Shown: positions 1 through 39,939 of the stretch, piece by piece
Layout of the letters: each line of letters opens with the position of its first letter
How positions within the stretch are numbered: the first letter of the stretch is position 1
DNA from: a virus
Lineage: Duplodnaviria; Heunggongvirae; Uroviricota; Caudoviricetes
Length of the DNA stretch: 39,939 nucleotides
Direction: 5' to 3' (one strand)
Virus record (IMG/VR): IMGVR_UViG_2671180758_000025
Program-made: the position numbers and the translations under genes
Notes under the pieces: generated by a model
What the model saw: the letters and a program-made list of their open reading frames with translations, nothing else
What the model was told of the DNA's origin: nothing
Database searches by the model: none

Positions 1-483
1 ATGACGAAGAAAAAAGCACATAAACCTGGTTCAGCGACCATCGCGCTTAACAAGCGCGCCCGTCACGAATACTTTATCGAAGAAGAGTTCGAAGCGGGAC
101 TTGCCCTGCAAGGCTGGGAGGTTAAATCCCTGCGCGCAGGAAAAGCCAATATCAGCGACAGCTACGTCCTTCTGCGTGACGGAGAGGCATTTCTGTTTGG
201 CGCTAACATCACGCCAATGGCCGTGGCCTCCACGCATGTGGTGTGCGATCCTACCCGTACCCGCAAGTTACTTCTCAACCAACGCGAACTGGACTCATTG
301 TACGGTCGCGTCAATCGAGAAGGCTATACCGTAGTGGCGCTCTCCCTGTACTGGAAAAATGCCTGGTGCAAAGTGAAAATCGGCGTCGCCAAAGGTAAAA
401 AACAGCACGATAAACGTTCAGATATCAAAGAACGCGAATGGCAGGTGGATAAAGCACGTATCATGAAAAACGCCCACCGTTAA
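1..483 (+). CDS. smpB: SsrA-binding protein SmpB
   Basis: 160-aa ORF whose translation I recognise as enterobacterial SmpB; sits immediately upstream of the tmRNA gene as in E. coli. Confidence 0.95.
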
Positions 484-697
484 ACCTGCACTCCAATTAT
501 TGACCAGTTCCTCACCGCGCCTCCCTCTCCGGCGGCGCGAATGAACATCTTATTGGCTATCACATCCGACACAAATGTTGCCATCCCATTGCTTAATCGA
601 ATAAAAATCAGGCTACATGGGTGCTAAATCTTTAACGATAACGCCATTGAGGCTGGTCATGGCGCTCATAAATCTGGTATACTTACCTTTACACATT

Positions 698-1060
698 GGG
701 GCTGATTCTGGATTCGACGGGATTTGCGAAACCCAAGGTGCATGCCGAGGGGCGGTTGGCCTCGTAAAAAGCCGCAAAAAATAGTCGCAAACGACGAAAA
801 CTACGCTTTAGCAGCTTAATAACCTGCTTAGAGCCCTCTCTCCCTAGCCTCCGCTCTTAGGACGGGGATCAAGAGAGGTCAAACCCAAAAGAGATCGCGT
901 GGAAGCCCTGCCTGGGGTTGAAGCGTTAAAACTTAATCAGGCTAGTTTGTTAGTGGCGTGTCCGTCCGCAGCTGGCAAGCGAATGTAAAGACTGACTAAG
1001 CATGTAGTACCGAGGATGTAGGAATTTCGGACGCGGGTTCAACTCCCGCCAGCTCCACCA
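698..1060 (+). ncRNA. ssrA: tmRNA (SsrA), 363 nt
   Basis: Starts GGGGCTGATTCTGGATTCGACGGG and ends ...GGTTCAACTCCCGCCAGCTCCACCA, with the tag-peptide reading frame region in between; matches E. coli ssrA from memory. Confidence 0.95.
1016..1060. repeat. att core, copy 1 (within the 3' end of ssrA)
   Basis: 45 bp ATGTAGGAATTTCGGACGCGGGTTCAACTCCCGCCAGCTCCACCA repeated exactly at 33191-33235. Confidence 0.85.
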
Positions 1061-1070
1061 AATAAATCAA

Positions 1071-1103
1071 GGGGTTACGTGAAAGCGTAGCCCCTTTTTC
1101 TTT
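1071..1103 (+). terminator. Putative intrinsic terminator just after ssrA
   Basis: GGGGTTACG / loop TGAAAG / CGTAGCCCC hairpin (one G-U pair) followed by TTTTTCTTT. Confidence 0.5.
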
Positions 1104-1183
1104 GGTAGTGGCGGCAAAATGGCGACAGACTTTTGCGTCTATCTTGCCTGTCGCCATCTTGAAATCATGCAAAGAGGTTTCAC

Positions 1184-1666
1184 ATGGAAGAACTTCACTT
1201 TGTTTACATCAATGCAAATGGTCGTATCGGTGTTCACTCTATACAGAGCATCAGTTATAGCGAAAATCATATACAGGGCATTTGTAAGAACACCGATCGA
1301 ATAAAAACCTTCCGAAAAGACCGCATTCTTAAACAGTACGATTCACCAGAACAAGCCATTCAGGAATGCGCGTCATTCCTCCCCGAAAACTACTCACATC
1401 TCACTAAGCAGTCTGGTCCGAAAAAAAATACATTCGATGTGTGTTTCACCGGATTTAAGAAAGCAGATAAAGAAAGATTGGTTGATAAGGCGAATGAACA
1501 AGGATTAACGGTAAGAACCTCTGTAACCCAAAGCCTTCAGATGCTCTGTTGCGGTTACAATGCAGGCCCATCAAAAGTATCGGCAGCCAGGATGAAAGGC
1601 ACAATCATCATAGATGAGCCTGGCTTTATACATTTTCTTGAAACGGGTGAGATCCCAGATGAATAA
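1184..1666 (+). CDS. Cargo protein with WYL-like N-terminal and BRCT-like C-terminal region
   Basis: 160-aa ORF with AGAGG upstream of the ATG. N-terminus has a ...GRIGVHSI...KTFRKDRI... pattern like WYL domains; C-terminus (FDVCFTGF...GTIIIDEPGF) resembles the BRCT domain of NAD-dependent ligases. Visibly AT-rich; lies between the att core and ogr. Confidence 0.6.
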   Translation: MEELHFVYINANGRIGVHSIQSISYSENHIQGICKNTDRIKTFRKDRILKQYDSPEQAIQECASFLPENYSHLTKQSGPKKNTFDVCFTGFKKADKERLVDKANEQGLTVRTSVTQSLQMLCCGYNAGPSKVSAARMKGTIIIDEPGFIHFLETGEIPDE

Positions 1667-1694
1667 AAACCTGCCGTAGCAGGTTCTCTTTCTC
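1660..1694. terminator. Putative bidirectional terminator between the cargo gene and ogr
   Basis: AACCTGC / CGTA / GCAGGTT hairpin (1668-1685) flanked by a T-rich tract on each strand (TTTTATTC on the minus strand after the ogr stop). Confidence 0.4.
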
Positions 1695-1911
1695 AAAAAT
1701 TCATATGCCCCTGACCACCTGGCAATGGATGTGGAGGAGCAGTAGCAATCAGTGCGGGTGTCACAATAAACCGGACCACTGTTTCATGGGTAACAAAAGT
1801 GCTCCCGCAGTTAATATTTTGGCACTGGCAGTAACGCTCTTTGGTGCTTTCAGTTACTTGAAAACTGCTCCTTGTGTGTGCCGCATGACCACACTTTGGA
1901 CAATTCATCAT
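1693..1911 (-). CDS. ogr: Late-gene activator Ogr (zinc-finger)
   Basis: Translation MMNCPKCGHAAHTRSSF...ERYCQCQNINCGSTF has the Ogr/Delta Cys4 pattern; start placed at the internal ATGATG preceded by AGGGA. The supplied ORF extends to 1956. Confidence 0.85.
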   Translation of the reverse strand: MMNCPKCGHAAHTRSSFQVTESTKERYCQCQNINCGSTFVTHETVVRFIVTPALIATAPPHPLPGGQGHMNF

Positions 1912-1979
1912 ATCCAGATCCCTACCTTTGCTATCAGAATCATTGTAATGATACACAAAATACCAATATTGAGAACACT

Positions 1980-3080
1980 TTATTCCATTTCAAGATCATC
2001 AATCTTCACTTCGAGTTCAATACTGGTTGTAAAACCGTTATCTGGGCTGACGGTATGTGTCAGAGTCGTAATGGTCCATTCCGCATCATCTATCGGCTGT
2101 TTAAAACCACTGACTTTCACTGGCATTTCCGTGTAGAGATCTGCCCGACCTTCCGCCAGTTGTAGCGATAATGACGCAACGCCGCGTTGCAGGCGTTCCC
2201 ACTGCATTTTCGCTGCCCGTTCAGCGTTGCTCCGGTTGGCATAAGTGCGATTAAGTACCAGCACGTTTTCATCCGTACCCACCAGGTAATCGCCCTGCTT
2301 CGCTTCCGGCTCTTTCTTCTGATTCTTAGTCCTGCGCTTACGCTTCACCGTTGTGCTTTCTTTCTTCGCGGGTTCGCGGGTATGCAACCAACTGGCAATT
2401 ACGCCCGTATAGGCTCCGCGATCTGCCAGGGTAAAGCGGTGACTGTCGCCGTCCTTACGTGTGATAGTGATCACCGGTAGTGGTTTACCGCTGGCACTTT
2501 TACCCTGTCCCTGCCGGATGAATAACAGATTGCCATTTTTCACCGACGCAATAGCACCGTACTGGCGCGCCAGCCGCATCAAAAAACTGCCGTCACTCTC
2601 ATTAGTCTGGTCTATATGCTCCACGGGTTTATCCGACAAGTCTTTAGCCAGTGCCATCTTCAGTTTGTGCCGCGCGGCTATTTCCTTCACCACTTCCCCG
2701 ACCGTGGTCTTGTGCCACGACTTTTCACGGCGGGTATTCAGCGTTTCCCGAAAATCAGCACTTCGCGCCCGGATAGTCAGGCGGTCCGGTGCGCCAGTGT
2801 GTTCAATCTCGTCCACCGTGAATGCCCCTTTCGGGAAAAGCGGCTGCCCCTTCCAGCCCAGCGCCAGCGTAATGACCGCACCACGGCGCGGCAGCACGAT
2901 TTTTCCGTCAGCGTCGTCCAGCTCCAGATCAAGCTGGTCCGCTTCAAAGCCCCGGTTATCCGTCAGCGTAAGCCCCATCAGGCGGTTATCCAGCACAGTA
3001 GTGATATCCCTGCCCTCAATACTGATGCTGAATGCGGGAGTTTTGTTGCCCTTGTTAAGCAGTTCAGAGCTGAAATTCAC
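1980..3080 (-). CDS. D: Tail protein D (P2 gpD homolog)
   Basis: 366-aa ORF at the end of the tail operon, overlapping the upstream U gene by 4 nt; translation recognised as gpD family. Confidence 0.9.
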   Translation of the reverse strand: MNFSSELLNKGNKTPAFSISIEGRDITTVLDNRLMGLTLTDNRGFEADQLDLELDDADGKIVLPRRGAVITLALGWKGQPLFPKGAFTVDEIEHTGAPDRLTIRARSADFRETLNTRREKSWHKTTVGEVVKEIAARHKLKMALAKDLSDKPVEHIDQTNESDGSFLMRLARQYGAIASVKNGNLLFIRQGQGKSASGKPLPVITITRKDGDSHRFTLADRGAYTGVIASWLHTREPAKKESTTVKRKRRTKNQKKEPEAKQGDYLVGTDENVLVLNRTYANRSNAERAAKMQWERLQRGVASLSLQLAEGRADLYTEMPVKVSGFKQPIDDAEWTITTLTHTVSPDNGFTTSIELEVKIDDLEME

Positions 3081-3562
3081 GACAGCAGCCCTCCCACCGT
3101 TTTACTGATATCGCTTAAAGCAGATGTTGCCGTTTCCTGCAGATTATTCAGTTGCGCACTGAGATCACCGAACATATCGGACAGGGATTCATCCACTCGT
3201 TTGAGCGACAGGGTGAACTCAATCCGGCGCGGCATACCGTCGCGGAAAAACTCCGTTTTAGTCTGATTCAGTCCCTCAATCACATACATGCCGTAAATCG
3301 TGCCGCTGCCTTCAATCAGGGGCCATGCTTTCCCCTGTTCTGCCATCTGCTCCAGTGCCAGCAACGACAGCCTGCCGCCTGTTATCTCCGGCATAAGAAC
3401 GCCAGAAAGCGTCAGCATGTCGTTATCCGGTCCCAGAAACTGCGTTGACGGGCGTCGGTTAACCCGGCTGTTTGCCGCATGTCGCCAGCTGCGTTGATAC
3501 TGCAGTTCCTGATACGGAACGGTGCGCAGCATAAACACGTACAATCCCAGCACCATCATCAT
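3077..3562 (-). CDS. U: Tail protein U (P2 gpU homolog)
   Basis: 161-aa ORF between T and D with 4-nt overlaps on both sides. Confidence 0.88.
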   Translation of the reverse strand: MMMVLGLYVFMLRTVPYQELQYQRSWRHAANSRVNRRPSTQFLGPDNDMLTLSGVLMPEITGGRLSLLALEQMAEQGKAWPLIEGSGTIYGMYVIEGLNQTKTEFFRDGMPRRIEFTLSLKRVDESLSDMFGDLSAQLNNLQETATSALSDISKTVGGLLS

Positions 3563-6500
3563 GCGTCGTATCCCCCCTGATCGCTGTAGTTACTCCTGGC
3601 TTTTGCCTTCAGCCTGCGTTCACGTTCATCAAGCTGGCGTGCCACCTCCCGCGCAATATCCTGCGCACTTTGTCCTGGCTGCGTCTGAATGATGATCTGC
3701 GTCGGTGCCTCAATCCGTTGAACGAGCGGCACAGTGGCTGCGCGACTCACAATTGCTTCTCCACCTTTCGCGGGAAGTGCCAAAGGGTGCAACGGTGGAA
3801 GCTCTGCTGGCGCGGCAGCAACGCCCATCATTCCGGCAACAACGGCAGCCAGTGCAGCTGTATTTCTCCGGCTGGTCACATTTGCCGGGCCGTTAACAAT
3901 TTCCGGCCCGTTTTCACCGACGATGCCAAACTGCCCGCGCGGGATATACCCGCCGCTGTCATACAACCCCGCAAAGCCATATCCCCATGACGGAAAACCA
4001 CCCGATGTCATCATCACTTTACCGTCTGCATTCACCGTCGCAGGTTGCTGACGCGTCACGCTTTCCGGCAGTTTTGCCTTTGCGGCTTCTTTACTGACAA
4101 TGCCGAGTTTTTCCAGCAACCAGGATACGCCGGATTTGAGGGAGTCCAGCGGATGCATAACCATATTCAGCCCTTCCGCCAGCGCCTCCCCGAATCGTCG
4201 CCCCATTTCCGCTGCGCTCTGCAGTTCGGCAGAAGTCGACTTAACGGGTGTCAGCAGATCAGTAAACCAGCCCCACAACGCCTGCACTTTATCACCAATC
4301 CACTGGAACACAGGCTTAAGTGGTTCGAACGCGGCACTGACGGGACCTGCCGCTGCTTTGAATCCCTCCACCACACCACCGAGAAACGCGGTGATGGGTT
4401 GCCAGTATTTCCAGACAACCAGCGCCACACCCGCCAGTGCAGTAACCACAAGACCTATCGGACTGAGCAGAGCACCTAACAGACCAGACACGGCATACAG
4501 GGCAACGCGCAGCATCACCAGCGGACCGGATGCCAGTACTCGTAGCACCGCGCCTGCGGCAGTCAGCCCGCCGCGTAGTGCTGCCAGTGGATTCATAAAC
4601 ATCACAGCAACAGCACGTAAACCGGATAATCCAGACCGCAAAAGTGCAACCGGCGCACCTGCTACAGTTTTCAGGACATTTCCCGTCAGTGATGCCGTGC
4701 GGCGCAAAGACGACAACGGCGCAGTAAGTAAACCCGCTGCGCTGCCCGTTGAAGCAAGCCCGCGTCGCTGCAGTGCAAGTGGTGCGCCAGCCAGCCAGGA
4801 CAACGCGCTGCTGGTTCGTGTTACTGCTGCCGTAACGGAAGGTAACGTTTTGATACCCAGCACAGAGAATCCCAGACGGATCACTGCCAGCGGCCCCAGC
4901 ACTGCAGCCAGCGCCACCGCTAAGGTGCCGAGGCCTACGGTAACCGCAGCCACCACAGCGGCTACTTTCATCAGTGTGCCTGTCAGTTCCGGGTTAGCTT
5001 CCACCCAGCGGCGCAACGCCCCCGTGATGCTTTTCACCGTGTACAGAATATCCATCAGCGGCTGGCGCAGCGTTTCGCCCAGGCTGCTGAAGGTGTTCTG
5101 CGCTCCGGTTTTGACCAGCAACCACTGAGCAGAAAGTGAGTCTTTGTTGATGTCGGATTCTTTCTGCATGGAACCGAGCGCATCATTGCCCGCAGTCAGT
5201 TTTAGCTGGCGCTGCAGTTCCGGCAGGTTGTTTGCCAGTTTCGCCGCGTCATCGCCAAACTCTTTACCAAACAACATGGTCATGGCAGACAGGCGCTTAT
5301 CCTGCGGCAGTGCGTTCACCTTCTCCAGCACACGCTGGATAGTTCCCATCGCATCCTTCGTCATCTGCTTTTCAATCACTTCAGGATTGAGCTTCAGCAG
5401 ATTCATTCCTTCAAAGAAACTCTTGCTTTGCATGGTGGCAATGGACAATTCACGCACCATCGCGTTTGCTGCACTGGCTGCAACCTCTGGCGCAGCACCC
5501 AGTGTCAGGAAGGTGGAACCCAGCGCCGCCGCTTTACGATAATCCAGACGGTCAGCCACACCGCCCAGGCGTTGCATGACATCAATGATGTCCGCCCCTT
5601 TCGACATGGCGTTATCATCCAGATAGTTCAGCGCATCACCGAGCTGTTCAATATTGCGGGTAGGTATTTTGTAGAGCTGGGCGATTTTCCCCAGACTTTC
5701 TGACAGTTCATCCGCTGGCAGCTCAAAGGCTGTTGCCGCCTTTGCCGCCGTGCTGGCGAAGGCCAGCAGGTCACGTTTCTGGTCTTCCCAGCTGTCGTCA
5801 GGGTTTGCGACGTTCATGCGCGCCCCACCTTCAACCAGTGCGGCGAAGTCCACAGCACCGTTTTCCATCGGCAACTGTTCGCTGGCAGCCTTGATGGCAT
5901 CCTGCATTTCATAAAAACGCGCAGTGCGATTGCCATTATCGTCACGCAGACCATTGACCTGCTTTGCCACACCTTTCATGGCATCTTCCATGTTGGTATA
6001 GCTTTTTACTGCCGCCATCACTGGTGCGCCCATTGCCAGCCCTGCAGCCGTGGTGGTGGCTCCGGCACCTGCAATCCGATCCCTTACTTCAAGACGCCTG
6101 GCGTAAGCCCCCCGGGCGGCGTGCATTTTTCGCTGTTGCTCCCCGACACGTCGTAACCTCGCTTCCTGCTCAGAAAGCTGCCTGTTATAACGCATCGTTT
6201 CACGGGTAATGCGGGCCGTCGCACTGGCGCCATCATTAGCTGAAATACCAGCACGATAAAGTTCTGCACGCACAAGCGCCGTCTGCTGCTGCAGCTTTTT
6301 CTGGCGTTCTTCCAGGCGCTGAACAGCCAGCCGTTGACGGCCCATAGCAACAACCTGACGTTGCGAAGGCGGCCCCATCGCTCCCAGTTCCTGACTGAGC
6401 AAATTTGCACGCTGGCGGGCATAGTTCAGCCTGTCGCCTAATTTCTGATTTTCTGCCTGCAGCTTTCGGAAGCTGTCCAGACTGCTCCCGGCCTGATCAA

Positions 6501-6636
6501 GCTGCTTTATTGCATCGCGGGATTTTTTGACAGCAGCAGCCAGTTCTCTTGAACTGGCCTGCGCAGATCGAAATGGGCGGGTGAGCTTGTCAACCGCATT
6601 AAGAATGACCTGCAGACGCAGGTTGTTATCACTCAT
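3559..6636 (-). CDS. T: Tail tape measure protein (P2 gpT homolog)
   Basis: 1025-aa ORF with coiled-coil N-terminal half and Ala/Gly-rich hydrophobic central region; located after the E/E' chaperone pair. Confidence 0.9.
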   Translation of the reverse strand: MSDNNLRLQVILNAVDKLTRPFRSAQASSRELAAAVKKSRDAIKQLDQAGSSLDSFRKLQAENQKLGDRLNYARQRANLLSQELGAMGPPSQRQVVAMGRQRLAVQRLEERQKKLQQQTALVRAELYRAGISANDGASATARITRETMRYNRQLSEQEARLRRVGEQQRKMHAARGAYARRLEVRDRIAGAGATTTAAGLAMGAPVMAAVKSYTNMEDAMKGVAKQVNGLRDDNGNRTARFYEMQDAIKAASEQLPMENGAVDFAALVEGGARMNVANPDDSWEDQKRDLLAFASTAAKAATAFELPADELSESLGKIAQLYKIPTRNIEQLGDALNYLDDNAMSKGADIIDVMQRLGGVADRLDYRKAAALGSTFLTLGAAPEVAASAANAMVRELSIATMQSKSFFEGMNLLKLNPEVIEKQMTKDAMGTIQRVLEKVNALPQDKRLSAMTMLFGKEFGDDAAKLANNLPELQRQLKLTAGNDALGSMQKESDINKDSLSAQWLLVKTGAQNTFSSLGETLRQPLMDILYTVKSITGALRRWVEANPELTGTLMKVAAVVAAVTVGLGTLAVALAAVLGPLAVIRLGFSVLGIKTLPSVTAAVTRTSSALSWLAGAPLALQRRGLASTGSAAGLLTAPLSSLRRTASLTGNVLKTVAGAPVALLRSGLSGLRAVAVMFMNPLAALRGGLTAAGAVLRVLASGPLVMLRVALYAVSGLLGALLSPIGLVVTALAGVALVVWKYWQPITAFLGGVVEGFKAAAGPVSAAFEPLKPVFQWIGDKVQALWGWFTDLLTPVKSTSAELQSAAEMGRRFGEALAEGLNMVMHPLDSLKSGVSWLLEKLGIVSKEAAKAKLPESVTRQQPATVNADGKVMMTSGGFPSWGYGFAGLYDSGGYIPRGQFGIVGENGPEIVNGPANVTSRRNTAALAAVVAGMMGVAAAPAELPPLHPLALPAKGGEAIVSRAATVPLVQRIEAPTQIIIQTQPGQSAQDIAREVARQLDERERRLKAKARSNYSDQGGYDA

Positions 6637-7065
6637 CGTTGGCCCCGCTTCTCTGAATCGCTTTATACCGCCATTCCAGCACTTCGGTCAGCGGCATAAC
6701 GTCAGTAACGGATGGCGGCCAGTGAAAAATGGTGGCGATATCTGCCACCAGATCGTCAACCGTCAGGCTGTCGGTAAACCGGCAAGCACCGACTTCTTCA
6801 ACAAAAAAGTGACAACCTCAACCGACATGGCAGTGAGATCTGCCGGGTCCATCTCTGCAATTTCCTGTGCAGTCAGTGCCGGACTGGAGATGCGGGGGAT
6901 CACGGTCATCATCGCGTTTACATCCATATCCATAATGGCCTGCAGGCGTGTACCGCGCAGCGCACCGGACTGCGGTTTACGCAGCACAATTTCGGTGATT
7001 TCTGTTTTACCGCGCTTGATGGGGGTATCCAGTTGAATGGTCTTTTCAGTCTGCTTATCGCTCAT
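6629..7065 (-). CDS. E+E' tail chaperone made by programmed -1 frameshift (slip at 6808-6802)
   Basis: After a -1 slip at TTTTTTG the -1 frame stays open for 59 codons and stops at TGA 6631-6629, overlapping the T start codon (6636-6634). Total span 437 nt, i.e. 3n-1. Confidence 0.75.
6763..7065 (-). CDS. E: Tail assembly chaperone E (P2 gpE homolog)
   Basis: 100-aa ORF containing the slippery heptamer T-TTT-TTG near its 3' end. Confidence 0.88.
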   Translation of the reverse strand: MSDKQTEKTIQLDTPIKRGKTEITEIVLRKPQSGALRGTRLQAIMDMDVNAMMTVIPRISSPALTAQEIAEMDPADLTAMSVEVVTFLLKKSVLAGLPTA

Positions 7066-7119
7066 TTTGCTGTCCTGTCAATTGGGTTCTGGCGCGGTAT
7101 TCCGCGCCGTTCAGATATA

Positions 7120-7635
7120 TCAGAGGCCGAGGGCGTTGCGGTGCGCTTCCATCAGGTCCACACCGTCCACAATTTCCACCATGTTGATAAGGTCCACTTC
7201 ATAGAGCACCTCACCATTGATGGTCAGCTTCGCGTAGCTGTTGGTACTGGTCACTTTGGTGGTGTTGCTTTCGCCCGTCTTCCACTCGCCGGAATCCACT
7301 TCTTTGTGACGTCCACGCACGACAAGCTCCACGGCCTGCACTTCCCCGGTATCGTCACGCTGAATAGAGCCAGTAAAGCGCAGCTGGATGCCATCCACCG
7401 TGGCTTTACCCATCTGTTTAAACAGCAGCAATTCAGTACCACCAATGGAAAATTCTGTGTCCAGCGCACTGTCATCAAGCCCCAGATCCACATCCACCGC
7501 ACCCGGCATTCCGCCGCCGCGATACTTCTCATATTTGCGGGTAAATTTCGGCAGCGTCAGCGACTCAACGATCCCCTGCCAGTTGTTCCCGTCGTTAAAC
7601 AGGTTCAGGTGTTTTAATTTGCGTGGTAAAGCCAT
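7120..7635 (-). CDS. FII: Tail tube protein (P2 gpFII homolog)
   Basis: 171-aa ORF directly downstream of the sheath gene; translation recognised as FII family. Confidence 0.9.
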   Translation of the reverse strand: MALPRKLKHLNLFNDGNNWQGIVESLTLPKFTRKYEKYRGGGMPGAVDVDLGLDDSALDTEFSIGGTELLLFKQMGKATVDGIQLRFTGSIQRDDTGEVQAVELVVRGRHKEVDSGEWKTGESNTTKVTSTNSYAKLTINGEVLYEVDLINMVEIVDGVDLMEAHRNALGL

Positions 7636-7644
7636 GTTGTCCCC

Positions 7645-8817
7645 TTACGCGCTGACCTGGCTGGCGAAATTCACCAGGTACTGATCGGTGATGCGCTGAC
7701 GCAGCATCAGGTTTTCAAGTGGCGGCACTGGCGTGTAGTCGTAGTCGATGGTGAGTTTTCCGGCTTTCAGCGTGTCTTTGTCGTTCACCGACTCATCCAG
7801 CCAGCAATCACCACCAATGAGATAGCCCTGACTGACCAGGCTGCGCATTTTGGCGCGGATACCTTCGATAATGTCGCGGGCCAGCGACGGGTTAAGCGGT
7901 TTATCCACCGCCCACATGTGTGCTTCTGCCATCGTGTCCATCAGCACCTGCGCCGTGCGGGTGTAGTTTTCGAAGGCAAAGAGCGGGTCATCACTCAGGC
8001 AGCGGGAACCCCAGAAGCGGAAACCGTCTTTACGCACAAGCGTGGTGACGTCGTTCTGGTTCAGCAGACCTGCATCGGTTGCCGGGTCCTGCAGATCCCA
8101 GAACACATCTGCAGAAATTCCGGTGACACCGTTCACGCCCACGTTGGACAGGCTTTTGTGCCATCCGGTCTGCTCGTCAATTTTGGCGCGCAGACCAAGC
8201 GCACGGGCGGTGGCATATGCCGTTGCTTCGGCATTCAGCACCGTGTCCCAGCCAGTAAAGTCAGGCCAGATCAGCATCCCTTCGCGCTGGCTGAAGTTTT
8301 CGCGGTAAGTGATCGCCTCCTGCACTGTCTTGCAGCCATACGCTGACAGGTAAGCAAATCCACGCAGGCTTTGCGCCACGCTCAGCAACTCAGTAGCTAC
8401 CGCCTTGGTGTCGTGGCCTGGCACGCCGAGAATGCGCGGTTTAACGCCGAGCTGTGACTGGGCAGATAACAGGGCTTTCATACCTGTTTTTTTACCTTCA
8501 GCAGTCACTGCGCCGATGATATTGGTCGTGGTTTCGTCTTCCGTTTCACCCTGCGGCACACGCACAACAATGGTCACGGGTTTTGCCTGGTCAGCGATGG
8601 CATCCAGCGAACGGGCCAGAGTACCGGACTCACCCGCTTTACCGCTGGCAGTCAGCACATCAGTGATCAGCACTGGTTTATTAAGAGGAAACATTTTTGC
8701 ATCGGCATCATCGCCCGTGCAGACCATACCCACGATGGCGGTGCTCACCGTGGTAATGGATCGGGTGCCTTCGTTGACTTCAACAACGCGCACCCCGTGG
8801 TGGTAATCCTGAGCCAT
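7645..8817 (-). CDS. FI: Tail sheath protein (P2 gpFI homolog)
   Basis: 390-aa ORF; translation recognised as contractile sheath; first gene after a TGT-N12-ACA box. Confidence 0.92.
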
Positions 8818-8892
8818 AAGGCAGTCTCTCCGGTAGTAGAGGGGGTCTGCCTATGTTCTGGTTGATACGAGCAGGATGCACGTTATGTGGTT

Positions 8893-8910
8893 TGTATGAA
8901 AAATGGCACA
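8893..8910. promoter_or_regulatory. Ogr-type activator box (TGT-N12-ACA) of the F operon late promoter
   Basis: TGTATGAAAAATGGCACA, centred about 85 bp upstream of the FI start codon. Confidence 0.55.
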
Positions 8911-8949
8911 ACGGCGGATACAGGAATCCCCGCAGACGCGGGGATGTAT

Positions 8950-9384
8950 TCAGACTTCTGGTGATAAAGGCCAGACTATATCCGGGGCATCACTTACATT
9001 AATATTTTCAAGTAACTCAAGATAATCCAGCATCGCATTAAATCTGGTTGTCTCCATTTCGTTCAGCCTGCCAAGCTGTAATTTTGATGGCCATTGTTTT
9101 TCATTAATCAGGTTGTTAGCCTCATTAATGCGCATCTGTTTCATCATTTCTGCCTGTTCCACCTGTTCCTCATGGGTCAATGGTGGACGTTCTTCCCATG
9201 ATGGCTGGTTATCAGTGCCTGCAACCATTTTGTACCCTTCCCGATAACCAAGATAAAACTCCTGATAGACTGCATCACTTACCTCAATACAGTCATCCGG
9301 CCACGCATCGAGAGCATCGTAATAATCAGATTTCAGTTCACTGTTATAAAATGCATTTCTTGATGGACTGTAAAAATAACTCAT
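8950..9384 (-). CDS. Tail fibre assembly protein (Tfa family)
   Basis: C-terminus ...NVSDAPDIVWPLSPEV matches the Tfa C-terminal motif. Start placed at the ATG that overlaps the tail-fibre stop (ATGA); the supplied ORF extends to 9417. Confidence 0.75.
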   Translation of the reverse strand: MSYFYSPSRNAFYNSELKSDYYDALDAWPDDCIEVSDAVYQEFYLGYREGYKMVAGTDNQPSWEERPPLTHEEQVEQAEMMKQMRINEANNLINEKQWPSKLQLGRLNEMETTRFNAMLDYLELLENINVSDAPDIVWPLSPEV

Positions 9385-11114
9385 CAGACCCCCTCCGCAA
9401 TAAACCCAATATTCCATCCACCGTTATCTCCGGTGATGCTCAGAGTAAAGCCAGTTGCAGTAATAGCTGTAATGGCGACACCCTCAACACTCCCACCGTG
9501 TGACGAACGGAAAACGGGGATCACGTACCAGCACTGACGGGCAAATGGTGTCGGAAAATTCACCTGATACTCTTTATTCACCACACCAGTTGCCCCGGAA
9601 AAATAACTGTTAAAAAACTGCTTCAGCACACCGCCAGTTATTCGGTGATAATTGCTGCCAAATGAAAATTCATCTTCACAAACACCCCGACGCCATAGTG
9701 TTGTATTGTCTTTAACCGTATCAGAGCCGCTGAAACGGTGATACATTTCCCCTGCTCCGGTGATGAAAATCTGCGCGCGTCTGTTCTTGTTATACGCAGC
9801 CTGAAAACCTGCACCATTCGATGGCACTTCATCTGCATTACCTGAATATGCAAGAAACTGTGAAACCTCACCCATTTCGTAGTTATTATTGCTACCGATT
9901 CCGTATGCTCCCTGTTGCAGAGCACTTTCAGCCTTATCAACCGTCGGTTTAAGTCCCAGATTCTGAATAAACAAAGTCGGGTCAGGAATATCAGCACCAT
10001 TGCGGTCCTTTGCCAGTCTCGCGCTGGCGTTGTCCATCGCAATTTTTACCGCTTTCAATGTCGCCGCAACATTTTCTGACACGCTGTTTACATCGTTCCC
10101 CAGTTGCACCATTCCTTTAACACTCACTGATGCTTCTGGATAATGTGCACTGGTGAACACCTGATTCCACGGTGTTTCATCATCGGCAATTTTCGATAAC
10201 ATGCTGAATCGACAGTACATCTTGCCATCATTAGCGACATAAATCTGTGCACGTCGATTGTCGTTGTAACAGGCCTGGAAACCAGCACCATGTGTTGGCA
10301 CTTCTGGATAGCCGACAGCTGTACCATAAGCAAAAAATTGCGATTTGGTTCCCATGGTTTTCAGATAAGCCAGGCCAATTCCATAATCTCCTGGCTGAAT
10401 CGCTGATGCAGCTTTATCAACAGTCGTTTTCAATCCCAGATTCTGAACAAACAGTGCCGGATTGGGAATATCAGAACCATTGCGGTCTTTTGCCAGTCTG
10501 GCGCTGGCATTATCCATCGCTATTTTCACTGCTTTTGGCGTTGCAGCGACTGTTTCATCATTGCTTTCCACACCGCTATACAGACGTACAAATCCCTTTT
10601 CTGTCAAAGACGCAGAAGGATGGAGGCGCGATTGCTCATGAATTTCTATTTGTTGATCTACATAATGACGGGTTGCCAGCACGACAGCAGGGTCGATTTT
10701 CAGGGTGATATTATCCGTACTGCTGGTAATCAGCACCATGCGCACGGTCTGGGTGCGCCCGCTGCCTTCAGCCAGTTGTGGCTTATAGCTTTCCGGGCAG
10801 TTGCCCACGGCAATCAATGCCCCGGACTCATCAAACAGGCCCACTTCACGTATCCACCAACCGCCCTCGTTTTCTGGGATCACCTGTTCGGCAATAATCT
10901 GGCTGCTGTTCTGCGGGTCGATATAGAGCATATTCAGCGCAGCCCGGCGTTTCTCATTTACCAATGCTGTCTGCTTTGCGTCCGGCGTTGGCAATGTTCC
11001 GCCGCCATCGCCGACCGCCATATGGGTAATTTTTAAAGGCACACCGAGCGCGGCGGCGCTGGCAAGTTTCGCCGCGCCAATATCCGTCAGCAGGGTATAA
11101 AATTTTGTGCTCAT
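9384..11114 (-). CDS. H: Tail fibre protein (P2 gpH homolog) with an internal tandem duplication
   Basis: 576-aa ORF; N-terminus MSTKFYTLLTDIGAAKLA... is gpH-like. Two ~120-aa repeat units (ETVAATPKAVKIAMDNASARLAKDRNG...) lie 480 nt apart. Confidence 0.9.
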   Translation of the reverse strand: MSTKFYTLLTDIGAAKLASAAALGVPLKITHMAVGDGGGTLPTPDAKQTALVNEKRRAALNMLYIDPQNSSQIIAEQVIPENEGGWWIREVGLFDESGALIAVGNCPESYKPQLAEGSGRTQTVRMVLITSSTDNITLKIDPAVVLATRHYVDQQIEIHEQSRLHPSASLTEKGFVRLYSGVESNDETVAATPKAVKIAMDNASARLAKDRNGSDIPNPALFVQNLGLKTTVDKAASAIQPGDYGIGLAYLKTMGTKSQFFAYGTAVGYPEVPTHGAGFQACYNDNRRAQIYVANDGKMYCRFSMLSKIADDETPWNQVFTSAHYPEASVSVKGMVQLGNDVNSVSENVAATLKAVKIAMDNASARLAKDRNGADIPDPTLFIQNLGLKPTVDKAESALQQGAYGIGSNNNYEMGEVSQFLAYSGNADEVPSNGAGFQAAYNKNRRAQIFITGAGEMYHRFSGSDTVKDNTTLWRRGVCEDEFSFGSNYHRITGGVLKQFFNSYFSGATGVVNKEYQVNFPTPFARQCWYVIPVFRSSHGGSVEGVAITAITATGFTLSITGDNGGWNIGFIAEGV

Positions 11115-11716
11115 GGATTCACTCTCATTGTGTCAATAACATGGACCGCCCCACCTTCATGCGCGGTGCCGCCGGAAATAATTGTTTCGTTGATATACGG
11201 ATAGATCGTGATTTCTTCGCCAAGATAGCTGGCGGCCCCCACCCAATGCGGACCGCTGGTCTGCAGATTGATGGACATGCCGATCATGTGACGGCTACAT
11301 GGTTTGGCATCGCTTATCAGCCGCTCAAGTTCCAGATAGGTATCTTCAGTGATGCCCTGGTCCTGCACGCCGATATCCACACGAAACGTGCCCGGTGCCT
11401 CTCCGGTCTGCCACCACTCAATAATGCGGATCAGAAAGCCGAACGGCTCCACCACCCGCCGCACGGCACTGGTGGTCCCTTTATGCTGATGAATATAAAA
11501 AGCATCCTTCACCACCTGGCGCTTGACGCTTTCTGTCCAGCCTTCGTCCCAGCGATCCACAGAGAACGCCCAGGCGAGATAAGGCAGGAAGCTGACCGGG
11601 CAGGTAGCCGGATTCCACAAGTCACGCAGCGGCACCTGCAGATCAGAAATCCCGCTACAGGTCTGCGCCAGTCGGCGCTCCAGTGAAGTTGACCCCGATG
11701 GCAGCAGACTATTCAT
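11111..11716 (-). CDS. I: Baseplate protein I (P2 gpI homolog)
   Basis: 201-aa ORF; ATGA overlap with the H start; translation recognised as gpI family. Confidence 0.88.
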   Translation of the reverse strand: MNSLLPSGSTSLERRLAQTCSGISDLQVPLRDLWNPATCPVSFLPYLAWAFSVDRWDEGWTESVKRQVVKDAFYIHQHKGTTSAVRRVVEPFGFLIRIIEWWQTGEAPGTFRVDIGVQDQGITEDTYLELERLISDAKPCSRHMIGMSINLQTSGPHWVGAASYLGEEITIYPYINETIISGGTAHEGGAVHVIDTMRVNP

Positions 11717-12617
11717 CCGTTCCCCCGTTGGTCACGCTCCACTCCGTACATGATGCCGCCTGCGTTTTGTTCAAAACCACATCCGCCAGCGGCGAAGCCA
11801 GCTCCACACGCTGCACACCCTCAACATGCAGGGCGGCAAAGATGGCGCTACGGCGAATATCCCGACCAAGACGCGTCTGACTGGCGATGTACTTCTGCAG
11901 GCTGGCTTTTGCCGCTGCCATTACCGGCTCTGCTTCCGGTCCCGGATAGAGAAAAATGGTGGCTTCCACGCGATACGGGATGATTTCTGCGCTGCGAACC
12001 GTCAGACGGTCAGCCACCGGGCGGACGTTCTCACTGTTCAGAGCTTTTTCCACCACGTCCAGCAGGTCTTTTTCTGCAGTTCCATCGCCTTCGCGGCTAA
12101 GGACAGTCAGCACCACCTCTGCAGGTGCCGGGCTGGTTGCACTGGCATCCGCCACCCGACCGTCGGCGCTTCGGGCATGAAATTCATAAGCTGCAGTTGG
12201 CCCCGCAACAGAAAGCCCTTCAAAGGCTGCAGGCACACGCAGGCGTAACGCTTCATCGCTTTCCATCACAGCTGCAACGGGCGGCACAGCATCATTATCA
12301 GCAGGCGTCACCGTCAGGCGTGTCACGTTGTAGTTGGCAGCGAGCTGGTCAAGATCGCCGCCCATCGCGTAAGCCACCATCACCGCCTGCGCGGCTTCGT
12401 TAATGCGCTGGCGCAGAAGCAACTCACGGTAAGCGTTCTCCTGCAACAATTTAGTGACGGGTTCAGATTCCAGTTCCAGCGTTCGGATCACGGCTTCCTG
12501 CTCATCTTTCGGATGAAGCGCCACAAATTCTGCCTTGCGTTCGGCAAGCAGCGTCTCAAAGTCCGGCACATCCACAATCTGCGGTGCAGGCAACTGCGAA
12601 AGGTCAATCACTGCCAT
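11709..12617 (-). CDS. J: Baseplate protein J (P2 gpJ homolog)
   Basis: Start placed at internal ATG giving MAVIDLSQLPAP..., matching the gpJ N-terminus; the supplied ORF extends to 12656. Confidence 0.88.
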   Translation of the reverse strand: MAVIDLSQLPAPQIVDVPDFETLLAERKAEFVALHPKDEQEAVIRTLELESEPVTKLLQENAYRELLLRQRINEAAQAVMVAYAMGGDLDQLAANYNVTRLTVTPADNDAVPPVAAVMESDEALRLRVPAAFEGLSVAGPTAAYEFHARSADGRVADASATSPAPAEVVLTVLSREGDGTAEKDLLDVVEKALNSENVRPVADRLTVRSAEIIPYRVEATIFLYPGPEAEPVMAAAKASLQKYIASQTRLGRDIRRSAIFAALHVEGVQRVELASPLADVVLNKTQAASCTEWSVTNGGTDE

Positions 12618-12963
12618 TCTCTGCTCCTGTTGATACGGAAAGGGACACAGGCACACCGTTATTCCGCCGCCCGGTCAGCTCCACCACCATAGAACCGTCA
12701 AAGTTGCTGTTGATGGTGATGGAATCCAGCGTCAGCCGTGGCTCCCAGCGACTCAGCGCCACATACACTGCCGACATGACCTGCAGGCGTAATGCCGGAT
12801 TTTGTGGCTGATCTATTAAAACCGACAGGAGGGAACCATATTCCCGGCGGGCAATACGGCTACCCTGCGGTGTCAGCAGAATGTCCCGCACCGACTGGCG
12901 CAGATGATCAATATCAGTAATGACTTTGCCGCTGGTATTGTTCATCCCGCTATAAAGCGTCAT
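12604..12963 (-). CDS. W: Baseplate protein W (P2 gpW homolog)
   Basis: 119-aa ORF between V and J with short overlaps. Confidence 0.88.
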   Translation of the reverse strand: MTLYSGMNNTSGKVITDIDHLRQSVRDILLTPQGSRIARREYGSLLSVLIDQPQNPALRLQVMSAVYVALSRWEPRLTLDSITINSNFDGSMVVELTGRRNNGVPVSLSVSTGAENGSD

Positions 12964-13538
12964 ACCGGGCCTCCGGTTGTATCGCCGCCTTTCAGGACGC
13001 CAGTATGCTGATGCGCATCAACCACGATCCCGTTAGAACTCATCGCTCCGCCGCCCTGGGTAACGCCACCATTGATCACCACTTCGCTGTTAATGCGCGT
13101 GCGGTCAGCCTCCAGTACAAACTCACTGGTTTTCATGGTGATGTTGTCAGCAGCCTCAATGACCATTGATTTGATGCCCCTGACATACCAGCGCCCGGTG
13201 GCGGGTTCGTATTCAAACCAGCCACCGTCAGGATGTTCTGTCACGCAGGCGTCCGCCGACGTCGACGGTGGTGCGAACTGATTCGAATAGACAGCGGGCA
13301 GCGCAAAGGCGGTTTCCAGATTGCCGCCCAGACTCAGCAGCACCACCTGCTCACCTTCCGATGGTCGCCACCATGTACGGGCATTCCCGGCACGCAGCGT
13401 CAGCCAGCTGATCCAGTTGGTTTCAAGCTCGCCCGTTTTCACCCGGCAAAGCCAGTTTTCCCTGTCCACTTCGGTGACTACCCCTGTGCGGATCAGGTTG
13501 GTGATAAGGCGCATGATTTCGGTTAATTGTGCGTTCAT
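12960..13538 (-). CDS. V: Baseplate spike protein V (P2 gpV homolog)
   Basis: 192-aa ORF, first gene after a palindromic TGT-N12-ACA box. Confidence 0.88.
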   Translation of the reverse strand: MNAQLTEIMRLITNLIRTGVVTEVDRENWLCRVKTGELETNWISWLTLRAGNARTWWRPSEGEQVVLLSLGGNLETAFALPAVYSNQFAPPSTSADACVTEHPDGGWFEYEPATGRWYVRGIKSMVIEAADNITMKTSEFVLEADRTRINSEVVINGGVTQGGGAMSSNGIVVDAHQHTGVLKGGDTTGGPV

Positions 13539-13584
13539 AGGGAAAGGTTGCCATCAGGGGAAGAAAGGCGGCAGTGCTGCAACT

Positions 13585-13602
13585 TGTATCAGTGCTGATA
13601 CA
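13585..13602. promoter_or_regulatory. Ogr-type activator box (TGT-N12-ACA) of the V operon late promoter
   Basis: TGTATCAGTGCTGATACA, a perfect palindrome, between S and V. Confidence 0.55.
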
Positions 13603-13606
13603 AAGA

Positions 13607-14053
13607 TCACCCCGCCAGCCATTGCAGAATCATGTCACGGGTCATTGCCTCAACATCATCATTTACACCCAGAAGGCGACGCTCTGCGTAACGCACCTCC
13701 GGTCCCTTACGACTGACGCGATCTCGCAGGCCGTAATGGTGAACGCGGGCAATGCGCTGCACCTTGCCTTCAAACTGCACGCTGGCAGAGTCGGTGCTGG
13801 CGGCAGTTTTCAGGTATTTTGTGGTGCGCAGCTTTGCAAACATCTGACGTTTGATACGGCCTTTTTTACTGCGTGCTGTTACCCGTCGCGGTTCATAGCT
13901 GCTGCCGTCAGGGTTGCGCTGCATCCTGATATTCTGCTGCTGTGTCCGGCGAAGTTCCTGCGCCAGCTGGCGCATCATGCGGCTTCTCGTGGCTGGTTCC
14001 AGATTCGCCAGCAAGGCACTCAGCCAGTCGTCCACCTTCTGCAGTTCAGCCAC
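13607..14053 (-). CDS. S: Tail completion protein S (P2 gpS homolog)
   Basis: 148-aa ORF; position and translation consistent with gpS. Confidence 0.85.
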   Translation of the reverse strand: MAELQKVDDWLSALLANLEPATRSRMMRQLAQELRRTQQQNIRMQRNPDGSSYEPRRVTARSKKGRIKRQMFAKLRTTKYLKTAASTDSASVQFEGKVQRIARVHHYGLRDRVSRKGPEVRYAERRLLGVNDDVEAMTRDMILQWLAG

Positions 14054-14498
14054 GTTTCACCGTCCACATTTCTTCAGGTGCATCAGGTTCCGCTATAGCT
14101 TCAACGCTCGACACACTGCCGTCAGTGCTGACCAGCACACGCTCCGTCAGTTGCAGGTTCAGGCTGATATCACAGACATCGTTGCGCAGAATATCCACCT
14201 CAAAGGTGAATAGCTTTTCCCGTAACGCCGGGTTATTGATGGCATCGGGCTGGTTATCCCTCAGCCACAGCAAAACCGGGGCCATCAGCAGATTCTGGTC
14301 GCCGCTGAAATCCTCAATCACCGCGTTCAGTGTGTAACGGTACTCCCACGACATGGAGCTGGCTCCCGTGGCAACCAGCGAACCGTTATCCACAAACAGA
14401 TGCAGTTTGTCCGGGTTATTGCGGACATAAGGCACCGCTTTATTGAGGGCGTGGCGCAGGGATTGTGGTTTGTTCACTGTTTCGCTCCTGACACGCAA
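14046..14498 (-). CDS. R: Tail completion protein R (P2 gpR homolog)
   Basis: 150-aa ORF between the lysis cassette and S. Confidence 0.85.
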   Translation of the reverse strand: MRVRSETVNKPQSLRHALNKAVPYVRNNPDKLHLFVDNGSLVATGASSMSWEYRYTLNAVIEDFSGDQNLLMAPVLLWLRDNQPDAINNPALREKLFTFEVDILRNDVCDISLNLQLTERVLVSTDGSVSSVEAIAEPDAPEEMWTVKRG

Positions 14499-14730
14499 TA
14501 ATCATGTCCACTTTGTCTGCACAGACCGCCCAGGCGGCCTCCGTTTCATCCAGCAACGCGTTCAGATCACCGTTAGTGCGCGGCGTTGCCTGATCCAGCC
14601 GACACGGCGTCACTCGCGGACAACCACTGACGGTAAGCCATACCTCCGGTGAGTGCCGGACGTTTCCGCAGCCGGATAATGTCAGCAGGCAAAGGAGTAT
14701 CAGCCCAGCGGCGTAAATCCTCGTTCTCAC
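14440..14730 (-). CDS. Outer-membrane spanin lipoprotein (Rz1/LysC-like)
   Basis: N-terminus MRTRIYAAGLILLCLLTLSGC carries a lipoprotein signal with lipobox LSGC; out of frame with, and overlapping, the 3' end of the Rz-like gene. Confidence 0.6.
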   Translation of the reverse strand: MRTRIYAAGLILLCLLTLSGCGNVRHSPEVWLTVSGCPRVTPCRLDQATPRTNGDLNALLDETEAAWAVCADKVDMIIACQERNSEQTTIPAPRPQ

Positions 14731-15001
14731 GTTTCAGTTCCTCGATCCGGTGTTGTCGTTGTCTCAGCAGCGTGCTGGTCTGTTCTGCTTCGGCATAGAG
14801 CCGCGCCTGCTCCCGGTTATTGGTTTCAGTCAGAATGGACAGGCTGATAAGCTGGCTGTTGCTCTTTGCCAGTGCCTGGCTTTTGCTCTGCAGCTCGTCT
14901 GCCTGCGTGCTGATGGTCTGGCTGGCATCAGCCAGCCGCCACGTCTGCCAGCCCAGCGCCGCCAGTAATAACGCCAGCACAACCAGCAGCAACCGGTTCA
15001 T
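14573..15001 (-). CDS. Inner-membrane spanin (Rz/LysB-like)
   Basis: 142-aa ORF with N-terminal TM segment (LLLVVLALLLAALGW) followed by a coiled-coil region. Confidence 0.7.
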   Translation of the reverse strand: MNRLLLVVLALLLAALGWQTWRLADASQTISTQADELQSKSQALAKSNSQLISLSILTETNNREQARLYAEAEQTSTLLRQRQHRIEELKRENEDLRRWADTPLPADIIRLRKRPALTGGMAYRQWLSASDAVSAGSGNAAH

Positions 15002-15375
15002 GCTGATACCTGTTGCGCAATCTGATTACGGGTGATCCAGAAGGCAATAACGGTCAGTAGATAAAAGACCAGGGTAATAGCCCACCCCGTCCAGGCGAGA
15101 CTTACAACAATCAGCAATCGCATCACCCAACTGGTAAATACGTTTTCTTTTCGGGTAATTGTCTTCAGCAAAGATGCCCTTAACTCCTGCCAGAGCGGGC
15201 CATTCTTAATTAACGCAGCCAGTGCTACCGGAATTACCGCCCATGTCAGCAAACAGGCTACCCAAACGCCGGACGCTGCCAGTACCGGAAAAATCCCCTG
15301 CGAATACACCATTGCTGCGATTAACAGCGCCATCCATAACATCAGAAACAGTCCGCTGATTAATTTCTTTTTCAT
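14998..15375 (-). CDS. Lysis-timing membrane protein (LysA-like)
   Basis: Multi-TM protein; start placed at MKKKLISGLF..., directly after the endolysin stop. The supplied ORF extends to 15447. Confidence 0.65.
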   Translation of the reverse strand: MKKKLISGLFLMLWMALLIAAMVYSQGIFPVLAASGVWVACLLTWAVIPVALAALIKNGPLWQELRASLLKTITRKENVFTSWVMRLLIVVSLAWTGWAITLVFYLLTVIAFWITRNQIAQQVSA

Positions 15376-15376
15376 T

Positions 15377-15889
15377 TCAGTTTGCTCCCTGTAAGCACCA
15401 GGCCATCTCCCGCGCACGGCGGTTATCCAGCCCCTGATTAAAAACACCTTTCACATAAACCCAGCGCGGCAACTGTCGGCACGCATCTGCCCAGCGCCGC
15501 TGATTGAGTAATTTCACCAGCGTGGAACTGCAGGCATTGCCCGTTCCCACGTTGAAGGCAAACGACACCGCAGCGTCATACACCTTCTGCGGCGGCTGTT
15601 GCTTCACACACCTTTCCAGCGCCCGCTCCACACGCAGCACGTTGGAGATCAGCCCTTCTGCTGCCTGTCGCTCCGTAATGGTTTTGCCGGGAATGACGCC
15701 TGACGTATTACCAATGCCGTCGGTCCAGACACCCGCGCTGCACTGATACGGCTGCAGACGACAACCTTCGTAATCGGCAATCAGTTTCAGCCCCTCCACG
15801 GAGGTGTGAAGCTGCTGAAAACCCGGCAGCGTGGCAGCAATAGCCAGCACGGCCCCGACAAGGCAGCGTTTAACGATTGATGGATTCAT
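15377..15889 (-). CDS. K: Endolysin (lysozyme family, P2 gpK-like) with hydrophobic N-terminus
   Basis: 170-aa ORF; hydrophobic N-terminus CLVGAVLAIAATLPG suggests a signal-anchor-release type endolysin. Confidence 0.85.
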   Translation of the reverse strand: MNPSIVKRCLVGAVLAIAATLPGFQQLHTSVEGLKLIADYEGCRLQPYQCSAGVWTDGIGNTSGVIPGKTITERQAAEGLISNVLRVERALERCVKQQPPQKVYDAAVSFAFNVGTGNACSSTLVKLLNQRRWADACRQLPRWVYVKGVFNQGLDNRRAREMAWCLQGAN

Positions 15890-16085
15890 AGTCCTCCCGC
15901 GAGATCTGCCCGTCGCGCAGAAGCTGGTAGGCTTTGTGTTTGTAGTACCAGTTGATAGCCAGCATCAGCACACCAATCATCAGGCCGCCCAGCGTTGAGG
16001 CATCCTTGATGGACAAATCGCCCAGCCAGGCCAGCACGACGGCGATGCAATACGTGATAAAGGCGCTGATTCGCTCAAGCGTCAT
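15870..16085 (-). CDS. Holin
   Basis: 71-aa protein with two hydrophobic segments and a charged C-terminus, immediately upstream of the endolysin. Confidence 0.7.
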   Translation of the reverse strand: MTLERISAFITYCIAVVLAWLGDLSIKDASTLGGLMIGVLMLAINWYYKHKAYQLLRDGQISREDYESINR

Positions 16086-16088
16086 AAT

Positions 16089-16292
16089 TCAGTCCCATAG
16101 CTGGACGGTCTGCACGGTGGTGGTGGTCGGAATGTCCGGCAGCTCCACCTGCAGCCCGTGAGGTAAAAAGGGGCCGTATTCGGCAAGCCCCGGATTTGCC
16201 TTCAGTACCTGCTCCGTGACACCCTGCGTGCGCCCGTAATGACGCCAGCAAAGCGCGTCCACCGTGTCATACTGATGCGCACGCACTTTCAT
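16089..16292 (-). CDS. X: Tail protein X (P2 gpX homolog)
   Basis: 67-aa ORF; ATGA overlap with the L stop. Confidence 0.8.
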   Translation of the reverse strand: MKVRAHQYDTVDALCWRHYGRTQGVTEQVLKANPGLAEYGPFLPHGLQVELPDIPTTTTVQTVQLWD

Positions 16293-16756
16293 CAGATAAG
16301 CTCCACTGTGCAGTGCGGCGCATCCTGCACCCGGCTGATGGCCCAGCGGGCGTCACGCCACAAATCACCGCTGGCTTCTGCCAGTTCTTCGCCCCGCTTC
16401 ACACCGGATGCCGTGGCGTCATAGTCCTGGTATCGTTCGTTGAGCATGGCGCGTGCCCAGCAGTAAACCGCGTTGAAATAGTGCTGAATGCGCTCACTTT
16501 TGCCGTCCAGCTGCTCCGCCGGAACCTCAGCCAGCGAGGCATATCCCAGCATCTGCTGGCGTCTGCGAAACTCATACAGCTCTGCGTTGACCTCCGAAAT
16601 TGCCGACAGCGCAACCTGCTTTAAACGCGGCTGCGTCACCGTGCCGTCAGTGCGCATGACACTGCGAAACTCCGACAGGTCCACATCAGGCCAGAACGGC
16701 GTGTTTCTGATGATTTCCGCCTGTTCCAGTGCCTGTTCTGGCGCAACAAACTTCAT
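16292..16756 (-). CDS. L: Head completion protein L (P2 gpL homolog)
   Basis: Start placed at the ATG preceded by AGGAG (MKFVAPEQ...); the supplied ORF extends to 16819. Confidence 0.85.
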   Translation of the reverse strand: MKFVAPEQALEQAEIIRNTPFWPDVDLSEFRSVMRTDGTVTQPRLKQVALSAISEVNAELYEFRRRQQMLGYASLAEVPAEQLDGKSERIQHYFNAVYCWARAMLNERYQDYDATASGVKRGEELAEASGDLWRDARWAISRVQDAPHCTVELI

Positions 16757-16851
16757 GCTGCTTTCTCCTGAAATAAAGGGCGGTGGACGGGGTTTTGATG
16801 TGGCAGTGCCTTTCGCCACCCCGTGCCGCCCGTGCGCGGGGGCACGTTCTG

Positions 16852-17502
16852 TCAGCGGCTGTCATTGCGCAGTCTGCGCTCCAGCTGCTGTTTGTCTTTT
16901 TTCACGCCACAGCGGGGATCGAGCTGTAACGCATGGTTGAGATGATTAAGGGCGGAAGCCGGATTTCTTTCACTCAGGACAGCGCCAATCGCTTTATGCA
17001 GACGTGCCCGTGACTGGTCCGGCATATCCAGACCGTCTGTCAGCTCCAGCGTCTGCAGCAACAGATCAGCATCAAAGCCGGTGGCGGCAAGCATTGCGCT
17101 CTGCGCCGCGTCTGCCATTTCCTCTGCCAGCACGGTCTGCACGTTGCGGTTACCCAACGGCATCACCCAGCCATGACGCAGGGCGTGACGCCCGATCTCC
17201 AGCGCCCCGGCATAATCTCCGGCATCAATGCGCCACAGCATCACGTACATCAGCACGTCATCCTGTTGAGCGCCTCCGCCAGCCAGGACACCCTCTGCCC
17301 AGGCGGCGTATTTCGGCAGCAGTTCCACCTTGATTTCCGCTTTTTTGACCGTGGACTGAACGCCCTTGAGACGGCGGCGGTCTTCCGCCAGTTGCAGCAG
17401 CATCAGGTCATAGCCCGACGCGTGGCGAACGCTGCCGCCCTCACGGGCGGCCTGTTCAGCCTGAACGCGCAGGCGATGCTGCCGTGCGGGACTCAGGCTC
17501 AT
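16852..17502 (-). CDS. M: Terminase small (endonuclease) subunit (P2 gpM homolog)
   Basis: 216-aa ORF between capsid gene N and L. Confidence 0.85.
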   Translation of the reverse strand: MSLSPARQHRLRVQAEQAAREGGSVRHASGYDLMLLQLAEDRRRLKGVQSTVKKAEIKVELLPKYAAWAEGVLAGGGAQQDDVLMYVMLWRIDAGDYAGALEIGRHALRHGWVMPLGNRNVQTVLAEEMADAAQSAMLAATGFDADLLLQTLELTDGLDMPDQSRARLHKAIGAVLSERNPASALNHLNHALQLDPRCGVKKDKQQLERRLRNDSR

Positions 17503-17505
17503 GGG

Positions 17506-18564
17506 TTACGCTCCGACTTCTGCTGCGGCGGCGCTGAAATCGCCAATCTGGATGTTTTCCACCAGTGCAGCGCAGCGGTAGTCCTCAACCACATAGGCTT
17601 CGTTAACAGATTCAAAGTTTTCAATCCGGTCACGTTTCGGGTTGTCGATAACTGAACGGCGGCGGGAGTCTTCCTGCCAGTAGATGGACAAGTTATCCAG
17701 ACGGGTGATCAGCAGCGCATTCGGCGGGAAGAACGGCGCACGCACGGCCTGCAGACCGCCCATGCGTTTCTGACTGATGATCATATCGGCAGCCAGTTTT
17801 TCACTGTTTTCCTGCTCTTTGTTGACCAGCGGGAAATACTTGTCAGACAGCAGTTCACGCCCGCAAATCACCACCAGATCGTCATCGTCCTGGTAGACCA
17901 CGTCGATAAGCTCATTGACGGCATCCATCACCACTGCGTCCAGGTTGGCATATTCGCCACCTTTACCGACTTTCACCGCACCCGGTGTGGTTTCACCGCC
18001 CGTGGTGCTGCTGCCCATGACGTGATCCGGTGCATCCTCACGGATTTTCTGTAACCAGCCTTTGTTCACATCCTGCAGCAGCGGGTTTTCGCTACGGTTG
18101 GAGGTTTTCGCACGCTTCACGCCGTTAAAGCCGATCATGATGCGGTCCAGTGCCTGACGTTTCACGATGGCGTCACGGATACGCACCTGGAAATCCTGAA
18201 ACTTCGCCCACAGGTCCAGCTTCGCGTAGGTCAGTACCGTGTCAAAGTTGGTCTGCTCGCATTTGTATTCCACATCGACCATCAGCGTAGGATCGACAGG
18301 TTCACGCTCTTTCGCGGTGGTGTCAGTGGTTCCGGCAATGGTGCTACCAACACCCAACCCCAGCAGCTGACCGGACTGCTCAGTCACTGGCGTGACGTTA
18401 ATCAGCGTCAGGAAAGCGGCGGACTGCTGGATCTGGTCTTCCAGCGTCTGCTGTACAGACGGCTCCACGGTGAACTTGCTGGACAGTTCTTCAACTGCCA
18501 CACCGTTCAGACGCGCCAGCTGCTGCAGGTAAGCGTTAAAAGCAAAGCGGGTATTCTTCTTCAT
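17506..18564 (-). CDS. N: Major capsid protein (P2 gpN homolog)
   Basis: 352-aa ORF; translation aligns along its length with P2 gpN as I recall it. Confidence 0.92.
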   Translation of the reverse strand: MKKNTRFAFNAYLQQLARLNGVAVEELSSKFTVEPSVQQTLEDQIQQSAAFLTLINVTPVTEQSGQLLGLGVGSTIAGTTDTTAKEREPVDPTLMVDVEYKCEQTNFDTVLTYAKLDLWAKFQDFQVRIRDAIVKRQALDRIMIGFNGVKRAKTSNRSENPLLQDVNKGWLQKIREDAPDHVMGSSTTGGETTPGAVKVGKGGEYANLDAVVMDAVNELIDVVYQDDDDLVVICGRELLSDKYFPLVNKEQENSEKLAADMIISQKRMGGLQAVRAPFFPPNALLITRLDNLSIYWQEDSRRRSVIDNPKRDRIENFESVNEAYVVEDYRCAALVENIQIGDFSAAAAEVGA

Positions 18565-18580
18565 CAGGTTTTGTGCTCCA

Positions 18581-19414
18581 TCAGCAATTGGTCAGAGTGT
18601 CAGCGGGGGCGTTACCGCCTGTTGCACGCTGGCGGTAGTCCTGGCGGCTGTCTTCATGACTCAGCTTATTCACCAGTTCGTTAAAGGCGGTTTGCTGTTC
18701 CTGCAGAGCAGTCTCCAGTTCAGACAGGCGTTCTTCCTGCTCAGACAGGGATTTTTCGGTGCGTGCGCTCAGGTTCTGCTGCTCAGTGGCGACCAGCTCC
18801 ACGGCCTTATACACATCAGAGAACCGGACATCGTCGGACTGCTCTTTTTTGGTAAACAGCGCCGTGACGCGGGCAAACAGGGACGGTTTGTCATCCTGGA
18901 TTTCTTCCAGTTCGATCACCGTTTCCTCTGCGGCGGTAAAGAGATTGGCGGGATTCTGCTTGCGGTTTGCCAGCGGGTTATGGGCTGCACTGCCGCTGAA
19001 TGTCAGCATTTCCGTACCCAGACTGGCGGGATCATCAGTGGCGGCCAGGCCAACCAGGTAGGCTTTGCCCGTATCAGCGAACTTCGGGCTGACTTCCATA
19101 GAGGTGAATAATTTCTGGCCTTTTTTCACCAGTTCCACCAGGGACTCCGTTGGCTCAACATCGGCATACAGCGCCATCTTGCCTGCCAGCGGGCCCTCCG
19201 TGATTTCTTCAGCAAACAGCGCCGTCACCTTGCCGTAGCGGTTAAAGGTGCTGTCCGGCAGATAAGACTTGATGTGCTCAAGGTTAATCAGCGCGGTATA
19301 CACCGCCGGGTTGTAGCTGGCTGCCATCTGTTCCAACCATTCACGCTGGATTTCGCGTCCGTCGGTGGTGGCACCTTCCACCCCGATGCGAAAACGCTTT
19401 GCTTTCACTGTCAT
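18581..19414 (-). CDS. O: Capsid scaffolding protein (P2 gpO homolog)
   Basis: 277-aa ORF, first gene of the leftward capsid operon, divergent from P. Confidence 0.9.
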   Translation of the reverse strand: MTVKAKRFRIGVEGATTDGREIQREWLEQMAASYNPAVYTALINLEHIKSYLPDSTFNRYGKVTALFAEEITEGPLAGKMALYADVEPTESLVELVKKGQKLFTSMEVSPKFADTGKAYLVGLAATDDPASLGTEMLTFSGSAAHNPLANRKQNPANLFTAAEETVIELEEIQDDKPSLFARVTALFTKKEQSDDVRFSDVYKAVELVATEQQNLSARTEKSLSEQEERLSELETALQEQQTAFNELVNKLSHEDSRQDYRQRATGGNAPADTLTNC

Positions 19415-19492
19415 GAGCCGTGCTCCGTTAGAAAAAACTTACTGGAGCCTTATGGTTGCGGTGATGGGGGTAGTGAAACAATGCGCGGTATT

Positions 19493-19510
19493 TGTACCGA
19501 CAACCACACA
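19493..19510. promoter_or_regulatory. Ogr-type activator box (TGT-N12-ACA) in the divergent O/P late promoter region
   Basis: TGTACCGACAACCACACA in the 142-bp gap between O and P. Confidence 0.5.
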
Positions 19511-19556
19511 AACCGCAGGCGGGGAAAGCCTTCATTCAAGGCTGTAGGTTTGTGCC

Positions 19557-21323
19557 ATGAACACCACACTGACACCCGCAGATCTCGATCCCCGTCGGCA
19601 GGCCATGCTGCTGTACTTTCAGGGATACCGCGTAGCCCGCATTGCTGAAATGCTGGGCGAGAAAGTTGCAACCGTTCACAGCTGGAAAAAACGCGACAAG
19701 TGGGGTGACTATGGGCCGCTGGATCAGATGCAGCTCACCACCGCCGCACGCTACTGCCAGCTCATTATGAAGGAGCACAAAGAAGGGAAAGATTTCAAAG
19801 AAATTGACCTGCTGGCACGCCAGTCTGAGCGCCACGCGCGGATCGGCAAGTTTAACAATGGCGGCAACGAAGCCGACTTAAACCCTAACGTTGCCAACCG
19901 CAACAAAGGCCCACGTCGTCAGCCGGAAAAGAATGTTTTCACCGATGAACAGATTGAGAAACTGGAAGAAATCTTCCATTCCTCTATGTTCAACTACCAG
20001 CGCCACTGGTGGGAAGCCGGAAAAACCAACCGCATCCGCAACCTGCTGAAGTCACGCCAGATCGGCGCGACCTTTTACTTTGCCCGTGAAGCCCTGATTG
20101 ACGCCCTGCTGACCGGGCGTAACCAGATTTTCCTTTCTGCCAGCAAGGCTCAGGCCCACGTCTTTAAACAGTACATCATCGACTTTGCCAAAGAAGTGGA
20201 GGTGGAGCTGAAAGGCGATCCGATGGTGCTTCCTAACGGGGCCACGCTTTACTTCCTCGGCACCAATGCCCGCACGGCCCAGAGTTACCACGGCAACCTG
20301 TATCTGGATGAATATTTCTGGATACCGAAATTCCAGGAGCTGCGCAAAGTGGCTTCCGGTATGGCTATTCACAAAAAATGGCGACAAACCTATTTTTCCA
20401 CGCCATCCAGTCTGACACACAGTGCTTATCCGTTCTGGTCCGGTGCGCTGTTCAACCGTGGGCGCAACAAAGCCGATAAGGTGGACATCGACCTGTCCCA
20501 CAGCAATCTGGCCCCCGGCCTGCTGTGCGCAGACGGGCAATACCGCCAGATAGTCACCGTGGAAGATGCGGTGCGCGGCGGCTGTAACCTGTTCGACCTC
20601 GACCAGCTACGCATGGAGTACAGCCCAGACGAATACCAGAACCTGCTGATGTGCGAGTTTGTGGACGATCTCGCGTCCGTGTTTCCGCTCAGCGAGCTGC
20701 AGGCGTGCATGGTGGACAGTTGGGAAGTCTGGACCGACTTTCATGCACTGGCGCTGCGCCCGTTTGGCTGGCGCGAAGTGTGGATCGGTTATGACCCGGC
20801 AAAAGGTACGCAAAACGGCGACAGCGCTGGATGCGTGGTGGTGGCACCGCCAGCCGTGCCGGGTGGTAAGTTCCGCATTCTTGAGCGTCACCAGTGGCGC
20901 GGGATGGACTTCCGCGCCCAGGCTGACGCCATCAAAAAACTTACCGAACAGTACAACGTGACTTATATCGGTATCGACTCAACCGGCGTTGGTCACGGGG
21001 TTTACGAGAACGTGAAAGCGTTTTTTCCTGCCGTCCGGGAGTTTGTCTACAACCCCAACGTTAAAAACGCCCTGGTACTCAAGGCCTACGACATTATCAG
21101 CCACCGCCGTCTGGAGTTTGACGCCGGACACACCGACATAGCGCAGTCCTTTATGGCAATCCGTCGCGCCACCACCGCCAGTGGCAACCGCCCGACCTAT
21201 GAAGCCAGCCGCAGCGAAGAAGCCAGCCACGCCGATCTGGCCTGGGCAACGATGCACGCACTGTTTAACGAACCGCTGCAGGGCGAGTCCGCCAATACCA
21301 GTAATATTGTGGAGATTTTTTGA
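19557..21323 (+). CDS. P: Terminase large (ATPase) subunit (P2 gpP homolog)
   Basis: 588-aa ORF; translation recognised as gpP family. Confidence 0.93.
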   Translation: MNTTLTPADLDPRRQAMLLYFQGYRVARIAEMLGEKVATVHSWKKRDKWGDYGPLDQMQLTTAARYCQLIMKEHKEGKDFKEIDLLARQSERHARIGKFNNGGNEADLNPNVANRNKGPRRQPEKNVFTDEQIEKLEEIFHSSMFNYQRHWWEAGKTNRIRNLLKSRQIGATFYFAREALIDALLTGRNQIFLSASKAQAHVFKQYIIDFAKEVEVELKGDPMVLPNGATLYFLGTNARTAQSYHGNLYLDEYFWIPKFQELRKVASGMAIHKKWRQTYFSTPSSLTHSAYPFWSGALFNRGRNKADKVDIDLSHSNLAPGLLCADGQYRQIVTVEDAVRGGCNLFDLDQLRMEYSPDEYQNLLMCEFVDDLASVFPLSELQACMVDSWEVWTDFHALALRPFGWREVWIGYDPAKGTQNGDSAGCVVVAPPAVPGGKFRILERHQWRGMDFRAQADAIKKLTEQYNVTYIGIDSTGVGHGVYENVKAFFPAVREFVYNPNVKNALVLKAYDIISHRRLEFDAGHTDIAQSFMAIRRATTASGNRPTYEASRSEEASHADLAWATMHALFNEPLQGESANTSNIVEIF

Positions 21324-22357
21324 TGGGAAAGAGTAAGAAGAACCGCGCTGCGGCGACGAATCAGATCCAGCATAAAAACCAAACTTCAGCCGAAGCATTC
21401 AGCTTCGGTGATCCCGTTCCTGTTCTGGACCGCCGGGAACTGCTGGACTATGTGGAATGCGTACAGACAGATCGTTGGTATGAGCCGCCAGTGAGTTTCG
21501 ACGGGCTGGCGCGTACCTTTCGCGCTGCCGTGCATCACAGTTCACCAATTGCGGTGAAATGCAACATTCTGACCAGTACCTACATCCCTCACCCGCTGCT
21601 CAGCCAGCAGGCTTTTTCACGTTTTGTGCAGGACTATCTGGTATTTGGTAACGCCTACCTGGAGAAACGCACGAACCGCTTCGGTGAAGTTATCGCCCTT
21701 GAGCCTGCTCTGGCAAAATACACCCGACGCGGGTTAGACCTGAATACCTACTGGTTTGTGCAATACGGTATGACAACCCAGCCGTATCAGTTCACGAAAG
21801 GCAGCATTTTTCATCTGATGGAACCGGACATCAACCAGGAGATCTACGGCCTGCCCGGCTATCTTTCTGCCATTCCGTCCGCCCTGCTCAATGAGTCCGC
21901 CACGCTGTTCCGCCGTAAGTATTACATCAACGGCAGTCATGCTGGTTTCATCATGTACATGACCGACGCTGCGCAGAACCAGGAGGACGTGAACAACCTC
22001 CGCAACGCGATGAAAAGCGCCAAAGGCCCTGGCAACTTCCGCAATCTGTTTATGTACTCGCCTAACGGCAAAAAGGACGGGCTTCAGATTATCCCGTTGT
22101 CAGAAGTCGCAGCGAAGGATGAGTTTCTGAATATCAAAAACGTGAGCCGTGACGACATGATGGCTGCGCACCGCGTGCCGCCGCAAATGATGGGGATAAT
22201 GCCTAATAATGTCGGGGGGTTTGGGGATGTGGAGAAAGCCAGTCGCGTATTTGTACGTAATGAATTAACGCCCTTGCAAAAAAGGCTACAAGAGCTGAAC
22301 GACTGGCTGGGCGAAGAAGTGATTAAATTTACGCCCTATATTCTTTCAGAAGAATAA
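21323..22357 (+). CDS. Q: Portal protein (P2 gpQ homolog)
   Basis: Start placed at the ATG overlapping the P stop (TGATG); the supplied ORF begins 3 nt earlier at TTG. Confidence 0.9.
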   Translation: MGKSKKNRAAATNQIQHKNQTSAEAFSFGDPVPVLDRRELLDYVECVQTDRWYEPPVSFDGLARTFRAAVHHSSPIAVKCNILTSTYIPHPLLSQQAFSRFVQDYLVFGNAYLEKRTNRFGEVIALEPALAKYTRRGLDLNTYWFVQYGMTTQPYQFTKGSIFHLMEPDINQEIYGLPGYLSAIPSALLNESATLFRRKYYINGSHAGFIMYMTDAAQNQEDVNNLRNAMKSAKGPGNFRNLFMYSPNGKKDGLQIIPLSEVAAKDEFLNIKNVSRDDMMAAHRVPPQMMGIMPNNVGGFGDVEKASRVFVRNELTPLQKRLQELNDWLGEEVIKFTPYILSEE

Positions 22358-22365
22358 TTCCGAAC

Positions 22366-23064
22366 TTATTTGTTTCTTCTTTGTTCACGCCTTGTCTTGG
22401 CTTCGATAAGGCGTTGAGGTTCAGTGTAAAGCCGTTCTAAAAAAAGATAGGTAAAATCTTCAAGATCCTCAGCAGCAGCTTTATCCAAAATACCTTCATG
22501 CGCTCCATCATTTCCGTCATCTTTAACGCATTCAGCTAGTTCCCTTAAAGCTTCAGGCAGTAGATGATTATCAAATAACCACTCCATTCTTAACCCTAGG
22601 CTTCTCCTTATTTTTTGCGCAGGCCCTTGCTCCCCATCAGGAAGAAGTCCTTTTGTGGCATAATCAAGGCAAAGCCTAAACATGGTTGCTGCTGCATTAT
22701 AACAACCTATAGCCAAACATTTCGCCCCTTCCTCATATGCACTATTGATATGCTCAGGTAAGAACTCTGGTGGCTCCTCTACTGCTAAGTCTGCTGGTGA
22801 TATAGGCCTAACAACCTCTGCAACTTCCTTTAAGCCGAATATTCCACTTTCCCAATTATAGCCATCTAAAGTTTTATTTTTCGTTAAAGGTCTGCAAAGA
22901 AACATTGTCGTTTTATGACACTCTCGGCAAACACAATAGACCTCGTACTCGTATGTTTTACCCCCGCCCAATGCATTGTAAACCCTAGTGCAATTCAGCC
23001 CATTAACATCAAACGCTATTTTTTGTGATCCACATCGTGGACAGTCATCCACTAACATAACCAT
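22366..23064 (-). CDS. Hypothetical cargo protein with N-terminal Cys4 zinc ribbon
   Basis: 232-aa ORF; CPRCGS...CVCRECHKT pattern at the N-terminus, then an acidic helical C-terminal region of no family I can name. Visibly AT-rich; converges on Q. Confidence 0.6.
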   Translation of the reverse strand: MVMLVDDCPRCGSQKIAFDVNGLNCTRVYNALGGGKTYEYEVYCVCRECHKTTMFLCRPLTKNKTLDGYNWESGIFGLKEVAEVVRPISPADLAVEEPPEFLPEHINSAYEEGAKCLAIGCYNAAATMFRLCLDYATKGLLPDGEQGPAQKIRRSLGLRMEWLFDNHLLPEALRELAECVKDDGNDGAHEGILDKAAAEDLEDFTYLFLERLYTEPQRLIEAKTRREQRRNK

Positions 23065-23174
23065 GTCAATTACTTCTCCCTATGAAAAAAATGAGTTGAA
23101 AAATTGAATATTCACGACTTAAAAAGCTAGCCTATTTAACACCATAATTTCATTAATTCAACCATGAGCGCGCG

Positions 23175-23193
23175 CTCGTATCCCCGCCACGCC
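23175..23193. other. Putative cos cohesive-end site
   Basis: Minus-strand GGCGTGGCGGGGATACGAG; the first 13 nt match the 186/P2 cohesive-end sequence as I recall it (GGCGTGGCGGGGAAAGCAT / GGCGAGGCGGGGAAAGCAC). Sits in a GC-rich non-coding gap. Confidence 0.35.
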
Positions 23194-23353
23194 TGCCCGC
23201 TTTATGTAGCGGTTTTCATGCGCCTGCATGACATAAGCAAAATCCCGCCACTCCTGGCGGGCCTCAGCTAAAACGATCCTCAAACGATCATGCGGATTCA
23301 TGCGGCATAGACATGCACAATCTCCAAAGCGGGCATCGAGACTTTTTGGAAAC

Positions 23354-23965
23354 CTACGTAACCACAGTTAATGTGTGCATCCTGTCTCGAATTGCATCAC
23401 ACGTCTCATCAAAAAGCTTGGTGATGGTTGTATGGTTCAACTCCGCCTCTTTCCAATAATTTTGCCCGTCAAATTCTGGATCGCTATGCTTAAACGATAT
23501 TGACTCTGAAAGGCATTCCTTCCGGAAACGGTCCAAGATTATATAAACCTCTGGTGAGATGAACGGTTTGTTAGATTCAACACTTGTAACAAAAGTGTTA
23601 AATGCATCAAAAAAAACTTTCAACCTTCTAAATTTTCTCTCTTCAAATGGTTCGTTGGGGTCAACATGATCCAGCGCAGGCCTCAGCTTAAGCACGCTTT
23701 CTCTAGTTTCAAACATCGAATTCCAAATGAGACTATATGCTGATAACTCCTTATCAAAATACGCTTTCGTTACATAAACAGAATTGTCTAACTTAGCCTT
23801 TATTCTTTCATTAGTTGCACTCAGTTGTGATTGAAATTCAGCAATATCTTTGTTTAGCCGCGACTTATATCTTTCTAAATAAACTTTCCCGATCCAAACA
23901 AATATGCCAGATGCAACAAAAGACACCCCACCCAACGAAGCCAGAACTTTAAAGACTAAATCCAT
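23354..23965 (-). CDS. Hypothetical membrane-anchored cargo protein
   Basis: 203-aa ORF with a single N-terminal TM helix (VLASLGGVSFVASGIFVWIG) and a soluble domain of unknown family; AT-rich. Confidence 0.6.
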   Translation of the reverse strand: MDLVFKVLASLGGVSFVASGIFVWIGKVYLERYKSRLNKDIAEFQSQLSATNERIKAKLDNSVYVTKAYFDKELSAYSLIWNSMFETRESVLKLRPALDHVDPNEPFEERKFRRLKVFFDAFNTFVTSVESNKPFISPEVYIILDRFRKECLSESISFKHSDPEFDGQNYWKEAELNHTTITKLFDETCDAIRDRMHTLTVVT

Positions 23966-24013
23966 TGCGCCCCCACCTGCAAAAATAGTATTCCATTATA
24001 AGCTAATACATTT

Positions 24014-24229
24014 TTAATCAAACGGGGGATAATTCGCGTCAACCTCATCACTTCTCTGCTCTACCCTAGTGACTTCCATCAAAAACCCCAGGCCGTCATA
24101 TAGCGAAACGGGGAATTCCAGCTCAAGCCAGAAGCAGTCTTCATAGATGCGGCCCAACCAAAAACCTCCGCCACACTCCTTTGGGCGTTGAAAGAAGACC
24201 CAGTCGCCAAGGGTTAAACGTTCCAGCAC
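24014..24229 (-). CDS. Small hypothetical protein
   Basis: 71-aa ORF between the DinI-like gene and the membrane-anchored gene; coding status uncertain. Confidence 0.4.
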   Translation of the reverse strand: MLERLTLGDWVFFQRPKECGGGFWLGRIYEDCFWLELEFPVSLYDGLGFLMEVTRVEQRSDEVDANYPPFD

Positions 24230-24347
24230 CTAGCCCCGATAAATAATCTGGTGATTACTGTCTTTTTTACCCATGGCTAACGCCTCGCTACTCTCGTTGT
24301 TCAACCTTGCTGACGTCAGATTCAAGTTCTTACATCAGGAACGTTCC

Positions 24348-24581
24348 TTAGTGCAGCCAGCTGTCGTCTTCCCAAACCTGTTGCATAATTTCCATCACCC
24401 GCTTTTTGTCTTCATCAAGCTTTAAGCCACTCAGCTCAACGCCGTTTGCCGACCCTTTACGGATGCGGATAGCGGTCTTGGGATAGATGGGTTGCAGGTT
24501 GCGGTAAAGCTCGGACTCCAGAGCGTCCAGGGTAGACTGGCTAATCTTCTGCTCTTTATCGATCATTATTTCAATGCGCAT
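24348..24581 (-). CDS. DinI-family protein
   Basis: Translation from internal start MRIEIMIDKEQ...EDDSWL aligns with E. coli DinI (MRIEVTIAK...WESADDW) from memory. The supplied ORF extends to 24653. Confidence 0.75.
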   Translation of the reverse strand: MRIEIMIDKEQKISQSTLDALESELYRNLQPIYPKTAIRIRKGSANGVELSGLKLDEDKKRVMEIMQQVWEDDSWLH

Positions 24582-24591
24582 AAAAGTCACC

Positions 24592-24780
24592 TCAGCTGAT
24601 GACATCCATTGAGCGGTTGTATTCGTGGCTTCTGATTTTTGCCATGAGTTCATCAGTCAATTCAGAAACCCACTGCAGGGCCAGCCCCTTCTCTTCATCA
24701 CTACACTCACTAGCCGCTACAAGCTTAAGAAAAAAATCAATGCGCTGGAGCTTCAAAGACTCCAAAAAATAGTCCTGCAT
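24592..24780 (-). CDS. Small SOS-controlled protein (possible antirepressor-like module)
   Basis: 62-aa ORF from the ATG preceded by AGGAGG, with a LexA box 44-59 nt upstream; the supplied ORF extends to 24882. Confidence 0.5.
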   Translation of the reverse strand: MQDYFLESLKLQRIDFFLKLVAASECSDEEKGLALQWVSELTDELMAKIRSHEYNRSMDVIS

Positions 24781-24823
24781 CTTTCCTCCTATGACACCGC
24801 AAACAATACTGTATAGATAACCA

Positions 24824-24839
24824 CTGTTTATATTTACAG
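24824..24839. promoter_or_regulatory. LexA (SOS) box over a putative promoter
   Basis: CTGTTTATATTTACAG (CTGT-N8-ACAG) with A/T-rich flanks, overlapping TTTACA / TATACT-like promoter elements on the minus strand. Confidence 0.6.
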
Positions 24840-24933
24840 TATATAATAATCTTACTGATGTAAAACGTTTTTTTACGTTCATCAGCCTGATATGCCTGGT
24901 ATTATTAAGAGCACGAATTGTTAACCCGCGTAA

Positions 24934-27348
24934 TTAATACAGGTTCCGCCACTTATCATCTTCCTGCAAACGCTGGTTCCGATAGAAGACACGCAGGCCT
25001 GCTCCTGACGGAATACTGCCGCCGCGAAGGAGTAAATCGACCTCTTTCTCGCTGCCATCAAATCCTCTGGACTTCAGTTCATAGACGAGCTGCTGTCGTT
25101 GATGGTCTGTAATTCGCTGTTTGTAGTCTCTACGCCGTTTCGGTTTCACCAGGCGTAACCTTGCAGCCAGTTCCCGGCGCTCTTTTTTGTTCATACTGTG
25201 CAGGTAATCGTGCAACTCCTTGTCATCCATGTGGGTAATGTCCGTTCTGGTATCCCCATCAGCTGATTTGTCTTTCCCTTGTTGGTTCAAATTTTCAGCA
25301 AGGGGACAGTTATTGCCACGAGTCCAAGGGGCGCAAGCGCCCTGGTCGGCTGCCGCCTCCTGAATGTCAACGGCCTTACGAACCATTTTCCACTTCACCG
25401 CATGAGTGCAGATCTTGCCCTCTGCAATGGGTGACCAGATGCCATAAATACGAATACCGTGATCGCCATAGGCGGTCGGCTCTTCGTTGATTTCATAAGC
25501 GGTTCTGATGAGGTGATATTTGCGGGGAACTAGTACGCCGCCCTGCTTCATGATGTAGGTGGCAAAACAACCAGCATCAGCAGCGGCTAGGATGGCATCA
25601 AGGCGCGGGTTATCCAGTACCGGCGCACCTGCTTTTTTGTCCCCCTGTTGCCTTGCCGCCTGACCAGCCAGCAATCGCAGTTCACGGTAAGCCTGACGCC
25701 CCGGAATGCCAAAGAAGCGGAATTGCTGAACACGATGCAGAGACGCCCAGGCATTAACGTATTCAGCGTTATCACGCAGGGATTTACCCGTTTCCTTGCT
25801 GATCTCGCCAGCCAGACCACGCCCGTCAATGTTCTTACTGATGTATTTCGCGATGTAGCTTGTTGGCGTACCTTTGCGCGGGTTTATCAGCTCAGACTTA
25901 AAGCGTGGTTCCGTGTTATTACCCAGCTCCTCGCGGTCTTCACGAATGGCAAACTTACGCAACAAAGCAGTAATGGCGCGGCGATCTTTTTTGCGCATAA
26001 AACACAACAGGTGCCAGTGAACTGTACCGTCATGATGCGGCTCAGCCACCCGCACGCCATACCAGCGTAATCCGGCTTTGTGCATCGCCTTACGAAATGC
26101 AGCAAACATACCGACCAGATAATCACTGCTTTGTCTTACCGTCGCATTTGTCCAGGTCGGGTTGGGCCTGCCGTTATTTAGCGTGGAATGGAAACGTGAC
26201 GGACAGGTGATGGTGTAGAAAACGGCGCAGTCACCGCGCATTTCCGCGATAAGCTCCAGACCTTTAACACAGGCCATCATCTCATTGCGGCGATGTGCAG
26301 GGTTGCTGCTGCTGGCGTTTACCACGTCTTCCATATCCAGCGTGTCGCCGTCTTCGTTCACCAGTTCATGAGAACGGAAAAACTCCAGCGACTTACGGCG
26401 CTGCTCACGTTTATGCATCACGGCTTCATAGCTGACATAGGGAGATGCTTTTTTGCTGACCAGGCAAACAGCACGCAACTGCTCTTCCCGCCATTCGCAA
26501 CGCATCTTCCATAATTTCCGATACCACCAGTCGGCGCATAACATACGCGCCAGCGAACCCGGAATGAGTTCATAAGGCACGGGTTTACGGCGGTTTCTTT
26601 TCCGACGGAGTTGCTCAAACGCAGGCGGGATAACATCCAGACGCAGGGTTTCCGCTGCCACCTTTTCCCATGTTTTGCGGATTTCTTCTGGCTTAATGTC
26701 ATCGGTGACATACAAATCACCACAAGCTGCATCAAGGCACATGCTCATATGCGCGGCGACAAGGGTAGACAGGCGCTTCACCTGATCCTGACTCATTTCA
26801 GGCAGGATCAGCAGGCCGTCCAGCCCTTCATGGCTTGCCATAAAGCGAAAAGAAGTGGATAGCTGACAGTCGCGTACATGCTCCAGTCGTTCCAGACATG
26901 GCTTAATCGTCTCACGCAAATAGCGGGAATAAGCCTTTGGCCTGCCCAGGCTGCTGAAGTATTCAATACGTTGCATCAGCGACTTGCTGATATGGGAAGG
27001 CTGGGCGTTAACGTCCGCCAGAATGACCATGTCTGGATTAAAACGCTGCTGCTCATGCGCCAGCTTTGCCCGGCTAATGAGCTTATCCTGCTCCATTTCG
27101 CGTTGGACAGGATCACGGGATTCATTAAAGAAATAACGCTCCCAGACCTGATCACTCAGTGCCTCGCGGCGCAGCTGTTCCTGCTCGTTATCGGCAGCGT
27201 ACAGAGTGATCAGGTTTGAAAGCGCAGAAACCGGCGCAACTTCCGCCGGGTCCAGATAAGGGTTAATGGCCTTTTTCGGGCTGTTCCATGAGAACGCTGC
27301 GGCAGCCTCGTTAAAGCCGCAGCAGTTGTTCATATCGGCATGGCTCAT
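24934..27348 (-). CDS. A: Replication initiation endonuclease (P2 gpA family)
   Basis: 804-aa ORF; start overlaps the dam stop (ATGA); position and translation consistent with rolling-circle initiator A. Confidence 0.88.
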
Positions 27349-28202
27349 GCACGTACTCCGTACACGGCAGAACTATCCACGCCACGCGAATAATCAAATC
27401 CCACCCAGCAGCGCGGCCCGGAAACAGCAATGATTTCTGTTGCTGATTTACCCTCGCCAGCTGCCACACCGATGCTGCGTTTTACCTTGATATAGTGGTG
27501 AGTAAAATTGCGATACAGCGAACGGATCAGGGATGTGTCACTGTTAGAAACAATGACCGGATGTCCTTCTGATGACCGATGTTCAAGAACGGATGCCAGG
27601 TGATACTGGTCATCTTCAGTGAAACCATCAGTGTGATAGCCGGAAAACGTACCGTCATACGGCGGATCGCAATACACCACATCCCCCGCCTTCAACATCG
27701 CCAGCGTTTCATCAAAGCTGGCGCAGATAAACATTGCTCGCTGGGCTTTTTCTGCAAATGCGCGAATTTCTTTTTCAGGGAAATACGGATTTTTATAATT
27801 ACCGTAGGGAATGTTGAAATGCCCGCTCTTGTTATAGCGACATAAACCACGGTAACCGTGACGATTGAGATACAGGAAATATACCGCTTTCATGAAATCA
27901 GTAATTTCAGTTGAGTAATTAAACTCCTGCCTTATGTTGTAATAAGCCACCTCCCTGTTTGCGATCTCAAATAAAACTCTGGCGCGAGATATAAACGATT
28001 CACAATCAGCAGCAACCTTTTTATAGAGGTTGATTAAATCAGGATTAATATCCGCAACAAGATAGCTGGGGTACTCCGTCTCCATCATCACAGCACAGGA
28101 ACCCGCGAAAGGTTCAACCAGTCGCGGGCCAGCAGGAAGATGCTTTTTCAGTTCGAACATAATGGCGGTTTTATTTCCCGCCCATTTCAGGATGGTGCTC
28201 AT
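27345..28202 (-). CDS. DNA adenine methyltransferase (Dam family)
   Basis: N-terminus [11 protein letters not shown] and a DPPY catalytic motif; start placed at the internal ATG. The supplied ORF extends to 28262. Confidence 0.85.
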
Positions 28203-28426
28203 ACAGCACCTCCGTTGTAATGTTTGCCTTTCAGCTCTGCGATTTCCTGACAGGTAATGCAAAGCTGCACACCTGGAATGGCACGGCGGCGTGCTGGCGG
28301 AATTGGCGCTTCACACTCAATGCAAAGCACGCGGGACACGCCCGGCGTTTTGGCACGGGCAGCACGGATATGACGCTGGCGTTCTTCTTCAACGCGCTGC
28401 TGTACGAGATCCATTGCATCAGCCAT
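28199..28426 (-). CDS. TraR/DksA-type C4 zinc-finger protein
   Basis: 75-aa ORF with CIEC...CITC zinc-finger spacing. Confidence 0.7.
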   Translation of the reverse strand: MADAMDLVQQRVEEERQRHIRAARAKTPGVSRVLCIECEAPIPPARRRAIPGVQLCITCQEIAELKGKHYNGGAV

Positions 28427-28665
28427 TAGTGGATCTCCTGCGCTTCGTTCTGGATTGCTTCAGCTGCCACACGCAGCAGTTCAGCCGCTTCAACGTGGTT
28501 TAGCTGGCGGGATGTGATATGGCACGCAAGGCTATCAAGGCGAGCTGCCATTGCTTCAGCTCTTGCCCGACGTTCTTCCAGACGAGCCTCTGTCAGTAAA
28601 ATATTAAGTCCTGCGTCATCCGGTCCGGTTTTAGTCGAGAGGGTTTCAATATTACGCATAATCAA
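28426..28665 (-). CDS. Hypothetical early-operon protein
   Basis: 79-aa ORF, tightly packed in the early operon. Confidence 0.5.
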   Translation of the reverse strand: MIMRNIETLSTKTGPDDAGLNILLTEARLEERRARAEAMAARLDSLACHITSRQLNHVEAAELLRVAAEAIQNEAQEIH

Positions 28666-28726
28666 TTCTCCTGAATTTAGATAAAGGAATGCCCGGCGGG
28701 TTTACGCCATGAATTTCATTAATTGG

Positions 28727-29068
28727 TTAATTCGGCATGGCTAGCCGTCTGGGAAATAAGCTCACCACTGCACGAAGATGATTCATTACTTTAATCAACT
28801 CCCGCTTTTCGTCAGTGGTCAGCTCATTAATGCTGATGCTATGACGTTCAGCTGGAATTTTTGCTATAAAGAATATGGCAGCCAGTGCCCGTTTATTTTG
28901 TTCGCTATTAATATCCCGTGAATCACGCATATCTTTAATAAACCGCTCAAGCTCTGACTCAATATTCAGACCAAAAACTTTCGCCCTTAACTCCGCAATG
29001 TGATTAAGTCCATTCAGGCGTTCACCGGGGCTTAATGGAACAGTCGCCGCAGCGCCATTAATTGCCAT
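28727..29068 (-). CDS. Hypothetical early-operon protein
   Basis: 113-aa ORF in the early operon. Confidence 0.55.
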   Translation of the reverse strand: MAINGAAATVPLSPGERLNGLNHIAELRAKVFGLNIESELERFIKDMRDSRDINSEQNKRALAAIFFIAKIPAERHSISINELTTDEKRELIKVMNHLRAVVSLFPRRLAMPN

Positions 29069-29090
29069 AATTCATATCCCCAAAACGCAA

Positions 29091-29315
29091 CTATCGTTCT
29101 TTGTTCTTACGGTAACGTTCAAGAGGTGATACATTTTTTCGTATCGTCTCTTTAACCTGCTCTCCCCGTAAAAACGTCCCATCATTTAGCGTGAAAAAGT
29201 AACTGCCATCGCCAGACAACGACGGATAACAACACAGCAAATCATCTTCAGGTACTGAATAACTCTCCCCTCTGTAACGAAACTGATAAACCACTTCACT
29301 TTCCGCTGCATACAT
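29091..29315 (-). CDS. Hypothetical early-operon protein
   Basis: 74-aa ORF; overlaps the 3' part of the 29186-29482 ORF in another frame. Confidence 0.45.
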   Translation of the reverse strand: MYAAESEVVYQFRYRGESYSVPEDDLLCCYPSLSGDGSYFFTLNDGTFLRGEQVKETIRKNVSPLERYRKNKER

Positions 29316-29482
29316 TTTGACTTTCTCCGTTTCCTCGTGGTCAATTCAGACAGCAATTCATCTTGTGAATGACATGGATGCCAGCGTTTACCATCCTCAC
29401 CCATGATCCAGCCGTGACCGTAGTGCATTGCCGGACTTTGTTTTACCAGCAGCGATGCAAATGATGGTTCTTTCGTCAGCAT
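29186..29482 (-). CDS. Hypothetical early-operon protein (3' end uncertain)
   Basis: Start at MLTKEPSF... directly after cII; the C-terminal ~45 residues look low-complexity and overlap the next ORF. Confidence 0.4.
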   Translation of the reverse strand: MLTKEPSFASLLVKQSPAMHYGHGWIMGEDGKRWHPCHSQDELLSELTTRKRRKSKCMQRKVKWFISFVTEGRVIQYLKMICCVVIRRCLAMAVTFSR

Positions 29483-29489
29483 AAGCACC

Positions 29490-29999
29490 TCACAGCAATC
29501 CGAATGAAGCACCGAGGCCAGTCACGGTATCAACTGCACTCGCCATCGCAGGATTAGCCTGTAAACGGGCCTGCAATGAAACAGCCGCCAGCGCCATCAG
29601 TCGTGTTACAGAGTTAATGCTGCTGATAGCATCACGACGACCGGCACAGGTTTTTACATCGCCAGATACCGCACCTGCCGCGACACGCCCGATCTCTGCG
29701 GTTGCACTCATGACGTAATGTGGCAGTTTCTCTTTTGCCACCTCATTAATCGGTACACATGGTAGGCAGTGAATCTGTGCCAGAAAGCCATCTACCAGCG
29801 TTGAATCTTCAGTCAGATCGGTAAGCAACCAGATTTCTGGCGCTGTGAGCTGATGCGGTTGATCTGGGTTGAGTTTGTTTCGCAGTGTCTGAACATTCAT
29901 TCCTGCACGTTCTGCCAGCTTCGCCATATTGTGGCGTAGTGCAAAAGCTCTACAGGCTTCATCAAAATGCGGATGTTTGGAAATCTTGTAATCAAACAT
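29490..29999 (-). CDS. cII: CII-like lysogeny-establishment activator (186 type)
   Basis: 169-aa ORF directly downstream of apl; translation resembles phage 186 CII as I recall it. Confidence 0.75.
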   Translation of the reverse strand: MFDYKISKHPHFDEACRAFALRHNMAKLAERAGMNVQTLRNKLNPDQPHQLTAPEIWLLTDLTEDSTLVDGFLAQIHCLPCVPINEVAKEKLPHYVMSATAEIGRVAAGAVSGDVKTCAGRRDAISSINSVTRLMALAAVSLQARLQANPAMASAVDTVTGLGASFGLL

Positions 30000-30031
30000 G
30001 CTGCCCCCTTAGAAAGTTCTCATAATTGAAC

Positions 30032-30280
30032 TTAGCCACCAACGATGACATTAAAGTTGAAATTGGATTGGCCCATGTTTTTCCTGACTTGTTCCTTTTT
30101 GTACTCAAGGTAACGTATACATACTCTGTCTTTCGGTTTTTCCTTTTTTTCTAAAAACTTAGCGAGCTTACCATTATGAATCATTTGATATACCGAACCG
30201 CGAGAGTAGCCTTCCCATTCCGCGAACTCAGCTGGTGTCGCCATCACTTTTGGTACACGAATTGAAATGTCGTTGCTCAT
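30032..30280 (-). CDS. apl: Apl/Cox-like excisionase-repressor (small HTH protein)
   Basis: First gene of the leftward early operon, divergent from cI; start placed at MSNDISIR.... The supplied ORF extends to 30313. Confidence 0.7.
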   Translation of the reverse strand: MSNDISIRVPKVMATPAEFAEWEGYSRGSVYQMIHNGKLAKFLEKKEKPKDRVCIRYLEYKKEQVRKNMGQSNFNFNVIVGG

Positions 30281-30334
30281 AGTGCAGTATCTCTTAGTTT
30301 GTAATCGTCTCATCTCGTTTTATGTGGTTTGGTT

Positions 30335-30385
30335 TTGCTTTTCAAACCATGAATGGATATTAAGATCGCATTTTATATGCGTCAA
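30335..30385. promoter_or_regulatory. Immunity switch region with back-to-back lytic and lysogenic promoters
   Basis: Minus strand TTGACG-17-TAATAT reading toward apl; plus strand TTGCTT-17-TATTAA reading toward cI; the two -10 hexamers overlap. Confidence 0.4.
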
Positions 30386-30396
30386 GGGGTTTGATT

Positions 30397-31029
30397 ATGA
30401 GTCTAATCAAGGGTGGAAACGATAGTGGGGGTCGTGATGCCATCAACAGGCTGATAAAAGCCTACAATTTCAGCTCACGCCAACAACTCTGCGAACACTT
30501 AAAAGTATCAAAAAGCACCATGGCAAACAGATACTTAAGAGATAGTTTTCCAGCAGAATGGGTAATTCAATGTGCACTAGAAACCGGGATCTCGCTTCTT
30601 TGGTTGGCAACCGGACAGGGTGATATGTATGCAGATAACAGTGACGTAAACATTCTCAAAAATGATAATGACGTCACGATTAGACCACTTTCTAAAATCG
30701 TAGCTCCCAGTATCAAATACACAGAGTTAAGAAATGGTGAACTTCAATCATATGACGAAATTTTATTAGATAGCAGGTTGGTTGAGGGCGACTCGTCAAA
30801 CTATCTATTCATACAAACGACAACAGAAAGTTTTATTGTTGATGTATCTGTAAAACAGATCAGTAATGGCTCCTGGCTTGTTGATATTGATGGAGTGAAA
30901 AGCATCGTAAAAGTAGCTCGAATTCCCGGAAATAAGCTTGTTGTTCATCAGGAAGAAACAACCTTTGAATGTGCAGTTGATGACGTAGACGTTGTAGGGC
31001 GTGTGGTAAAAGTGATTAAGAGCATCTAA
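30397..31029 (+). CDS. cI: CI immunity repressor (186 type)
   Basis: Start at the ATG with AAGGGG 7 nt upstream; N-terminal HTH-like region plus C-terminal domain; followed 3 nt later by int. Confidence 0.8.
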   Translation: MSLIKGGNDSGGRDAINRLIKAYNFSSRQQLCEHLKVSKSTMANRYLRDSFPAEWVIQCALETGISLLWLATGQGDMYADNSDVNILKNDNDVTIRPLSKIVAPSIKYTELRNGELQSYDEILLDSRLVEGDSSNYLFIQTTTESFIVDVSVKQISNGSWLVDIDGVKSIVKVARIPGNKLVVHQEETTFECAVDDVDVVGRVVKVIKSI

Positions 31030-31031
31030 TC

Positions 31032-32060
31032 ATGACGATCAGAAAACAGCCGAACGGAAAGTGGTTATGTGAATGCTACCCAAACGGGAGAGATGGCAAA
31101 CGCGTACGCAAACAATTTGCGACGAAAGGCGAAGCCATTGCGTTTGAGAATTTCACCATGGATGAGGTAAACAAGAAACCTTGGCTGGGAGAAAAGGAAG
31201 ATCGGCGACCACTGTCAGAAGTGATTGAGCAATGGTATTCCCTGTACGGTCAGACACTCGCTGACCCTAAGCGATTAATGGCTAAGCTAAAAATCATTTG
31301 TAATGGGCTTGGCGATCCCATCGCTTCTGAATTGACAGCAGGTGATTTCACAAAGTACCGGGAAGCCAGATTAAAAGGTGAGATCAAAAACGAAGATGGC
31401 GTGCTCATGTCACCGGTTAAGCCCCGCACGGTAAACCTTGAACAACGCAATCTGTCATCGGTGTTCGGTACATTGAAAAAACTAGGGCACTGGTCCGCAC
31501 CAAACCCACTGGCAGGGCTTCCAACCTTCAAAATTGCTGAAGGTGAATTGGCTTTTCTTTCCACGGACGAAATCAAACGCCTGCTTAATGCCTGCGCCGA
31601 ATCTCAAAACACCAGCCTACTAATGATTGCAAAAATATGCCTGGCTACTGGTGCGCGATGGAGTGAAGCAGAAAACCTACAGGGCCACCAAATATCGAAA
31701 TACCGAATTACTTATACAAAGACCAAAGGCAAGAAAAACAGAACAGTACCCATATCACAGGAGCTGTATGACGAACTCCCAAAGAACAGAGGGAAGTTAT
31801 TCTCACCATGTAGAAAAGCCTTTGAACGAGCAGTAAAACGGGCAGGTATAGATCTACCGGAGGGCCAATGCACCCACGTACTGCGCCATACATTCGCTAG
31901 CCATTTTATGATGAACGGCGGAAACATACTCGTGTTGCGCGACATCCTTGGTCACTCGGATATAAAAATGACTATGGTTTATGCACATTTTGCACCTGAT
32001 CATTTAGAGGATGCAGTATCAAAAAACCCTTTATATAGATTAAAATGGACCACACCATGA
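31032..32060 (+). CDS. int: Tyrosine integrase (P2/186 type)
   Basis: 342-aa ORF with the C-terminal catalytic signature ...HVLRHTFASHFMMNGGNILVLRDILGHSDIKMTMVYAHF. Confidence 0.92.
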   Translation: MTIRKQPNGKWLCECYPNGRDGKRVRKQFATKGEAIAFENFTMDEVNKKPWLGEKEDRRPLSEVIEQWYSLYGQTLADPKRLMAKLKIICNGLGDPIASELTAGDFTKYREARLKGEIKNEDGVLMSPVKPRTVNLEQRNLSSVFGTLKKLGHWSAPNPLAGLPTFKIAEGELAFLSTDEIKRLLNACAESQNTSLLMIAKICLATGARWSEAENLQGHQISKYRITYTKTKGKKNRTVPISQELYDELPKNRGKLFSPCRKAFERAVKRAGIDLPEGQCTHVLRHTFASHFMMNGGNILVLRDILGHSDIKMTMVYAHFAPDHLEDAVSKNPLYRLKWTTP

Positions 32061-33076
32061 CTCAAGAATTCGTAATTAGCTATATAAAAAAACCAGAAAC
32101 ATCTACTTTCCTTATAATTTTTTATTTAATATATCTATTTATTGAATACACAAAAAACAAAAATAATAATTATTTCGAAATGACTGAGGAAAGGCTAACA
32201 AAACAAAATTTATTTAAACAATCCATCAGAATACCTATTATCTCATCCTTATACTTCGGTATATTCTCATGGATGGGACACTCTCCTCAATTTGATGCTG
32301 ATGGATTTTCAAACTTCATTGAAATAAGCAAGTTGCCTATCGCTCTTCTTTCCCTTTCGATACCCTTTGTAGCTATAGTCGCTAACATTCACAGAACAAT
32401 ACAAACGGAAAATCAAATTAGGAAAACACAGCAACAGATAGATCTAGTGACTGAGAAAAACCGCAGTGATGCTTACTACGCTCACCTCAAGAATTATTCG
32501 GATATGTTTAAAACGTTACCGTCATTTACCCTTTCTCGTCGAGATAATACAACTTTCGAAAAAGACACAATTAAACTATCTGTAGATCATACCTACTCAT
32601 TATATAAAAAAATATTCACAAAATCCTCAATCTCTACTGGATATAATAATGAAGTTGATAAATCATTCCTTGAAAAATTAGAAAATATATATAACAGCAT
32701 TGGGCATGAAATAGCAAGATACAATCAGCTTTACCCAAAACAAGTTAACATATCTAATTTAGAGAACATTGAAGCACAAGTGGTATGGCTGTGTAGAGAA
32801 CTAGGAGTTAATTATGAAAGAGAAGTCAACAAATTTGAGATTTTTGATCCGATATCAAACTTAGGAATAGAAACATCATTTTCAGATGAAAAAGAAATAA
32901 AAGAAATGCTTCGTGGATTACGAGATATATTGATATCTCTGTACATGCTAATTGATCAAAATACAATTATTTTCCAAGCAACTGCCAATAACGGTGATTT
33001 TTTAGCCAATTATGCTTACGATCCAGATTTTTTGATTTTTAAGGGGATCTTACCTATAGATTCTCAAGGTAAATAA
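32057..33076 (+). CDS. Hypothetical AT-rich membrane protein between int and the att core
   Basis: Three predicted TM segments in the first ~115 residues, then a ~220-aa soluble region of unknown family. Start chosen at the ATG overlapping the int stop (ATGA); an upstream ATG at 32045 is also possible. Confidence 0.6.
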   Translation: MTQEFVISYIKKPETSTFLIIFYLIYLFIEYTKNKNNNYFEMTEERLTKQNLFKQSIRIPIISSLYFGIFSWMGHSPQFDADGFSNFIEISKLPIALLSLSIPFVAIVANIHRTIQTENQIRKTQQQIDLVTEKNRSDAYYAHLKNYSDMFKTLPSFTLSRRDNTTFEKDTIKLSVDHTYSLYKKIFTKSSISTGYNNEVDKSFLEKLENIYNSIGHEIARYNQLYPKQVNISNLENIEAQVVWLCRELGVNYEREVNKFEIFDPISNLGIETSFSDEKEIKEMLRGLRDILISLYMLIDQNTIIFQATANNGDFLANYAYDPDFLIFKGILPIDSQGK

Positions 33077-33190
33077 GTGGCGGCATTTTGGCGGCAGAGC
33101 ATTAAAAATGCCTAAAACGGACAAACACCGCAAAATACTAACATTCTGTTTTTAAATATAAATAACTGTTTTCACTATATTAAAAATGGT

Positions 33191-33235
33191 ATGTAGGAAT
33201 TTCGGACGCGGGTTCAACTCCCGCCAGCTCCACCA
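33191..33235. repeat. att core, copy 2 (junction between the prophage and the second island)
   Basis: Exact 45-bp copy of ssrA positions 1016-1060. Confidence 0.85.
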
Positions 33236-33400
33236 CTTTTTAGTTGTTTGAAGTTCAATGAAGTCTACTAAGCCCACACAGCACAAGCTCTGCGGGCTTT
33301 TTTACGTCTATTGTCGTCCAGTGAGAATTGCTGAGAACTACGAGTTATGGCACCCTGAATGGGACCCATTAAGAAGGGTCCAAAAACCGAGGGTCCCAAA

Positions 33401-34630
33401 ATGGCAAAAATCGCTAAGAAGCTCACTGACACTGAAATCAAAAGCACCAAGCCAGCCGATAAAGAAATCAACTTGTTTGACGGTGATGGTCTGATTCTAC
33501 GAATCGCTCCTTTGGCGAAAGGAGGCAAGAAAAATTGGTATTTCAGGTATGCAGTACCAGTGAGCAAGAAAAGAACCAAAATGAGCCTTGGGACATATCC
33601 TCACCTTACCCTTGCAAGAGCCAGAGCCTTACGTGATGAATATCTCTCCTTTCTGGCAAATGGTGTTGATCCCCAAATCCATAACAACGATAAGGCGAAG
33701 GCATTAAAGAGTGCTACTGAGCACACTCTCCAAGCCGTAGCGCGGAAATGGTTAGATGAGAAGGTAAAGACATCAGGTATCTCACAAGACCATGCAGCAG
33801 ACATCTGGCGCAGCTTAGAGAGAAATGTCTTTCCCGGTCTGGGTAATGTCCCTATCAATGAGATCCGACCTAAGCTCTTAAAACAACACCTTGATCCTAT
33901 TGAGCAACGAGGCGTATTGGAAACTCTACGCCGTATCATTTCACGTCTGAATGAAATCTTCCGGTGGGCAGCTACTGAAGAACTTATTGAGTTCAACCCG
34001 GCTGACAACCTTGGTCAAAGATTCAGTAAACCAAAAAAGCAAAATATGCCTGCCCTTCCCCCAAGCGAATTGCCAAGGTTTATGGAATCTTTGACGAATG
34101 CGTCAATCCGGTTGGAAACACGTATGCTAATTGAATGGCAATTGTTGACATGGGTTCGTCCGGGTGAAGCCGTTCGCGCAAGGTGGTCTGATATTGATAC
34201 AACCAACAGCATTTGGAACATTCCTGCTGATTTCATGAAAATGAAAAAGCTTCACAAAGTTCCTTTGAGTAAAGAAGCTTTGCGCATCCTTGAATTAATG
34301 AAATCAATAAGTGGGCATAGAGAATGGGTTTTCCCCAGCATAAAAGCGCCTCTTAATCATATGCATGAACAAACAGCCAACGCAGCTATCATCCGAATGG
34401 GGTTCGGAGGCGAGCTTGTAGCTCACGGTATGCGTTCTATTGCACGAACAGCGGCAGAGGAGTCTGGTAAATTCAGAGCTGAAGTTCTTGAGGCAGCGCT
34501 TGCCCACTCGAAAAAAGATGAAATTATCGCAGCATACAATCGTGCAGAATATCTGATAGAGCGACAGAGTTTGATGCAATGGTGGAGTGATTACGTTCAA
34601 GCTCAAAGATCAAATGCTCTGGTAGCCTAA
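33401..34630 (+). CDS. intA: P4-type tyrosine integrase (IntA-like, CP4-57 family)
   Basis: Start at MAKIAKKLTDTEIKSTKP... with GAGGG upstream; typical P4-family N-terminus; 165 bp from the att core. The supplied ORF begins at 33359. Confidence 0.88.
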   Translation: MAKIAKKLTDTEIKSTKPADKEINLFDGDGLILRIAPLAKGGKKNWYFRYAVPVSKKRTKMSLGTYPHLTLARARALRDEYLSFLANGVDPQIHNNDKAKALKSATEHTLQAVARKWLDEKVKTSGISQDHAADIWRSLERNVFPGLGNVPINEIRPKLLKQHLDPIEQRGVLETLRRIISRLNEIFRWAATEELIEFNPADNLGQRFSKPKKQNMPALPPSELPRFMESLTNASIRLETRMLIEWQLLTWVRPGEAVRARWSDIDTTNSIWNIPADFMKMKKLHKVPLSKEALRILELMKSISGHREWVFPSIKAPLNHMHEQTANAAIIRMGFGGELVAHGMRSIARTAAEESGKFRAEVLEAALAHSKKDEIIAAYNRAEYLIERQSLMQWWSDYVQAQRSNALVA

Positions 34631-34668
34631 GTATCAGAATAGCTAATATAATCCTGAAGGTAAAGAAA

Positions 34669-35085
34669 ATGGAAACCCTATTCAAAGTTTTTGAAAAATT
34701 TAGTTCCAGACCACTTTTTTTTATTTTTTTCGGACTCTCACTTTGTGAATTTTTTCAGAAACAATCTGTTCTGATGAATCCATCAGCAGATAACATCGCG
34801 AAATTATTCGCAGCCATGATATTAGTTGTTTTTTTTACTTGGGGATTTGAATGGCTAATCTTCAAGTTCAATGTAAACCTTGAACCTCATGATCAAGGCG
34901 ATATTGGACCAACAATTGGAACGGCTACTTTAGCTGTATACTTAGTTTATGCCTTTCACTTTCTCAGTGAAAATCCTGAAGCATTAAATTTAAAGTTATT
35001 AACTAACTCTGGCTTTATATACAGCACAACTCTATTATTATTCTCATTAGAATGCATGAAGCTTAGAAGACTTAAACAAAAATAA
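34669..35085 (+). CDS. Small hypothetical membrane protein
   Basis: 138-aa ORF with 3-4 hydrophobic segments; AT-rich; convergent with the kinase/receiver pair. Confidence 0.45.
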   Translation: METLFKVFEKFSSRPLFFIFFGLSLCEFFQKQSVLMNPSADNIAKLFAAMILVVFFTWGFEWLIFKFNVNLEPHDQGDIGPTIGTATLAVYLVYAFHFLSENPEALNLKLLTNSGFIYSTTLLLFSLECMKLRRLKQK

Positions 35086-35156
35086 ACAACATCATTGTGA
35101 TGATAAATATAAAATAGGCATGGCGAAAAAAAATCACCACGCCTAAAATATAATAA

Positions 35157-36905
35157 TTATGGTAGCATCATTGATACATAATCCACACCAATCCTTGAGC
35201 TATACTGAGACGCTATAGCCTGATATCTTTCTGCATAACCAGTTCTCAGTTGAGATTTAAGTTTGAGTCGGACAGGAACATTTTGCACGTTGCCATCCAT
35301 ATTACTTAAAAACACGGCAGAAATAATATTTTTTTCTTCGCCATCAACTGTTGTTCCATGATTCAACACCACCATATAATCAACAACAGGAAGCGTTTTA
35401 TCCCCTTCGAAAATAGAGAGATATTTTCTTTGATTTTTATGCATTACATATATATATTTCGAATGTTCAGCAAATGGCAATGCTTTACTCTGACTGGCGT
35501 TAAAAAGCTCCAGAACTTTAATGAGCCTGTGCGGACTTAATCTTACATGGTGAGGGTCGTTACCCTGAGTAGGAACCAAATCACATGCCGCAGATACACA
35601 TAAATACCATTTGTTCGACTCTGTATCAAAGAAAATAGTGCCAGTAGAAATATGACCATCTTCAAAATTCTTTGAAGACAAATTCATATTTAAAGCATGA
35701 TACATTTCGTGATAAGTATCATTATTTGATGGCAGATCCATTTTTGAAGAGCAATATTGGAGCAATGCAGCAACTCCGCTGTTAGCGTATTCATTTGAAT
35801 AGCTATCAAAAACACTTTTGATAAATTCATCCAGCGTATTATTATTTTTAAGTCTTTGATAAAGCTCTTCTGATAAATTACCAAATACAAAGTCAATATT
35901 TCTACATCTAATATCAGGCGAGTCTGATTTTAATATCTCATTTAACCACGCAGCTTGACCGTAATGATCGTTAGCCAAATGATTTACAAAAGATAAAGCC
36001 TCAGCTTCGATTGCATTCTGAATTTCAGATTTTATTAACTGATAATAAGATGGTTTCCATTCAATGAGAGAATCATTGAGAGTTTGCCAAATCCTATCTC
36101 CATCGTTTTCATGATCATCTTGAACCTTATGAAATAGGGAGACAAAGATATTACCACATTGAATCCATTTTACTCCGCTTTCATCACCCCGAATGACATT
36201 GCCAGATGTGTTGCTAGAAATAATTGCATTTCTAGACACAGCATATTCTGCAATCATTTTTGCAATGAAGTTTTTATCCTTTTGATCCTCCAACACAGCA
36301 TCATCATGTATTAATCTTTTAATTCTTCTACAAGGCTTACTGTCTTTAATATAGGCTATTGTTTCATCTCTTGTGAGAGCTTTATTACCATTATCATTTA
36401 AGTTCGGTAATACAACGTCTTCCCAATAACTTTGGACATCTTCATTATCGTAGTCAATGATCAAGCTGTTGATATCCAGAGCACCTTTGAGAGTCGATGA
36501 TATCTGCATCCAAACCGTTTCTAAATTCTCTCTAGTATATATTACAATCATATTTAAATGATCGGAGTCTTTCAAATCTTGTAATAGTTTAAGTGTTTTA
36601 TCAGGTGCATTATTATCAAGATGATAATCTACAATAATAAGATCTGATTTTCTAATCCGATCCACATCGAAATTAACAGAACCATTGTCAACATCACAAA
36701 TCATATTTTTAGATTGAAAAAAGCTCTCAAGAGTAGCGGCTCGTTTAGATGAGTCAATTTTGTTGTAGTCTAAATCAACTTCGTTATTCAACGCCCTGAT
36801 TGATTCAGAATACGTCAGAAAATCGTCATCAATCATGACAACGGAACGAATTGCATTTTCGCAGAAAGTTTTCTGGACAAGAGAATTATAATTTGCCACT
36901 GTCAT
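35157..36905 (-). CDS. Receiver (REC)-domain protein with large unrecognised C-terminal domain
   Basis: N-terminus has CheY-like landmarks (VVMIDDD, LIIVDYHL, MIVIYT); about 450 aa follow with no motif I can name. Start chosen 1 nt after the kinase stop, with GGAG upstream; an ATG at 36923 is also possible. Confidence 0.7.
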   Translation of the reverse strand: MTVANYNSLVQKTFCENAIRSVVMIDDDFLTYSESIRALNNEVDLDYNKIDSSKRAATLESFFQSKNMICDVDNGSVNFDVDRIRKSDLIIVDYHLDNNAPDKTLKLLQDLKDSDHLNMIVIYTRENLETVWMQISSTLKGALDINSLIIDYDNEDVQSYWEDVVLPNLNDNGNKALTRDETIAYIKDSKPCRRIKRLIHDDAVLEDQKDKNFIAKMIAEYAVSRNAIISSNTSGNVIRGDESGVKWIQCGNIFVSLFHKVQDDHENDGDRIWQTLNDSLIEWKPSYYQLIKSEIQNAIEAEALSFVNHLANDHYGQAAWLNEILKSDSPDIRCRNIDFVFGNLSEELYQRLKNNNTLDEFIKSVFDSYSNEYANSGVAALLQYCSSKMDLPSNNDTYHEMYHALNMNLSSKNFEDGHISTGTIFFDTESNKWYLCVSAACDLVPTQGNDPHHVRLSPHRLIKVLELFNASQSKALPFAEHSKYIYVMHKNQRKYLSIFEGDKTLPVVDYMVVLNHGTTVDGEEKNIISAVFLSNMDGNVQNVPVRLKLKSQLRTGYAERYQAIASQYSSRIGVDYVSMMLP

Positions 36906-36906
36906 A

Positions 36907-38625
36907 TTAGAACTCCACTCCATTGAACTGGATCACAAAATTAGCGCCATCTTTTATTAAATAGTTATCGCCTTCATCAGGTTCTGAATACCATATTTTA
37001 TGATGTGCAACAGCAAGGTTTTCTCGACATAGATACAGACCTACCCCATGTCCATTTGCTCTTTTGCTATAAAATAGTTCAAATAGTCGCGGGATATCAT
37101 CGGTATCAATTGCCGGACCAGAATTTGCTATGATAACCAAAGAATTCACAAAACCAATATTTATGAGCCTATTATTTGACAGACTGACCCAATACATTGC
37201 ATTGTTGATAATATTAGTAAAAACAGGATAGATCCTTGATGGTATATCTGTTATTGCGATTTGCTTAAACTCTTCACTAAATTCAATAGTTATTCGTTGC
37301 CGTTCGAAACGCTCCCCAAAGAACTTCAGGACATAATCCATGATATTTTTTCCAGTTATTCTCTGCCTGGATTGATAACCTGATATTTTCAAAGGTGATA
37401 AGAAACGTATTTGTTGAGTAAGCGATCTGTGAGCATTTAACGCCAATGAAAAACCAGGGTGTTCTTTTACAGAAGTAGGAAGAGAGTTTAGTCCTCTGGT
37501 TACCATAGAATCCATTTCTTCAAGTTCATGAGATATTATCTCAACACTAATACCTAACTGTGCAAGCGCGTTTAAACTTTTAGCTTTTTCTTCAAAATAT
37601 GAGCGTTCTTCTTCAGATAATGAGAATGCTGAATCTAAGTTTATACCTTCAAATAATCTATCGAGACCTTTTATTATTGATTGATATTTGAAAGTTAGGG
37701 TATCAACTGACTCAACATATAAACTATCGAGCAAATTAAACACATTTTCAATTTGTGAATCATTATCTATTGAATCAACAACTGATATAGTTTTAGCATA
37801 ATAATCACTTCGATCAACCTTTATTTCATCGGCCCATTTTTTTAAAAGAGAATGTATCTTCTCCTCTATCGTGTTATTAAACTTAGTTAGTTTAGAATTA
37901 ATAATACCTTGATTTTTTTCAAGGTGATTTTTCGCTGACAATGAAGGCTCAAGTTTATTTAATTCAGAATCAAGTTTATTAATTGCTAACTTCATTTGTA
38001 GAATATACGCAGAGAATTCATTAAATTTATCTCTGTAGTCTCTATATTTCTCTTCATACATTCCAAGTTTTGGAGGTTTGATAGGCGTTTTAATTTCACT
38101 GCGCAACGCATCTAAGTTTGTAAGATCACTGTCTATAATTTTAAGATAGTTTAAATCTAACGAACCATCAGTTTTATCAAGCTTAGTTTTCAGCCTTTTA
38201 ACAGCCTCCAAGGAAGCATCAAGAACTGGTGTCTGATTCTTCAAAGCTTCTGAAAAACTTTTTTGTGTTGATTTTCGAGCTTGTTGTTGAGCAGATTTTC
38301 TTAACTCTTTTTCACGCTTAACTTGTTCTAAAAGCTCTTTACGGTCATCAGAACGTGAACCAAAAAATCTATCAGCAAGTTCAGTTAACAAATTAGATAT
38401 AATAGTTTTCAGTTCTCTTGCAGCCTGGTTTCTTATGAATCCCTCTCTCCCCGACTTATCTTTCAGCTCTTTATTACTGGATTGAGTAATTCCAATATAA
38501 CCAAAAATCCTTCTATTAGACCAATAATATCGCCCTGCATTCCATGAACGTCTTTCTTCTATCTGGAAGAAATCATTATCTACTCGACCATAAGGTAATA
38601 CTCTCAAGCTATCCCTAAAAATCAT
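36907..38625 (-). CDS. Cytoplasmic histidine-kinase-like protein (HisKA + HATPase_c core); 5' end may be disrupted
   Basis: C-terminal third carries H-box-like ISHELEEM, N-box NIINNAMYW, G1-like ANSGPAID, F-box FELFYS and G2 GHGVGLYLC. No TM helices; Lys/Glu-rich coiled-coil N-terminal region. The frame stays open upstream to the IS3 end. Confidence 0.7.
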   Translation of the reverse strand: MIFRDSLRVLPYGRVDNDFFQIEERRSWNAGRYYWSNRRIFGYIGITQSSNKELKDKSGREGFIRNQAARELKTIISNLLTELADRFFGSRSDDRKELLEQVKREKELRKSAQQQARKSTQKSFSEALKNQTPVLDASLEAVKRLKTKLDKTDGSLDLNYLKIIDSDLTNLDALRSEIKTPIKPPKLGMYEEKYRDYRDKFNEFSAYILQMKLAINKLDSELNKLEPSLSAKNHLEKNQGIINSKLTKFNNTIEEKIHSLLKKWADEIKVDRSDYYAKTISVVDSIDNDSQIENVFNLLDSLYVESVDTLTFKYQSIIKGLDRLFEGINLDSAFSLSEEERSYFEEKAKSLNALAQLGISVEIISHELEEMDSMVTRGLNSLPTSVKEHPGFSLALNAHRSLTQQIRFLSPLKISGYQSRQRITGKNIMDYVLKFFGERFERQRITIEFSEEFKQIAITDIPSRIYPVFTNIINNAMYWVSLSNNRLINIGFVNSLVIIANSGPAIDTDDIPRLFELFYSKRANGHGVGLYLCRENLAVAHHKIWYSEPDEGDNYLIKDGANFVIQFNGVEF

Positions 38626-38776
38626 TAGTCCTGCATACTTTTTGGCCTTAAGATCAAAGTGGGAATGTTCACGTTCAGTATGTGATGTATTTTGTGAAAG
38701 GAATTCAAACGTTCCTATCTGAAGCTCAAATGGGCCGACCCCTGCGTGATCCTACCCACGTAATATGGACACAGGC

Positions 38777-39643
38777 CTAAGCGAGGTTCTTGTTTTCAAA
38801 TTGTTCCGGACTGAGGCCGCCACACCAACTGTGCCGCCGCCACCGATTGTAATCACATTCGATATAATTAAACACCGTTGCCCGCATTATTTCCCGGCTG
38901 ATAAAGTGTTCTCCATGGATACATTCCACTTTCAGCGAATGAAAGAAGCTTTCCACGCAGGCATTATCGTAGCAGCAACCTTTTGCGCTCATACTTCCAC
39001 GCAGATTATGCCGCTTCAGTTGCGCCTGATAATCTGCTGAACAGTACTGGCCTCCACGGTCCGTGTGAACGATAACGTTCCGGGGCCTCTTACGCCGCCA
39101 CAGCGCCATCTGCAGGGCATCGCAGGCCAGTTGCGCCGTCATGCGTGGCGACATTGACCAGCCAATAACGGCACGTGACCACAGGTCAATGACCACTGCC
39201 AGATACAGCCAGCCTTCATCTGTACGTAAGTACGTGATGTCTCCTGCCCACTTCTGGTTCGGGCCACTGGCGTAAAAATCCTGCTCCAACAGATTTTCTG
39301 ACACAGGCAGACCGTGTGCGCGGTAGCAGACCGGGCTGAACTTCCGGGAGGCCTTTGCCCTCAGTCCCTGACGGCGCAGGCTTGCCGCCACGGTTTTTAC
39401 GTTAAAGGGGTAACCCTGAGCACGCAGTTCATCCGTCAGGCGTGGGGCACCGTAACGCTGTTTTGACCGGGTAAAAGCCGCGAGGACAACGCTGTCGCAG
39501 TGTTGGCGGAACTGCTGACGCGTGCTTATCCTTGTCCGCCGCTGACACCACGTATACCAGCCGCCGCGGGCCACCCGGAGCACGCGGCACATTGCTTTGA
39601 TGCTGAACTCAGCCTGATGTTTTTCAATAAAGACATACTTCAT
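38777..39643 (-). CDS. insF: IS3 transposase OrfB (integrase core)
   Basis: 288-aa ORF recognised as IS3 InsF; normally expressed as an OrfAB fusion by -1 frameshift. Confidence 0.9.
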
Positions 39644-39939
39644 TTCAGGCGCTTCGCGAAGTATGTCGCGGCCTTTTGGAGGATAGCCAGCTCTTCATCC
39701 CGTTCTGCCAGCTGGCGTTTGAGACGTGCAATCTCGGTAGACATCTCCAGTTCACGTTCAGAAGACGTCTGCTGATTTTGCTGTTTACTGCGCCAGTTGT
39801 AGAGCTGTGATTCATACAGGCTGAGTTCACGGGCTGCGGCAGTAACACCGATGCGTTCAGCAAGCTTCAGGGCTTCACTGCGAAATTCAGGCGAATGCTG
39901 TTTACGGGGTTTTTTACTGGTTGATACTGTTTTTGTCAT
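39640..39939 (-). CDS. insE: IS3 transposase OrfA (HTH)
   Basis: 99-aa ORF recognised as IS3 InsE; its start codon is the last triplet of the window. Confidence 0.9.

Follow-up and report, generated by a model that had tools for sequence, protein, structure and literature searches.

The Islander collection contains 125 arrays of at least two islands, with the tmRNA gene as the most enriched target. In E. coli, the tmRNA locus is defence-island hotspot #9, where prophages, satellites and other elements are found (PMC10121019). Islander-type tandem arrays have the organization that is also seen here, namely an intact target gene, a first element, a displaced 3' fragment of the gene and a second element with its integrase adjacent to that fragment. 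In E. coli K-12, the island CP4-57 (integrase IntA; attR = psaA) has a P4-type integrase directly downstream of ssrA. CP4-57 remains able to excise, but as psaA is imperfect, the ssrA that remains has lost U357 (PMC10107115). Among phages, Cartapus (NC_070909; Elveevirus, Peduoviridae) is a Fels-2-like prophage in E. coli LF82 and is spontaneously induced (PMC9928086). Two-component-like paraMORC modules that combine Response_reg_2 proteins with HEF_HK proteins have been associated with C5-methylases (Bellieny-Rabelo et al. 2021, PMC8011034).

The window, which is the whole 39,939 nt stretch recorded as IMG/VR IMGVR_UViG_2671180758_000025, had been described in a first-pass annotation as holding an intact tmRNA gene, a P2/186-like prophage, an exact 45-bp copy of the ssrA 3' end and, 165 bp later, a different P4-type integrase, and this was taken to reflect sequential integration of two elements at one att site. 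All four components were found again by ARAGORN and Rfam calls, homology to Cartapus, a direct-repeat search, and Pfam and NCBIfam matches. From comparison with other genomes, we consider it very probable (about 0.9) that the phage inserted into an E. coli-type ssrA that already carried an older, integrase-bearing island cut down to a stump by IS3. The stacking is real but follows a well-known, ordinary pattern, as tandem tmRNA arrays are already documented, and the locus serves as a clean worked example in which the newest element lies beside the tmRNA gene while its predecessors are displaced outward and degenerate. The features of the target gene and of the prophage ends are:

1..483 (+), smpB, host core gene upstream of ssrA (Pfam SmpB, E 1.5e-57)
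698..1060 (+), ssrA (tmRNA), intact (one tmRNA call each from ARAGORN and Rfam)
1016..1060 (+), attL core, 45-bp identity block equal to the ssrA 3' end (exact direct repeat; 45-mer also in Cartapus attP)
1069..1106 (+), terminator-like hairpin (12-pair stem) and T-run in the phage left arm
1109..1156, three TGGCGRCA repeats (1109+, 1120+, 1149-) in the left arm, candidate arm-type Int-binding sites
33078..33096 (+), two TGGCGGCA repeats 11 bp apart in the right arm, candidate arm-type sites (conserved in Cartapus attP)
33191..33235 (+), attR core, displaced 45-bp ssrA 3' end (exact repeat)

Positions 1-1062 of the window are 99.6 % identical to K-12, and the two ssrA genes are identical at 363/363 positions. 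The Rfam tmRNA score was 295.8 bits with the full model covered, and the tag peptide is ANDENYALAA. The last 45 nt of this ssrA are the attL core and derive wholly or partly from the phage attP. The hairpin that follows is conserved in Cartapus attP and in the K-12 fossil, and its position suggests that it terminates the regenerated ssrA.

The sole long direct repeat in the window is the exact 45-mer at 1016-1060 and 33191-33235, the copies being 32,175 bp apart. A 26-mer from it, with up to three mismatches allowed, has exactly two occurrences in the window, and none were expected (100 shuffles). When the prophage ends are joined, they rebuild the Cartapus attP (92 % identity over 308 bp, including the exact 45-mer), and the 45-bp repeats are therefore the attL and attR cores of the prophage. 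The attR core is, in addition, the place where ssrA and the island formerly met. For the same phage in strains 13P477T and E371, the alignment ends exactly at 33235. Similarity to other prophages of the family picks up again from 33078. The arm-repeat motif TGGCGRCA has 16 matches in the window, where 3.65 were expected, and five of these are clustered in the two arms. The prophage thus has the intact target gene, the co-oriented displaced 3' fragment and the internal integrase by which Islander recognizes islands.

The general frequency of cryptic prophages could suggest that the repeat arose by chance or as a duplication artefact, and that the 'prophage' is a defective remnant not delimited by it. 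However, the shuffles gave no chance match, the limits of the homology with Cartapus attP, and with the same phage elsewhere, fall on the repeat with single-base precision, and 39 of the 46 Cartapus proteins compared have a full-length or near-full-length homologue in the prophage, which leaves such an artefact a negligible probability. The prophage itself is delimited and composed as follows:

1061..33190, Peduoviridae (P2/186/Fels-2-like, Elveevirus-like) prophage, 32,130 bp, gene content complete (27.5 kb aligned to Cartapus at 82-97 %)
1184..1666 (+), BRCT-like cargo gene, 160 aa ('putative exonuclease'), Cartapus gp32 homologue (98.8 % aa identity; phrog_2561)
1693..16292 (-), late region: ogr, D, U, T, E/E', FII, FI, tail-fibre assembly, H, I, J, W, V, S, R, LysB, lysis genes, holin, X (Cartapus gp08-gp31)
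16292..22357, head module: L, M, N, O (-) and P (terminase), Q (portal) (+) (97.7-99.8 % aa identity to Cartapus gp02-gp07)
22366..23965 (-), cos-flanking cargo: DUF4145 protein (22366-23064) and an unknown 203-aa protein (23354-23965)
24017..29999 (-), early/replication region: DinI-like, gpA replication endonuclease, Dam, DksA-like, DUF2732, DUF5347, Fil, CII
30032..30313 (-), Cox/Apl-like excisionase and repressor (71.6 % aa identity to Cartapus gp36)
30391..31029 (+), 186-type CI repressor (Pfam Phage_CI_repr and Phage_CI_C; 54.6 % aa identity to Cartapus CI)
31032..32060 (+), prophage tyrosine integrase, P2 type (Pfam Int_N and Phage_integrase; 93 % aa identity to Cartapus Int)
32045..33076 (+), cargo gene, 343 aa, between int and attR (phrog_17460)

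Early-region genes were named from Cartapus homology and the RefSeq products of a related prophage. The Peduoviridae gene order is present (Q P / O N M L X ... R S V W J I H ... FI FII E T U D, ogr) and is identical to that of Cartapus. The morphogenetic and replication proteins of the two share 82-100 % aa identity (98 % for the gpA endonuclease), except for the C-terminus of the tail fibre and the tail-fibre assembly protein. Two tail-fibre assembly proteins match Cartapus weakly (41 % and 28 % aa identity), and Fil and the tail-fibre protein match their counterparts in part. In the 46-protein comparison, no prophage homologue was found for Cartapus gp14, the alternate tail-fibre segment, the invertase or the RES protein; The prophage has neither the invertible tail-fibre segment nor the invertase of Cartapus, and its fibre tip is different. 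Both have an attP in which the exact 45-bp ssrA end lies with the arm repeats. The Cartapus cos junction is 97.9 % identical at 23065-23352, with cos cleavage near 23225/23226. The lysogeny module is complete, with 186-type CI, Cox/Apl, CII and the tyrosine integrase next to attP (gp34-gp37 homologues). As CI and Cox are only ~55 % and ~72 % identical to those of Cartapus, the immunity of the prophage differs.

Beyond the attR core, the window contains:

33236..38746, stump of an older ssrA island, 5.5 kb, no distal att (from comparison with relatives)
33285..33305 (+), terminator-like hairpin and T-run, supplied by the island
33401..34630 (+), P4/IntA-type integrase, full-length ORF, 409 aa
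34669..35085 (+), predicted membrane protein, 138 aa, that travels with the RR/HK-like module (phrog_6556)
35157..36923 (-), Response_reg_2 protein, 588 aa (Pfam PF19192, E 3.7e-31)
36907..38746 (-), HEF_HK/HATPase_c gene, 5'-truncated (Pfam)
38747..39939 (-), IS3, cut by the window end (transposase domains, Pfam; RefSeq annotation)

The integrase, which begins 165 bp past the 45-bp copy, includes the Pfam domains Arm-DNA-bind_3, Phage_int_M and Phage_integrase, matches NCBIfam PRK09692 at 440.6 bits (cut-off 434) and shows 48 % identity with K-12 IntA across 408 aa, where the conserved R, H-x-x-R, H and Y positions line up. Its orientation relative to ssrA is the same as in CP4-57 and the spacing is similar. 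However, the island and CP4-57 carry different cargo, their DNA is not similar past ~110 bp, and CP4-57 has kept its attR while the island has not. That the phage and the island used the same att site is shown for the gene only; the identity block of the phage is 45 bp and that of CP4-57 only ~20 bp of imperfect identity. The island's own att identity block is no longer readable.

The membrane protein shares 81 % aa identity with the neighbour of the RR-like gene in Citrobacter amalonaticus, and relatives of the RR/HK-like pair in Citrobacter and Serratia are 73-83 % identical. As in the paraMORC modules, a PF19192 gene adjoins a PF19191 and HATPase_c gene. The HK-like gene is homologous to a 997-aa Citrobacter protein across 621 aa (82 %), right up to where IS3 begins, and ~384 N-terminal residues, with the HATPase_c_3 domain among them, are missing. 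The 572-aa 'ATP-binding protein' of the existing annotation is thus a gene fragment cut by IS3. In C. amalonaticus, the HATPase_c_3 domain is present and a Dcm-type methylase precedes the gene, whereas in the island both have been removed by IS3, and the paraMORC-type module is therefore probably inactive. PADLOC gave no convincing match for any island gene. A complete copy of the island cargo, from which the island's attR might have been read, was sought in complete E. coli genomes, where only ~71 % identical relatives at another locus were found.

As P4-like satellites begin with a P4-type integrase, rely on P2-like phages as helpers and have been reported in the tmRNA hotspot (PMC10121019), the integrase region might be supposed to be a satellite forming one functional pair with the adjacent prophage. 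We regard this as very improbable. The 5.5 kb after the integrase encodes only the membrane protein and the RR-like and HK-like genes, no homologue of AlpA, primase-helicase, Sid, Psu or Delta was found in the island, and there is no spare coding space. The distal att is absent and the stump occurs in hundreds of phage-free genomes.

The first-pass annotation had anticipated a third copy of the ssrA 3' end beyond the IS3. The rest of the window contains none, and none turned up over 20 kb of downstream sequence in two relatives with the same island (L001 and L004); beyond the island, searches with the 26-mer (up to three mismatches), with 12-16 nt k-mers and with blastn-short gave only chance-level matches in the window and in relatives. 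The IS3 end, TGATCCTACCCACG, starts at 38747, where it cuts the HK-like gene, and in relatives the IS3 is joined to the 3' half of ygaQ, which is cut at position 35042 of the K-12 locus (L002). This end was placed by reading the sequence and from the K-12 ygaQ alignment, as the imperfect ends escaped the inverted-repeat search. Because the window stops inside IS3, the ygaQ' junction and the absence of a third copy were read from relatives with islands 99.6-100 % identical to this one. The IS3/ygaQ' junction was found in 505 genomes. Judged from these alignments, the IS3 is the deletion scar that ends the island, and the truncation of the island and its fusion to the ygaQ 3' half account for the missing copy. 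The second element has its own integrase, as had been claimed, but it is not bounded, and for an Islander array its own distal tDNA fragment is lacking; by this structure it is a non-mobile 5.5-kb stump, or fossil, rather than a bounded island.

Occupancy of the locus was compared across 5,426 complete E. coli genomes, which include the island alone, the phage alone, both, or other islands such as CP4-57 in K-12. The existence of island-only, phage-only and tandem genomes bears out two sequential integrations at ssrA. The stump is present at 80 % or more in 560 of these genomes, and both elements are in tandem in 63. The reconstructed ssrA/int junction is unbroken in 959 genomes, a count that takes in diverged integrase alleles, and the best matches are 100 % identical. 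In AMSHJX01, an identical island with the same int-to-IS3-to-ygaQ' structure lies directly on ssrA with no prophage. Conversely, 13P477T carries this phage (99.3 % identity for int, cargo gene and arm) without the island, and beyond the position equivalent to 33235 it has the sequence that follows CP4-57 attR in K-12. Roughly 100 genomes have the phage at ssrA. The island of L001 is 99.6 % identical to this one, but the L001 prophage differs (89-97 % identity, other cargo), which indicates independent lysogenizations of island-bearing hosts. The same truncated stump is thus seen with and without a prophage and behind different prophage variants, from which it follows, by a parsimony argument, that the island came first, decayed, and was followed by phage insertion into regenerated ssrA.

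The reverse order, in which the phage lysogenized first and a P4-type island later entered the displaced 45-bp fragment at attR, was also considered. This fragment holds the terminal ~20 bp apparently used by IntA-type integrases (from the K-12 psaA comparison), and either 45-bp copy is a target in principle. However, the stump lacks a distal att and was immobile once truncated, yet the same IS3/ygaQ' scar is found on ssrA and behind varied prophages, and island genomes without the phage arm number ~500 as against 63 with the tandem. The reverse order is hence quite unlikely.

With the island first, a P4/IntA-type island would have integrated at the ssrA 3' end, bringing its own terminator and a cargo of Dcm-methylase and paraMORC/HEF_HK, Response_reg_2 module, and the hairpin at 33285..33305 would have served ssrA until the phage arrived. 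Comparison with relatives shows that IS3 then deleted the island's distal portion together with its attR and the chromosome up to mid-ygaQ, which left int, the membrane protein, the RR-like gene and the 5'-truncated HK-like gene in a stump unable to excise. A temperate Peduoviridae phage near Cartapus/Fels-2, with the last 45 bp of ssrA between arm-type repeats in its attP, subsequently recombined with ssrA. The phage copy and terminator now complete ssrA at attL, and the displaced 45 bp lies at attR beside the island. In this stacking, the oldest element is farthest out from the tmRNA gene.

With identical cores and intact-looking Int, Cox/Apl, CI, cos and morphogenetic genes, the prophage should be able to excise precisely, and excision should leave wild-type ssrA rejoined to the island stump. 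Excision and particle formation have been shown for its relative Cartapus (PMC9928086). As the two 45-bp copies are identical, unlike the imperfect psaA of CP4-57, prophage loss should restore normal tmRNA, whereas CP4-57 excision in K-12 damages ssrA. The orphan integrase has been kept intact in a dead island across hundreds of genomes, with a dN/dS of 0.05 relative to the O55:H7 allele, though this low value may simply date from the time when the island was mobile. It is an unlikely speculation that this IntA-type integrase might still be active, and recombine the two ssrA-end copies or recruit ssrA-targeting elements. If so, a fossil island would modulate prophage curing and acquisition at the tmRNA hotspot via its orphan integrase.

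The variable cargo slots of the prophage are of possible interest for cataloguing phage-borne defence genes. No Pfam, NCBIfam or PADLOC match was found for the 343-aa protein encoded between int and attR, a slot occupied by the RES protein in Cartapus and by another gene in L001. PADLOC gave a weak PD-T7-4 match among the cos-flanking cargo (22366..23965), and gp32, whose homologue is encoded here at 1184..1666, is expressed as a moron in LF82 lysogens (PMC9928086).

The tmRNA gene, called as a single gene by both ARAGORN and Rfam (295.8 bits; tag peptide ANDENYALAA), lies directly downstream of smpB and is the same as K-12 ssrA at 363/363 positions. Its 3' end recurs as an exact 45-mer, the only long exact direct repeat detected by the repeat finder. 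A 26-mer from this repeat, allowing up to 3 mismatches, occurs twice in the window and 0 times in 100 shuffles. Beyond the second copy, the first ORF encodes an integrase. The positions of these features in the first-pass annotation were all reproduced using ARAGORN, Rfam, the repeat finder and RefSeq annotation:

698-1060, + strand: ssrA (tmRNA gene)
1016-1060 and 33191-33235: exact 45-bp direct repeat
33401-34630: integrase gene, starting 165 bp beyond the repeat (start from RefSeq annotation of identical DNA)

The 45-mer copies enclose a 32.1-kb Peduoviridae prophage. Among isolated phages, its nearest relative is Escherichia phage Cartapus (NC_070909; Elveevirus), a Fels-2-like prophage of strain LF82 that is spontaneously induced (PMC9928086). 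The two DNAs form a colinear alignment of 27.5 kb, and the Cartapus structural, lysis and replication proteins have full-length homologues (82-100 % identity) in the prophage, except for the tail-fibre C-terminus and assembly protein, which differ, and Fil, which is partial. With a cos junction also present (23065-23352, located by homology to Cartapus), the earlier description of a complete P2/186-like prophage following the tmRNA gene is borne out. The differences from Cartapus are modular. CI and Cox/Apl are only 55 % and 72 % identical, respectively, and immunity is therefore different. The tail-fibre tip and assembly gene differ, the invertible segment and invertase are absent, and the cargo gene adjoining int is another gene. 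The tail-fibre gene H includes an internal 239-nt direct repeat (9895-10133 and 10375-10613, 71 % identical).

The slot between int and attR (32045-33076) is variable and may be a hotspot for morons or defence genes. Here it encodes a 343-aa protein of no assigned function, matching only phrog_17460, while Cartapus has a RES-domain protein and strain 07-4299 a different hypothetical protein. Cargo genes also flank cos (22366-23965) and attL (1184-1666). Those near cos encode a DUF4145 protein, with a weak PADLOC match to PD-T7-4 (E 1.2e-6), and a 203-aa protein of no assigned function. The gene adjoining attL encodes a 160-aa BRCT-like protein, and transcription of its Cartapus homologue is 15-fold over background in lysogens (PMC9928086).

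Joining the right prophage end, the 45-mer and the left end in silico gave a sequence that matches attP in the Cartapus virion genome (92 % over 308 bp, exact 45-mer included), which identifies the repeats as the base-exact attL and attR cores of this phage. The motif TGGCGRCA is found 16 times in the window (3.65 expected), and five copies, in pairs 11 bp apart, are in the two arms (1109-1156 and 33078-33096). Cartapus attP shares the arm motifs, which are probably Int sites of the arm type. The left arm holds a strong terminator-like hairpin directly 3' of the ssrA end, so that the regenerated ssrA takes its 3' end as well as its terminator from the phage.

The integrase beyond attR has a P4-type domain set, scores above the cut-off of the NCBIfam IntA-like model and is 48 % identical over its full length to K-12 IntA, the integrase of CP4-57. 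Reading this region as a P4 satellite was rejected because satellite hallmark genes are absent. Three genes follow, encoding a 138-aa membrane protein, a Response_reg_2 protein and a HEF_HK/HATPase_c (HK-like) protein, and then an IS3. The latter two belong to the two-component-like paraMORC modules of Bellieny-Rabelo et al. (PMC8011034). In Citrobacter amalonaticus, the HK-like homologue is 997 aa with an N-terminal HATPase_c_3 domain, and a C5 cytosine methylase precedes it. Homology to this protein extends upstream of the annotated start of the window gene and ends exactly at the IS3 edge (38747). About 384 N-terminal residues are missing, as is the methylase, and the 572-aa HK-like ORF is therefore a fragment. 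Relative to the O55:H7 allele, the integrase has a dN/dS of 0.05, a value that could stem from past mobility and is not in itself a sign of present function.

Citrobacter, Serratia and other Enterobacterales have relatives of the island cargo that are complete (73-83 % amino acid identity; the C. amalonaticus locus L009, 7498-13991; loci L008, L010 and L012). No complete copy of the cargo module was found in 5,426 complete E. coli genomes. L009 includes a Dcm-type C5 methylase, the 997-aa HATPase_c_3/HEF_HK/HATPase_c protein, a Response_reg_2 protein and a small membrane protein, and this looks like a putative four-gene methylase-linked conflict module. In three loci, a tRNA-Leu(CAA) gene, not ssrA, is 4-7 kb from the module.

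As the window stops inside the IS3, the downstream sequence was read from complete genomes with a 99.6-100 % identical island. In strains 07-4299 and AMSHJX01, the 3' half of ygaQ, an alpha-amylase pseudogene, directly adjoins the IS3, with glaH and gabDTP beyond it. This junction falls midway through ygaQ of K-12 and is common to 505 genomes. Relative to K-12, the distal part of the island with its attR, ypjA, pinH, ypjB, ypjC, ileY and half of ygaQ are deleted. A third copy of the ssrA 3' end had been predicted past the IS3, but no ssrA-like sequence above chance level was found in the 20 kb downstream in these relatives. From these sequences, the second 'island' appears to be a fossil ending at a deletion scar, not a bounded island. 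In O55:H7 DEC5E (L005, 20166-25850), a 99.3 % amino acid identical integrase allele and the same membrane protein precede other cargo (a DUF6119 protein and HxsA). An IS3-family element has truncated this island as well, and directly adjoins the final ~6 nt of a psaA-type att fragment. E. coli ssrA islands seem to be repeatedly eroded by such elements.

The island-alone, phage-alone and tandem states were all found. ssrA directly adjoins this integrase, or an allele close to it, in 959 genomes (the reconstructed junction in one piece, best matches 100 % identical), and the island is present at ≥80 % in 560. The left arm of this phage family is on ssrA in 165, and the phage right arm, 45-mer and island integrase are in tandem in 63. 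The same phage without the island is in strain 13P477T, where the integrase, 343-aa cargo gene and right arm share 99.3 % identity with the window, up to exactly position 33235. Beyond this point, the sequence is that after the CP4-57 attR (psaA) in K-12. We note that NZ_CP019275.1 (CP019275.1; 37,446 bp) from 13P477T, filed as a separate replicon and in a phage collection, contains most of the prophage plus host ppnK/nadK from the ssrA neighbourhood, and is probably an assembly artefact, neither plasmid nor free phage.

The claim of sequential integration of two elements at ssrA is thus correct in outline, though the second is not a bounded island. The most parsimonious order, from sequence comparison, is that the island would have integrated at ssrA and been truncated by the IS3, and phages of this family would then, on more than one occasion, have lysogenised hosts with the island. 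The opposite order, phage first and island later, is disfavoured; lacking a distal att, the truncated stump is immobile by site-specific recombination, yet the same stump and IS3/ygaQ scar are found both directly on ssrA and behind differing prophage variants. The island of 07-4299 matches that in the window at 99.6 %, against only 89-97 % for its prophage, which has other cargo.

Int, Cox/Apl, CI, cos and the late genes appear intact and the att cores are identical; from this, precise excision should restore wild-type ssrA fused to the stump. In contrast, when CP4-57 excises in K-12, U357 is lost and tmRNA is inactivated (PMC10107115). Stacking at ssrA is real and already known in kind. Ample precedent exists for tandem arrays at tRNA and tmRNA genes; 125 are catalogued in Islander, with the tmRNA gene the most enriched target, and the tmRNA locus of E. 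coli has been described as a hotspot for prophages, satellites and other elements (PMC10121019). The case described here is a clean example and corrects the idea of a bounded second island.

K-12 MG1655 includes a second, degenerate psaA-like copy of the ssrA end between pinH and ypjB (L002, 30930-31044; about 2783429-2783543). It runs directly into ~62 bp from the left arm of this phage family, in which the same hairpin terminator is present and the arm repeats have decayed; identity to 1048-1122 of the window is 90.7 %. This copy, also found in O55:H7 (L005, 31322-31363), looks like a fossil attL of an older lysogeny, displaced from ssrA by CP4-57 and the ypjA segment.

Follow-up and report, generated by a model that had tools for sequence, protein, structure and literature searches.

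The window analysed here is the whole stretch of 39,939 nucleotides of the viral record IMGVR_UViG_2671180758_000025, and all positions refer to it. Positions 9384 to 11114 contain a tail-fibre gene of the P2 gpH / 186 K type, an open reading frame of 1,731 nt that encodes 576 amino acids. It is encoded on the minus strand, as are its repeat units, domains and sites and the chaperone gene described below; the preliminary description of this DNA had given no strand. The N-terminal tail-collar (baseplate-attachment) domain (aa 1-149; 10668-11114) matched positions 1-149 of the 150-position Pfam profile PF12571 (Phage_tail_fib) with an E value of 6.9e-65. Two stretches of the protein matched PF03406 (Phage_fiber_2), a profile of 42 positions with a gathering score of 22 bits (E 1.7e-29, 101.6 bits), and the best of these spans aa 169-209. 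The junction between the collar and the distal cassette is at approximately aa 155 (window ~10649), and approximately 1,000 E. coli genomes have only the collar part of the fibre gene in common.

The fibre gene is flanked upstream by the gene for gpI (PF09684) and downstream by a tail-fibre assembly chaperone gene of the P2 gpG type (8950-9384; Caudo_TAP, PF02413, E 6.5e-26), with the sheath genes next. Judging from a 143-aa homologue at L003, a locus with a single-copy fibre gene that is discussed below, the chaperone likely starts at the ATG that overlaps the fibre stop codon. The window also contains genes for the sheath, the tube, gpD, gpA, an integrase and a 186-type CI repressor. The order baseplate J, I, fibre, chaperone, sheath and tube is that of a P2-like prophage and is the same in phage 186; the element that carries the fibre gene is a P2/186-like E. 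coli prophage.

The 160-codon repeat and the domains it carries

Self-alignments of the protein and of the DNA bore out the tandem duplication of approximately 480 nt that had been described inside this gene, and placed it in frame. Comparison of aa 165-326 with aa 327-576 by BLASTP gave 93 identities in 152 positions (61%, E 5e-59). At the nucleotide level, gene nt 580-706 and 1060-1186 were 84% identical across 127 nt at an offset of 480 (E 1.9e-36), and a second block (gene nt 811-874 and 1285-1348) was 75% identical at an offset of 474, which indicates one 2-codon indel between the units. A repeat search on the window paired 9895-10133 with 10375-10613 (71% identity, spacing 480), and 18 of 20 positions matched between 10021-10040 and 10501-10520, the example by which the nucleotide-level repeat had been reported. 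Tandem Repeats Finder reported no repeat because the copies are too diverged and fall below its identity range. The unit repeat is confirmed as real and far above chance.

The whole repeat occupies 9663-10622, so that the previously proposed span of 9720-10560 lies inside it. It consists of unit A (aa 165-324; 10143-10622) and unit B (aa 325-484; 9663-10142), each of which opens with one Phage_fiber_2 repeat and continues with a Mu-S-type box and a knob domain. Each unit measures 160 aa (480 nt) instead of the ~120 aa first proposed, and the similarity already begins approximately 20 aa upstream of the E(T/N)VAAT motif at which the units had been said to begin. The divergence of the copies in their distal parts was observed again: identity was 80% across alignment columns 21-60 and fell to 15% over the final 20.

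Knob A (~aa 240-325; 10140-10397) and knob B (~aa 400-485; 9660-9917) are 48% identical. An AlphaFold2 monomer model of knob A, made from a 62-sequence alignment, had a mean pLDDT of 86.8 and five beta strands, the knob fold being an antiparallel sheet of five or six strands covered by loops. Knob B reached a pLDDT of ~90 in a model of unit B plus the C-terminal tip, which had a mean pLDDT of 63 and a poorly modelled linker. The top three matches of the knob A model to the PDB via Foldseek were the R1/R2 pyocin fibres 6cl5, 6ct8 and 6cl6 (probability 0.97-0.60), and these were modest for this monomer model (E 0.08-0.35, TM 0.44-0.49); phage K gp144 (5m9f) was also among the matches. The model of unit B plus tip matched the same pyocin fibres with E values of 1.6e-5 to 8.9e-4; Foldseek target residues were not given, and we infer the assignment to pyocin Knob1/Knob2. 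When the knob A model was compared with BFVD, all named matches to rank 29 were tail fibre or tail proteins, the exceptions being two unnamed 'uncharacterized' phage proteins. Going by these best matches, the 85-aa domains of units A and B are predicted to be knob-like and of the pyocin-fibre type.

The knobs belong to a family of an 85-aa, beta-rich domain with 79 representatives among 1.84 billion proteins, and a set of 5.8 billion proteins searched with a profile of the knob alignment returned just 6, an uninformative yield. No Pfam or NCBIfam family matched the knob domain. NCBIfam gave nothing for the fibre protein, its knobs or their relatives, and the name 'pyocin knob domain-containing protein', which RefSeq gives to the P0129 family, is therefore not assignable to the knob-homologous region. 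When PDB sequences were searched with a profile of 62 knob sequences, only chance-level matches were obtained. There was no clear member of the knob family in L-413C/P2 H, 186 K or Mu S, with faint motif-level matches only in L-413C H, so that the tblastn matches of 32-44% to these fibres are mostly to the box.

The C-terminal tip (aa 485-576; 9387-9662) is probably a lectin-like foot, a beta-sandwich similar to AP22 gp53 and the Helix agglutinins. A match to Gp53-like_C at aa 508-570 (E 1e-4) scored 23.2 bits, below the Pfam gathering score of 24.9 bits. In the model of unit B plus tip, the tip was all-beta with a pLDDT of 52-72, and Foldseek matched the tip region to Helix agglutinins (probability 0.95-0.99), to the R1 pyocin foot 6cxb (probability 0.85) and to discoidin II. 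The tip sequence had no match in the PDB or in isolated phages. Knob B is separated from the tip by only ~20 residues, and the protein has no HxH motif anywhere. The primary receptor-binding part of the fibre would most likely be this separate lectin-like tip rather than the repeat.

Annotation of the 1,731-nt gene was found in 47 E. coli genomes that are complete, and both copies were present in 47/47; no complete genome had the single-copy form. Among the 120 protein clusters listed, which together occur on ~1,600 contigs (summed), 118 were exactly 576 aa long. An assembly artefact was ruled out by the occurrence of the same gene in these complete genomes and of the protein clusters on these contigs. 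Across the 118 full-length alleles the two-knob cassette was nearly invariant. In alleles that were 90-91% identical, the differences were confined to the N-terminal collar (52/164 residues), while residues 165-576 differed at 0-6 positions, and two different collars were found with the cassette. These alleles show a two-knob cassette that is conserved as a whole and moves between phages with different collars. A scan of GTDB species-representative genomes found 5 loci that matched the Phage_fiber_2 repeat and box only, and the two-knob cassette is thus not in those genomes.

Linkers, recombination joints and gix-like sites

The best-conserved 127 nt of each unit, the block of 84% identity, form box A (10409-10535), which encodes ...AVKIAMDNASARLAKDRNGSDIPNPALFVQNLGLK..., and box B (9929-10055). 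The Phage_fiber_2 repeat plus box A (aa 167-247) aligned with aa 111-191 of Mu S (E 6.7e-24), the constant/variable junction that contains gix, and this segment and aa 327-402 are each ~75% identical to it. Mu S was the only match of the full fibre protein in its homology search. Each box contains a degenerate homologue of Mu gix: TTGTTCAGAATCTGGGATTGAAAACG in unit A (10425-10450), which encodes FVQNLGLKT, and TTATTCAGAATCTGGGACTTAAACCG in unit B (9945-9970), which encodes FIQNLGLKP. Each agrees at 14/26 positions with the 26-mer of Mu gix, which encodes FIQNLGLQE and was found exactly at, and centred on, the annotated G-segment boundary of Mu. Nowhere else in the whole window did a gix scan give more than 17/26 matches.

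The presence in both units of a homologue of the gix-containing Mu S segment, and the annotation of a 'Mu-like inversion crossover site' at the equivalent place in the fibre gene K of phage 186, would be expected if the units were switchable alternative C-terminal cassettes that alter host range, as an active substrate or a remnant of Gin/Cin/Min-type inversion. We regard such an origin as extremely improbable. The two degenerate sites have the same orientation where inversion would call for opposite ones, and no Gin-like recombinase was detected in the 40-kb window (tblastn with Mu Gin aa 1-140, best E 6.1); an invertase or shufflon was dismissed on these two points. In addition, the chaperone and sheath genes directly follow the fibre gene, with no inverted second cassette. 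The gix-like sequence does not bound the unit, which starts approximately 57 codons upstream of it, and the crossover at L003 lies approximately 16 nt upstream of the gix-like site and not at its centre.

The comparison with related fibre genes that the preliminary description had proposed showed that one-copy and one-knob relatives exist, and that they are rare and look as if they arose from the two-copy gene by recombination. The single-copy gene at L003 agrees fully (100%) with box A over ~70 nt and, after the crossover, equally fully (100%) with unit B up to and including the tip. A five-sequence nucleotide alignment placed the switch within CTGATATTCC (10465-10474 in box A, with a twin at 9985-9994 in box B). 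The gene at L004 is 92-100% identical until the second Phage_fiber_2 repeat ends (...AATLKAVK; 10045-10055) and then continues into a Gly-rich (Gly_rich_2) tip, a type of tip found alone in ~313 genomes. Both are rare variants, and their junctions fall exactly within the conserved linkers, from which it follows that the linkers act as cassette-exchange joints. Three joints were mapped in all, one at ~aa 155, one within the Mu-S box and one following 'AVK'. At the sequence level the conserved linkers are shown to be the joints for the swap or deletion of cassettes by homologous recombination.

Efficient RecA recombination usually needs ~23-27 bp, and the longest exact run common to units A and B is 14 nt. 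Because this run is below that length, and because no complete genome is single-copy, frequent switching of the copy number was judged unlikely.

Age and origin of the two copies

The comparison of unit A with unit B gave a dS of ~1.7 and a dN/dS of 0.10-0.23, which indicates an old split and purifying selection. At synonymous sites the two copies resemble each other more in the box, with 63-75% identical codons, than in the remainder of the unit. The unit pair is probably a tandem repeat, old and in frame, of a 'linker + knob' module of 160 codons.

Two other origins were weighed. The preliminary description suggested that the halves are a duplicated and diversifying receptor-recognition module, which was weighed here as a recently duplicated receptor-binding module that changes fast under positive selection. 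The duplication itself stood, as an in-frame tandem repeat, and the diversification was not supported. The similarity of the units does fall toward their distal ends, and in R-type pyocin fibres Knob2 varies more than most other parts (PMC6116203). However, in addition to the substitution rates between the copies, the proportion of variable sites was 17-22% in the knobs and 20% in the tip compared to 40% in the collar, common alleles differed at only 0-2 positions per knob, and both copies are kept in every complete genome. A recent and positively selected duplication is consequently very unlikely.

The second possibility is that the pair grew by accretion, in which different fibre genes contributed two knob cassettes that had already diverged, homologous recombination at the conserved Phage_fiber_2 / Mu-S box linker brought these together, and no duplication in place occurred. 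We consider this conceivable, though somewhat doubtful. The core of knob B resembles knobs from other fibres more closely (up to 56%) than it does knob A (49%), the pairing of A and B as sisters was recovered in 59/100 bootstrap replicates, and dS between the units is saturated. Moreover, L003 and L004 show the same linkers used as recombination joints, and the greater likeness of the box at synonymous sites is as expected of a shared exchange point. On the other hand, over a 102-aa segment A and B are mutually closest among 1.84 billion representatives (48% versus ≤43%), and the repeat starts 20 aa before the box and stays precisely in its 160-codon register apart from a single 2-codon indel. 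Knob A is confined to the two-copy gene and the rare L004 recombinant family (P0199/P0122), and the distances would also be explained by faster evolution of knob A after a duplication. The old tandem repeat of the module is the origin we favour.

Proposed architecture and comparison with known fibres

Under the tandem-repeat reading, the fibre would be ordered as collar, knob A, knob B and foot, with each module made up of a Phage_fiber_2 repeat, a box around a degenerate Gin crossover site and an 85-residue knob-like domain. In the presumed trimer, the two modules would be stacked as two rod-plus-knob segments that may set the length and stiffness of the fibre, and the knobs may provide secondary sugar-binding surfaces above the foot. 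By analogy, a role of the knobs in recognition is plausible, since knob-fold domains have been implicated in sugar binding in R-type pyocins and the K1F endosialidase (PMC6116203). A further suggestion, that knob A, knob B and the foot are three sugar-binding stations of differing specificity which read a multi-part surface code, is unlikely. If it were true, the swap or deletion of a single knob at the linkers (compare L003 and L004) would re-tune the host range stepwise and leave the tip and its chaperone unchanged.

The locus is an example, resolved to the nucleotide, of P2-like fibres that would be assembled from exchangeable 'linker + knob' cassettes, and it draws attention to an 85-residue knob family of 79 representative clusters outside Pfam and NCBIfam. 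Chimeric fibres that retarget phages or tailocins could be engineered with the mapped joints as a guide. The understanding of tail fibres is unchanged by these results, as the duplication of domains, knobs in tandem and mosaicism mediated by boxes were established before.

The closest parallel is found in the R-type pyocin fibres of Pseudomonas aeruginosa (R1 PALES_06171 and R2 PA0620; 6CL5, 6CL6), which have two tandem knobs described as products of a duplication and a foot likened to the same lectin class as the matches of our tip (Buth et al. 2018, PMC6116203). Like our fibre, they belong to a P2-like contractile tail and have an N-terminal baseplate-binding part, two tandem knobs, a C-terminal lectin-like foot and a downstream folding chaperone, the knobs and foot being predicted here from monomer models, and pyocin fibres were the best Foldseek matches for both of our models. 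Since the repeat appears to match this two-knob design, it is ordinary. In contrast to the pyocins, our fibre has no detectable sequence similarity to PA0620-type fibres, its knobs are 48-61% identical compared to 20% in R2, its repeat takes in the whole linker (Phage_fiber_2 repeat and Mu-S box), and it lacks the long shaft and the buried iron bound by HxH between Knob2 and the foot. Tandem knobs also occur in gp45 of Staphylococcus phage phi11, and knob-like domains in phage K gp144 and T4 gp34 (PMC6116203); there, too, the fold class is repeated along a trimeric fibre, as predicted here, but these phages have unrelated hosts and tail types, and their proteins show no sequence similarity.

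In Mu S (PDB 5YVQ, 8JU3), the segment of aa 111-191 is homologous to both linker/box regions described here, as is that of phage 186 K. In Mu the segment occurs once and its 26-bp site is functional, and the phage has partner cassettes in inverted orientation and encodes the Gin invertase, whereas our gene has two direct copies with degenerate sites and no invertase in the window, and the box is followed by a knob in place of the Mu variable domain. Mosaic tail-fibre genes exchanged at conserved boxes have reportedly been described for P2, Mu, P1, p15B, lambda and T-even phages, in work said to be that of Haggard-Ljungquist et al. in 1992, Sandmeier et al. in 1992 and Sandmeier in 1994. Their junctions lie in conserved linkers, as they do here, and there is no difference in principle.

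The tail-fibre gene and its internal repeat

The window contains a P2/186-like Escherichia coli prophage, and the repeat lies within its tail-fibre ORF (576 aa; 9384-11114, minus strand). In the fibre protein, an N-terminal Phage_tail_fib collar domain (PF12571, E 6.9e-65) is followed by two Phage_fiber_2 repeats (PF03406) and, at the C-terminal end, by a weak Gp53-like_C match. A Tail_P2_I gene is located upstream of the ORF, and a Caudo_TAP tail-fibre assembly gene followed by the sheath and tube genes is located downstream. Based on these domains and gene neighbours, the 576-aa protein is a homologue of P2 gpH and 186 K. An identical gene is present in complete E. coli genomes, where it is annotated "phage tail-collar fiber domain-containing protein".

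The preliminary description had proposed a tandem repeat of about 480 nt inside this gene, and protein alignment confirmed it: unit A (residues 165-324; 10143-10622, minus strand) and unit B (residues 325-484; 9663-10142, minus strand) are 61% identical over 152 residues (E 5e-59). The position first assigned to it, 9720-10560, falls inside the repeat (9663-10622), but the unit length is 160 aa instead of ~120 aa, and the coding strand is the minus strand. In the nucleotide alignment, the units are most alike in a 127-nt block (84% identity, offset exactly 480 nt), while a second block is 75% identical at an offset of 474, which indicates one two-codon indel between the units. Tandem Repeats Finder did not report the repeat because the copies are too diverged.

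The ORF finder placed the assembly protein (155 aa) at 8950-9417 on the minus strand, with a start at 9417 and a 34-nt overlap with the fibre gene. Its homologue in L003, the recovered DNA of a variant fibre gene, is 143 aa long, which suggests that the true start is the ATG at 9382-9384, overlapping the fibre stop codon (ATGA) and giving 144 aa. Elsewhere, two accessory ORFs (22366-23064 and 23354-23965, both minus strand) lie between ORF 21320-22357, taken as portal gene Q from its position alone, and replication gene A, a location that in P2 is the old/tin hotspot. DUF4145 was identified in the first, which PADLOC also matched weakly to PD-T7-4, a candidate defence gene (E 1.2e-6); the second had no matches.

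A linker and a knob-like domain in each unit

Each unit opens with 80 residues made up of a Phage_fiber_2 repeat and then the box AVKIAMDNASARLAKDRNG(S/A)DIP.P.LF(V/I)QNLGLK. This stretch resembles residues 111-191 of the Mu tail-fibre protein S (approximately 75% identity, E 6.7e-24; PDB chains 5yvq and 8ju3). In Mu S, the matching stretch is the joint of the constant and invertible parts, and at the equivalent position the fibre gene K of phage 186 carries the annotation "Mu-like inversion crossover site". The single copy of the 26-bp gix sequence in Mu S encodes FIQNLGLQE and has its centre at the annotated G-segment boundary. Both window copies match gix at only 14 of 26 positions and are in direct orientation, and the window nowhere encodes a Gin-like recombinase. 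Rather than functional inversion sites, the copies are coding relics.

The remaining 85 residues of each unit, the knob domain, share the motif G.YGIG...SQF.AY...EVP..GAGFQA.YN.NRRAQI...G.MY.RFS...W. This domain falls outside all Pfam and NCBIfam families, and when 1.84 billion representatives were searched with a profile built from both copies, only 79 proteins reached an E-value of 0.001 or lower. The family members that were inspected or named resemble tail fibres; the knob is single in most members and double in a few, such as P0124 and the P0126/Hafnia family.

The structural evidence for the knob is indirect, as all models were of monomers and the match scores were modest. From a 62-sequence alignment, AlphaFold2 predicted the knob with confidence as a beta domain of five strands (mean pLDDT 86.8). 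In the PDB, the three top-ranking matches to this model were R1 and R2 pyocin fibres (prob 0.97-0.60, E 0.08-0.35, TM 0.44-0.49), phage K gp144 was also among the PDB matches, and the BFVD matches were tail fibres from many phages. The knob profile gave no sequence-level link to solved structures. When unit B was modelled with the tip, the C-terminal part that follows it, the knob reached a pLDDT of ~90 and the tip 52-72, and the linker was poor. The matches to this model were again these pyocin fibres (E 1.6e-5 to 8.9e-4), followed by Helix agglutinins, a fragment of the pyocin foot (6cxb) and discoidin II. Gene H of Yersinia phage L-413C shows a faint, repeated motif-level likeness to the knob profile (aa 279-324, 386-426 and 582-600; motif '...Q.YTTR.G..YIR...W..W', domain E-value ~0.1 each), a hint that P2 H has very diverged knob-like repeats of its own.

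Age, origin and recombination of the units

The dS between the units is ~1.7 overall (1.1 across the first 66 codons and saturated beyond) with a dN/dS of 0.10-0.23, which indicates an old split with both copies under purifying selection. For the allele comparison, 118 full-length 576-aa sequences were retrieved. In alleles 90-91% identical to the window protein, 52 of the 164 collar residues differ, compared to only 0-6 differences across residues 165-576; the two-knob-plus-foot cassette is thus a conserved unit carried on at least two collars. The repeat had been suggested to be a diversifying receptor-recognition module. A duplicated, knob-containing module is indeed present in the recognition half of the fibre, but, as these values indicate, it is neither recent nor diversifying. 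The collar part alone is common to the fibre gene and ~1,000 complete E. coli genomes, and a sharp mosaic boundary lies at ~10649-10656 (gene nt ~459-466, aa ~153-155), where the collar-coding part of those genomes, 95-98% identical, gives way to complete divergence.

In its knob core, unit B is closer to knobs from other fibres (up to 56%) than to unit A (49%), and A and B pair in only 59 of 100 neighbour-joining bootstrap replicates, as might be expected if two pre-diverged cassettes had been joined at the linker, which is a live alternative. Faster evolution of A after duplication would give the same distances. In favour of duplication in place, the simplest reading although not a proven one, are the exact 160-codon register, similarity that begins upstream of the box, and the finding that, across the entire segment, A and B are each other's closest relatives (48%).

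When one-copy and two-copy forms were compared, as the preliminary description had suggested, both units were found in 47 of 47 complete E. coli genomes with the cassette, and the one-knob form proved to be a rare variant, P0123. The lengths of the 120 listed protein clusters all fall within 573-579 aa, and these clusters occur on ~1,600 contigs. Two rare variants were recovered as DNA, P0123 (L003) and P0199 (L004). P0123 is a one-knob gene of 416 aa from two contigs. Identity to the window is only ~57-88% in the collar and first Phage_fiber_2 repeat, the next ~70 nt are 100% identical to box A, the best-conserved part of unit A, and past a switch inside CTGATATTCC the identity to unit B is 100% through the tip. 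This is the pattern that a crossover between box A and the corresponding box B in a two-copy gene would be expected to produce. The L003 tip is 100% nucleotide-identical to that of the window up to ~gene nt 1690. The L003 chaperone (7251-7682) has ~63% protein identity to that of the window (8950-9384), with 78% in the first 50 aa and ~50-60% after, so that tip and chaperone are not strictly co-inherited here.

P0199, from E. coli, is 92-100% identical to the window gene through the end of the second Phage_fiber_2 repeat (...AATLKAVK), past which it has a Gly_rich_2 tip. That tip alone occurs in ~313 complete genomes, and the L004-type fusion in none of the complete genomes. Both junctions are within the conserved linker, and the most plausible reading is that L003 and L004 derive from the common two-copy gene. 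RecA recombination has a minimal homology length, against which the longest exact run shared by A and B, 14 nt, probably makes RecA-mediated unit loss rare, fitting the observed stability. The two-copy gene is frameshifted in P0121 (491 aa, one contig), which enters the alternative frame inside unit B (9638-10042, minus strand) after 'YGIGGKNNYEMG', and is probably a pseudogene or a sequencing error.

Proposed function and likeness to pyocin fibres

The unit anatomy, the conservation pattern and the recombination joints are observed features of the gene. In a trimeric fibre, each unit would form a short rod, the linker, which is partly helical in a low-confidence model, and a trimeric knob, and two units in series would set the length and rigidity of the fibre. 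Following the two-site model proposed for pyocins by Buth et al. (PMC6116203), the lectin-like foot would be the likeliest primary receptor-binding site, and the two units may add secondary sugar-binding surfaces above it. It is unlikely that the repeat is the main receptor-binding domain. Among isolated phages in the collection, none has the fibre tip.

R-type pyocin fibres contain two tandem knob domains that arose from duplication and are 20% identical, and their C-terminal foot is lectin-like, resembling AP22 gp53, Helix pomatia agglutinin and discoidin II (Buth et al., PMC6116203). Together with the model matches to pyocin fibres, this description makes it most likely that the window fibre shares the pyocin distal plan of knob, knob and foot. 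In contrast to R-type pyocin fibres, which have a long iron-binding shaft, the window fibre is without such a shaft, as no HxH motif is present in its protein. Tandem knob domains and box-mediated mosaicism are already known in P2-, Mu- and pyocin-type fibres. The value of the window gene is modest and lies in its mapped natural cassette joints and in pointing to an unannotated knob family.

Follow-up and report, generated by a model that had tools for sequence, protein, structure and literature searches.

What role does a zinc-ribbon protein play when its gene sits between the portal gene and the cohesive-end site (cos) of a P2-like prophage, and is such a gene cargo or core? These questions are raised by a 39,939-nucleotide stretch of viral DNA (IMG/VR record IMGVR_UViG_2671180758_000025), the whole of which is referred to below as the window.

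The interval between the portal gene and cos

The prophage in the window belongs to the Cartapus/Fels-2-like P2 family, and the part of it that concerns us contains the following features.

21320–22357, plus strand: portal gene Q, 345 aa (Pfam Phage_portal, 4e-18; labelled 'Portal' in Cartapus)
22366–23064, minus strand: the putative cargo gene, an open reading frame (ORF) with an ATG start, 232 aa (WP_000245245.1; CARTA_1 / LF82_788)
23065–23174, minus strand: 110-bp spacer from cos to the ATG, 32.7% GC, with a Shine-Dalgarno sequence (GGGAGAAG) at 23073–23080
23175–23193: cos, the 19-nt cohesive-end sequence, GGCGTGGCGGGGATACGAG on the minus strand, placed by alignment with P2 cosL/cosR and 186 cos
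23197–23212, plus strand: short hairpin directly beside cos, equivalent to the conserved AAAACCGC...GCGG element next to P2 cosR
23244–23261, minus strand: terminator-like hairpin of 7 bp, six of them GC, followed by a U-rich tail
23354–23965, minus strand: second, independent cargo gene of 203 aa and unknown function, on the A side of cos (phrog_26391)
24934–27348: replication gene A, on the A side of cos

The 232-aa ORF thus lies between gene A and Q, beside cos, at the location of the P2 defence hotspot (old/tin locus), which has been defined as extending from gpA to gpQ (PMC9122126; PMC13586616). The first-pass annotation had described an AT-rich ORF convergent with Q and 8 bp from it, and both coordinates and base composition agree with this description: a gap of 8 bp separates the stop codons, and GC content is 41.6% in the ORF and 32.7% in the spacer upstream of it, as against 51.7% in Q, 56.1% in P and 55.2% in the structural genes. 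The left border of the cargo slot is fixed by Q. No canonical terminator was found where the two genes meet; the hairpin located at about 22387–22414 has no U-tract.

The cos-like site proposed in the same annotation is genuine. GGCGTGGCGGGGATACGAG, the reverse complement of 23175–23193, shares 15 of 19 bases with the cohesive end of phage 186 and 14 of 19 with that of P2; conservation with the P2 cosR/cosL join extends into both flanks, AAAACCGC..AAGCGGGC in one and GCGCGC in the other; and the Cartapus record carries a putative cos over a stretch equal to it. When 160 loci were fetched through the Q protein, an extended cos pattern located the site in 146 of them, or in 147 of 161 sequences with the window included. 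The proximity of portal gene and cos in P2 was likewise borne out by measurement, the distance from portal stop to cos being 167–176 bp in P2 and 186, with only a terminator in between, compared with 817 bp in the window. The hairpin at 23197–23212 is probably part of the packaging site, and the one at 23244–23261 closes the A-side transcription unit ahead of cos, parting the 203-aa gene from the 232-aa gene.

A promoter of the ORF's own is presumed to lie in the spacer, where the Shine-Dalgarno sequence stands 8 nt ahead of the ATG. A scan for minus-strand consensus promoters upstream of the ORF found none, and alignment of the regions upstream of its homologues showed conservation limited to cos and the adjacent GCGCGC, which did not pin the promoter down; TTGAAT-17-TAAATA with a TG extension was considered and dropped because it is not conserved. 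The product of the 203-aa gene, which has been called a moron in E. coli LF82 (PMC9928086), has no Pfam or PADLOC match, and its N-terminal stretch looks hydrophobic as judged from the sequence.

We next examined how the gene is distributed. A protein 100% identical to the 232-aa product, CARTA_1, is encoded by Cartapus, a P2-like prophage of E. coli LF82, where its gene also lies between cos and the portal gene. The gene is present in 43 of 5426 complete E. coli genomes, of which 1237 contain a related Q gene, at 1278 places in all, so that about 3% of the related E. coli prophages carry it. It is present in four of the 58 enterobacterial species-level loci found via Q and absent from P2 and 186. 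The ORF is therefore almost certainly a hotspot cargo gene. This comparison of the Q-to-cos interval, suggested by the first-pass annotation as a check on its proposed cargo insertion between Q and cos, supports the proposal: the gene is variably present rather than core, and cos is where it had been placed, so that neither of the two outcomes named as counter-evidence (a gene conserved in all relatives, or a cos site elsewhere) was encountered.

The further suggestion that the insertion is unusual, being 'opposite the usual variable region', is true only if P2 and 186 themselves are taken as the standard. Just nine of the 58 enterobacterial loci and two of 75 IMG/VR contigs have an empty Q-to-cos interval (<300 bp); most loci have one of 1 kb or more, and about 50 different lengths occur in the 75 contigs. 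P2 and 186, whose Q side is empty, are the unusual ones. Since the interval is usually occupied in relatives, and since the published bounds from gpA to gpQ span cos on both sides, placement on the Q side is not exceptional. Occupied intervals contain 248 ORFs, which fall into 141 clusters. PADLOC was run on the ten recurrent clusters (each in 3–7 loci), six of which matched defence models, namely retron RT type II-A, bSEFIR, AbiU-like, PDC-M03A/B and PDC-S49; the interval thus has variable content, known defence systems included, in otherwise similar prophages. Almost all cargo ORFs of at least 120 aa (197 of 205) are antisense to Q, that is, they read from cos towards Q. The P2 hotspot accordingly consists of two sub-slots parted by cos, and gene orientation in the one on the Q side is almost constant; the published definition does not divide the hotspot into two cos sides (PMC9122126; PMC13586616). 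The same P2 cos-proximal hotspot is 'hotspot #1' of Vassallo et al. 2022 (PMC9519451).

The protein itself has been catalogued before. WP_000245245.1 appears in Table S5B of Rousset et al. 2022 as system #29, 'zinc_ribbon_13/DUF4145', a 'Putative nuclease' with 125 occurrences, and the full A-to-Q arrangement of the window appears in Table S5A of that study (PMC9122126). Within the accessible part of the tested-system tables of Rousset et al., system #29 was not found.

Comparison with LF82 and with other viral loci gave two further indications of how the gene behaves. At the nucleotide level, Q is 93.9% identical to its LF82 counterpart and the cargo gene 99.9% (cos region, 97.6%; 203-aa gene, 98.2%), which points to a mosaic joint at the 8-bp junction and to a gene that moves as a module. 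Scanning IMG/VR with the family profile returned 63 loci, in 51 of which a homologue (49–100% identical) adjoins Q; 48 of these 51 converge on Q, 14–48 bp from the aligned Q end. Most of the 51 have their ATG 97–130 bp from the 5' end of the cos core, roughly 80–112 bp past the cohesive end, and in nine it lies farther off, at 178–892 bp. The Q proteins of the Q-adjacent loci are only 62–98% identical, and in some loci identity is 57% in the cargo protein and 87% in Q. Adjacency to Q amid such diverged Q proteins suggests that the family has long been resident in this slot, diverging faster than Q.

Domain architecture and relation to RAZR

The protein divides into two domains, encoded as follows.

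22795–23064, minus strand: residues 1–90, beta-rich zinc-finger domain (C8, C11, C46, C49), the variable part
22420–22779, minus strand: residues 96–215, helical HEPN (DUF4145) domain
22498–22524, minus strand: HEPN active-site motif K181-D-D-G-N-D-G-A-H189, with Lys at the Arg position

A Cys4 zinc ribbon followed by an acidic helical C-terminal domain had been read from the sequence at first pass, and both elements hold up. Of 120 homologues, 118 retain the CxxC...CxxC pattern of the ribbon, C8-x2-C11 ... C46-x2-C49. When 83 sequences with identities as low as 32% were aligned, C46 and C49 showed no variation, and conservation of C8 and C11 was at least 90%. Residues 96–215 have a pI of 4.46 (25 D+E against 11 K+R). 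The structure prediction proposed alongside that description was carried out with AlphaFold2 on the 83-sequence alignment (pLDDT 94.6, pTM 0.79) and produced a beta-rich N-domain (strands at residues 3–6, 16–30, 36–46, 52–59 and 82–88) and an all-helical C-domain, in agreement with the alpha-helical core fold of HEPN proteins. A single-sequence structure model reached a pLDDT of only 39 and was not used for fold search. The last 17 residues, which the first reading had passed over, are basic.

Pfam places DUF4145 at residues 114–203 (4.5e-7, above the gathering score), and DUF4145 is a HEPN family at times fused to zinc ribbons (PMC3710099); the protein also matches phrog_1305, labelled 'DNA binding protein'. 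The two domains differ in variability, with a mean pairwise identity of 34% over residues 1–90 and 67% over residues 96–215. Residues 1–90 are presumed to be a sensor and the HEPN domain an RNase effector. An exhaustive HMMER search gathered 927 representative clusters at E<=1e-3 (50% identity clusters).

PADLOC returned a significant but weak match to PD-T7-4 (1.2e-6, 26.1 bits, a profile with no curated cutoff) that covers parts of both domains, aligning protein residues 36–200 with profile positions 39–165 of 211; related zinc-ribbon/DUF4145 clades score 16–30 bits against the same profile. PD-T7-4, described as 'Zn finger-HEPN', has been renamed RAZR, ring-activated zinc-finger RNase, from E. 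coli UMB1727, with structures under PDB 9Y9C/9Y6U (PMC13017515; PMC9519451). PDB sequences were searched with the protein alone, a shallow family profile and a relative from a Burkholderia phage, none of which gave a match, and the deeper 83-member profile was needed: it matches 9y9c chain OA ('DUF4145 domain-containing protein', 219 aa, 24 chains) at E 1.3e-4. This chain is RAZR. Its sequence was taken from the HMMER alignment as residues 15–54 and 77–191, and a profile comparison was run with hhalign. Against RAZR 77–191, its HEPN domain, it gave a probability of 94.3% (E 1e-7, 21% identity), pairing H189 with H154, K181 with R146, the invariant R130 with R105, and E210 with D179. Counting residues along this alignment reproduces the published R146, H154, Q140 and D179/D180, which confirms that the chain is RAZR. 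Alignment of the zinc fingers (RAZR residues 15–54) was weak and not significant on its own.

RAZR is an abortive-infection RNase with a Cys4 zinc finger and a DUF4145/HEPN domain that needs R146 and H154, and its R146A mutant abolishes defence (PMC13017515). Inert and non-toxic alone, it is activated as a 24-mer around the portal rings of T7, T3 and SEC-phi18, and also by an Erf-like ring, SEC-phi27 Gp77, whereupon it cleaves single-stranded RNA non-specifically; its zinc finger sets specificity and is its most variable region (PMC13017515).

The active site of the window's protein departs from RAZR at one position. Classical HEPN domains have R-x4-6-H, RAZR itself has R-x7-H (PMC13017515), and the motif of DUF4145 HEPN domains has been described as 'mostly conserved (80%)' (PMC3710099). 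Here the motif is K-x7-H: the histidine is present (H189) and the Arg position is occupied by K181. Lys takes this position in 118 of 120 homologues at identities of at least 49% (KDDGNDGAH), while 146 more distant family representatives (32–55% identity) have Arg in 73 cases and Lys in 46, and phage relatives at 25–44% identity have Arg. Lys in nearly all near relatives and Arg as the commoner residue in distant ones suggest that Lys is a derived, conservative change that became fixed in an otherwise intact motif. Across the family (927 representative clusters), [RK]-x2-G-N-D-G-A-H is under strong constraint, and, as far as sequence conservation can tell, the K181 site is probably constrained and still catalytic.

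Proposed function and its alternatives

Taken together, these data suggest that the ORF is, on balance, probably a single-gene prophage abortive-infection RNase, RAZR-like, with a variable zinc-finger sensor. The analysis shows where the gene lies, that its presence varies, how its domains fold, that it is homologous to RAZR and how the active sites align; that the protein acts against phages, that it cleaves RNA with Lys standing in for Arg and that rings trigger it is what we infer. The fast-evolving Cys4 zinc finger would recognise a protein of a superinfecting phage, as RAZR recognises portal or Erf-like rings at their rim; the finger would be joined to the HEPN domain by a conserved linker; oligomerisation would switch on a composite HEPN active site (Lys181...His189); and the active RNase would then cut cellular and phage RNA, leading to translation stop and aborted infection. 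RAZR-type proteins answer portal rings, but the carrier phage makes a portal of its own, and the trigger may therefore differ.

Published transcription data on the 99.9%-identical gene in LF82 allow expression in a lysogen to be assessed. CARTA_1 reaches a log2 fpkm of 4.65/4.71 in stationary LB and 9.2–9.6 in macrophages (PMC9928086, S1 Table), with values of 7.0–7.6 in the B1/B6 samples, an in-vitro medium (the legend names LB, DMEM and macrophages); the portal gene stays at 2.5–3.0 throughout (PMC9928086). CARTA_1 thus exceeds the portal gene 3–4x in LB, which is under the 5x cutoff of that paper, and about 100x in macrophages (PMC9928086). Part of this signal could come from read-through of the upstream 203-aa gene on the same strand. 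Not essential to the phage, being absent from most relatives, deviant in GC and, according to this LF82 RNA-seq, transcribed in the lysogen independently of late genes, the ORF is a lysogen-expressed moron in the cos-to-Q half of the hotspot.

The rise of the LF82 transcript by about 30-fold from LB to macrophages (PMC9928086) could also be expected of an addiction or stabilisation toxin, or of an RNase responding to macrophage or SOS stress, that serves host or prophage without any phage-protein trigger. We consider this unlikely. The ORF is flanked by cos and Q, with no small antitoxin or MNT gene adjacent, and its distribution is independent of the sole nearby cargo gene, that of the 203-aa protein; moreover, the homologue RAZR is non-toxic alone and needs a phage trigger (PMC13017515), and the hypervariable sensor domain points to an arms race with a variable ligand.

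Another scenario, to which we assign a similarly low probability, is that the clade consists of RAZR-type ring sensors that have co-evolved with a phage making its own portal, such that the immunity protein is kept from firing on the self-portal at induction. The long-held position beside Q, the fixed Lys-for-Arg change and the terminator-free convergent junction with Q would then be adaptations to self-tolerance. Late P-Q transcription could, for example, run antisense through the ORF and switch it off as the self-portal is made, a form of silencing that is conceivable because no terminator parts the converging genes.

The Lys substitution and the neighbourhood of the portal gene might instead reflect counter-defence or self-protection: with a weak or dead HEPN domain, the protein would coat the resident phage's own portal ring or co-assemble with a host RAZR-type protein, keeping host ring-sensing immunity silent while the P2-like phage replicates. 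RAZR-type proteins do bind portal rings (PMC13017515), the clade has been kept directly beside the portal gene though Q is only 62–98% identical, and nearly all close homologues (118/120) have Lys at the catalytic Arg position. Against this, the wider family at 35–50% identity mostly retains Arg (73 R, 46 K), and elsewhere the motif is near-invariant, catalytic His included; this fits an active enzyme that has undergone a conservative swap. Expression in the lysogen while late genes are silent is furthermore the pattern of a lysogenic-conversion defence, not of a late-phase helper, and the neighbouring contents of the slot are defence systems. Counter-defence is, in our estimation, quite improbable.

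It is very improbable that the ORF encodes a zinc-finger DNA-binding or regulatory phage protein, acting for instance at cos or on late transcription. The phrog_1305 label, the zinc ribbon, the basic C-terminal tail and the position beside cos would all suit such a protein, but the gene is missing from about 97% of related prophages, P2 and 186 among them, and so cannot serve a core function in packaging or regulation; the C-domain has a HEPN fold with a conserved active-site His; and PHROG labels are transferred annotations, not tests. Finally, a two-gene system split by cos, with the 203-aa protein (23354–23965) as a membrane partner, is highly unlikely and was rejected on the independent distribution of the two genes: both flank cos on the same strand, their transcripts rise together across LF82 conditions (PMC9928086) and both stand in one Table S5A arrangement of Rousset et al. 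(PMC9122126), but the HEPN gene occurs without the 203-aa gene in five loci (L014, L015, L023, L062, L087) and the reverse holds in L122, a terminator-like hairpin lies between them, and the system #29 entry of Rousset et al. is curated as a single protein (PMC9122126).

Earlier publications already cover the locus type and the hotspot, record this gene there and describe how its closest characterised relative works. The additions made here are modest: the link between system #29 of Rousset et al. and RAZR, the Lys variant, the common use of the Q-side sub-slot in this lineage, with almost uniform polarity, and the long residence beside the portal gene. If the RAZR-like function is correct, a second, widespread clade of ring-sensing zinc-finger RNases exists, in a family of 927 representative clusters at 50% identity, the cargo gene of the window being carried by about 1% of complete E. 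coli genomes; with its naturally different active-site residue and sensor domains, the clade would be a comparison case for RAZR specificity and activation, and a case for how a prophage tolerates a sensor of portal-like rings. Self-tolerance, should it prove true, would give a sensor that targets a conserved phage structure, and is itself carried by a phage, an inbuilt way of telling self from non-self. For annotation, homologues of WP_000245245 can be named RAZR-like rather than 'DUF4145' or 'DNA binding protein'.

Comparison with known systems

As a locus, the window resembles the P2 hotspot: variable and defence-rich content lies between gpA and gpQ beside cos, and system #29 is catalogued there. 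It differs from P2 in the side that is used: old and tin, the cargo of P2 itself, occupy the A side of cos and read away from it towards A, whereas the 232-aa gene occupies the Q side and reads from cos to Q.

As a protein, its closest characterised counterpart is RAZR. Both are single polypeptides of about 220–230 aa with a Cys4 zinc ribbon, a conserved linker and a DUF4145/HEPN domain; the HEPN domains are homologous (hhalign 94%), their catalytic His residues pair in the alignment, each protein varies most in its zinc finger, and both are carried on mobile elements. The relationship is remote, however, at about 21% HEPN identity and 26 bits to the PD-T7-4 profile, and the essential Arg146 of RAZR is replaced by Lys181. 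The same two-domain, phage-borne architecture, at 25–32% identity, is found in Stx phages (POCJ13, 75/02 Stx) and Burkholderia phages (phi644-2 gp55, phiBt-TXDOH), which keep the Arg (VRIDANKAVH, VRLDGNDALH) and carry the gene at other genome positions, in lambdoid or other phages. AbiV, the HEPN domain of AbiA, HepT toxins and Csm6/Csx1 are set apart from the 232-aa protein, which comes with no MNT antitoxin, CARF domain or polymerase partner. Compared with other HEPN abortive-infection and toxin RNases, it is distinguished by its zinc-ribbon sensor and by an x7 spacing that is that of RAZR and DUF4145 rather than the classical x4-6.

Identity across the portal-cargo junction

Comparison of 21320–23064 with the corresponding locus of E. 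coli LF82, which carries the P2-like prophage Cartapus, showed the portal gene Q to be only 93.9% identical, whereas the adjoining zinc-finger/HEPN cargo gene was 99.9% identical, a step that marks a recombination joint at the 8 bp separating the two genes or close by. No Q more than 95.1% identical to that of the window was found among complete E. coli genomes.

The 203-aa gene and DinI

23354–23965, minus strand: gene for a 203-aa protein of unknown function (phrog_26391), on the A side of cos
24348–24653, minus strand: DinI, mechanical ORF of 101 aa

The 203-aa gene has a GC content of 38%, and its product, with an N-terminus that looks hydrophobic when the sequence is read by eye, gave nothing significant in Pfam and PADLOC searches. 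Its LF82 copy (CARTA_47/LF82_789) has been classed as a 'moron' at 7x the prophage background, with a transcript reaching up to log2 fpkm 10.5 in macrophages (PMC9928086). This gene and the zinc-finger/HEPN gene are distributed independently of each other. The DinI ORF is longer than the 234-bp gene annotated as DinI in LF82 and Cartapus, and since the Pfam match of the ORF is limited to residues 38–100, the true start is probably internal.

Prophage ends and the adjoining island

698–1060, plus strand: tmRNA (ssrA) gene, at one prophage end
1184–1666, plus strand: 160-aa ORF, adjoining the tmRNA gene
32045–33076, plus strand: 343-aa ORF, ~30% GC
33359–34630: second tyrosine integrase
35157–36923, minus strand: Response_reg_2 protein, 588 aa
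36907–38625, minus strand: HEF_HK/HATPase kinase
38777–39643: IS3-family transposase

The 160-aa ORF, which showed a weak PADLOC match to PDC-S48 and nothing in Pfam, is 97% identical (nt) to CARTA_32, labelled a 'putative exonuclease' in Cartapus and its top-expressed moron, at 15x background. The 343-aa ORF shares 16 bp with the 3' end of the prophage integrase gene (31032–32060) and matched neither Pfam nor PADLOC; it occupies the integrase-to-att position, a minor P2 defence hotspot (PMC13586616). Outside the prophage, the island at 33359–39643 (33% GC) matched nothing in PADLOC. Its kinase and Response_reg_2 receiver form a two-gene module, followed by the transposase, that looks like a conflict system.

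Transcription and polarity between Q and cos

The window lacks, at 22358–22420, a rho-independent terminator of the kind found 3' of Q in P2 (tQ) and 3' of the portal gene in 186 (tW); the sole hairpin there (~22387–22414) lies within the 3' end of the cargo gene and carries no U-tract, so that late P-Q transcripts may cross the cargo gene antisense. Within the Q-to-cos intervals of the related loci L007–L166, cargo ORFs of 120 aa or longer are almost uniformly antisense to Q, reading from cos towards Q (197 of 205), which points to a promoter-proximal end fixed at cos. In P2 itself, by contrast, the cargo genes old and tin lie on the opposite side of cos and run away from cos towards A.

Follow-up and report, generated by a model that had tools for sequence, protein, structure and literature searches.

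A single-gene moron in the cos-proximal hotspot of a P2-like prophage encodes a membrane-tethered four-helix bundle from a large family without characterised members

Phage P2 carries old and tin as variable accessory genes beside its cos site, and the locus described here raises the question of what is encoded at the same place by a short AT-rich ORF of a related prophage, and which role this ORF may play. The window, i.e. the whole stretch of 39,939 nucleotides that was analysed (IMGVR_UViG_2671180758_000025), is a segment of an E. coli chromosome with a P2/186-like prophage adjoining smpB. Positions 22326 to 23525 display 97-99.7% identity with Escherichia phage Cartapus, the P2-like prophage of strain LF82, and this 99.7%-identical phage supplied the annotation of the cos site. 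An initial annotation, made from the sequence alone, had described an AT-rich ORF of 203 codons, preceded by an ORF of 71 codons, in a variable region between cos and gene A and downstream of a LexA-controlled promoter on the same strand, and had suggested an abortive-infection or superinfection-exclusion factor. The features of the locus are the following.

21320-22357, plus strand: portal gene Q, whose end borders the 232-aa DUF4145 gene
22366-23064, minus strand: gene of a 232-aa zinc-ribbon/DUF4145 protein (Pfam), a separate cargo across cos
23167-23225, no strand assigned: cos packaging site (Cartapus misc_feature 1-59, "putative cos site", mapped onto the window)
23244-23261, minus strand: terminator-like hairpin followed by AUUUUGCUU (terminator scan), downstream of the 203-aa gene and just before cos
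23319-24275, minus strand: cargo insert of 957 bp, delimited with BLASTN against vB_EcoM-813R9, whose slot is empty
23354-23965, minus strand: 203-aa gene (ORF), with a predicted transmembrane (TM) helix at residues 7-25, stalk at 26-61 and four-helix bundle at 67-198
23995-24021, minus strand: candidate promoter of the 203-aa gene (-35 box TTGATT at 24021-24016, spacer of 15 nt, -10 box TATAAT at 24000-23995)
24014-24274, minus strand: remnant of an 86-aa gene (phrog_2100) with its ATG at 24274, from the alignment with Cartapus and E. coli H1
24348-24581, minus strand: DinI/Tum-like gene of the SOS operon (Pfam DinI, 3.8e-24)
24592-24780, minus strand: 62-aa ORF of the SOS operon
24824-24839, minus strand: LexA box CTGTTTATATTTACAG (pattern search), in overlap with the promoter of an SOS operon of 186 type
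24934-27348, minus strand: gpA

On the minus strand, gpA is thus followed by the LexA box, the 62-aa ORF, the DinI/Tum-like gene, the small ORF and the 203-aa ORF, and then by the terminator-like hairpin, cos, the 232-aa DUF4145 gene and the end of Q, which lies on the plus strand. The placement between cos and gene A made by the initial annotation is right. The 203-aa gene is located between A and Q, beside cos, and among close relatives it is present, absent or replaced. In vB_EcoM-813R9, the counterparts of positions 23168-23318 and 24276-25000 of the window are contiguous except for 6 bp (BLASTN); in Fels-2 and a Klebsiella phage, the slot on the A side contains unrelated genes. This comparison of relatives bears out the description of the region as a variable cargo region. 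The insert starts exactly at the ATG of the 86-aa small ORF. The hairpin at 23244-23261 (-18.4 kcal/mol, z of -3.15) sits in a block of the phage backbone that is kept in all relatives. The 203-aa gene is flanked by a conserved short-spacer candidate promoter and by this terminator-like hairpin of the conserved backbone. The A-to-Q hotspot of P2 is composed of two slots divided by cos, and the 203-aa gene occupies the A-side slot. The absence of the gene from related syntenic phages indicates that it is probably dispensable for the phage life cycle.

The P2 hotspot was defined by Rousset et al. 2022 (PMC9122126), and about one third of the cloned P2/P4 hotspot systems were antiviral in that study; the hotspot holds non-defence cargo too, such as partition systems and a toxin. 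In their Table S5B the 203-aa protein appears as #39, with 103 occurrences, the remark "1 TM" and no function, and its sequence is not in the supplementary file of cloned systems (PMC9122126). The DUF4145 neighbour across cos is system #29 of the same study, a "putative nuclease"; it matches the Pfam domain DUF4145 (4.5e-7) and, weakly, the PADLOC model PD-T7-4 (1.2e-6).

Both ORFs were found at the positions given by the initial annotation, the 203-aa ORF at 23354-23965 and the 71-aa ORF, with a GTG start, at 24014-24229, both on the minus strand. The AT-rich character of the former is also confirmed, its GC content being 38.4% (GC3 38%), below the 52.8% of gpA and the 55.1% of the structural core. 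The 203-aa ORF is not a chance ORF, since it has full-length homologues, a dN/dS of about 0.11 and a transcribed orthologue. Its close homologues (66-99% identity) come from E. coli, Enterobacter and Citrobacter. An exhaustive HMMER search detected 773 cluster representatives at E<=1e-3, 279 of them at E<=1e-10 (clusters defined at 50% identity), and the members of the family, nearly all of about 200 aa, are matched over their full length. The dN/dS value was calculated against the Enterobacter orthologues, with dS of 0.8-0.9, and indicates purifying selection; two Enterobacter copies are separated by 12 synonymous and 0 non-synonymous differences.

In 94 diverse members of the family, Glu73 and Arg195 are invariant, Arg95, Pro96, Pro134, Phe135, Glu154, Trp81, Ile192 and Arg193 are conserved in at least 95% of sequences, and Arg114 and Asn177 in 84%. 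The searches of the 203-aa protein and of these 94 members in Pfam, NCBIfam, PADLOC and PDB sequences gave only sub-threshold coiled-coil noise (Val_tRNA-synt_C, Apolipoprotein), and the soluble domain is outside known families, as the initial annotation had stated. No enzymatic or pore domain is recognisable in the 203-aa protein. In PADLOC-DB 2.0 (2023), whose models do not include this architecture, the window protein has no match and the 94 members have only scattered ones, of E 1e-4 or weaker, to unrelated models. The protein is assigned to phrog_26391, annotated without function. In many genomes it bears the RefSeq label "valyl-tRNA synthetase", a mislabel that agrees with the sub-threshold coiled-coil match (16.7 bits versus a cut-off of 25.9). 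We found no paper naming the protein WP_000366631, and the accessible part of the LF82 CRISPRi preprint gives no data on the orthologue. Two catalogues already list the gene, without function, and its family has no characterised member. None of the homologues found has a virion or replication role, which the initial annotation had named as the finding contrary to its reading.

A model of the protein was obtained with AlphaFold2 from the alignment of 94 sequences (pLDDT 93.7, pTM 0.73; all five models above 92). It contains a continuous helix from residue 2 to residue 61, formed by the TM helix (7-25) and the stalk (26-61), and then a bundle of the four helices 67-92, 107-131, 138-160 and 168-198; the strand 63-65 is paired with the strand 199-201 in a short beta-bridge that closes the bundle. 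The single N-terminal TM helix claimed by the initial annotation was recovered, residues 7-25 being the sole hydrophobic helix (mean Kyte-Doolittle value of 2.01) with no second one. The same holds for the family, where one strongly hydrophobic N-terminal helix is observed in 89 of the 94 members and a second one in none. The tail preceding this helix is acidic and has a mean length of 8 residues. Lys and Arg are more abundant on the C-terminal flank of the TM helix in 91 of the 94 members and, according to the positive-inside rule, the flank rich in Lys and Arg lies in the cytoplasm; the four-helix bundle is therefore predicted to face the cytoplasm. The TM helix includes a semi-conserved GG pair. 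In the stalk, the hydrophobic residues Leu37, Ile41, Phe44, Leu48 and Ile55, as read from the sequence, are found at heptad spacing, a pattern compatible with a possible self-association. It is strongly supported that the bundle carries near-invariant polar residues (Glu73, Arg95, Arg114, Glu154, Asn177, Arg193 and Arg195), and we infer that the conserved Glu and Arg residues may form a putative binding site. In a fold search of BFVD, nothing was recovered at E<=1e-3, and the best named match is an uncharacterised protein of phage HP1 (E of 0.055). The fold matches are generic, since de novo designed four-helix bundles score nearly as high as natural sensor domains.

In 5426 complete E. coli genomes, the full insert was detected in 41. 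In 11 further genomes (STEC-type), a copy with stops and frameshifts is present in a degraded prophage remnant, adjoining DprA and a phosphoribosyltransferase; the host thus does not always retain the gene. Beyond these bacteria, the family includes members from Nitrospira, Verrucomicrobiota, marine Pseudoalteromonas, a Clostridium phage and a Pseudomonas phage. No relative was found in two scans of genome contigs, and two scans of viral contigs with distant members also gave nothing.

The transcription of a near-identical orthologue can be followed in the LF82 RNA-seq data re-analysed by Misson et al. 2023 (PMC9928086). By its coordinates, LF82_789 (CARTA_47) is the 203-aa orthologue in locus L021, with 97% protein identity. 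In that study it is one of only two "morons" of Cartapus, expressed 7-fold over the prophage background in stationary LB. The values of the S1 table (PMC9928086) are given below as log2(fpkm+5), a scale with a floor of 2.32. The table covers LB, DMEM and macrophages: BLB is stationary LB, MB6 corresponds to THP1 macrophages at 6 h, and B1 and B6 were read as DMEM, which is our interpretation of the labels.

203-aa gene: BLB 5.5, B1 7.2, B6 8.6, MB1 9.0, MB6 10.5
Small ORF: BLB 3.2, B1 3.4, B6 2.7, MB1 5.0, MB6 7.6
DinI: BLB 3.0, B1 4.4, B6 3.7, MB1 7.9, MB6 9.2
62-aa ORF: BLB 4.4, B1 5.5, B6 4.4, MB1 9.9, MB6 10.9
gpA: about 2.5 in all conditions

Compared with LB, expression of the orthologue is higher by about 8-fold in DMEM and by about 32-fold in macrophages, with no lytic induction. 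These data strongly support a transcription of the orthologue in the lysogen that depends neither on the lytic genes nor on its neighbours or the upstream SOS operon. Since it is on while the upstream ORF is at background, it is strongly supported that the 203-aa gene has its own promoter, whose activity responds to growth conditions. As terminator it probably uses the backbone hairpin before cos. A candidate for this promoter is located at 23995-24021 and is followed by an AGGTGG-like ribosome-binding site upstream of the ATG. Its -35 block is invariant in seven loci encoding proteins down to 75% identity, whereas the -10 box is TATAAT, TATAAC or TATACT. The spacer of 15 nt is short and suboptimal, and the candidate does not appear in a standard scan using spacers of 16-18 nt.

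Two readings would make the 203-aa gene dependent on its upstream neighbours. According to one of them, it would be half of a two-gene cassette with the small ORF, of a toxin-antitoxin-like or sensor-effector kind. Both ORFs are indeed included in the same 957-bp insert, whose edge coincides exactly with the ATG of the small ORF, and the LF82-type allele encodes this ORF in intact form. Nevertheless, the preceding 71-aa ORF of the initial annotation, present upstream as described, is not an intact gene: it is the tail of the 86-aa ORF, whose codon 15 is TAG in the window (24232-24230) and CAG in Cartapus and LF82, and the 71-aa ORF is a GTG restart at 24229, directly after this stop. The segment carrying this premature stop is identical in 21 of the 41 E. 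coli copies. The Enterobacter version of the small ORF lacks the ATG and is interrupted by a frameshift and a stop, and that of E. cloacae can be recognised only by its 3' end; the 203-aa gene is intact in both cases. Conversely, P22-like phages (in the ea region), phage-plasmids of SSU5 type and phages of Klebsiella and Cronobacter carry phrog_2100 but lack the 203-aa gene, the distant relatives of the 203-aa protein have no common neighbour, and the small ORF of LF82 stays at background in LB and DMEM, where the 203-aa gene is expressed. The two ORFs therefore show neither constant co-occurrence nor joint upkeep. We consider such a cassette very improbable; the small ORF was rejected as a partner, since its family occurs alone and since it is truncated or decayed beside a gene under purifying selection, and the idea of a toxin-antitoxin pair is essentially excluded. 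The conserved 3' end of the small ORF overlaps the likely promoter of the 203-aa gene.

The other reading holds that the 203-aa gene would serve the phage at induction, as the gene at the distal end of the SOS operon that LexA controls, with counter-defence, exclusion of competitors during induction or an induction-linked membrane function as possible roles. The initial annotation was correct on the presence of a LexA-controlled promoter upstream, as CTGTTTATATTTACAG is a perfect box on the same strand and the only zero-mismatch match of the LexA box in the window. This box lies about 860 bp upstream of the 203-aa gene, at the promoter of another transcription unit, and no strong terminator separates them; a weak hairpin at 24603-24586, with three G-C pairs only, at the junction between the coding sequences of the 62-aa ORF and the DinI-like gene, was rejected as an isolating terminator. 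In macrophages, the 62-aa ORF and DinI are up by about 6 log2 units with gpA flat, and the small ORF and the 203-aa gene rise jointly with them; the LexA-controlled unit is thus turned on without lytic induction, and read-through to the 203-aa gene may occur. The decay of the gene in a dead prophage remnant would also fit a service to the phage, and coliphage 186's SOS operon offers a precedent for the region (Brumby 1996 and Shearwin 1998, both cited by PMC5322425). The upstream part is alike in 186 (LexA box, small ORF, DinI/Tum-like gene; tum and downstream ORFs in the 186 operon), but the 203-aa gene differs in being an insert downstream, very probably with its own promoter, that is missing from most of the related phages keeping the operon. 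A TBLASTN search of the phage collection recovered only Cartapus and two distant phages. In addition, the gene fills the same slot of Enterobacter prophages, where no DinI gene was detected upstream. A simple control of the 203-aa gene by LexA, which the initial annotation had implied, is not supported, since the LF82 orthologue is on in LB and DMEM while DinI is at background. The 203-aa gene has no LexA box of its own and its expression is not restricted to the SOS response, and we regard a role at SOS induction as quite unlikely.

Taken by itself, the 203-aa gene is a moron of a single gene in the cos-proximal hotspot of P2, acquired horizontally and expressed autonomously. Its product is a four-helix-bundle protein tethered to the membrane, from a large family of mobile elements that has no characterised member. 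We tentatively propose this protein as a candidate phage-exclusion or abortive-infection factor, a reading with a chance somewhat short of even, and we infer that it works in phage-phage conflict. This proposal is based on the record of the hotspot, where about one third of the cloned systems are active, on the mobile-element context and the expression in lysogens, and on the precedents of SNIPE and Csx28 for TM-anchored cytoplasmic defence proteins. The protein would act alone. Its tethered bundle would bind, at the inner face of the membrane, a phage-derived cue, which might be a protein or a nucleic acid appearing at genome entry or later. Binding of the cue would block entry directly or, alternatively, would drive the oligomerisation of the TM helix and stalk and so compromise the membrane. 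In favour of the exclusion reading are the variability of the slot, the retention of the gene beside a Q-side slot with changing cargo, the low GC content, the conserved promoter block and the constrained protein; against it are the absence of a match to defence models, the generic fold, the non-defence cargo of the hotspot, the short promoter spacer and the decay of the copy in STEC-type strains. It is possible, though on balance rather doubtful, that the 203-aa protein founds a new and widespread family of minimal single-gene immune proteins, in which a membrane-held bundle would recognise a phage ligand or a nucleotide signal through Glu73, Arg95, Glu154, Arg193 and Arg195 and would respond by exclusion or by membrane-based abortive infection.

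The protein could instead be a factor of lysogenic conversion unrelated to phages, serving for example an adaptation of the envelope or to stress. The strong induction in DMEM and macrophages fits a role in host adaptation equally well, as it takes place in the absence of lytic induction, and such a role would suit the membrane location of the protein and a hotspot known for non-defence cargo. On the other hand, AT-rich foreign genes often respond non-specifically to growth conditions, and this induction may be a response of that type. Moreover, the family occurs in lineages and phages without animal association, namely the Nitrospira, Verrucomicrobiota, marine Pseudoalteromonas and Clostridium and Pseudomonas phage members mentioned above, and always in accessory regions of mobile elements. 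We consider host adaptation an unlikely explanation.

With the hotspot cargo old and tin of P2, the 203-aa gene shares the place between gpA and gpQ by cos, the pattern of presence and absence and the low GC content, but the protein is unrelated in sequence to Old, to Tin and to all validated hotspot systems. The Q-side slot turns over faster, and cos lies between it and the A-side slot of the 203-aa gene. The membrane-bound nuclease SNIPE (PD-lambda-1; Saxton et al. 2026, PMC13190303) is a single-gene system as well. This defence protein crosses the membrane once, with its N-terminus outside, and acts at genome entry from the cytoplasmic face (PMC13190303). The topology predicted for the 203-aa protein is the same, with a periplasmic N-terminus that is short, a single TM helix, and then an elongated helix followed by a cytoplasmic domain. 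The domains of SNIPE, DUF4041 and a GIY-YIG nuclease, are absent from the 203-aa protein according to Pfam and PADLOC. With a four-helix bundle only, the 203-aa protein cannot act by cleaving DNA through any known nuclease fold. Csx28, the accessory membrane pore of type VI-B CRISPR (PDB 8gi1), ranked 57th among generic bundles and fell outside the top 60 with the better model of the 203-aa protein; in contrast to Csx28, the 203-aa gene is solitary, without Cas13 partner and without conserved HEPN-like Rx4-6H motif. A HEPN-like RNase was also rejected, because the motif Arg193-x-Arg195-x-His197 does not correspond to Rx4-6H and the His is not conserved in the family.

The fold itself is met in the sensor domains Adeh_2942 (4k0d), TorS (3i9w), Tar (1lih) and PcaY (6s18), at identities of 3-10%. 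In histidine kinases and chemoreceptors, such a sensor domain lies in the periplasm, with a TM helix on either side, and is coupled to an output module. The 203-aa protein, by contrast, has a single TM helix and a bundle predicted to be cytoplasmic, and it ends after the bundle, with no output domain. P22 SieB (family PF14163), lambda RexB and T4 Imm are also small membrane proteins of phages or prophages. A holin or antiholin was rejected, since lysis functions are encoded by a separate cassette of the phage and since lysogens express the 203-aa gene.

The P2-like prophages represent a sizeable share of the antiviral repertoire of E. coli, and many genes of their hotspot are unexplained. The 203-aa gene constitutes a clean test case, being contained with its promoter in about 0.7 kb, under purifying selection and with an orthologue expressed in a lysogen, and it represents a cross-phylum family of hundreds of clusters with zero annotation. 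If it confers phage resistance, a new single-gene family of membrane defence would be defined, and hundreds of "hypothetical" genes of mobile elements could be annotated. If it does not, its 32-fold induction in macrophages would point to a contribution of the prophage to the intracellular lifestyle of adherent-invasive E. coli.

Among the neighbourhoods of distant relatives examined, no conserved partner gene was detected, and the members are solitary on mobile elements, some of them among integrases and resolvases. The Nitrospira relative is beside an IS element and an HsdM fragment, another relative is beside HigBA and a resolvase, and a third directly follows the integrase of a small integrative element. 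In phages, the relative of Pseudomonas phage Riah is beside the CI repressor and that of the Clostridium phage is between the terminase genes. One further relative belongs to a prophage accessory cluster with SieB-domain, PDC-S48 and PDC-S31 proteins, two genes from the SieB-domain protein; a relation to SieB was rejected (hhalign probability of 0.2% against the SieB-domain protein, no Pfam or PADLOC match).

Finally, 23 loci carrying the gene were compared, i.e. 20 of 21 IMG/VR contigs and three Enterobacter contigs, and the 203-aa gene occupies the same slot in all 23. Across cos, the slot next to Q contains at least 12 different cargos in the loci keeping the 203-aa gene, among them retrons, DUF4145, AbiU, AIPR, ShosA/DprA with a phosphoribosyltransferase, an OLD/AriA-like ATPase, PDC-S49, PDC-S59, PDC-S33 and PDC-M03A; a retron of St85 type comes in addition from E. 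coli H1. Such varied cargo beside a constant gene indicates that the 203-aa gene is an independent module, which has outlasted its neighbours in these lineages. The P2 hotspot is thus really two slots across cos: in these lineages, the gene on the A side persists and the cargo on the Q side has been repeatedly swapped.

The two sides of cos carry different cargo, and three features close to the 203-aa gene, which encodes a membrane-anchored helical-bundle protein between cos and gpA, were considered with it:

22366-23064 (-), zinc-ribbon/DUF4145 protein of 232 aa, between cos and the portal gene Q
23158-23301 (-), ORF of 47 aa (phrog_28685), overlapping cos and the terminator hairpin
24348-24839 (-), 186-type SOS module (LexA box, 62-aa ORF, DinI/Tum-like gene)

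The DUF4145 gene is a separate single-gene cargo. Its product is identical to system #29 ("putative nuclease") of the P2 hotspot catalogue of Rousset et al. (PMC9122126) and displays a weak match with PADLOC PD-T7-4 (1.2e-6); it is itself a candidate defence gene. In the E. coli strain LF82, which carries the P2-like prophage Cartapus, the expression of its orthologue rises from 4.7 in LB to 9.6 in macrophages (log2(fpkm+5); PMC9928086). In the same published data (PMC9928086), both the 62-aa ORF and the DinI/Tum-like gene go up in macrophages by about 6 log2, with gpA and every structural gene remaining at the floor. The SOS antirepressor operon is thus switched on with no lytic transcription detected. 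Conservation of the 47-aa ORF across all relatives reflects the cos-proximal backbone DNA in which it lies, and mechanical ORF calling at some loci joins it in frame with the cargo downstream. The ORF probably does not represent a gene.

Many complete RefSeq genomes of E. coli label the 203-aa gene as "valyl-tRNA synthetase" (for example NZ_CP025862.1, 3302764-3303639). The only apparent basis for this label is a sub-threshold coiled-coil match of the protein with Val_tRNA-synt_C (E 0.009, 16.7 bits for a cut-off of 25.9), and the label is an annotation error that has been repeatedly copied. Decayed copies of the gene were detected in two loci of STEC-type E. coli:

L019, 5001-5724, decayed copy of the 203-aa gene
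L020, 5001-5723, decayed copy of the 203-aa gene

These copies are 90% identical to the 203-aa gene, contain stops and frameshifts, and have lost the N-terminus. Both are included in a degraded prophage remnant and adjoin DprA, beside which a phosphoribosyltransferase is also annotated in L020; the pair DprA and phosphoribosyltransferase is a validated defence system of the P2 hotspot (Rousset et al., PMC9122126). In these remnants the phage is gone and the cargo of both cos sides survives, intact on the DprA side only.

Further ORFs are localized at the two ends of the prophage and beyond its integrase:

1184-1666 (+), ORF of 160 aa, at the prophage end closest to smpB
31032-32060, prophage integrase
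32045-33076 (+), ORF of 343 aa, overlapping the prophage integrase gene at its 3' end
33359-34630, second integrase, P4-type, past the prophage integrase
35157-36923, Response_reg_2 protein, first of an AT-rich pair after the P4-type integrase
36907-38625, HEF_HK/HATPase_c protein, second of the pair
38777-39643, IS3-family transposase

From its size and position, the 160-aa ORF looks like the second of the two Cartapus morons, LF82_783 ("putative exonuclease"), which is expressed at 15x background in LB (PMC9928086). No match was found in Pfam, and a weak one was obtained with the C-terminus of PADLOC PDC-S48 (1.8e-7). The 343-aa ORF has no match in either Pfam or PADLOC; the integrase-to-att position has been reported to be a minor P2 cargo site (PMC13586616). 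The region 33359-38625, where PADLOC gave no match, looks like a second island with a two-gene cassette of unassigned function, and this gene pair is very AT-rich (29-37% GC). The GC content also falls to 43-47% at 9000-10500, in the tail-fibre region of the prophage, which may mark a variable region of the tail-fibre or invertase kind or else a further site for cargo.

What the first reader, a model, noticed from the sequence alone, without database searches (positions are those of the whole stretch)
24348..24839. LexA box in front of a small-gene/DinI-like pair: an SOS-controlled module downstream of gene A
A perfect CTGT-N8-ACAG box (CTGTTTATATTTACAG) overlaps a sigma70-like promoter 44-59 nt upstream of a 62-aa ORF that has a strong AGGAGG ribosome-binding site, followed by a DinI-like gene. 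In phage 186 prophage induction is triggered by an SOS-controlled antirepressor (Tum), so this is the likely induction switch here. Any read-through would also place the downstream cargo genes (24014-24229, 23354-23965) under SOS control.
Basis: partly seen in the sequence, partly recalled or inferred. Interest (0 to 1): 0.55.

Follow-up and report, generated by a model that had tools for sequence, protein, structure and literature searches.

The report
SOS-controlled prophage induction switch (tumA–tumB)

Summary
The window has one CTGT-N8-ACAG box (24824-24839). It overlaps a TTTACA-N15-TATACT promoter, 44-59 nt upstream of a 62-aa ORF (24780-24592, minus strand) with an AGGAGG ribosome-binding site. 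A DinI-family gene follows (24581-24348), and all of this lies just downstream of replication gene A.

The interpretation also holds, and the system is already known. It is the SOS operon of a Fels-2-like P2/186-family prophage. The DNA is 98% identical to phage Cartapus and 91% to Fels-2. The 62-aa protein is 100% identical to ECHS_RS04495 of E. coli HS. That gene is the "tum" whose deletion, like lexA(Ind-), abolishes mitomycin-C induction of prophage DuoHS (Nat Microbiol 2025). A profile of the 62-aa family matches residues 6-48 of 186 Tum (E 8e-10). The DinI-like protein is 43% identical to Tum residues 71-145. This is the split TumA/TumB arrangement described for PSP3 and Fels-2. The repressor is 186-type and has no S24 protease domain.

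Additions from this work:
- The operator aligns without gaps to the two overlapping SOS boxes of colicin E1-type operators.
- The 71-aa "cargo" ORF is an amber-truncated remnant of an 86-codon gene.
- Read-through into the cargo genes is plausible here but is not a general feature of this phage group.

Novelty: already known.

The parts
24934..27348 (-). Replication gene A (P2 gpA-type endonuclease). This is the upstream neighbour that fixes the module's position.
   Evidence: Pfam Phage_GPA E 3.9e-128. The order matches 186, Fels-2, PSP3, Cartapus and DuoHS.
24859..24864 (-). Candidate -35 hexamer TTTACA of the tum promoter.
   Evidence: Best hexamer pair in the region from my own scan. It aligns with the TTGACA of colicin promoters. 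Identical in Fels-2, DuoHS and Cartapus. Not experimentally mapped.
24838..24843 (-). Candidate -10 hexamer TATACT with a 15-nt spacer, overlapping the left half of LexA box 1. The alternative is TACTGT at 24841-24836 with a 17-nt spacer, as annotated for 186 p95.
   Evidence: 186 annotation. The strict scan did not report it.
24824..24839 (.). LexA (SOS) box 1, a perfect CTGT-N8-ACAG. The 20-mer at 24822-24841 matches the consensus at 17 of 20 positions.
   Evidence: 0 of 100 shuffles reach this match. Conserved upstream of tum/tumA in five related phages. Invariant in Fels-2, DuoHS and Cartapus.
24809..24824 (.). Putative LexA box 2 (GTGG-N8-ACAG on the minus strand), sharing 1 bp with box 1. 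This is the colicin-type overlapping double operator.
   Evidence: Gap-free alignment with the colicin E1/10-family operator about 38 nt upstream of colicin genes. In 64 distinct upstream sequences the half-sites are at least 90% conserved and the variation is concentrated in the centre of the N8 spacer. LexA binding was not tested.
24785..24790 (-). Shine-Dalgarno sequence AGGAGG of tumA.
   Evidence: Read directly from the sequence.
24592..24780 (-). tumA: a 62-aa antirepressor, homologous to the N-terminal domain of 186 Tum.
   Evidence: 100% identical to E. coli HS ECHS_RS04495, the experimentally deleted 'tum'. 97% identical to Fels-2 STM2728. A family HMM hits 186 Tum residues 6-48 at E 8e-10. 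AlphaFold predicts a two-helix hairpin with pLDDT 88. PHROG 698, 'unknown function'.
24586..24603 (-). Small hairpin GTCATC-AGCTGA-GGTGAC followed by TTTTAT. It spans the tumA stop codon and the tumB Shine-Dalgarno sequence. Its likely role is translational coupling or weak attenuation (inferred).
   Evidence: Flagged by the terminator scan. In Fels-2 the only changes are in the loop.
24348..24581 (-). tumB: a 77-aa DinI-family protein, homologous to the C-terminal half of 186 Tum.
   Evidence: Pfam DinI E 2e-24. 43% identity to Tum residues 71-145. Matches E. coli DinI structure 1GHH at E 2e-9. Below the NCBIfam DinI equivalog cut-off, so it is not the chromosomal orthologue.
24014..24274 (-). 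Remnant of an 86-codon cargo gene (Cartapus CARTA_46). CAG has become TAG at 24232-24230, leaving the 71-aa GTG-started ORF 24229-24014.
   Evidence: RefSeq leaves it unannotated in the 99.7% identical genome.
23354..23965 (-). 203-aa AT-rich cargo gene of unknown function. It is co-oriented with tumAB and has a possible own promoter, TTGATT-N15-TATAAT, just upstream.
   Evidence: PHROG 26391, unknown function. No Pfam hit above cut-off. No PADLOC hit.
23244..23261 (-). First intrinsic-terminator-like hairpin downstream of tumB (CCCGCCAGGAGTGGCGGG followed by ATTTTGCTT). It is the likely 3' end of any read-through transcript.
30391..31029 (+). CI immunity repressor of the 186 type, the presumed target of TumA.
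   Evidence: Pfam Phage_CI_repr E 1.4e-32 plus Phage_CI_C E 2.3e-35, with no Peptidase_S24 hit. 31% identity to 186 CI and 80% to Fels-2 CI.

Best explanation
This is the SOS operon of a Fels-2-like (P2/186-family) prophage in E. coli.

In the lysogen, LexA binds the operator over the -10 region and start site of the tum promoter and keeps it off. Box 1 is certain as a sequence match. An overlapping colicin-type box 2 is probable. DNA damage activates RecA and LexA cleaves itself. The promoter then fires and produces one mRNA encoding two proteins.

- TumA is a 62-aa two-helix protein. It acts as an antirepressor: it binds the 186-type CI repressor and stops it holding the lytic promoter, so the prophage enters lytic growth.
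- TumB is DinI-like. It is translated from a start coupled to the tumA stop codon. It most likely modulates RecA filament activity, and through that the strength or duration of the SOS signal.

Shown here:
- the sequence anatomy;
- the homology of both proteins to the two halves of 186 Tum;
- the identity of TumA to an experimentally validated Tum;
- a repressor with no self-cleavage domain.

Inferred:
- LexA binding at this particular copy;
- TumA acting on this particular CI;
- the role of TumB;
- read-through into the downstream cargo genes.
For: Anatomy.

Same layout as the annotated 186 p95/LexA/tum operon and as Fels-2, PSP3, Cartapus and DuoHS.

The module DNA is 98% identical to Cartapus and 91% to Fels-2. 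The operator and promoter are identical in Fels-2, DuoHS and Cartapus.

TumA is identical to ECHS_RS04495. The Phollow paper names that locus tag as tum. Its deletion and lexA(Ind-) both block mitomycin-C lysis and the formation of viral foci.

The TumA family HMM hits 186 Tum residues 6-48 at E 8e-10 and a Yersinia phage 'tum protein' at E 3e-10, in a database of 1540 ORFs.

TumB is 43% identical to Tum residues 71-145 and is a Pfam DinI member.

Literature: Fels-2 and PSP3 have tum split in two by a stop codon, and in PSP3 the upstream gene carries the antirepressor activity (PMC3121763).

The Fels-2 DinI-like gene STM2727 was induced 5.5- to 14.8-fold by the mutagen MX, and STM2726-2728 was flagged as one co-regulated operon (PMC2225428).

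CI has the Phage_CI_repr and Phage_CI_C domains and no S24 peptidase domain.
Against: Pairwise BLASTP finds no similarity between the 62-aa protein and 186 Tum or PSP3 TumA. The profile also does not reach PSP3 TumA (E 7).

The window's CI is only 38% identical to the DuoHS CI on which the identical TumA was shown to act. Action on this CI is therefore inferred.

Cartapus in LF82 has a 98% identical module but was not among the prophages reported as ciprofloxacin-induced.

The promoter has a short 15-nt spacer and failed the strict scan.

No experiment was done on this exact sequence.
Confidence: 0.9

Rival explanations
1. The module is SOS-regulated but is not this prophage's induction switch. 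On this view TumA does not recognise this CI immunity type, and the pair only modulates the host SOS response through the DinI-like protein or serves a co-resident phage.
For: Nearly identical TumA proteins are paired with CI proteins that are only 34-80% identical to the window's. Cartapus was not reported as ciprofloxacin-induced. Cross-acting antirepressors exist in Salmonella (PMC3121763).
Against: Among the partners of near-identical TumA, the CI N-terminal DNA-binding domain (residues 14-77) stays 59-98% identical while the rest falls to 22-70%. This suggests TumA recognises a conserved surface. The window's CI is 80% identical overall, and 98% in the N-terminal domain, to that of Fels-2. 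Fels-2 is the prophage reported to make a lexA null mutation lethal in Salmonella (Bunny 2002, whose title is cited). No other induction route is visible, because CI has no S24 domain.
Confidence: 0.06
2. CI itself is inactivated by RecA-stimulated autocleavage, as in lambda, and the tum module is dispensable.
For: A weak PHROG 'UmuD-like' hit to CI residues 135-211 (E 7e-4).
Against: Pfam assigns the C-terminus to Phage_CI_C (E 2e-35) and gives no Peptidase_S24 hit. CI is homologous to 186 CI. By established knowledge, and in PMC3121763, 186 CI is inactivated by Tum binding and not by cleavage. In DuoHS the tum deletion alone blocks induction.
Confidence: 0.02
3. The LexA box is a chance A/T-rich palindrome, and the two small ORFs are expressed constitutively or not at all.
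For: The 8-base core alone is expected 0.4 times per window. The promoter spacer is suboptimal.
Against: A 17-of-20 match to the 20-mer consensus did not occur in any of 100 shuffles. A box is present at the same place in five divergent relatives. It is invariant across close relatives. The Fels-2 orthologue is induced by a mutagen.
Confidence: 0.02

Closest known systems
Coliphage 186 SOS operon (p95, LexA site, tum, orf97)
   Same: It lies directly downstream of gene A at the cos-proximal end. A LexA box overlaps the -10 region. The N-terminal antirepressor part and the DinI-like part occur in the same order. The CI/Apl/CII switch is of the 186 type.
   Different: 186 Tum is one 146-aa polypeptide with internal starts, whereas here there are two genes. 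186 has a single LexA box, whereas here a second overlapping box is probable. 186 has the partial terminator t95a and then orf97. Here no terminator is predicted after tumB and the cargo is unrelated. TumA is only about 21% identical to the Tum N-terminus.
Split TumA/TumB of Fels-2 (STM2728 / STM2726.1) and PSP3
   Same: Two ORFs are separated by a stop codon, with the antirepressor upstream and the DinI homologue downstream. The Fels-2 module is 91% identical in DNA and 97% in TumA, with an identical operator.
   Different: PSP3 TumA is not detectably similar in sequence to this TumA. The cargo after tumB differs from Fels-2, and the divergence starts at the tumB stop codon.
Tum of prophage DuoHS in E. 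coli HS (ECHS_RS04495), Phollow study, Nat Microbiol 2025
   Same: The 62-aa protein is identical and the operator is nearly identical. It was shown genetically to be required, together with cleavable LexA, for mitomycin-C induction.
   Different: The DuoHS CI is only 38% identical to the window's CI. The integration site differs (rcdA/ybjL region there, next to ssrA here) and so does the cargo.
Double overlapping SOS boxes of colicin operons (colicin E1/10 family)
   Same: A 35-nt operator aligns without gaps. Box 1 and box 2 share one base pair. Box 2 is GTGG-N8-ACAG in both. The operator sits between the promoter and the ribosome-binding site. [quoted passage not shown]
   Different: Here the operator controls a prophage antirepressor and not a toxin. 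Box 1 here is a perfect CTGT-N8-ACAG, whereas colicin E1 has CTGT-N8-CCAG. The spacing from the -35 hexamer differs by 8 nt in the alignment. Binding of two LexA dimers is untested here.
LexA-controlled antirepressor operons of the Gifsy prophages (dinI homologue plus antirepressor)
   Same: A LexA-regulated operon pairs a DinI homologue with a small antirepressor that binds a non-cleavable repressor.
   Different: The gene order is reversed, with the dinI homologue first. The antirepressor and repressor families are unrelated, and the phages are lambdoid.

Membership tests
186 Tum-type LexA-controlled antirepressor module | A LexA box overlaps the promoter immediately upstream of the gene. 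| tested here: met
   Box at 24824-24839, a 17-of-20 match to the consensus with 0 of 100 shuffles reaching it. It overlaps the candidate -10 hexamer. The same holds in 186, PSP3, Fels-2, ESSI-2 and YenM.
186 Tum-type LexA-controlled antirepressor module | Location between replication gene A and the cos/portal end of a P2/186-family genome. | tested here: met
   Gene A is at 24934-27348 and portal Q at 21320-22357. The order matches.
186 Tum-type LexA-controlled antirepressor module | Sequence homology to the N-terminal (antirepressor) part of Tum. | tested here: met
   Pairwise BLASTP is negative. An HMM of 28 family members hits 186 Tum residues 6-48 at 34-35 bits, E 8e-10 in 1540 ORFs. The next unrelated hit has E about 1.
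186 Tum-type LexA-controlled antirepressor module | A DinI-like part follows the antirepressor part. | tested here: met
   Pfam DinI at 86 bits. 43% identity to Tum residues 71-145.
186 Tum-type LexA-controlled antirepressor module | The cognate repressor is a 186-type CI that lacks an autocleavage domain. | tested here: met
   Phage_CI_repr plus Phage_CI_C with no S24 hit. 31% identity to 186 CI.
186 Tum-type LexA-controlled antirepressor module | The protein binds CI and prevents operator binding, and it is required for SOS induction. | not testable with these tools
   The only support is indirect. The identical protein is required for DuoHS induction, and literature on 186 Tum is cited.
186 Tum-type LexA-controlled antirepressor module | Transcription is induced by DNA damage in a LexA-dependent way. 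| not testable with these tools
   The Fels-2 orthologous operon is induced 5.5- to 14.8-fold by MX. lexA(Ind-) blocks DuoHS induction.
Split TumA/TumB form (PSP3, Fels-2) | Two separate ORFs, with a stop codon between the antirepressor and DinI-like parts. | tested here: met
   The tumA TGA is at 24594-24592 and the tumB ATG is at 24581. The Shine-Dalgarno sequence GAGGTG overlaps the stop codon.
Split TumA/TumB form (PSP3, Fels-2) | Sequence similarity to the PSP3 TumA protein. | tested here: not met
   BLASTP gives no alignment and the HMM gives E 7. Similarity to the Fels-2 counterpart is 97%. The window therefore belongs to the Fels-2 sequence type and not the PSP3 type.
DinI family (Pfam PF06183) | Score above the Pfam gathering threshold over the whole domain. 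| tested here: met
   86.1 bits against a cut-off of 24.2, covering profile positions 1-63 of 63. It matches solved DinI structure 1GHH at E 2e-9.
Chromosomal DinI orthologue (NCBIfam NF007893 equivalog) | Score above the equivalog cut-off. | tested here: not met
   53.7 bits against a cut-off of 111. It is a phage paralogue and not dinI itself.
Colicin-type double overlapping SOS operator | Two 16-bp LexA-box-like elements that share one base pair. | tested here: met
   Box 1 is 24839-24824 and box 2 is 24824-24809. The alignment to colicin E1/10-family operators has no gaps.
Colicin-type double overlapping SOS operator | Cooperative binding of two LexA dimers. | not testable with these tools
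   The only support is the sequence similarity and the conservation pattern of the half-sites.

The most novel reading that the evidence does not exclude
In the Fels-2 group the tum promoter may carry a colicin-type pair of overlapping LexA boxes instead of the single box of 186. These boxes are homologous to colicin E1/10 operators and would bind two LexA dimers. That would give very tight repression and late, all-or-none induction of the antirepressor. In this particular phage the same SOS-gated transcript may also run, with no terminator, into the gpA-gpQ defence hotspot cargo, which would couple cargo expression to DNA damage. I found no paper in the searchable library describing either point for Fels-2-type phages. 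The key 2002 paper (Bunny et al.) could not be read.
Probability: 0.35. Interest if true: 0.4.

Novelty: already known. Interest (0 to 1): 0.2.

Why it matters
The finding matters mainly for annotation and interpretation.

- The 62-aa antirepressor decides whether a very common group of E. coli, Klebsiella and Salmonella prophages wakes up after DNA damage. Part of the 22300-25000 region matches in 1282 of 5426 complete E. coli genomes. At least 593 IMG/VR contigs encode a relative.
- Despite this, the protein is labelled 'hypothetical protein' or 'unknown function' in every database checked. In a few phage and UniRef records it is mislabelled 'levan regulatory' protein. Linking this family to Tum allows SOS-inducibility of such prophages to be predicted from sequence.
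- The colicin-like double operator, if real, would explain tight repression and low spontaneous induction.
- The operator sits at the edge of the P2 defence hotspot. This raises the testable idea that some hotspot cargo is gated by the SOS response.

Tried and rejected
- Pairwise BLASTP of the 62-aa protein against 186 Tum and PSP3 TumA gave nothing. PSP3 TumA against 186 Tum also gave nothing. Only a family profile made the link to 186 Tum.
- Pfam, NCBIfam and PADLOC have no family for the 62-aa protein. A profile search of PDB sequences found no solved relative.
- The exhaustive phmmer search found 67 cluster representatives. All were short proteins, and none was fused to a DinI domain.
The single-protein query returned only relatives that are 98-100% identical, so the promoter footprinting has little evolutionary depth.
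- Bunny et al. 2002 (PMC151935) and Gillor et al. 2008 (PMC2729051) are not held. I could not check whether they describe the double box.
- A text search for the operator string returned only unrelated primer sequences.
- I did not compute a heterology index, because I do not have the published matrix. I used consensus mismatches and the homology to colicin operators instead.
- I did not run a fold search on the TumA model, because a two-helix hairpin gives uninformative matches.
- I considered RecA-driven autocleavage of CI and rejected it.
- I considered a general operon link between tumAB and the hotspot cargo and rejected it. After tumB there are at least 25 junction types, some with terminators or opposite-strand genes.
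Full report
**What is there**

On the minus strand, directly after replication gene A (24934-27348; Pfam Phage_GPA E 4e-128), the sequence reads as follows:

TTTACA (24864-24859) – 15 nt – TATACT (24843-24838) / CTGTAAATATAAACAG (24839-24824) TGGTTATCTATACAG (…24809) – 18 nt – AGGAGG (24790-24785) – AAAG – ATG (24780).

The ATG opens a 62-codon ORF ending at TGA 24594-24592. The Shine-Dalgarno sequence GAGGTG overlaps that stop codon. A second ATG at 24581 opens a 77-codon ORF ending at 24348.

The CTGT-N8-ACAG core occurs once in the window. By itself this is not improbable: 0.4 matches are expected. The 20-mer, however, matches the LexA consensus at 17 of 20 positions, and none of 100 shuffles reached that. 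My hexamer scan ranks TTTACA/N15/TATACT first. The built-in stricter scan does not report it, because the spacer is 15 nt.

**What it is**

The second ORF is a DinI-family protein (Pfam, 86 bits against a cut-off of 24). It matches the solved E. coli DinI structure 1GHH at E 2e-9. It falls below the NCBIfam cut-off for the chromosomal dinI orthologue.

The whole 641-bp module is 98% identical to Escherichia phage Cartapus, the P2-like prophage of strain LF82. It is about 90-92% identical to many Klebsiella, Escherichia and Salmonella phages of the Peduoviridae, including Fels-2 at 91%.

The GenBank record of coliphage 186 annotates the same layout. Gene A is followed by promoter p95, whose -10 region is overlapped by a LexA site. 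Next comes tum ('expression repressed by LexA; inhibits CI DNA binding'), with internal starts that yield a truncated DinI-like Tum. Then come a partial terminator and orf97. The window's DinI-like protein is 43% identical to Tum residues 71-145.

PSP3 annotates two genes at this position: tumA ('similar to 5' end 186 tum; UV induction of prophage') and tumB ('similar to dinI and 3' end of 186 tum'). Lemire et al. [quoted passage not shown] They add that in PSP3 the upstream gene carries the antirepressor activity (PMC3121763).

**Is the 62-aa ORF really a TumA?**

Pairwise BLASTP finds nothing against 186 Tum or PSP3 TumA. No Pfam, NCBIfam or PADLOC family exists for it. PHROG 698 is labelled 'unknown function'.

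An exhaustive phmmer search found 67 cluster representatives, nearly all 55-75 aa long. The family consensus is MxDLFxESxALQRIxLxxRLVAxxxCSxxDKELALxWxxELTxEL.

I built an HMM from 28 of these sequences and searched 1540 ORFs from the window and the fetched loci. It hits 186 Tum residues 6-48 (35 bits, E 8e-10) and a Yersinia phage protein annotated 'tum protein' (E 3e-10). The next unrelated hit has E about 1. PSP3 TumA is not reached.

AlphaFold predicts a two-helix hairpin with mean pLDDT 88.

The decisive point is experimental. The protein is 100% identical to ECHS_RS04495 of E. coli HS. The supplement of the Phollow paper gives that locus tag for 'tum'. Its in-frame deletion, or a non-cleavable lexA(Ind-) allele, abolishes mitomycin-C-induced lysis and viral foci of prophage DuoHS. 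The tum deletion leaves the host SOS reporter response intact, whereas lexA(Ind-) abolishes it (PMC12055606).

The promoter and operator are identical in the window, DuoHS, Fels-2 and Cartapus, except for a few bases in one spacer.

In Salmonella TA100, which carries Fels-2, the DinI-like gene STM2727 was the most significant of the listed LexA-regulon genes. It was induced 5.5- to 14.8-fold by the mutagen MX. STM2726-2727-2728 was flagged as one co-regulated operon (PMC2225428).

**The target**

The window also carries the rest of a 186-type switch:
- CI at 30391-31029, with Pfam Phage_CI_repr and Phage_CI_C and no S24 peptidase domain. It is 31% identical to 186 CI and 80% to Fels-2 CI.
- An Apl/Cox-like excisionase at 30032-30313.
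- CII at 29490-29999.
- An integrase at 31032-32060.

The late genes appear complete. Lambda-style autocleavage of the repressor is therefore unlikely, and an antirepressor is the expected route to induction.

**A caveat and a lead**

TumA proteins that are 97-100% identical sit next to CI proteins that are only 34-80% identical to the window's. The divergence is uneven. CI residues 14-77, the helix-turn-helix domain including the motif FPAEWVIQCALETG, remain 59-98% identical. The rest falls to 22-70%.

This fits TumA recognising the conserved N-terminal domain, but that is an inference. It also means that TumA acting on this particular CI is inferred and not shown.

A second caveat concerns LF82. 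Cartapus produced few virions there and was not among the prophages reported as ciprofloxacin-induced (PMC9928086).

**The operator resembles a colicin operator**

MAFFT aligned the single LexA box of 186, PSP3, ESSI-2 and YenM with the sequence immediately downstream of the window's perfect box, not with the perfect box itself. That downstream sequence is GTGG-TTATCTAT-ACAG (24824-24809). It shares one base pair with box 1.

A 51-nt query from the Fels-2 operator matched 1118 plasmid records. Many are small mobilizable E. coli plasmids, matched at 81-85% identity over 47 nt. In the two I opened, the match lies about 38 nt upstream of a colicin E1-like or colicin-10 gene.

The alignment has no gaps:
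- window: ACTGTAAATATAAACAGTGGTTATCTATACAGTA
- colicin plasmids: (G/A)CTGTATATAAAACCAGTGGTTATATATACAGTA

I examined 64 distinct upstream sequences from 80 IMG/VR loci. Both half-sites of box 2 are at least 90% conserved. The main variable columns fall in the centre of its spacer. All these loci are close relatives, so this test is weak.

I rate a functional second box as probable but unproven.

**Downstream genes and the read-through claim**

Sequence identity with Fels-2 and DuoHS ends at the tumB stop codon. From there to portal gene Q lies the gpA-gpQ interval, which Rousset et al. 2022 describe as a defence hotspot of P2-like phages (PMC9122126).

No intrinsic terminator is predicted on the minus strand between tumB and 23261-23244. 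In 186, orf97 belongs to the SOS operon. Read-through is therefore plausible here. Three points qualify it:

- The '71-aa ORF' (24229-24014) is the remnant of an 86-codon gene that is intact in Cartapus. Codon 15 has changed from CAG to TAG at 24232-24230.
- The 203-aa gene (23965-23354, 36% G+C) is preceded by TTGATT-N15-TATAAT, which could be its own promoter.
- Among 78 IMG/VR loci with the same tumA-tumB pair there are at least 25 different junctions after tumB. Some have a strong terminator about 135 nt downstream, and some have cargo on the opposite strand. SOS wiring of the cargo is therefore not a general property of the group.

**Verdict**

The feature is a further copy of a known, experimentally characterised system: the LexA-controlled Tum antirepressor of 186, in the split TumA/TumB form of Fels-2, identical in TumA to DuoHS. 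Novelty is 'already known'.

The residual interest lies in three points: the annotation gap for the TumA family, the colicin-type double operator, and the possible SOS gating of hotspot cargo in this variant.

Noticed in passing
24807-24841: The tum operator aligns without gaps to the double overlapping SOS boxes of colicin E1/10-family plasmids. Box 2 (GTGG-N8-ACAG, 24824-24809) shares 1 bp with the perfect box 1. 186, PSP3, ESSI-2 and YenM phages have a single box.
   Followed up: yes
24014-24274 (amber codon at 24230-24232): The 71-aa 'cargo' ORF is the tail of an 86-codon gene that is intact in phage Cartapus (CARTA_46). A CAG-to-TAG change at codon 15 truncates it here and in a 99.7% identical E. 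coli genome, where RefSeq leaves it unannotated.
   Followed up: yes
30391-31029 versus 24592-24780: TumA proteins that are 97-100% identical are paired with CI repressors that are 59-98% identical in the N-terminal HTH domain but only 22-70% identical elsewhere. This hints that TumA targets the conserved N-terminal domain and can serve several immunity types.
   Followed up: partly
24592-24780: Annotation gap. The TumA family has no Pfam, NCBIfam or PADLOC model, and PHROG 698 is labelled 'unknown function'. Database names are 'hypothetical protein' or, wrongly, 'levan regulatory protein'. Several distant members end in a glycine-rich tail finishing in LQ or FQ, which this copy lacks.
   Followed up: partly
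24586-24603: A small hairpin followed by TTTTAT spans the tumA stop codon and the tumB Shine-Dalgarno sequence. The Fels-2 differences fall only in the loop. It may serve translational coupling or weak attenuation.
   Followed up: no
24310-24347: Two perfect 10-bp palindromes lie just after the tumB stop codon: GGAACGTTCC (24347-24338) and CTGACGTCAG (24319-24310). A related (G/A)AACGTT(G/C)C motif follows tumB in many IMG/VR loci that carry different cargo, so it may mark the cargo-exchange junction.
   Followed up: partly
24854-24884: An imperfect inverted repeat, CTGATGAACGT-AAAAAAA-CGTTTTACATCAG, lies between the end of gene A and the tum promoter and overlaps the candidate -35 hexamer. 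Its function is unknown. It could be a terminator for gene A or a binding site.
   Followed up: no
23354-23965: A 203-aa AT-rich protein with a hydrophobic N-terminus is labelled 'valyl-tRNA synthetase' in some RefSeq genomes. That label rests on a sub-threshold coiled-coil match (Pfam E 0.009), so it is almost certainly a misannotation.
   Followed up: partly
22366-23064: A 232-aa protein with an N-terminal CxxC…CxxC motif and a DUF4145 domain. It has a weak PADLOC hit to PD-T7-4 (E 1e-6). It sits in the gpA-gpQ defence hotspot of P2-like phages and is a candidate anti-phage gene.
   Followed up: partly
698-1060 and 33359-34630: A tmRNA gene (ssrA) lies at the left end, next to the prophage's late-gene end. 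A second, P4-type integrase (423 aa) follows the prophage's own integrase. This suggests two elements in tandem at ssrA, which I recall as the Fels-2 attachment site.
   Followed up: no
35157-38625 and 38777-39939: Beyond the prophage lie two large co-oriented ORFs (588 and 572 aa) with no PADLOC assignment. A pair of transposase-like ORFs follows (288 aa and 99 aa; not run against any family library). The large ORFs may be part of a defence island.
   Followed up: no
IMG/VR loci among L018-L137: The exact 18-mer TACTGTAAATATAAACAG also occurs in about 19 viral contigs in a different context, followed by TGTTGAG…TCAACGCTGA. The same LexA box therefore appears to be used by another gene family.
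   Followed up: no

What the first reader, a model, noticed from the sequence alone, without database searches (positions are those of the whole stretch)
32045..33076. Very AT-rich membrane protein gene between int and the att core
A ~340-aa ORF with three N-terminal TM segments and a soluble C-terminal domain starts at the int stop codon (ATGA overlap at 32057) and fills the ~1.1 kb between int and the att core. It is by eye the most AT-rich stretch of the prophage. Coupling to cI-int implies expression in the lysogen, which fits a lysogenic-conversion, exclusion or defence gene.
Basis: partly seen in the sequence, partly recalled or inferred. Interest (0 to 1): 0.55.

Follow-up and report, generated by a model that had tools for sequence, protein, structure and literature searches.

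The report
Uncharacterised prophage membrane protein beside integrase
A real, very AT-rich gene wedged between the integrase gene and the attachment site of a Fels-2/186-like prophage encodes an uncharacterised membrane-anchored protein, most likely a phage-defence or exclusion gene, whose function remains untested.

Summary
A 339-aa ORF (32057-33076; alternative start 32045) overlaps the int stop codon by 4 nt (ATGA). It ends 1 nt before the conserved attP arm and 114 nt before the 45-bp ssrA att core (33191-33235). At 30.7% GC it is the most AT-rich kilobase of the whole window (prophage 51.3%).

The protein has no Pfam, NCBIfam or PADLOC match and no structural relative in PDB or BFVD. It nevertheless belongs to a large unnamed family: 1,221 clusters at 50% identity, from Enterobacterales and Pseudomonas. 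The family has four parts:
- a conserved 2-3 TM module;
- an almost invariant juxtamembrane motif, IHRTIQT;
- a stalk helix whose length changes only in 7-residue steps;
- a fast-diverging, shuffled ~190-aa head, predicted to be cytoplasmic.

In 84 of 97 related loci the order is cI-int-X, with the int stop and X start tightly coupled. Phages with ~93% identical int have this slot empty or filled by unrelated AT-rich ORFs. Homologs also sit in the classical P2 gpA-Q defence hotspot.

Best reading: a lysogen-expressed anti-phage cargo gene, probably an abortive-infection-type membrane sensor-effector. It resembles AbiC in architecture only; homology to AbiC was tested and not found. Function and expression are inferred, not shown.

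The parts
30391..31029 (+). cI repressor gene, first gene of the lysogenic operon
   Evidence: Pfam Phage_CI_repr 1.4e-32 and Phage_CI_C 2.3e-35.
31032..32060 (+). int, a P2/186-type tyrosine integrase
   Evidence: Pfam Int_N 7.7e-28 and Phage_integrase 7.4e-25. It is 92.9% identical to Fels-2 Int.
32057..33076 (+). Gene X: 339-aa membrane-anchored protein. The alternative start at 32045 would add 4 residues. The coordinates include the stop codon.
   Evidence: ORF. ATGA overlap with the int stop. phrog_17460, function unknown, 1.8e-55. 1,221 relatives at the 50% cluster level. AF2 pLDDT 85.2.
32105..32152 (+). TM1 (residues 17-32). Poorly conserved in sequence and absent from some family members.
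   Evidence: Hydropathy. AF2 helix 13-36. P0011, P0021 and P0027 start after it.
32228..32389 (+). Conserved TM2, periplasmic loop and TM3 hairpin (residues 58-111). Contains the invariant or near-invariant residues P60, G68, W72, G83, F87, P94, L98 and P103.
   Evidence: Alignments A1 and A2. K+R counts of loop1 3.98, loop2 1.91 and post-TM3 3.97 indicate an N-out/C-in topology.
32390..32491 (+). Juxtamembrane motif H112-R-T-I-Q-T117, heptad stalk helix, and turn motif K134-N-x-x-D-x-x-x-x-H-x-K145
   Evidence: H112 and Q116 are invariant in 102 sequences. T114, T117, Q120, K134, N135, D138, H143 and K145 are at least 90% conserved. The spacing between the two motifs is 9, 16, 23 or 30 aa in 203 of 204 members.
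32504..33073 (+). Variable C-terminal head domain (residues 150-339): a three-helix bundle with two beta-hairpins, predicted to be cytoplasmic
33078..33190 (+). attP arm (the P arm, now part of attR), with the direct repeat TGGCGGCA at 33078-33085 and 33089-33096. This is the 3' boundary of the cargo slot.
   Evidence: Conserved in Fels-2, SEN8, RE-2010 and SopEPhi, starting 1-3 nt after the stop codon of whatever gene precedes it. That the repeats are Int arm-binding sites is inference.
33191..33235 (+). attR core: a 45-bp copy of the 3' end of ssrA
   Evidence: Exact repeat of 1016-1060. Partial Rfam tmRNA match ending at 33235.
698..1060 (+). ssrA (tmRNA). Its last 45 bp (1016-1060) are the attL core.
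   Evidence: ARAGORN tmRNA, tag peptide ANDENYALAA. Alignment.
33285..33299 (+). First terminator-like hairpin downstream of cI-int-X on the + strand, lying just after the att core
   Evidence: Terminator scan. Its position after the ssrA 3'-end copy suggests it is the native ssrA terminator. That reading, and the idea that the operon transcript ends here, are inference.

Best explanation
Gene X is cargo carried in the int-attP cassette slot of a Fels-2/186-like prophage. I infer that it is co-transcribed and translationally coupled with cI-int, so that it is made at a low level in the lysogen.

The predicted protein sits in the inner membrane with its N-terminus out and C-terminus in. A conserved TM2-loop-TM3 hairpin continues into a heptad-repeat stalk (a = Ile/Leu, d = Thr) that probably bundles several subunits. 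The stalk carries a fast-evolving, exchangeable cytoplasmic head.

Most likely mechanism, all inferred:
1. The head recognises a component of, or a perturbation caused by, a superinfecting phage.
2. The signal passes through the stalk and the invariant HRTIQT collar to the TM bundle.
3. The TM bundle then compromises the membrane, or sequesters the target at the membrane, and aborts the infection.

This would make it a single-protein, abortive-infection-type sensor-effector that protects the lysogen population and the resident prophage.

Shown here: the anatomy, conservation pattern, synteny, slot variability and absence of known domains. Inferred: expression, oligomerisation, topology, sensing and the membrane effect.
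For: **Position.**
- cI-int-X occurs in 84 of 97 loci.
- The X start lies -14 to +7 nt from the int stop in 57 of 58 distinct junctions, with a 4-nt overlap in 26.
- No terminator-like site precedes the one after the att core.
- In Hafnia, X lies between cI and int.

**The slot behaves as a hotspot.**
- With ~93% identical Int, the slot is empty in Fels-2, SEN8 and MLG42. It holds unrelated AT-rich ORFs elsewhere: 401-403 aa in RE-2010, Cartapus and SopEPhi (the Cartapus copy is annotated by its depositors as a putative RES, NAD+-binding protein), and 506-516 aa in Klebsiella phages.
- The slot boundaries are sharp.
- int-att is listed as a minor P2 defence hotspot in PMC13586616.

**Other locations of homologs.** They also occupy the canonical gpA-Q (old/tin) hotspot of other P2-like prophages, L090, L094 and L095. 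One is retained next to a decayed int fragment in Proteus.

**Architecture typical of immune sensor-effectors.**
- The N-terminal core has 55% mean identity and the head 22%, with discordant pairs. P0023 is 72% (core) / 18% (head); P0013 is 53% / 43%. This indicates module shuffling.
- The stalk length is quantised in heptads: 9, 16, 23 or 30 aa in 203 of 204 members.
- K+R counts place the head in the cytoplasm.

**Composition.** The gene is 30.7% GC, and the whole family is rich in the amino acids F, Y, M, I, N and K that AT-rich codons encode, as is typical of horizontally moving defence cargo.
Against: - There is no hit to any of the 5,027 PADLOC models at E<=1.
- There is no toxin, nuclease, NTPase or pore-forming domain.
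- There is no structural relative.
- There are no expression or phenotype data for any family member, and no paper mentions the accessions searched.
- A 31% GC gene in an enterobacterium may be silenced by H-NS (general knowledge), so read-through from the cI promoter is not guaranteed.
- The variability of the head could be relaxed constraint rather than an arms race.
- The monomer model cannot show a pore or an oligomer.
- The conserved periplasmic loop is not explained by a purely cytoplasmic sensing model.
Confidence: 0.4

Rival explanations
1. X is a superinfection-exclusion (Sie) protein. The conserved TM hairpin and its conserved periplasmic loop would sit in the inner membrane and block genome entry by incoming phages, for instance by interfering with the channel or host factor used for DNA ejection. 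The cell would not be killed.
For: - It is a membrane protein in the lysogenic operon, the classical position of sie genes. From my own knowledge, not tested here: lactococcal sie2009 lies between the repressor and int, and S. thermophilus ltp is similarly placed.
- The most conserved parts are membrane-embedded or periplasmic: TM2, the loop with G83 and F87, and TM3.
- Synteny with cI-int.
Against: - The large, fast-diverging and shuffled domain is predicted to be cytoplasmic. This is the wrong side of the membrane to meet an incoming tail or ejection proteins.
- No Pfam, PHROG or PADLOC family of known function matches at all, so none annotated as an exclusion protein.
- Known Sie proteins are mostly much smaller (general knowledge).
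Confidence: 0.22
2. X is a distant member of the lactococcal AbiC/AbiP group. It would act as AbiC is reported to act, by reducing late or capsid protein production.
For: - The overall design is the same. AbiC is 344 aa, with two N-terminal TM helices and an extramembrane domain of ~228 aa (PMC13064643). My recollection is that abiC is also about 27% GC.
- Two family members carry the source label 'Phage abortive infection protein' in UniRef (P0286, P0352).
Against: - The PADLOC AbiC model scores 4.3e-133 on a Lactococcus AbiC-like control and finds nothing in X at E<=1.
- PF16872 (putAbiC) is found in the control (1.6e-07) but not in X, P0286, P0352 or the 102 family members scanned.
- Profile-profile hhalign of the X family against the AbiC family gave probability 4.5%.
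- The conserved signatures lie in different places: juxtamembrane in X, inside the soluble domain in AbiC.
Confidence: 0.08
3. X is not an anti-phage gene. It could be a lysogenic-conversion or host-physiology factor (envelope stress, colonisation, toxin or colicin tolerance). It could also be an accessory phage function, such as lysis timing or helper-satellite interplay with the P4-type elements that often lie next door.
For: - No defence-specific domain was found.
- From my own knowledge, P2-like phages carry conversion genes near att, for example ctx in phiCTX.
- A P4-type integrase lies within ~300 bp downstream of X in about 20 of 97 loci, including this window.
Against: - No virulence, transporter or enzyme domain was found.
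- The neighbourhood with P4-type integrases is explained by tandem use of the same att site.
- Homologs occur in the gpA-Q defence hotspot.
- Modular head shuffling is more typical of conflict systems.
- X is dispensable for the phage life cycle, since Fels-2 lacks it.
Confidence: 0.2

Closest known systems
Lactococcal AbiC / AbiP (PF16872 putAbiC; PADLOC AbiC, AbiP)
   Same: Both are single-gene proteins of ~340 aa encoded by an AT-rich gene on a mobile element, with N-terminal TM helices followed by a ~200-230-aa extramembrane domain that has no recognisable fold (PMC13064643).
   Different: No sequence or profile similarity was found. The conserved motifs lie in different regions. X has a heptad-quantised stalk and an invariant HRTIQT collar, which are not seen in the AbiC alignment. 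The hosts are Proteobacteria rather than Firmicutes.
Cargo of P2-like phage defence hotspots (old/tin gpA-Q locus, Z/fun locus, int-att locus; Rousset et al. 2022, PMC9122126; PMC13586616)
   Same: X sits in the int-att hotspot. Homologs sit in the gpA-Q hotspot. The content varies between near-identical phages, and GC is low.
   Different: X is not one of the systems catalogued in PADLOC 2.0. No phenotype has been reported.
Prophage superinfection-exclusion membrane proteins (P22 SieA, T4 Imm, HK97 gp15, lactococcal Sie2009). This comparison is from my own knowledge.
   Same: An inner-membrane protein encoded in or next to the lysogeny module, presumably made in the lysogen.
   Different: X is larger. 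It has a big, variable domain predicted to be cytoplasmic and a coiled-coil stalk. No homology was detected.
phrog_17460 (PHROGs v4)
   Same: X matches it at 1.8e-55 over residues 24-304, so the family is already clustered as a phage protein family.
   Different: The PHROG carries no functional annotation. It adds no information on mechanism.

Membership tests
AbiC/AbiP (putAbiC) | Match to Pfam PF16872 or to the PADLOC AbiC/AbiP HMMs | tested here: not met
   X has no hit at E<=1, and the 102 family members scanned at E<=0.01 have none. The control, Lactococcus p275A AbiC-like, scores AbiC 4.3e-133, AbiP 3.4e-05 and PF16872 1.6e-07.
AbiC/AbiP (putAbiC) | Profile-profile homology to an AbiC family alignment | tested here: not met
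   hhalign of A2 (102 sequences) against A3 (16 sequences): probability 4.5%, 30 columns in a TM region only.
AbiC/AbiP (putAbiC) | Architecture: N-terminal TM helices plus a ~230-aa extramembrane domain, ~340 aa in total | tested here: met
   The AF2 model and hydropathy compared with the description in PMC13064643.
AbiC/AbiP (putAbiC) | Abortive-infection phenotype (reduced capsid protein production, cell death) | not testable with these tools
   Needs infection assays.
P2-like phage hotspot cargo (defence hotspot) | Located in a recognised variable locus of a P2-like prophage, with content differing between closely related phages | tested here: met
   X lies in the int-attP slot. The slot is empty in Fels-2, SEN8 and MLG42 and holds three unrelated gene types in other phages with 90-95% identical Int. 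Homologs lie in the gpA-Q locus. The hotspot is listed in PMC13586616.
P2-like phage hotspot cargo (defence hotspot) | Recognisable as a known defence system | tested here: not met
   PADLOC-DB 2.0 gave no family at E<=1.
P2-like phage hotspot cargo (defence hotspot) | Protects against phage when expressed | not testable with these tools
   Needs plaque and liquid infection assays.
Superinfection exclusion proteins | Inner-membrane protein encoded in the lysogeny module and expressed in the lysogen | tested here: inconclusive
   Membrane anchoring and operon position are supported. Expression was not measured.
Superinfection exclusion proteins | Homology to a known Sie family (Imm, SieA/B, Sie2009, gp15, Cor, Ltp) | tested here: not met
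   The Pfam and PHROG scans returned no family of known function.
Serotype-converting cargo next to int-att (gtrABC, oac) | GtrA/GtrB/glucosyltransferase or acyltransferase_3 domains in a polytopic (about 9-10 TM) protein | tested here: not met
   No Pfam hit. Only three hydrophobic segments.
phrog_17460 | Significant match to the PHROG profile | tested here: met
   E = 1.8e-55, residues 24-304 against profile positions 13-292 of 343. Function unknown.

The most novel reading that the evidence does not exclude
The family is a previously unrecognised class of single-protein anti-phage immunity. It would be an oligomeric inner-membrane gate (conserved TM hairpin plus HRTIQT collar) held by a heptad-quantised coiled-coil stalk and controlled by an exchangeable cytoplasmic head. 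Swapping the head would retarget the system. It would be delivered as a cassette translationally coupled to the integrase of Fels-2/186-like phages.
Probability: 0.3. Interest if true: 0.65.

Novelty: new variant of a known kind. Interest (0 to 1): 0.45.

Why it matters
If X protects lysogens, it would add a sizeable unannotated family (over 1,200 clusters at 50% identity) to the anti-phage repertoire of Enterobacterales and Pseudomonas.

It would also establish the int-attP junction of Fels-2-type phages as a precise cassette site. All the occupants seen here are unannotated: X, a 401-403-aa ORF type annotated in one record as RES-like, and a 506-516-aa ORF type that may be a nuclease.

The modular design gives directly testable predictions about how a membrane effector could be coupled to a swappable sensor. 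The modules are a conserved membrane part, a stalk that changes length only in heptads, and a shuffled head.

If X has no phenotype, it remains an ordinary AT-rich prophage ORFan.

Tried and rejected
- **Known domains.** Pfam, NCBIfam, PADLOC and PHROGs were run on X, and Pfam and NCBIfam also on 102 family members. Only phrog_17460 (unknown function) and noise from TM regions came back.
- **AbiC link.** It was prompted by two UniRef labels and by the similar architecture. It was rejected as homology by a PADLOC control, by Pfam and by hhalign.
- **Integration or excision function.** Rejected, because phages with ~93% identical Int lack the gene.
- **gtr/oac-type serotype conversion.** Rejected: no such domains and only three TM segments.
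- **Internal promoter.** Promoter-like hits inside the ORF are fewer than expected from shuffles (6 against 10.0 +/- 3.6), so they carry no weight.
- **Scan of representative genomes.** It gave only 6 loci because of the narrow peptide pattern used.
- **Literature.** A search for family accessions and the PHROG id returned nothing.
- **Rfam.** The IsrM match at 33226-33303 is far below its gathering score (53 against 376 bits) and was ignored.
Full report
**1. What is there**

The window holds smpB (1-483) and ssrA (tmRNA, 698-1060). These are followed by a P2/186-like prophage. Its right end reads cI (30391-31029), int (31032-32060), then the ORF in question.

The ORF runs 32045-33076. The in-frame ATG at 32057 overlaps the int stop as ATGA and gives 339 aa. 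This is the length of most homologs and of the RefSeq model in the 99.3% identical prophage of E. coli 13P477T.

The attachment core is an exact 45-bp repeat of the ssrA 3' end, at 1016-1060 and 33191-33235. A second, P4-type integrase (33359-34630) starts a further low-GC island immediately after it.

The ORF has 30.7% GC (GC3 26%), against 51.3% for the prophage. It is the most AT-rich kilobase of the whole window.

**2. The protein**

The AlphaFold2 model built from a 37-sequence alignment is confident (pLDDT 85.2). It shows, in order:
- helix 13-36 (TM1);
- helix 51-72 (TM2);
- a helix from ~92 through TM3 that continues without a break to residue 134;
- a return helix, 136-151;
- a head of three long helices and two beta-hairpins.

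Modelled alone, the head reaches pLDDT 85.9 and pTM 0.85.

Nothing known matches:
- Pfam, NCBIfam and PADLOC gave no hit.
- BFVD gave nothing.
- The only family hit is phrog_17460, of unknown function (1.8e-55).

**3. The family**

A word-indexed search found 69 clusters. An exhaustive profile search found 1,221 representatives at 50% identity with E<=1e-3, of which 259 have E<=1e-30. Named members come from Enterobacterales (Escherichia, Salmonella, Klebsiella, Enterobacter, Citrobacter, Cronobacter, Serratia, Hafnia, Yersinia, Dickeya, Proteus, Providencia, Xenorhabdus and others) and from Pseudomonas. Almost all are labelled 'hypothetical protein'. The family is rare in E. coli: 16 of 5,426 complete genomes have a copy detectable at the DNA level.

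Conservation is strikingly uneven.
- The TM2-loop-TM3 hairpin and the residues just after TM3 are the conserved core.
- H112 and Q116 are invariant in 102 diverse sequences.
- Q50, F53, P60, G68, W72, G83, F87, P94, L98, T114, T117, Q120, K134, N135, D138, H143 and K145 are at least 90% conserved.
- The head averages 22% pairwise identity, against 55% for the core.
- Core and head identities are discordant. P0023 is 72% (core) / 18% (head) relative to X, whereas P0013 is 53% / 43%. The two modules have therefore been recombined.

The distance between the HRTIQT motif and the KN..D motif is 9, 16, 23 or 30 residues in 203 of 204 members (153, 39, 10 and 1 members). These are exact heptad steps. 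Hydrophobic residues occupy one heptad phase (67-80%) and Thr/Ser the phase three residues later (62-100%). This is the signature of a coiled-coil stalk whose register must be kept, and it implies oligomerisation (inference).

K+R counts are 3.98 in the TM1-TM2 loop, 1.91 in the TM2-TM3 loop, 3.97 just after TM3 and 0.78 at the N-terminus. By the positive-inside rule this gives an N-out/C-in topology, so the variable head should be cytoplasmic. Some members lack TM1, which leaves an N-in/C-in hairpin consistent with the same orientation.

**4. Context**

Of 97 loci carrying a family member, 84 have cI-int-X with X starting less than 400 bp after int. Their Int proteins are 54-100% identical to the window's, mostly 66-94%, while X ranges from 29% to 99%. 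In 58 distinct junctions, a start codon of X lies -14 to +7 nt from the int stop in 57, and the 4-nt overlap is the commonest arrangement (26 junctions). No terminator-like hairpin lies between int and X. The first on that strand is after the att core. In Hafnia the gene sits between cI and int.

Phages with about 93% identical Int show that this is a cassette slot:
- Fels-2, SEN8 and Yersinia phage MLG42 have nothing between int and attP.
- RE-2010, Cartapus and SopEPhi carry a 401-403-aa soluble ORF at ~34.5% GC. The Cartapus copy is annotated as a putative RES/NAD+-binding protein.
- Klebsiella phages carry a 506-516-aa ORF at 31-34% GC, with an IDAKG stretch that resembles a PD-(D/E)xK nuclease motif. 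This is my reading and was not tested.
- None of these ORFs matches Pfam or PADLOC.

An alignment of the junctions shows that inter-phage homology resumes 1-3 nt after the stop codon of whichever gene comes first. It resumes at the repeat TGGCGGCA-N3-TGGCGGCA (window 33078-33096) and continues through the ~115-bp arm to the core. The cargo is thus inserted exactly between the int stop and the attP arm.

Family members also occur elsewhere:
- between the portal gene Q and gpA in other P2-like prophages (L090, L094, L095), which is the classical old/tin defence hotspot (PMC9122126; PMC13586616);
- after gpD in Pseudomonas P2-like prophages;
- near an integrase in a Xenorhabdus prophage;
- next to a 42-codon remnant of int in Proteus.

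A 2026 survey reports that 3% of the defence systems of P2-like phages lie between int and att (PMC13586616).

**5. How it most likely works**

*Shown.* X is a dispensable cargo gene in a sharply bounded, variable slot. It is physically coupled to the lysogeny operon. It encodes a membrane-anchored protein with a conserved membrane-and-collar module, a heptad-quantised stalk and a shuffled, divergent head.

*Inferred.* The gene is expressed with cI-int in lysogens. The only transcript evidence is by analogy: cI and int of the 186-like BTP5 prophage are transcribed in all conditions tested (PMC7067206). The protein oligomerises through the stalk. The cytoplasmic head senses a phage product. The TM module then damages membrane integrity, or traps the target at the membrane, and aborts the infection. 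I give this abortive-infection-type reading 0.4.

*Rivals.*
- Superinfection exclusion, acting through the conserved membrane and periplasmic part, is the main rival (0.22). It is weakened because the variable domain faces the cytoplasm.
- A non-defence accessory role gets 0.2.
- Distant AbiC membership gets 0.08.

**6. Comparison with what is known**

The nearest analogue in design is lactococcal AbiC. It is 344 aa, with two TM helices, a ~228-aa extramembrane domain and no assignable fold (PMC13064643). Two family members carry a UniRef label 'Phage abortive infection protein'.

Membership was tested and failed:
- The PADLOC AbiC model and PF16872 recognise a Lactococcus control (4.3e-133 and 1.6e-07) but not X or its relatives.
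- Profile-profile comparison gives 4.5% probability.

X may therefore work like AbiC-type proteins, but it is not a demonstrable member.

**7. Verdict**

The interpretation (an accessory gene expressed in lysogens, for exclusion or defence) is the best-supported reading, but it rests on context and architecture only.

It is a new variant of a known kind: hotspot cargo of P2-like phages that may be anti-phage. It belongs to a large family with no annotation. Interest is moderate (0.45). It is not surprising in kind, but it is a clean and testable candidate with unusually informative anatomy.

Noticed in passing
window 33359-39939: A second integrative element sits in tandem at the same ssrA att copy. 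It has a P4-type integrase (33359-34630; Arm-DNA-bind_3, Phage_int_M and Phage_integrase domains) followed by a 29-37% GC island. The island holds a small TM ORF (34669-35085), a Response_reg_2 protein (35157-36923, - strand), an HEF_HK + HATPase_c protein (36907-38625, - strand) and an IS3-family transposase (38777-39643, - strand). The kinase and receiver pair looks like a conflict-system two-component module, but it gave no PADLOC hit.
   Followed up: partly
L001, L005, L022, L025, L032, L035, L037 and about 13 other loci: In about 20 of 97 related loci, a P4-type integrase starts within ~300 bp after X. In L005 it belongs to a true P4-like satellite (psu, delta, alpA) carrying a 527-aa unknown gene in its own hotspot. 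Helper phage and satellite are thus repeatedly integrated in tandem at one att site.
   Followed up: partly
L100:3527-4729, L102:3523-4731, L105:3527-4732; L101:5023-6570, L103:3527-5044: Two other unannotated occupants of the same int-attP slot. One is a 401-403-aa ORF in RE-2010, Cartapus and SopEPhi (orfY), with an RES-like motif (RxxxxAGLPCLYLG...WRE). The other is a 506-516-aa ORF in Klebsiella phages, with a possible PD-(D/E)xK motif (IDAKG). All are 31-35% GC, abut or overlap the int stop, and have no Pfam or PADLOC hit.
   Followed up: partly
window 22366-24900: The canonical P2 gpA-Q hotspot of this prophage is also low in GC (38-49%). It holds a DUF4145 protein (22366-23064, - strand; weak PD-T7-4 match, 1.2e-06) and an unknown 203-aa ORF (23354-23965, - strand).
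   Followed up: partly
window 1184-1666 and 1705-2136: Two small ORFs lie between attL and gpD, the position of tum in phage 186. The first has a weak match to the C-terminus of PADLOC candidate PDC-S48 (1.8e-07). An ORF in the corresponding position of Yersinia phage MLG42 gives the same weak PDC-S48 match and a marginal BRCT hit.
   Followed up: no
L094:5780-7504 (- strand): In a P2-like prophage whose gpA-Q hotspot holds an X homolog, the same hotspot also carries two paralogous proteins (313 and 248 aa). Each has an N-terminal TM segment and a long charged coiled coil. Their function is unknown.
   Followed up: no
L009:5794-5919 and L010:1508-1633 (Proteus mirabilis): A 42-codon fragment 74% identical to the C-terminus of this Int lies just upstream of an intact 414-aa X homolog, inside an unrelated prophage or defence-like region (PRTase-CE and DUF4747 nearby). 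The cargo has outlived its original phage.
   Followed up: partly
window 32177 (Met41 of X): Many homologs have a conserved internal Met just before the conserved core (F-x-M-x-E/D...LTxQ). NCBI annotates numerous homologs from this Met (309 aa, without TM1). Two isoforms, with 3 TM and 2 TM, from alternative starts are conceivable. No Shine-Dalgarno sequence is evident upstream of this Met in the window.
   Followed up: no
window 33226-33303: Weak Rfam match to IsrM sRNA (53 bits against a gathering score of 376) overlapping the end of the att core and the terminator-like hairpin. Treated as non-significant.
   Followed up: no

Follow-up and report, generated by a model that had tools for sequence, protein, structure and literature searches.

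The kinase and receiver genes at 35157–38625 of the window (the whole 39,939-nucleotide stretch of DNA analysed here) are a decayed member of a known family and the remainder of a three-gene cassette, and the pair is probably inactive here. An earlier note had described a compact immune module of two genes; intact relatives show that these genes belong to a larger operon of three, in which a C5 DNA methylase gene comes first, often with Vsr. Taken as a whole, we regard it as moderately probable that the window carries a likely inert remnant and that the intact cassette is a methylation-linked immune or addiction module operating via phosphotransfer.

The gene pair and the deletion at IS3

Both minus-strand genes reported earlier are real, with ORFs at 36907–38625 (572 aa) and 35157–36923 (588 aa); for the latter, RefSeq annotation and homologues place the start at 36905, giving a protein of 582 aa. 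The receiver gene starts 1 nt past the kinase stop codon, as the earlier note had it (TAA-T-ATG), and is preceded by GGAG. The AT-richness of the pair was also borne out, with a GC content of 33.9% compared to 52.7% in bases 1–30000, and so was its position between a P4-type integrase and an IS3. The locus contains the following features:

33359..34630, plus strand: P4-type tyrosine integrase of an ssrA-linked island (Pfam Arm-DNA-bind_3, Phage_int_M and Phage_integrase; 409 aa from the RefSeq start)
34669..35085, plus strand: hydrophobic hypothetical protein of 138 aa that belongs to the island backbone, its gene converging on the receiver gene
35115..35145, minus strand: terminator-like hairpin with a 12-bp stem and a T run behind it, located 12 nt past the receiver-gene stop codon
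35157..36905, minus strand: receiver-effector gene, 582 aa, WP_000214990.1, apparently intact (Response_reg_2, full-length alignment and AF2 model)
36907..38625, minus strand: annotated 'ATP-binding protein', 572 aa, WP_000577255.1, equal to residues 417–988 of a 988-aa GHKL-histidine kinase
38626..38746, minus strand: kinase codons 377–416, in frame, 5' of the annotated start (identity to the full-length kinase P0038)
38747..39939, minus strand: IS3, running off the window end (terminal inverted repeat at 38747, orfB at 38777–39643, orfA from 39640)

The same integrase gene adjoins the cassette in intact islands of Salmonella, Serratia and Klebsiella. The 138-aa protein, which gave no match in Pfam or PADLOC, is encoded at the same position in all enterobacterial copies that hold it (L002–L007, L009, L011 and L012).

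Damage to the 5' end of the kinase gene, hinted at in the earlier note, was confirmed: the annotated ORF comprises only the last 572 of 988 codons. Comparison with P0038 showed 606 of 612 residues to be identical over its residues 377–988, and this identity begins at the first base after IS3, which places the truncation point at 38746/38747, with 38746 in codon 377 of the kinase gene. Intact 988-aa relatives, 99% identical, are found in Salmonella, Klebsiella and Serratia. The missing codons 1–376 encode the whole N-terminal MORC-like GHKL ATPase module. Neither a C5 DNA methylase gene beside the pair nor a Vsr gene was found in the window. A deletion that now has IS3 at its edge took away the methylase gene together with the promoter region and codons 1–376 of the kinase gene. 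The N-terminal HATPase_c_3 domain, which occurs in 83% of the family, is absent from the window and present in the 99%-identical relatives; its absence is secondary, so the pair still belongs to the family as a truncated member.

The truncated pair is present, with both ORFs open, in 560 of 5426 complete E. coli genomes (about 10%), and its carriers are 99.9% identical to one another. The methylase gene and the 5' part of the kinase gene of this allele were found in none of the 5426 genomes. The E. coli locus is already annotated as a 'remnant integrative element' in GenBank AJ304858.2.

Conserved domains of the kinase and receiver proteins

The catalytic regions that survive in the window map as follows:

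35160..36053, minus strand: family-specific output module of the receiver protein, residues 285–582, a helical bundle and a beta-rich domain
36057..36848, minus strand: REC domain, residues about 20–283, with a long helical insertion
36627–36629, minus strand: receiver phospho-acceptor Asp93
36967..37242, minus strand: HATPase_c catalytic domain of the kinase core with N, F and G2 boxes (PF02518, conservation and PDB histidine-kinase matches)
37384..37560, minus strand: HEF_HK DHp (dimerisation/phospho-acceptor) domain (PF19191)

Profile-HMM searches supported the kinase motifs. On the kinase fragment, HEF_HK (PF19191) scored 26.1 bits against a cut-off of 24.1 over residues 356–414, and HATPase_c (PF02518) scored 44.2 bits over residues 462–553. 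The motif ISHELEEM lies at 37513–37536 with the phospho-acceptor His366 at 37528–37530, corresponding to His782 of the full-length kinase, and is followed by Glu367 (the two residues at 37525–37530), the conserved histidine and acidic residue of the HEF_HK domain. The N, F and G2 boxes are located at 37189–37215, 37066–37086 and 37030–37053, respectively. The histidine-kinase core described in the earlier note therefore holds for its H, N, F and G2 boxes but not for G1, where the putative motif (NSGPAID) is degenerate and, across the family, the Gly alone is conserved.

In its full-length form the protein is not a sensor-less kinase. Full-length homologues of 975–998 aa combine HATPase_c_3, HEF_HK and HATPase_c. 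Among 36 kinases, the N-terminal ATPase has its Bergerat motifs (E32/N36/D39, D61xGxG and GxKGxG) conserved in at least 95%, and the same holds for H782–E783 and the N, F and G2 boxes of the kinase core.

The receiver domain proposed earlier was recovered as Response_reg_2 (PF19192) with 109 bits and an E-value of 3.7e-31. The protein aligns over its full length with 36 homologues, and its AF2 model has a pLDDT of 85. An acidic pair (D26 and D27), D93, T124 and K260 are invariant across the homologues. Given that these residues and the kinase boxes are conserved, the two proteins appear competent for a phosphorelay, and the proposal of a genuine, soluble kinase/receiver pair of the phosphotransfer type is upheld, with the kinase confirmed by the HMM matches.

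The output module is also highly conserved, with N406, G422, C436, C441, P445, Q552, R554, Y557, R571, G573 and D575 invariant and H403, T423 and D442 conserved in at least 90% of sequences. Over these approximately 300 residues after the REC domain, no Pfam family and no HTH were matched, and fold searches returned no DNA-binding match, in agreement with the earlier view that the output is not a recognisable transcription factor; no known output domain was recognised. A search for the module in other architectures returned only fragments of the same family. Two E. coli entries, P0127 and P0128, are C-terminally short and labelled 'partial', reflecting contig ends or mutations.

The intact cassette and its possible role

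In intact form, as seen in E. coli ICEs and in Salmonella, Serratia and Klebsiella, the gene order is C5 DNA methylase, 988-aa 'paraMORC' GHKL-ATPase/histidine kinase and 582-aa receiver protein, with a 20-nt overlap between the methylase and kinase genes and the 1-nt junction between the kinase and receiver genes. Of 31 species-level loci, drawn from six phyla or classes, 25 encode a C5 methylase no more than two genes away and follow the order methylase, kinase, receiver protein; the other six have none detectable by phmmer. The methylase of the relatives matches PF00145 (E 9e-59) and MTase_II models, and neither the receiver protein nor the kinase was matched by an REase model. The gene most often found nearby is Vsr (11 of 31 loci), and further neighbours include HNH/type IV enzymes, SoFic, PifA, JukB, MADS genes and PDC candidates. 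The cassette is carried as cargo by ICEs and integrase islands, so the mobile location suggested earlier is upheld, and the locus is not a housekeeping one. The family comprises about 470–1200 clusters at 50% identity in many phyla. Carriage on plasmids was limited to two distant matches; carriage by phages was rejected, as the two 'phage' records turned out to be E. coli chromosomal flanks.

The cargo status on ICEs and islands, the defence-gene neighbours and the precedents of the Ambrosia and Detocs systems (see the next section) lead us to consider the intact cassette as probably an immune or restriction-like module. Any role in defence, addiction or regulation is one that we infer from sequence. 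We propose that the methylase would mark the host's own DNA, and that Vsr, found in a third of the loci, would repair the resulting 5mC deamination. The N-terminal MORC/MutL-like ATPase of the kinase would be the sensing part, with DNA state as the most likely signal, and sensing would trigger autophosphorylation of His782 in the HEF_HK domain, followed by phosphate transfer from His782 to Asp93 of the receiver protein. Phosphorylation of Asp93 may then release the family-specific C-terminal domain as a toxic or nucleic-acid-targeting effector. More tentatively, the cassette might be a distinct form of methylation-linked immunity, in which a MORC-like ATPase fused to a histidine kinase reads DNA state and, through His-to-Asp phosphotransfer, activates an effector of a fold not seen before; the effector would be contained in one polypeptide, and no separate nuclease gene would be involved.

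A rather unlikely alternative is that the intact pair is a two-component system of the conventional regulatory kind, whose task is to turn on a restriction-modification (R-M) system encoded nearby, as proposed by the authors of a 2021 survey (PMC8011034) and in the working model for Ambrosia (bioRxiv 10.1101/2025.09.30.679545). The survey gives statistical support for an association with R-M genes (PMC8011034), and the methylase and HNH genes of Ambrosia are induced on infection, with transcriptional induction as the proposed mode of action (10.1101/2025.09.30.679545). Within our set, an HNH or type IV enzyme adjoins the cassette in 3 of 31 loci.

It seems unlikely, too, that the cassette is mainly a selfish addiction module that stabilises its ICE or island by killing the cell after loss, with phage defence as a side effect at most. 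Many R-M systems kill cells after being lost, and the combination of a methylase with a potentially toxic effector follows the same logic. In every case the cassette is carried by an integrative or conjugative element, and the E. coli survivors have lost the methylase and the sensor together, as if loss of the methylase alone were lethal; the defence-rich neighbourhoods, however, are at least equally compatible with immunity. Addiction and defence are not mutually exclusive.

Very unlikely is the reading of the earlier note, in which the kinase-core fragment and the receiver-effector would still work in E. coli as a phosphotransfer defence system complete in two genes. In its favour, their ORFs are open and near-identical in the 560 complete genomes, the fragment retains the DHp His and the entire catalytic domain, the receiver residues are all intact and the 1-nt junction would permit translational coupling. 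Against it, the conserved N-terminal ATPase at the sensor position, the methylase and the native promoter are gone, promoter-like consensus matches near the fragment are not above chance, the near-identity of the carriers fits recent clonal spread as well as selection, the lineage-specific changes in the kinase fragment are 6 non-synonymous versus 4 synonymous (too few to interpret), and a 572-aa kinase form was not seen among distant relatives outside truncated or mis-started contexts. The remnant is the preferred reading. As a deletion remnant that lacks sensor, methylase and native promoter, the copy in the window is most likely inert and, in place of the working immune module proposed earlier, unlikely to be functional. 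Two observations count against inertness, namely that both ORFs are intact in about a tenth of the complete genomes and that the receiver gene shows 3 synonymous versus 1 non-synonymous lineage-specific changes, numbers too small to carry meaning. The ORFs of the remnant are probably still open because the deletion is recent, rather than having been kept for function. Cloning the pair as it stands would probably yield nothing, given that it is only a broken piece of the cassette.

The wider interest lies in the intact form, where ICEs and islands of many phyla carry the methylase jointly with the MORC-like ATPase-kinase and the receiver protein, whose output domain is highly conserved. MORC-type ATPases silence chromatin in eukaryotes. 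Should the intact cassette prove to be immune, it would connect MORC-type ATPases in bacteria with phosphorelay signalling and with self/non-self marking, and would add a new effector domain.

Comparison with known systems

The gene pair is already known and is not the distinct new variant that had been suggested. It belongs to the HEF_HK/Response_reg_2 family (PF19191/PF19192) of two-component-like pairs, which was described by sequence analysis, without experiments, by Bellieny-Rabelo, Pretorius and Moleleki in 2021 (Genome Biol Evol, PMC8011034). Both Pfam models exceed their curated cut-offs on the window proteins. The published features, a soluble kinase, an adjacent receiver gene (91.6% linkage of the pair), an upstream C5 methylase and an N-terminal HATPase_c_3, are all present in the intact relatives, whereas the window copy has lost HATPase_c_3 and the methylase through the deletion. 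The output domain of approximately 300 aa and the association with Vsr lie outside the 2021 analysis. In the literature searched, we found no experiments on the family published since then.

The closest validated relative is Ambrosia of P. aeruginosa, an anti-phage system that consists of AbrR (XRE), AbrA (N6 methylase), AbrB (HSP90-like/HK ATPase), AbrC (REC) and AbrD (HNH), and in which the phospho-acceptor Asp of the REC domain is essential for defence (10.1101/2025.09.30.679545). In both systems a methylase is clustered with a receiver protein and a kinase of probable dual-GHKL type, and the kinases are homologous in the N-terminal part of AbrB. The first 399 aa of AbrB are collinear with P0038 over residues 8–125 (32% identity, E 6e-11) and 411–479 (33%, E 4e-6), of which the window retains the second segment only. 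This sole validated relative nevertheless has a different receiver and a separate nuclease. AbrC is a 209-aa REC protein with a reported wHTH, unrelated to Response_reg_2, compared with 582 aa in the cassette, and hhalign of our receiver alignment A1 against AbrC gave a probability of 0.2. Ambrosia further differs in its N6 rather than C5 methylase, in the length of its kinase (747 aa for AbrB versus 988 aa) and in having separate HNH nuclease and XRE regulator genes, both of which are absent from the enterobacterial cassette; HNH neighbours were seen in only 3 of the 31 loci.

Detocs, composed of the DtcA kinase, the stand-alone receiver DtcB and the receiver-PNP effector DtcC (Rousset et al. 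2023), is an analogue of the cassette and not a relative. Common to both is the logic of a kinase acting, on defence islands, on a receiver whose fused effector is not transcriptional and which it phosphorylates. The additional Detocs gene, given as an Hpt in the earlier note, is DtcB. Neither the window nor any of the intact loci contains a DtcB-like stand-alone receiver gene, and no PNP or other known effector domain was matched on the receiver protein in Pfam. Searches against PADLOC-DB v2.0.0, a release that may not include Detocs models, gave only marginal, unrelated matches, the best being PD-T4-6 with the kinase fragment (E 0.027) and C3a59 with the receiver protein (E 0.0028), while the full-length kinase had no match at E 0.01 or better. 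Because no PADLOC match was convincing and DtcB is missing, membership in Detocs was rejected. Moreover, DtcA has a TPR N-terminus where the cassette kinase has a GHKL ATPase, and the cassette operon, unlike Detocs, includes a methylase.

Two further comparisons concern the methylase. The paraMORC and other MORC-like GHKL ATPases have been linked to restriction-modification genes (Iyer, Abhiman and Aravind 2008, as cited in later work). The cassette resembles these in its N-terminal HATPase_c_3 with conserved Bergerat motifs, located beside a DNA methylase on mobile elements; its GHKL domain, however, is fused to a complete histidine-kinase core and paired with a receiver, rather than with a nuclease domain such as the DUF4263 of Shedu-type paraMORC3. 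The type II-like C5 methylase, with Vsr close by in the 11 loci noted above, is reminiscent of Dcm-Vsr, but in the cassette the methylase is translationally linked to the kinase through the 20-nt overlap.

Two elements in tandem at ssrA

The window is a stretch of E. coli chromosome at an integration hotspot, the tmRNA gene ssrA. The order of ssrA, prophage and small island indicates that two elements lie there in tandem, the second, small island adjoining the prophage on its far side from ssrA. In other strains the small island is found directly beside ssrA without the prophage. The features are as follows.

698-1060: tmRNA gene ssrA
1184 to about 33100: 186/P2-like prophage, directly after ssrA
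8950-9417: prophage tail-fibre assembly protein
9384-11114: prophage tail fibre
30391-31029: prophage CI repressor, phage-186 type
31032-32060: prophage integrase
33359-34630, plus strand: P4-type integrase of the small island
34669-35085, plus strand: 138-aa hydrophobic ORF
35115-35145: strong terminator-like hairpin, 3' of the receiver gene
35157-36905, minus strand: receiver gene
36907-38625, minus strand: kinase ORF
38747 to window end: IS3

The kinase-receiver pair has a GC content of 33.9%, against 52.7% in the first 30 kb, and its two genes meet at a TAA-T-ATG junction (kinase stop, receiver start) with GGAG upstream. The feature exists as described, and the earlier note read its motifs correctly. 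The pair does not form a two-gene system. The intact islands of relatives hold a C5 DNA methylase upstream, and the kinase ORF is a fragment of a longer gene. Homologues of the 572-aa kinase product split into E. coli proteins of 572 aa and proteins of 975-998 aa, the latter carrying an additional N-terminal HATPase_c_3 domain (PF13589) and including 99%-identical proteins of Klebsiella, Serratia and Salmonella. When the reading frame is extended 5' of the annotated start, it yields 612 residues, 606 of them identical to residues 377-988 of the full-length Salmonella kinase (988 aa). DNA identity to the intact allele begins at the first base past the IS3 terminal repeat (38746/38747), at codon 377, so that codons 1-376, all upstream DNA and the native promoter have been lost. 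Of 5426 complete E. coli genomes, 560 carry the truncated pair, and megablast found the methylase and kinase 5' region of this allele in not one. GenBank AJ304858.2 (CP-1639 integration site, E. coli 1639/77) already labels the stretch 'remnant integrative element' and the kinase fragment 'histidin kinase-like protein'. In that record the codon-377 breakpoint (2683-2745) is joined to ygaQ-side DNA without IS3, and its occurrence in both this IS3-free copy and the window indicates that one ancient event made the junction. We are nearly certain that the window copy is a remnant of a three-gene cassette.

The bases at the joint differ, 'CG' in AJ304858.2 and 'TTATCT' followed by IS3 in the window (38747) and in another compared locus (L001, 16940-17004), a difference that neither straightforward insertion of IS3 with duplication of 3 bp nor its precise excision would leave. 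A receiver 100% identical to that of the window is encoded on a 7.5-kb contig (DYWT01000267.1) filed as a 'Sporosarcina psychrophila' metagenome-assembled genome; with its truncated kinase, 138-aa ORF and integrase it has the layout of the E. coli remnant and most likely comes from E. coli and was binned wrongly. The 138-aa ORF contains several hydrophobic stretches, is a constant companion of cassette and integrase in enterobacterial islands, is missing from distant loci, and matched no family in Pfam or PADLOC. Within the prophage, an AT-rich patch (41-45% GC) of possible defence cargo holds two minus-strand ORFs: one of 232 aa (22366-23064), matching DUF4145 (E 4.5e-7) and PD-T7-4 (E 1.2e-6), the PADLOC model of a single-gene defence system, and one of 203 aa (23354-23965) with zero Pfam or PADLOC matches. 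A 343-aa plus-strand ORF (32045-33076; 31% GC), which overlaps the prophage integrase gene at its end and likewise had no Pfam or PADLOC match, is cargo at the prophage end.

The intact cassette and its neighbours

The kinase gene is preceded in all intact islands by a gene for a C5 cytosine DNA methylase (395-402 aa; PF00145, E 9e-59), with an overlap of 20 nt at the kinase start; methylase, kinase and receiver genes are translationally linked. The cassette is carried on mobile elements, and a second allele (73% identity) has the same set of three genes in an ICE with TraI_2, TraG, TraU and ArdC. Searching one genome per species with a receiver-protein profile returned 38 loci, from Gamma- and Alphaproteobacteria, Gemmatimonadota, Acidobacteriota, Myxococcota and Desulfobacterota. 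The same architecture recurs across them: in most complete loci a 970-1080-aa kinase lies directly 5' of a 590-670-aa receiver (ORF and phmmer table), and phmmer placed a C5 methylase at most two genes away in 25 of 31 loci, mostly first in the operon and in four loci downstream on the opposite strand. The receiver-protein family comprises 1187 clusters at 50% identity (E up to 1e-3), or 468 at E up to 1e-30, and among the best 150 matches listed nearly all are full length. In two distant loci, L046 (at about 8-10 kb) and L038 (upstream), the cassette appears damaged, either by a split in the methylase gene (182 + 149 aa) or by fragmentation of the kinase (156 + 859 aa), which indicates that its decay is not restricted to E. 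coli.

The cassette is associated with Vsr and with defence genes. When 111 flanking proteins were scanned with Pfam and PADLOC, Vsr, a repair enzyme for 5-methylcytosine deamination, was the most frequent neighbour (11 loci). HNH and type IV enzymes adjoin the cassette in three loci, further defence neighbours include SoFic, PifA, JukB, MADS genes and several PADLOC candidate systems, and mobility neighbours comprise integrases, TniQ and conjugation genes. The Vsr gene (138-149 aa) is often the fourth gene, just 3' of the receiver (L023, L026, L038, L041, L044 and others), and is present in L023 and L041 even though phmmer gave no C5 methylase nearby.

Conserved residues and possible function

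Both ATPase sites, the phospho-His, the phospho-Asp and residues of the output domain are conserved. When 36 diverse full-length kinases are aligned, conservation in the two nucleotide-binding modules reaches the 95% level:

N-terminal Bergerat ATPase: E32/N36/D39, D61-x-G-x-G, G104-x-K-G-x-G
Kinase core: H782-E783, N887/N890/N891, F931/F934, G941-x-G-x-G

A middle region that the window keeps, R420...P427-Y428-G429...G475-R476-E477-G478, shows conservation too. D26, D27, D93, T124 and K260 are invariant in 37 receiver proteins. In the output module, N406, G422, C436, C441, P445, Q552, R554, Y557, R571, G573 and D575 are invariant down to 22% identity, and at least 90% of receiver sequences share H403, T423 and D442, which hints at an active site or else an interface that is obligatory. 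The output domain matched no Pfam family in any of 24 members and no PDB sequence, and no case was found of it beside a different N-terminal domain. A likeness to CcdB/MazF is a lead only, and the domain is not any known type of DNA-binding output domain.

The intact cassette is probably an immune or addiction module. The methylase would mark host DNA, and the MORC/MutL-like N-terminal ATPase would sense DNA state or a phage cue; His782 would then autophosphorylate and pass its phosphate to Asp93, freeing the output domain as a toxic or nucleic-acid-directed effector. We propose this whole chain tentatively, and that the cassette represents a distinct phosphorelay-gated immune mechanism is a possibility to be held with the same reserve. 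Were the intact system to attack unmarked DNA, a surviving lineage would be expected to have lost methylase and sensor together, in one deletion.

Bellieny-Rabelo et al. 2021 (PMC8011034) treated this pair in a sequence-based study without experiments, which reports a C5 methylase upstream, an HATPase_c_3 domain and a paraMORC connection, and speculates that the pair regulates R-M systems. That the intact pair acts purely as a transcriptional regulator of R-M genes seems unlikely to us. A primarily selfish addiction module, which would be compatible with defence, we consider quite unlikely as well. It is also unlikely that the two-gene remnant is still active, as the window copy is without sensor domain, methylase and promoter, and promoter-like matches near the kinase fragment were not above chance. 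Its lineage-specific substitutions (six non-synonymous and four synonymous in the kinase fragment, one and three in the receiver gene) are too few to interpret.

Comparison with known systems

The window pair is a decayed representative of a family known from earlier sequence analysis, and both family and E. coli locus had been annotated before; a literature search found no later experimental paper on HEF_HK/Response_reg_2. The remaining interest rests with the family itself and its effector. The earlier note had suggested that the pair may be a two-gene variant without the Hpt gene that it ascribed to Detocs. The third Detocs gene is a stand-alone receiver, and the window pair is no variant of Detocs, the likeness being one of logic only. 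PADLOC gave the window pair only marginal matches to unrelated models (PD-T4-6, E 0.027; C3a59, E 0.0028) and the full-length kinase none at E 0.01 or better.

Among validated systems, Ambrosia (bioRxiv 2025.09.30.679545) comes closest. Its components are an XRE regulator, an N6 methylase, AbrB (an HSP90-like/HK ATPase), AbrC (a REC protein) and AbrD (an HNH nuclease); each of them is needed for defence in P. aeruginosa, and the REC D60A mutant is inactive. We compared residues 1-399 of AbrB and the complete AbrC (preprint Table S1) with the proteins here. The 209-aa AbrC bears no relationship to Response_reg_2 (hhalign probability 0.2). AbrB and the kinase share homology over two collinear segments (E 6e-11 and 4e-6).
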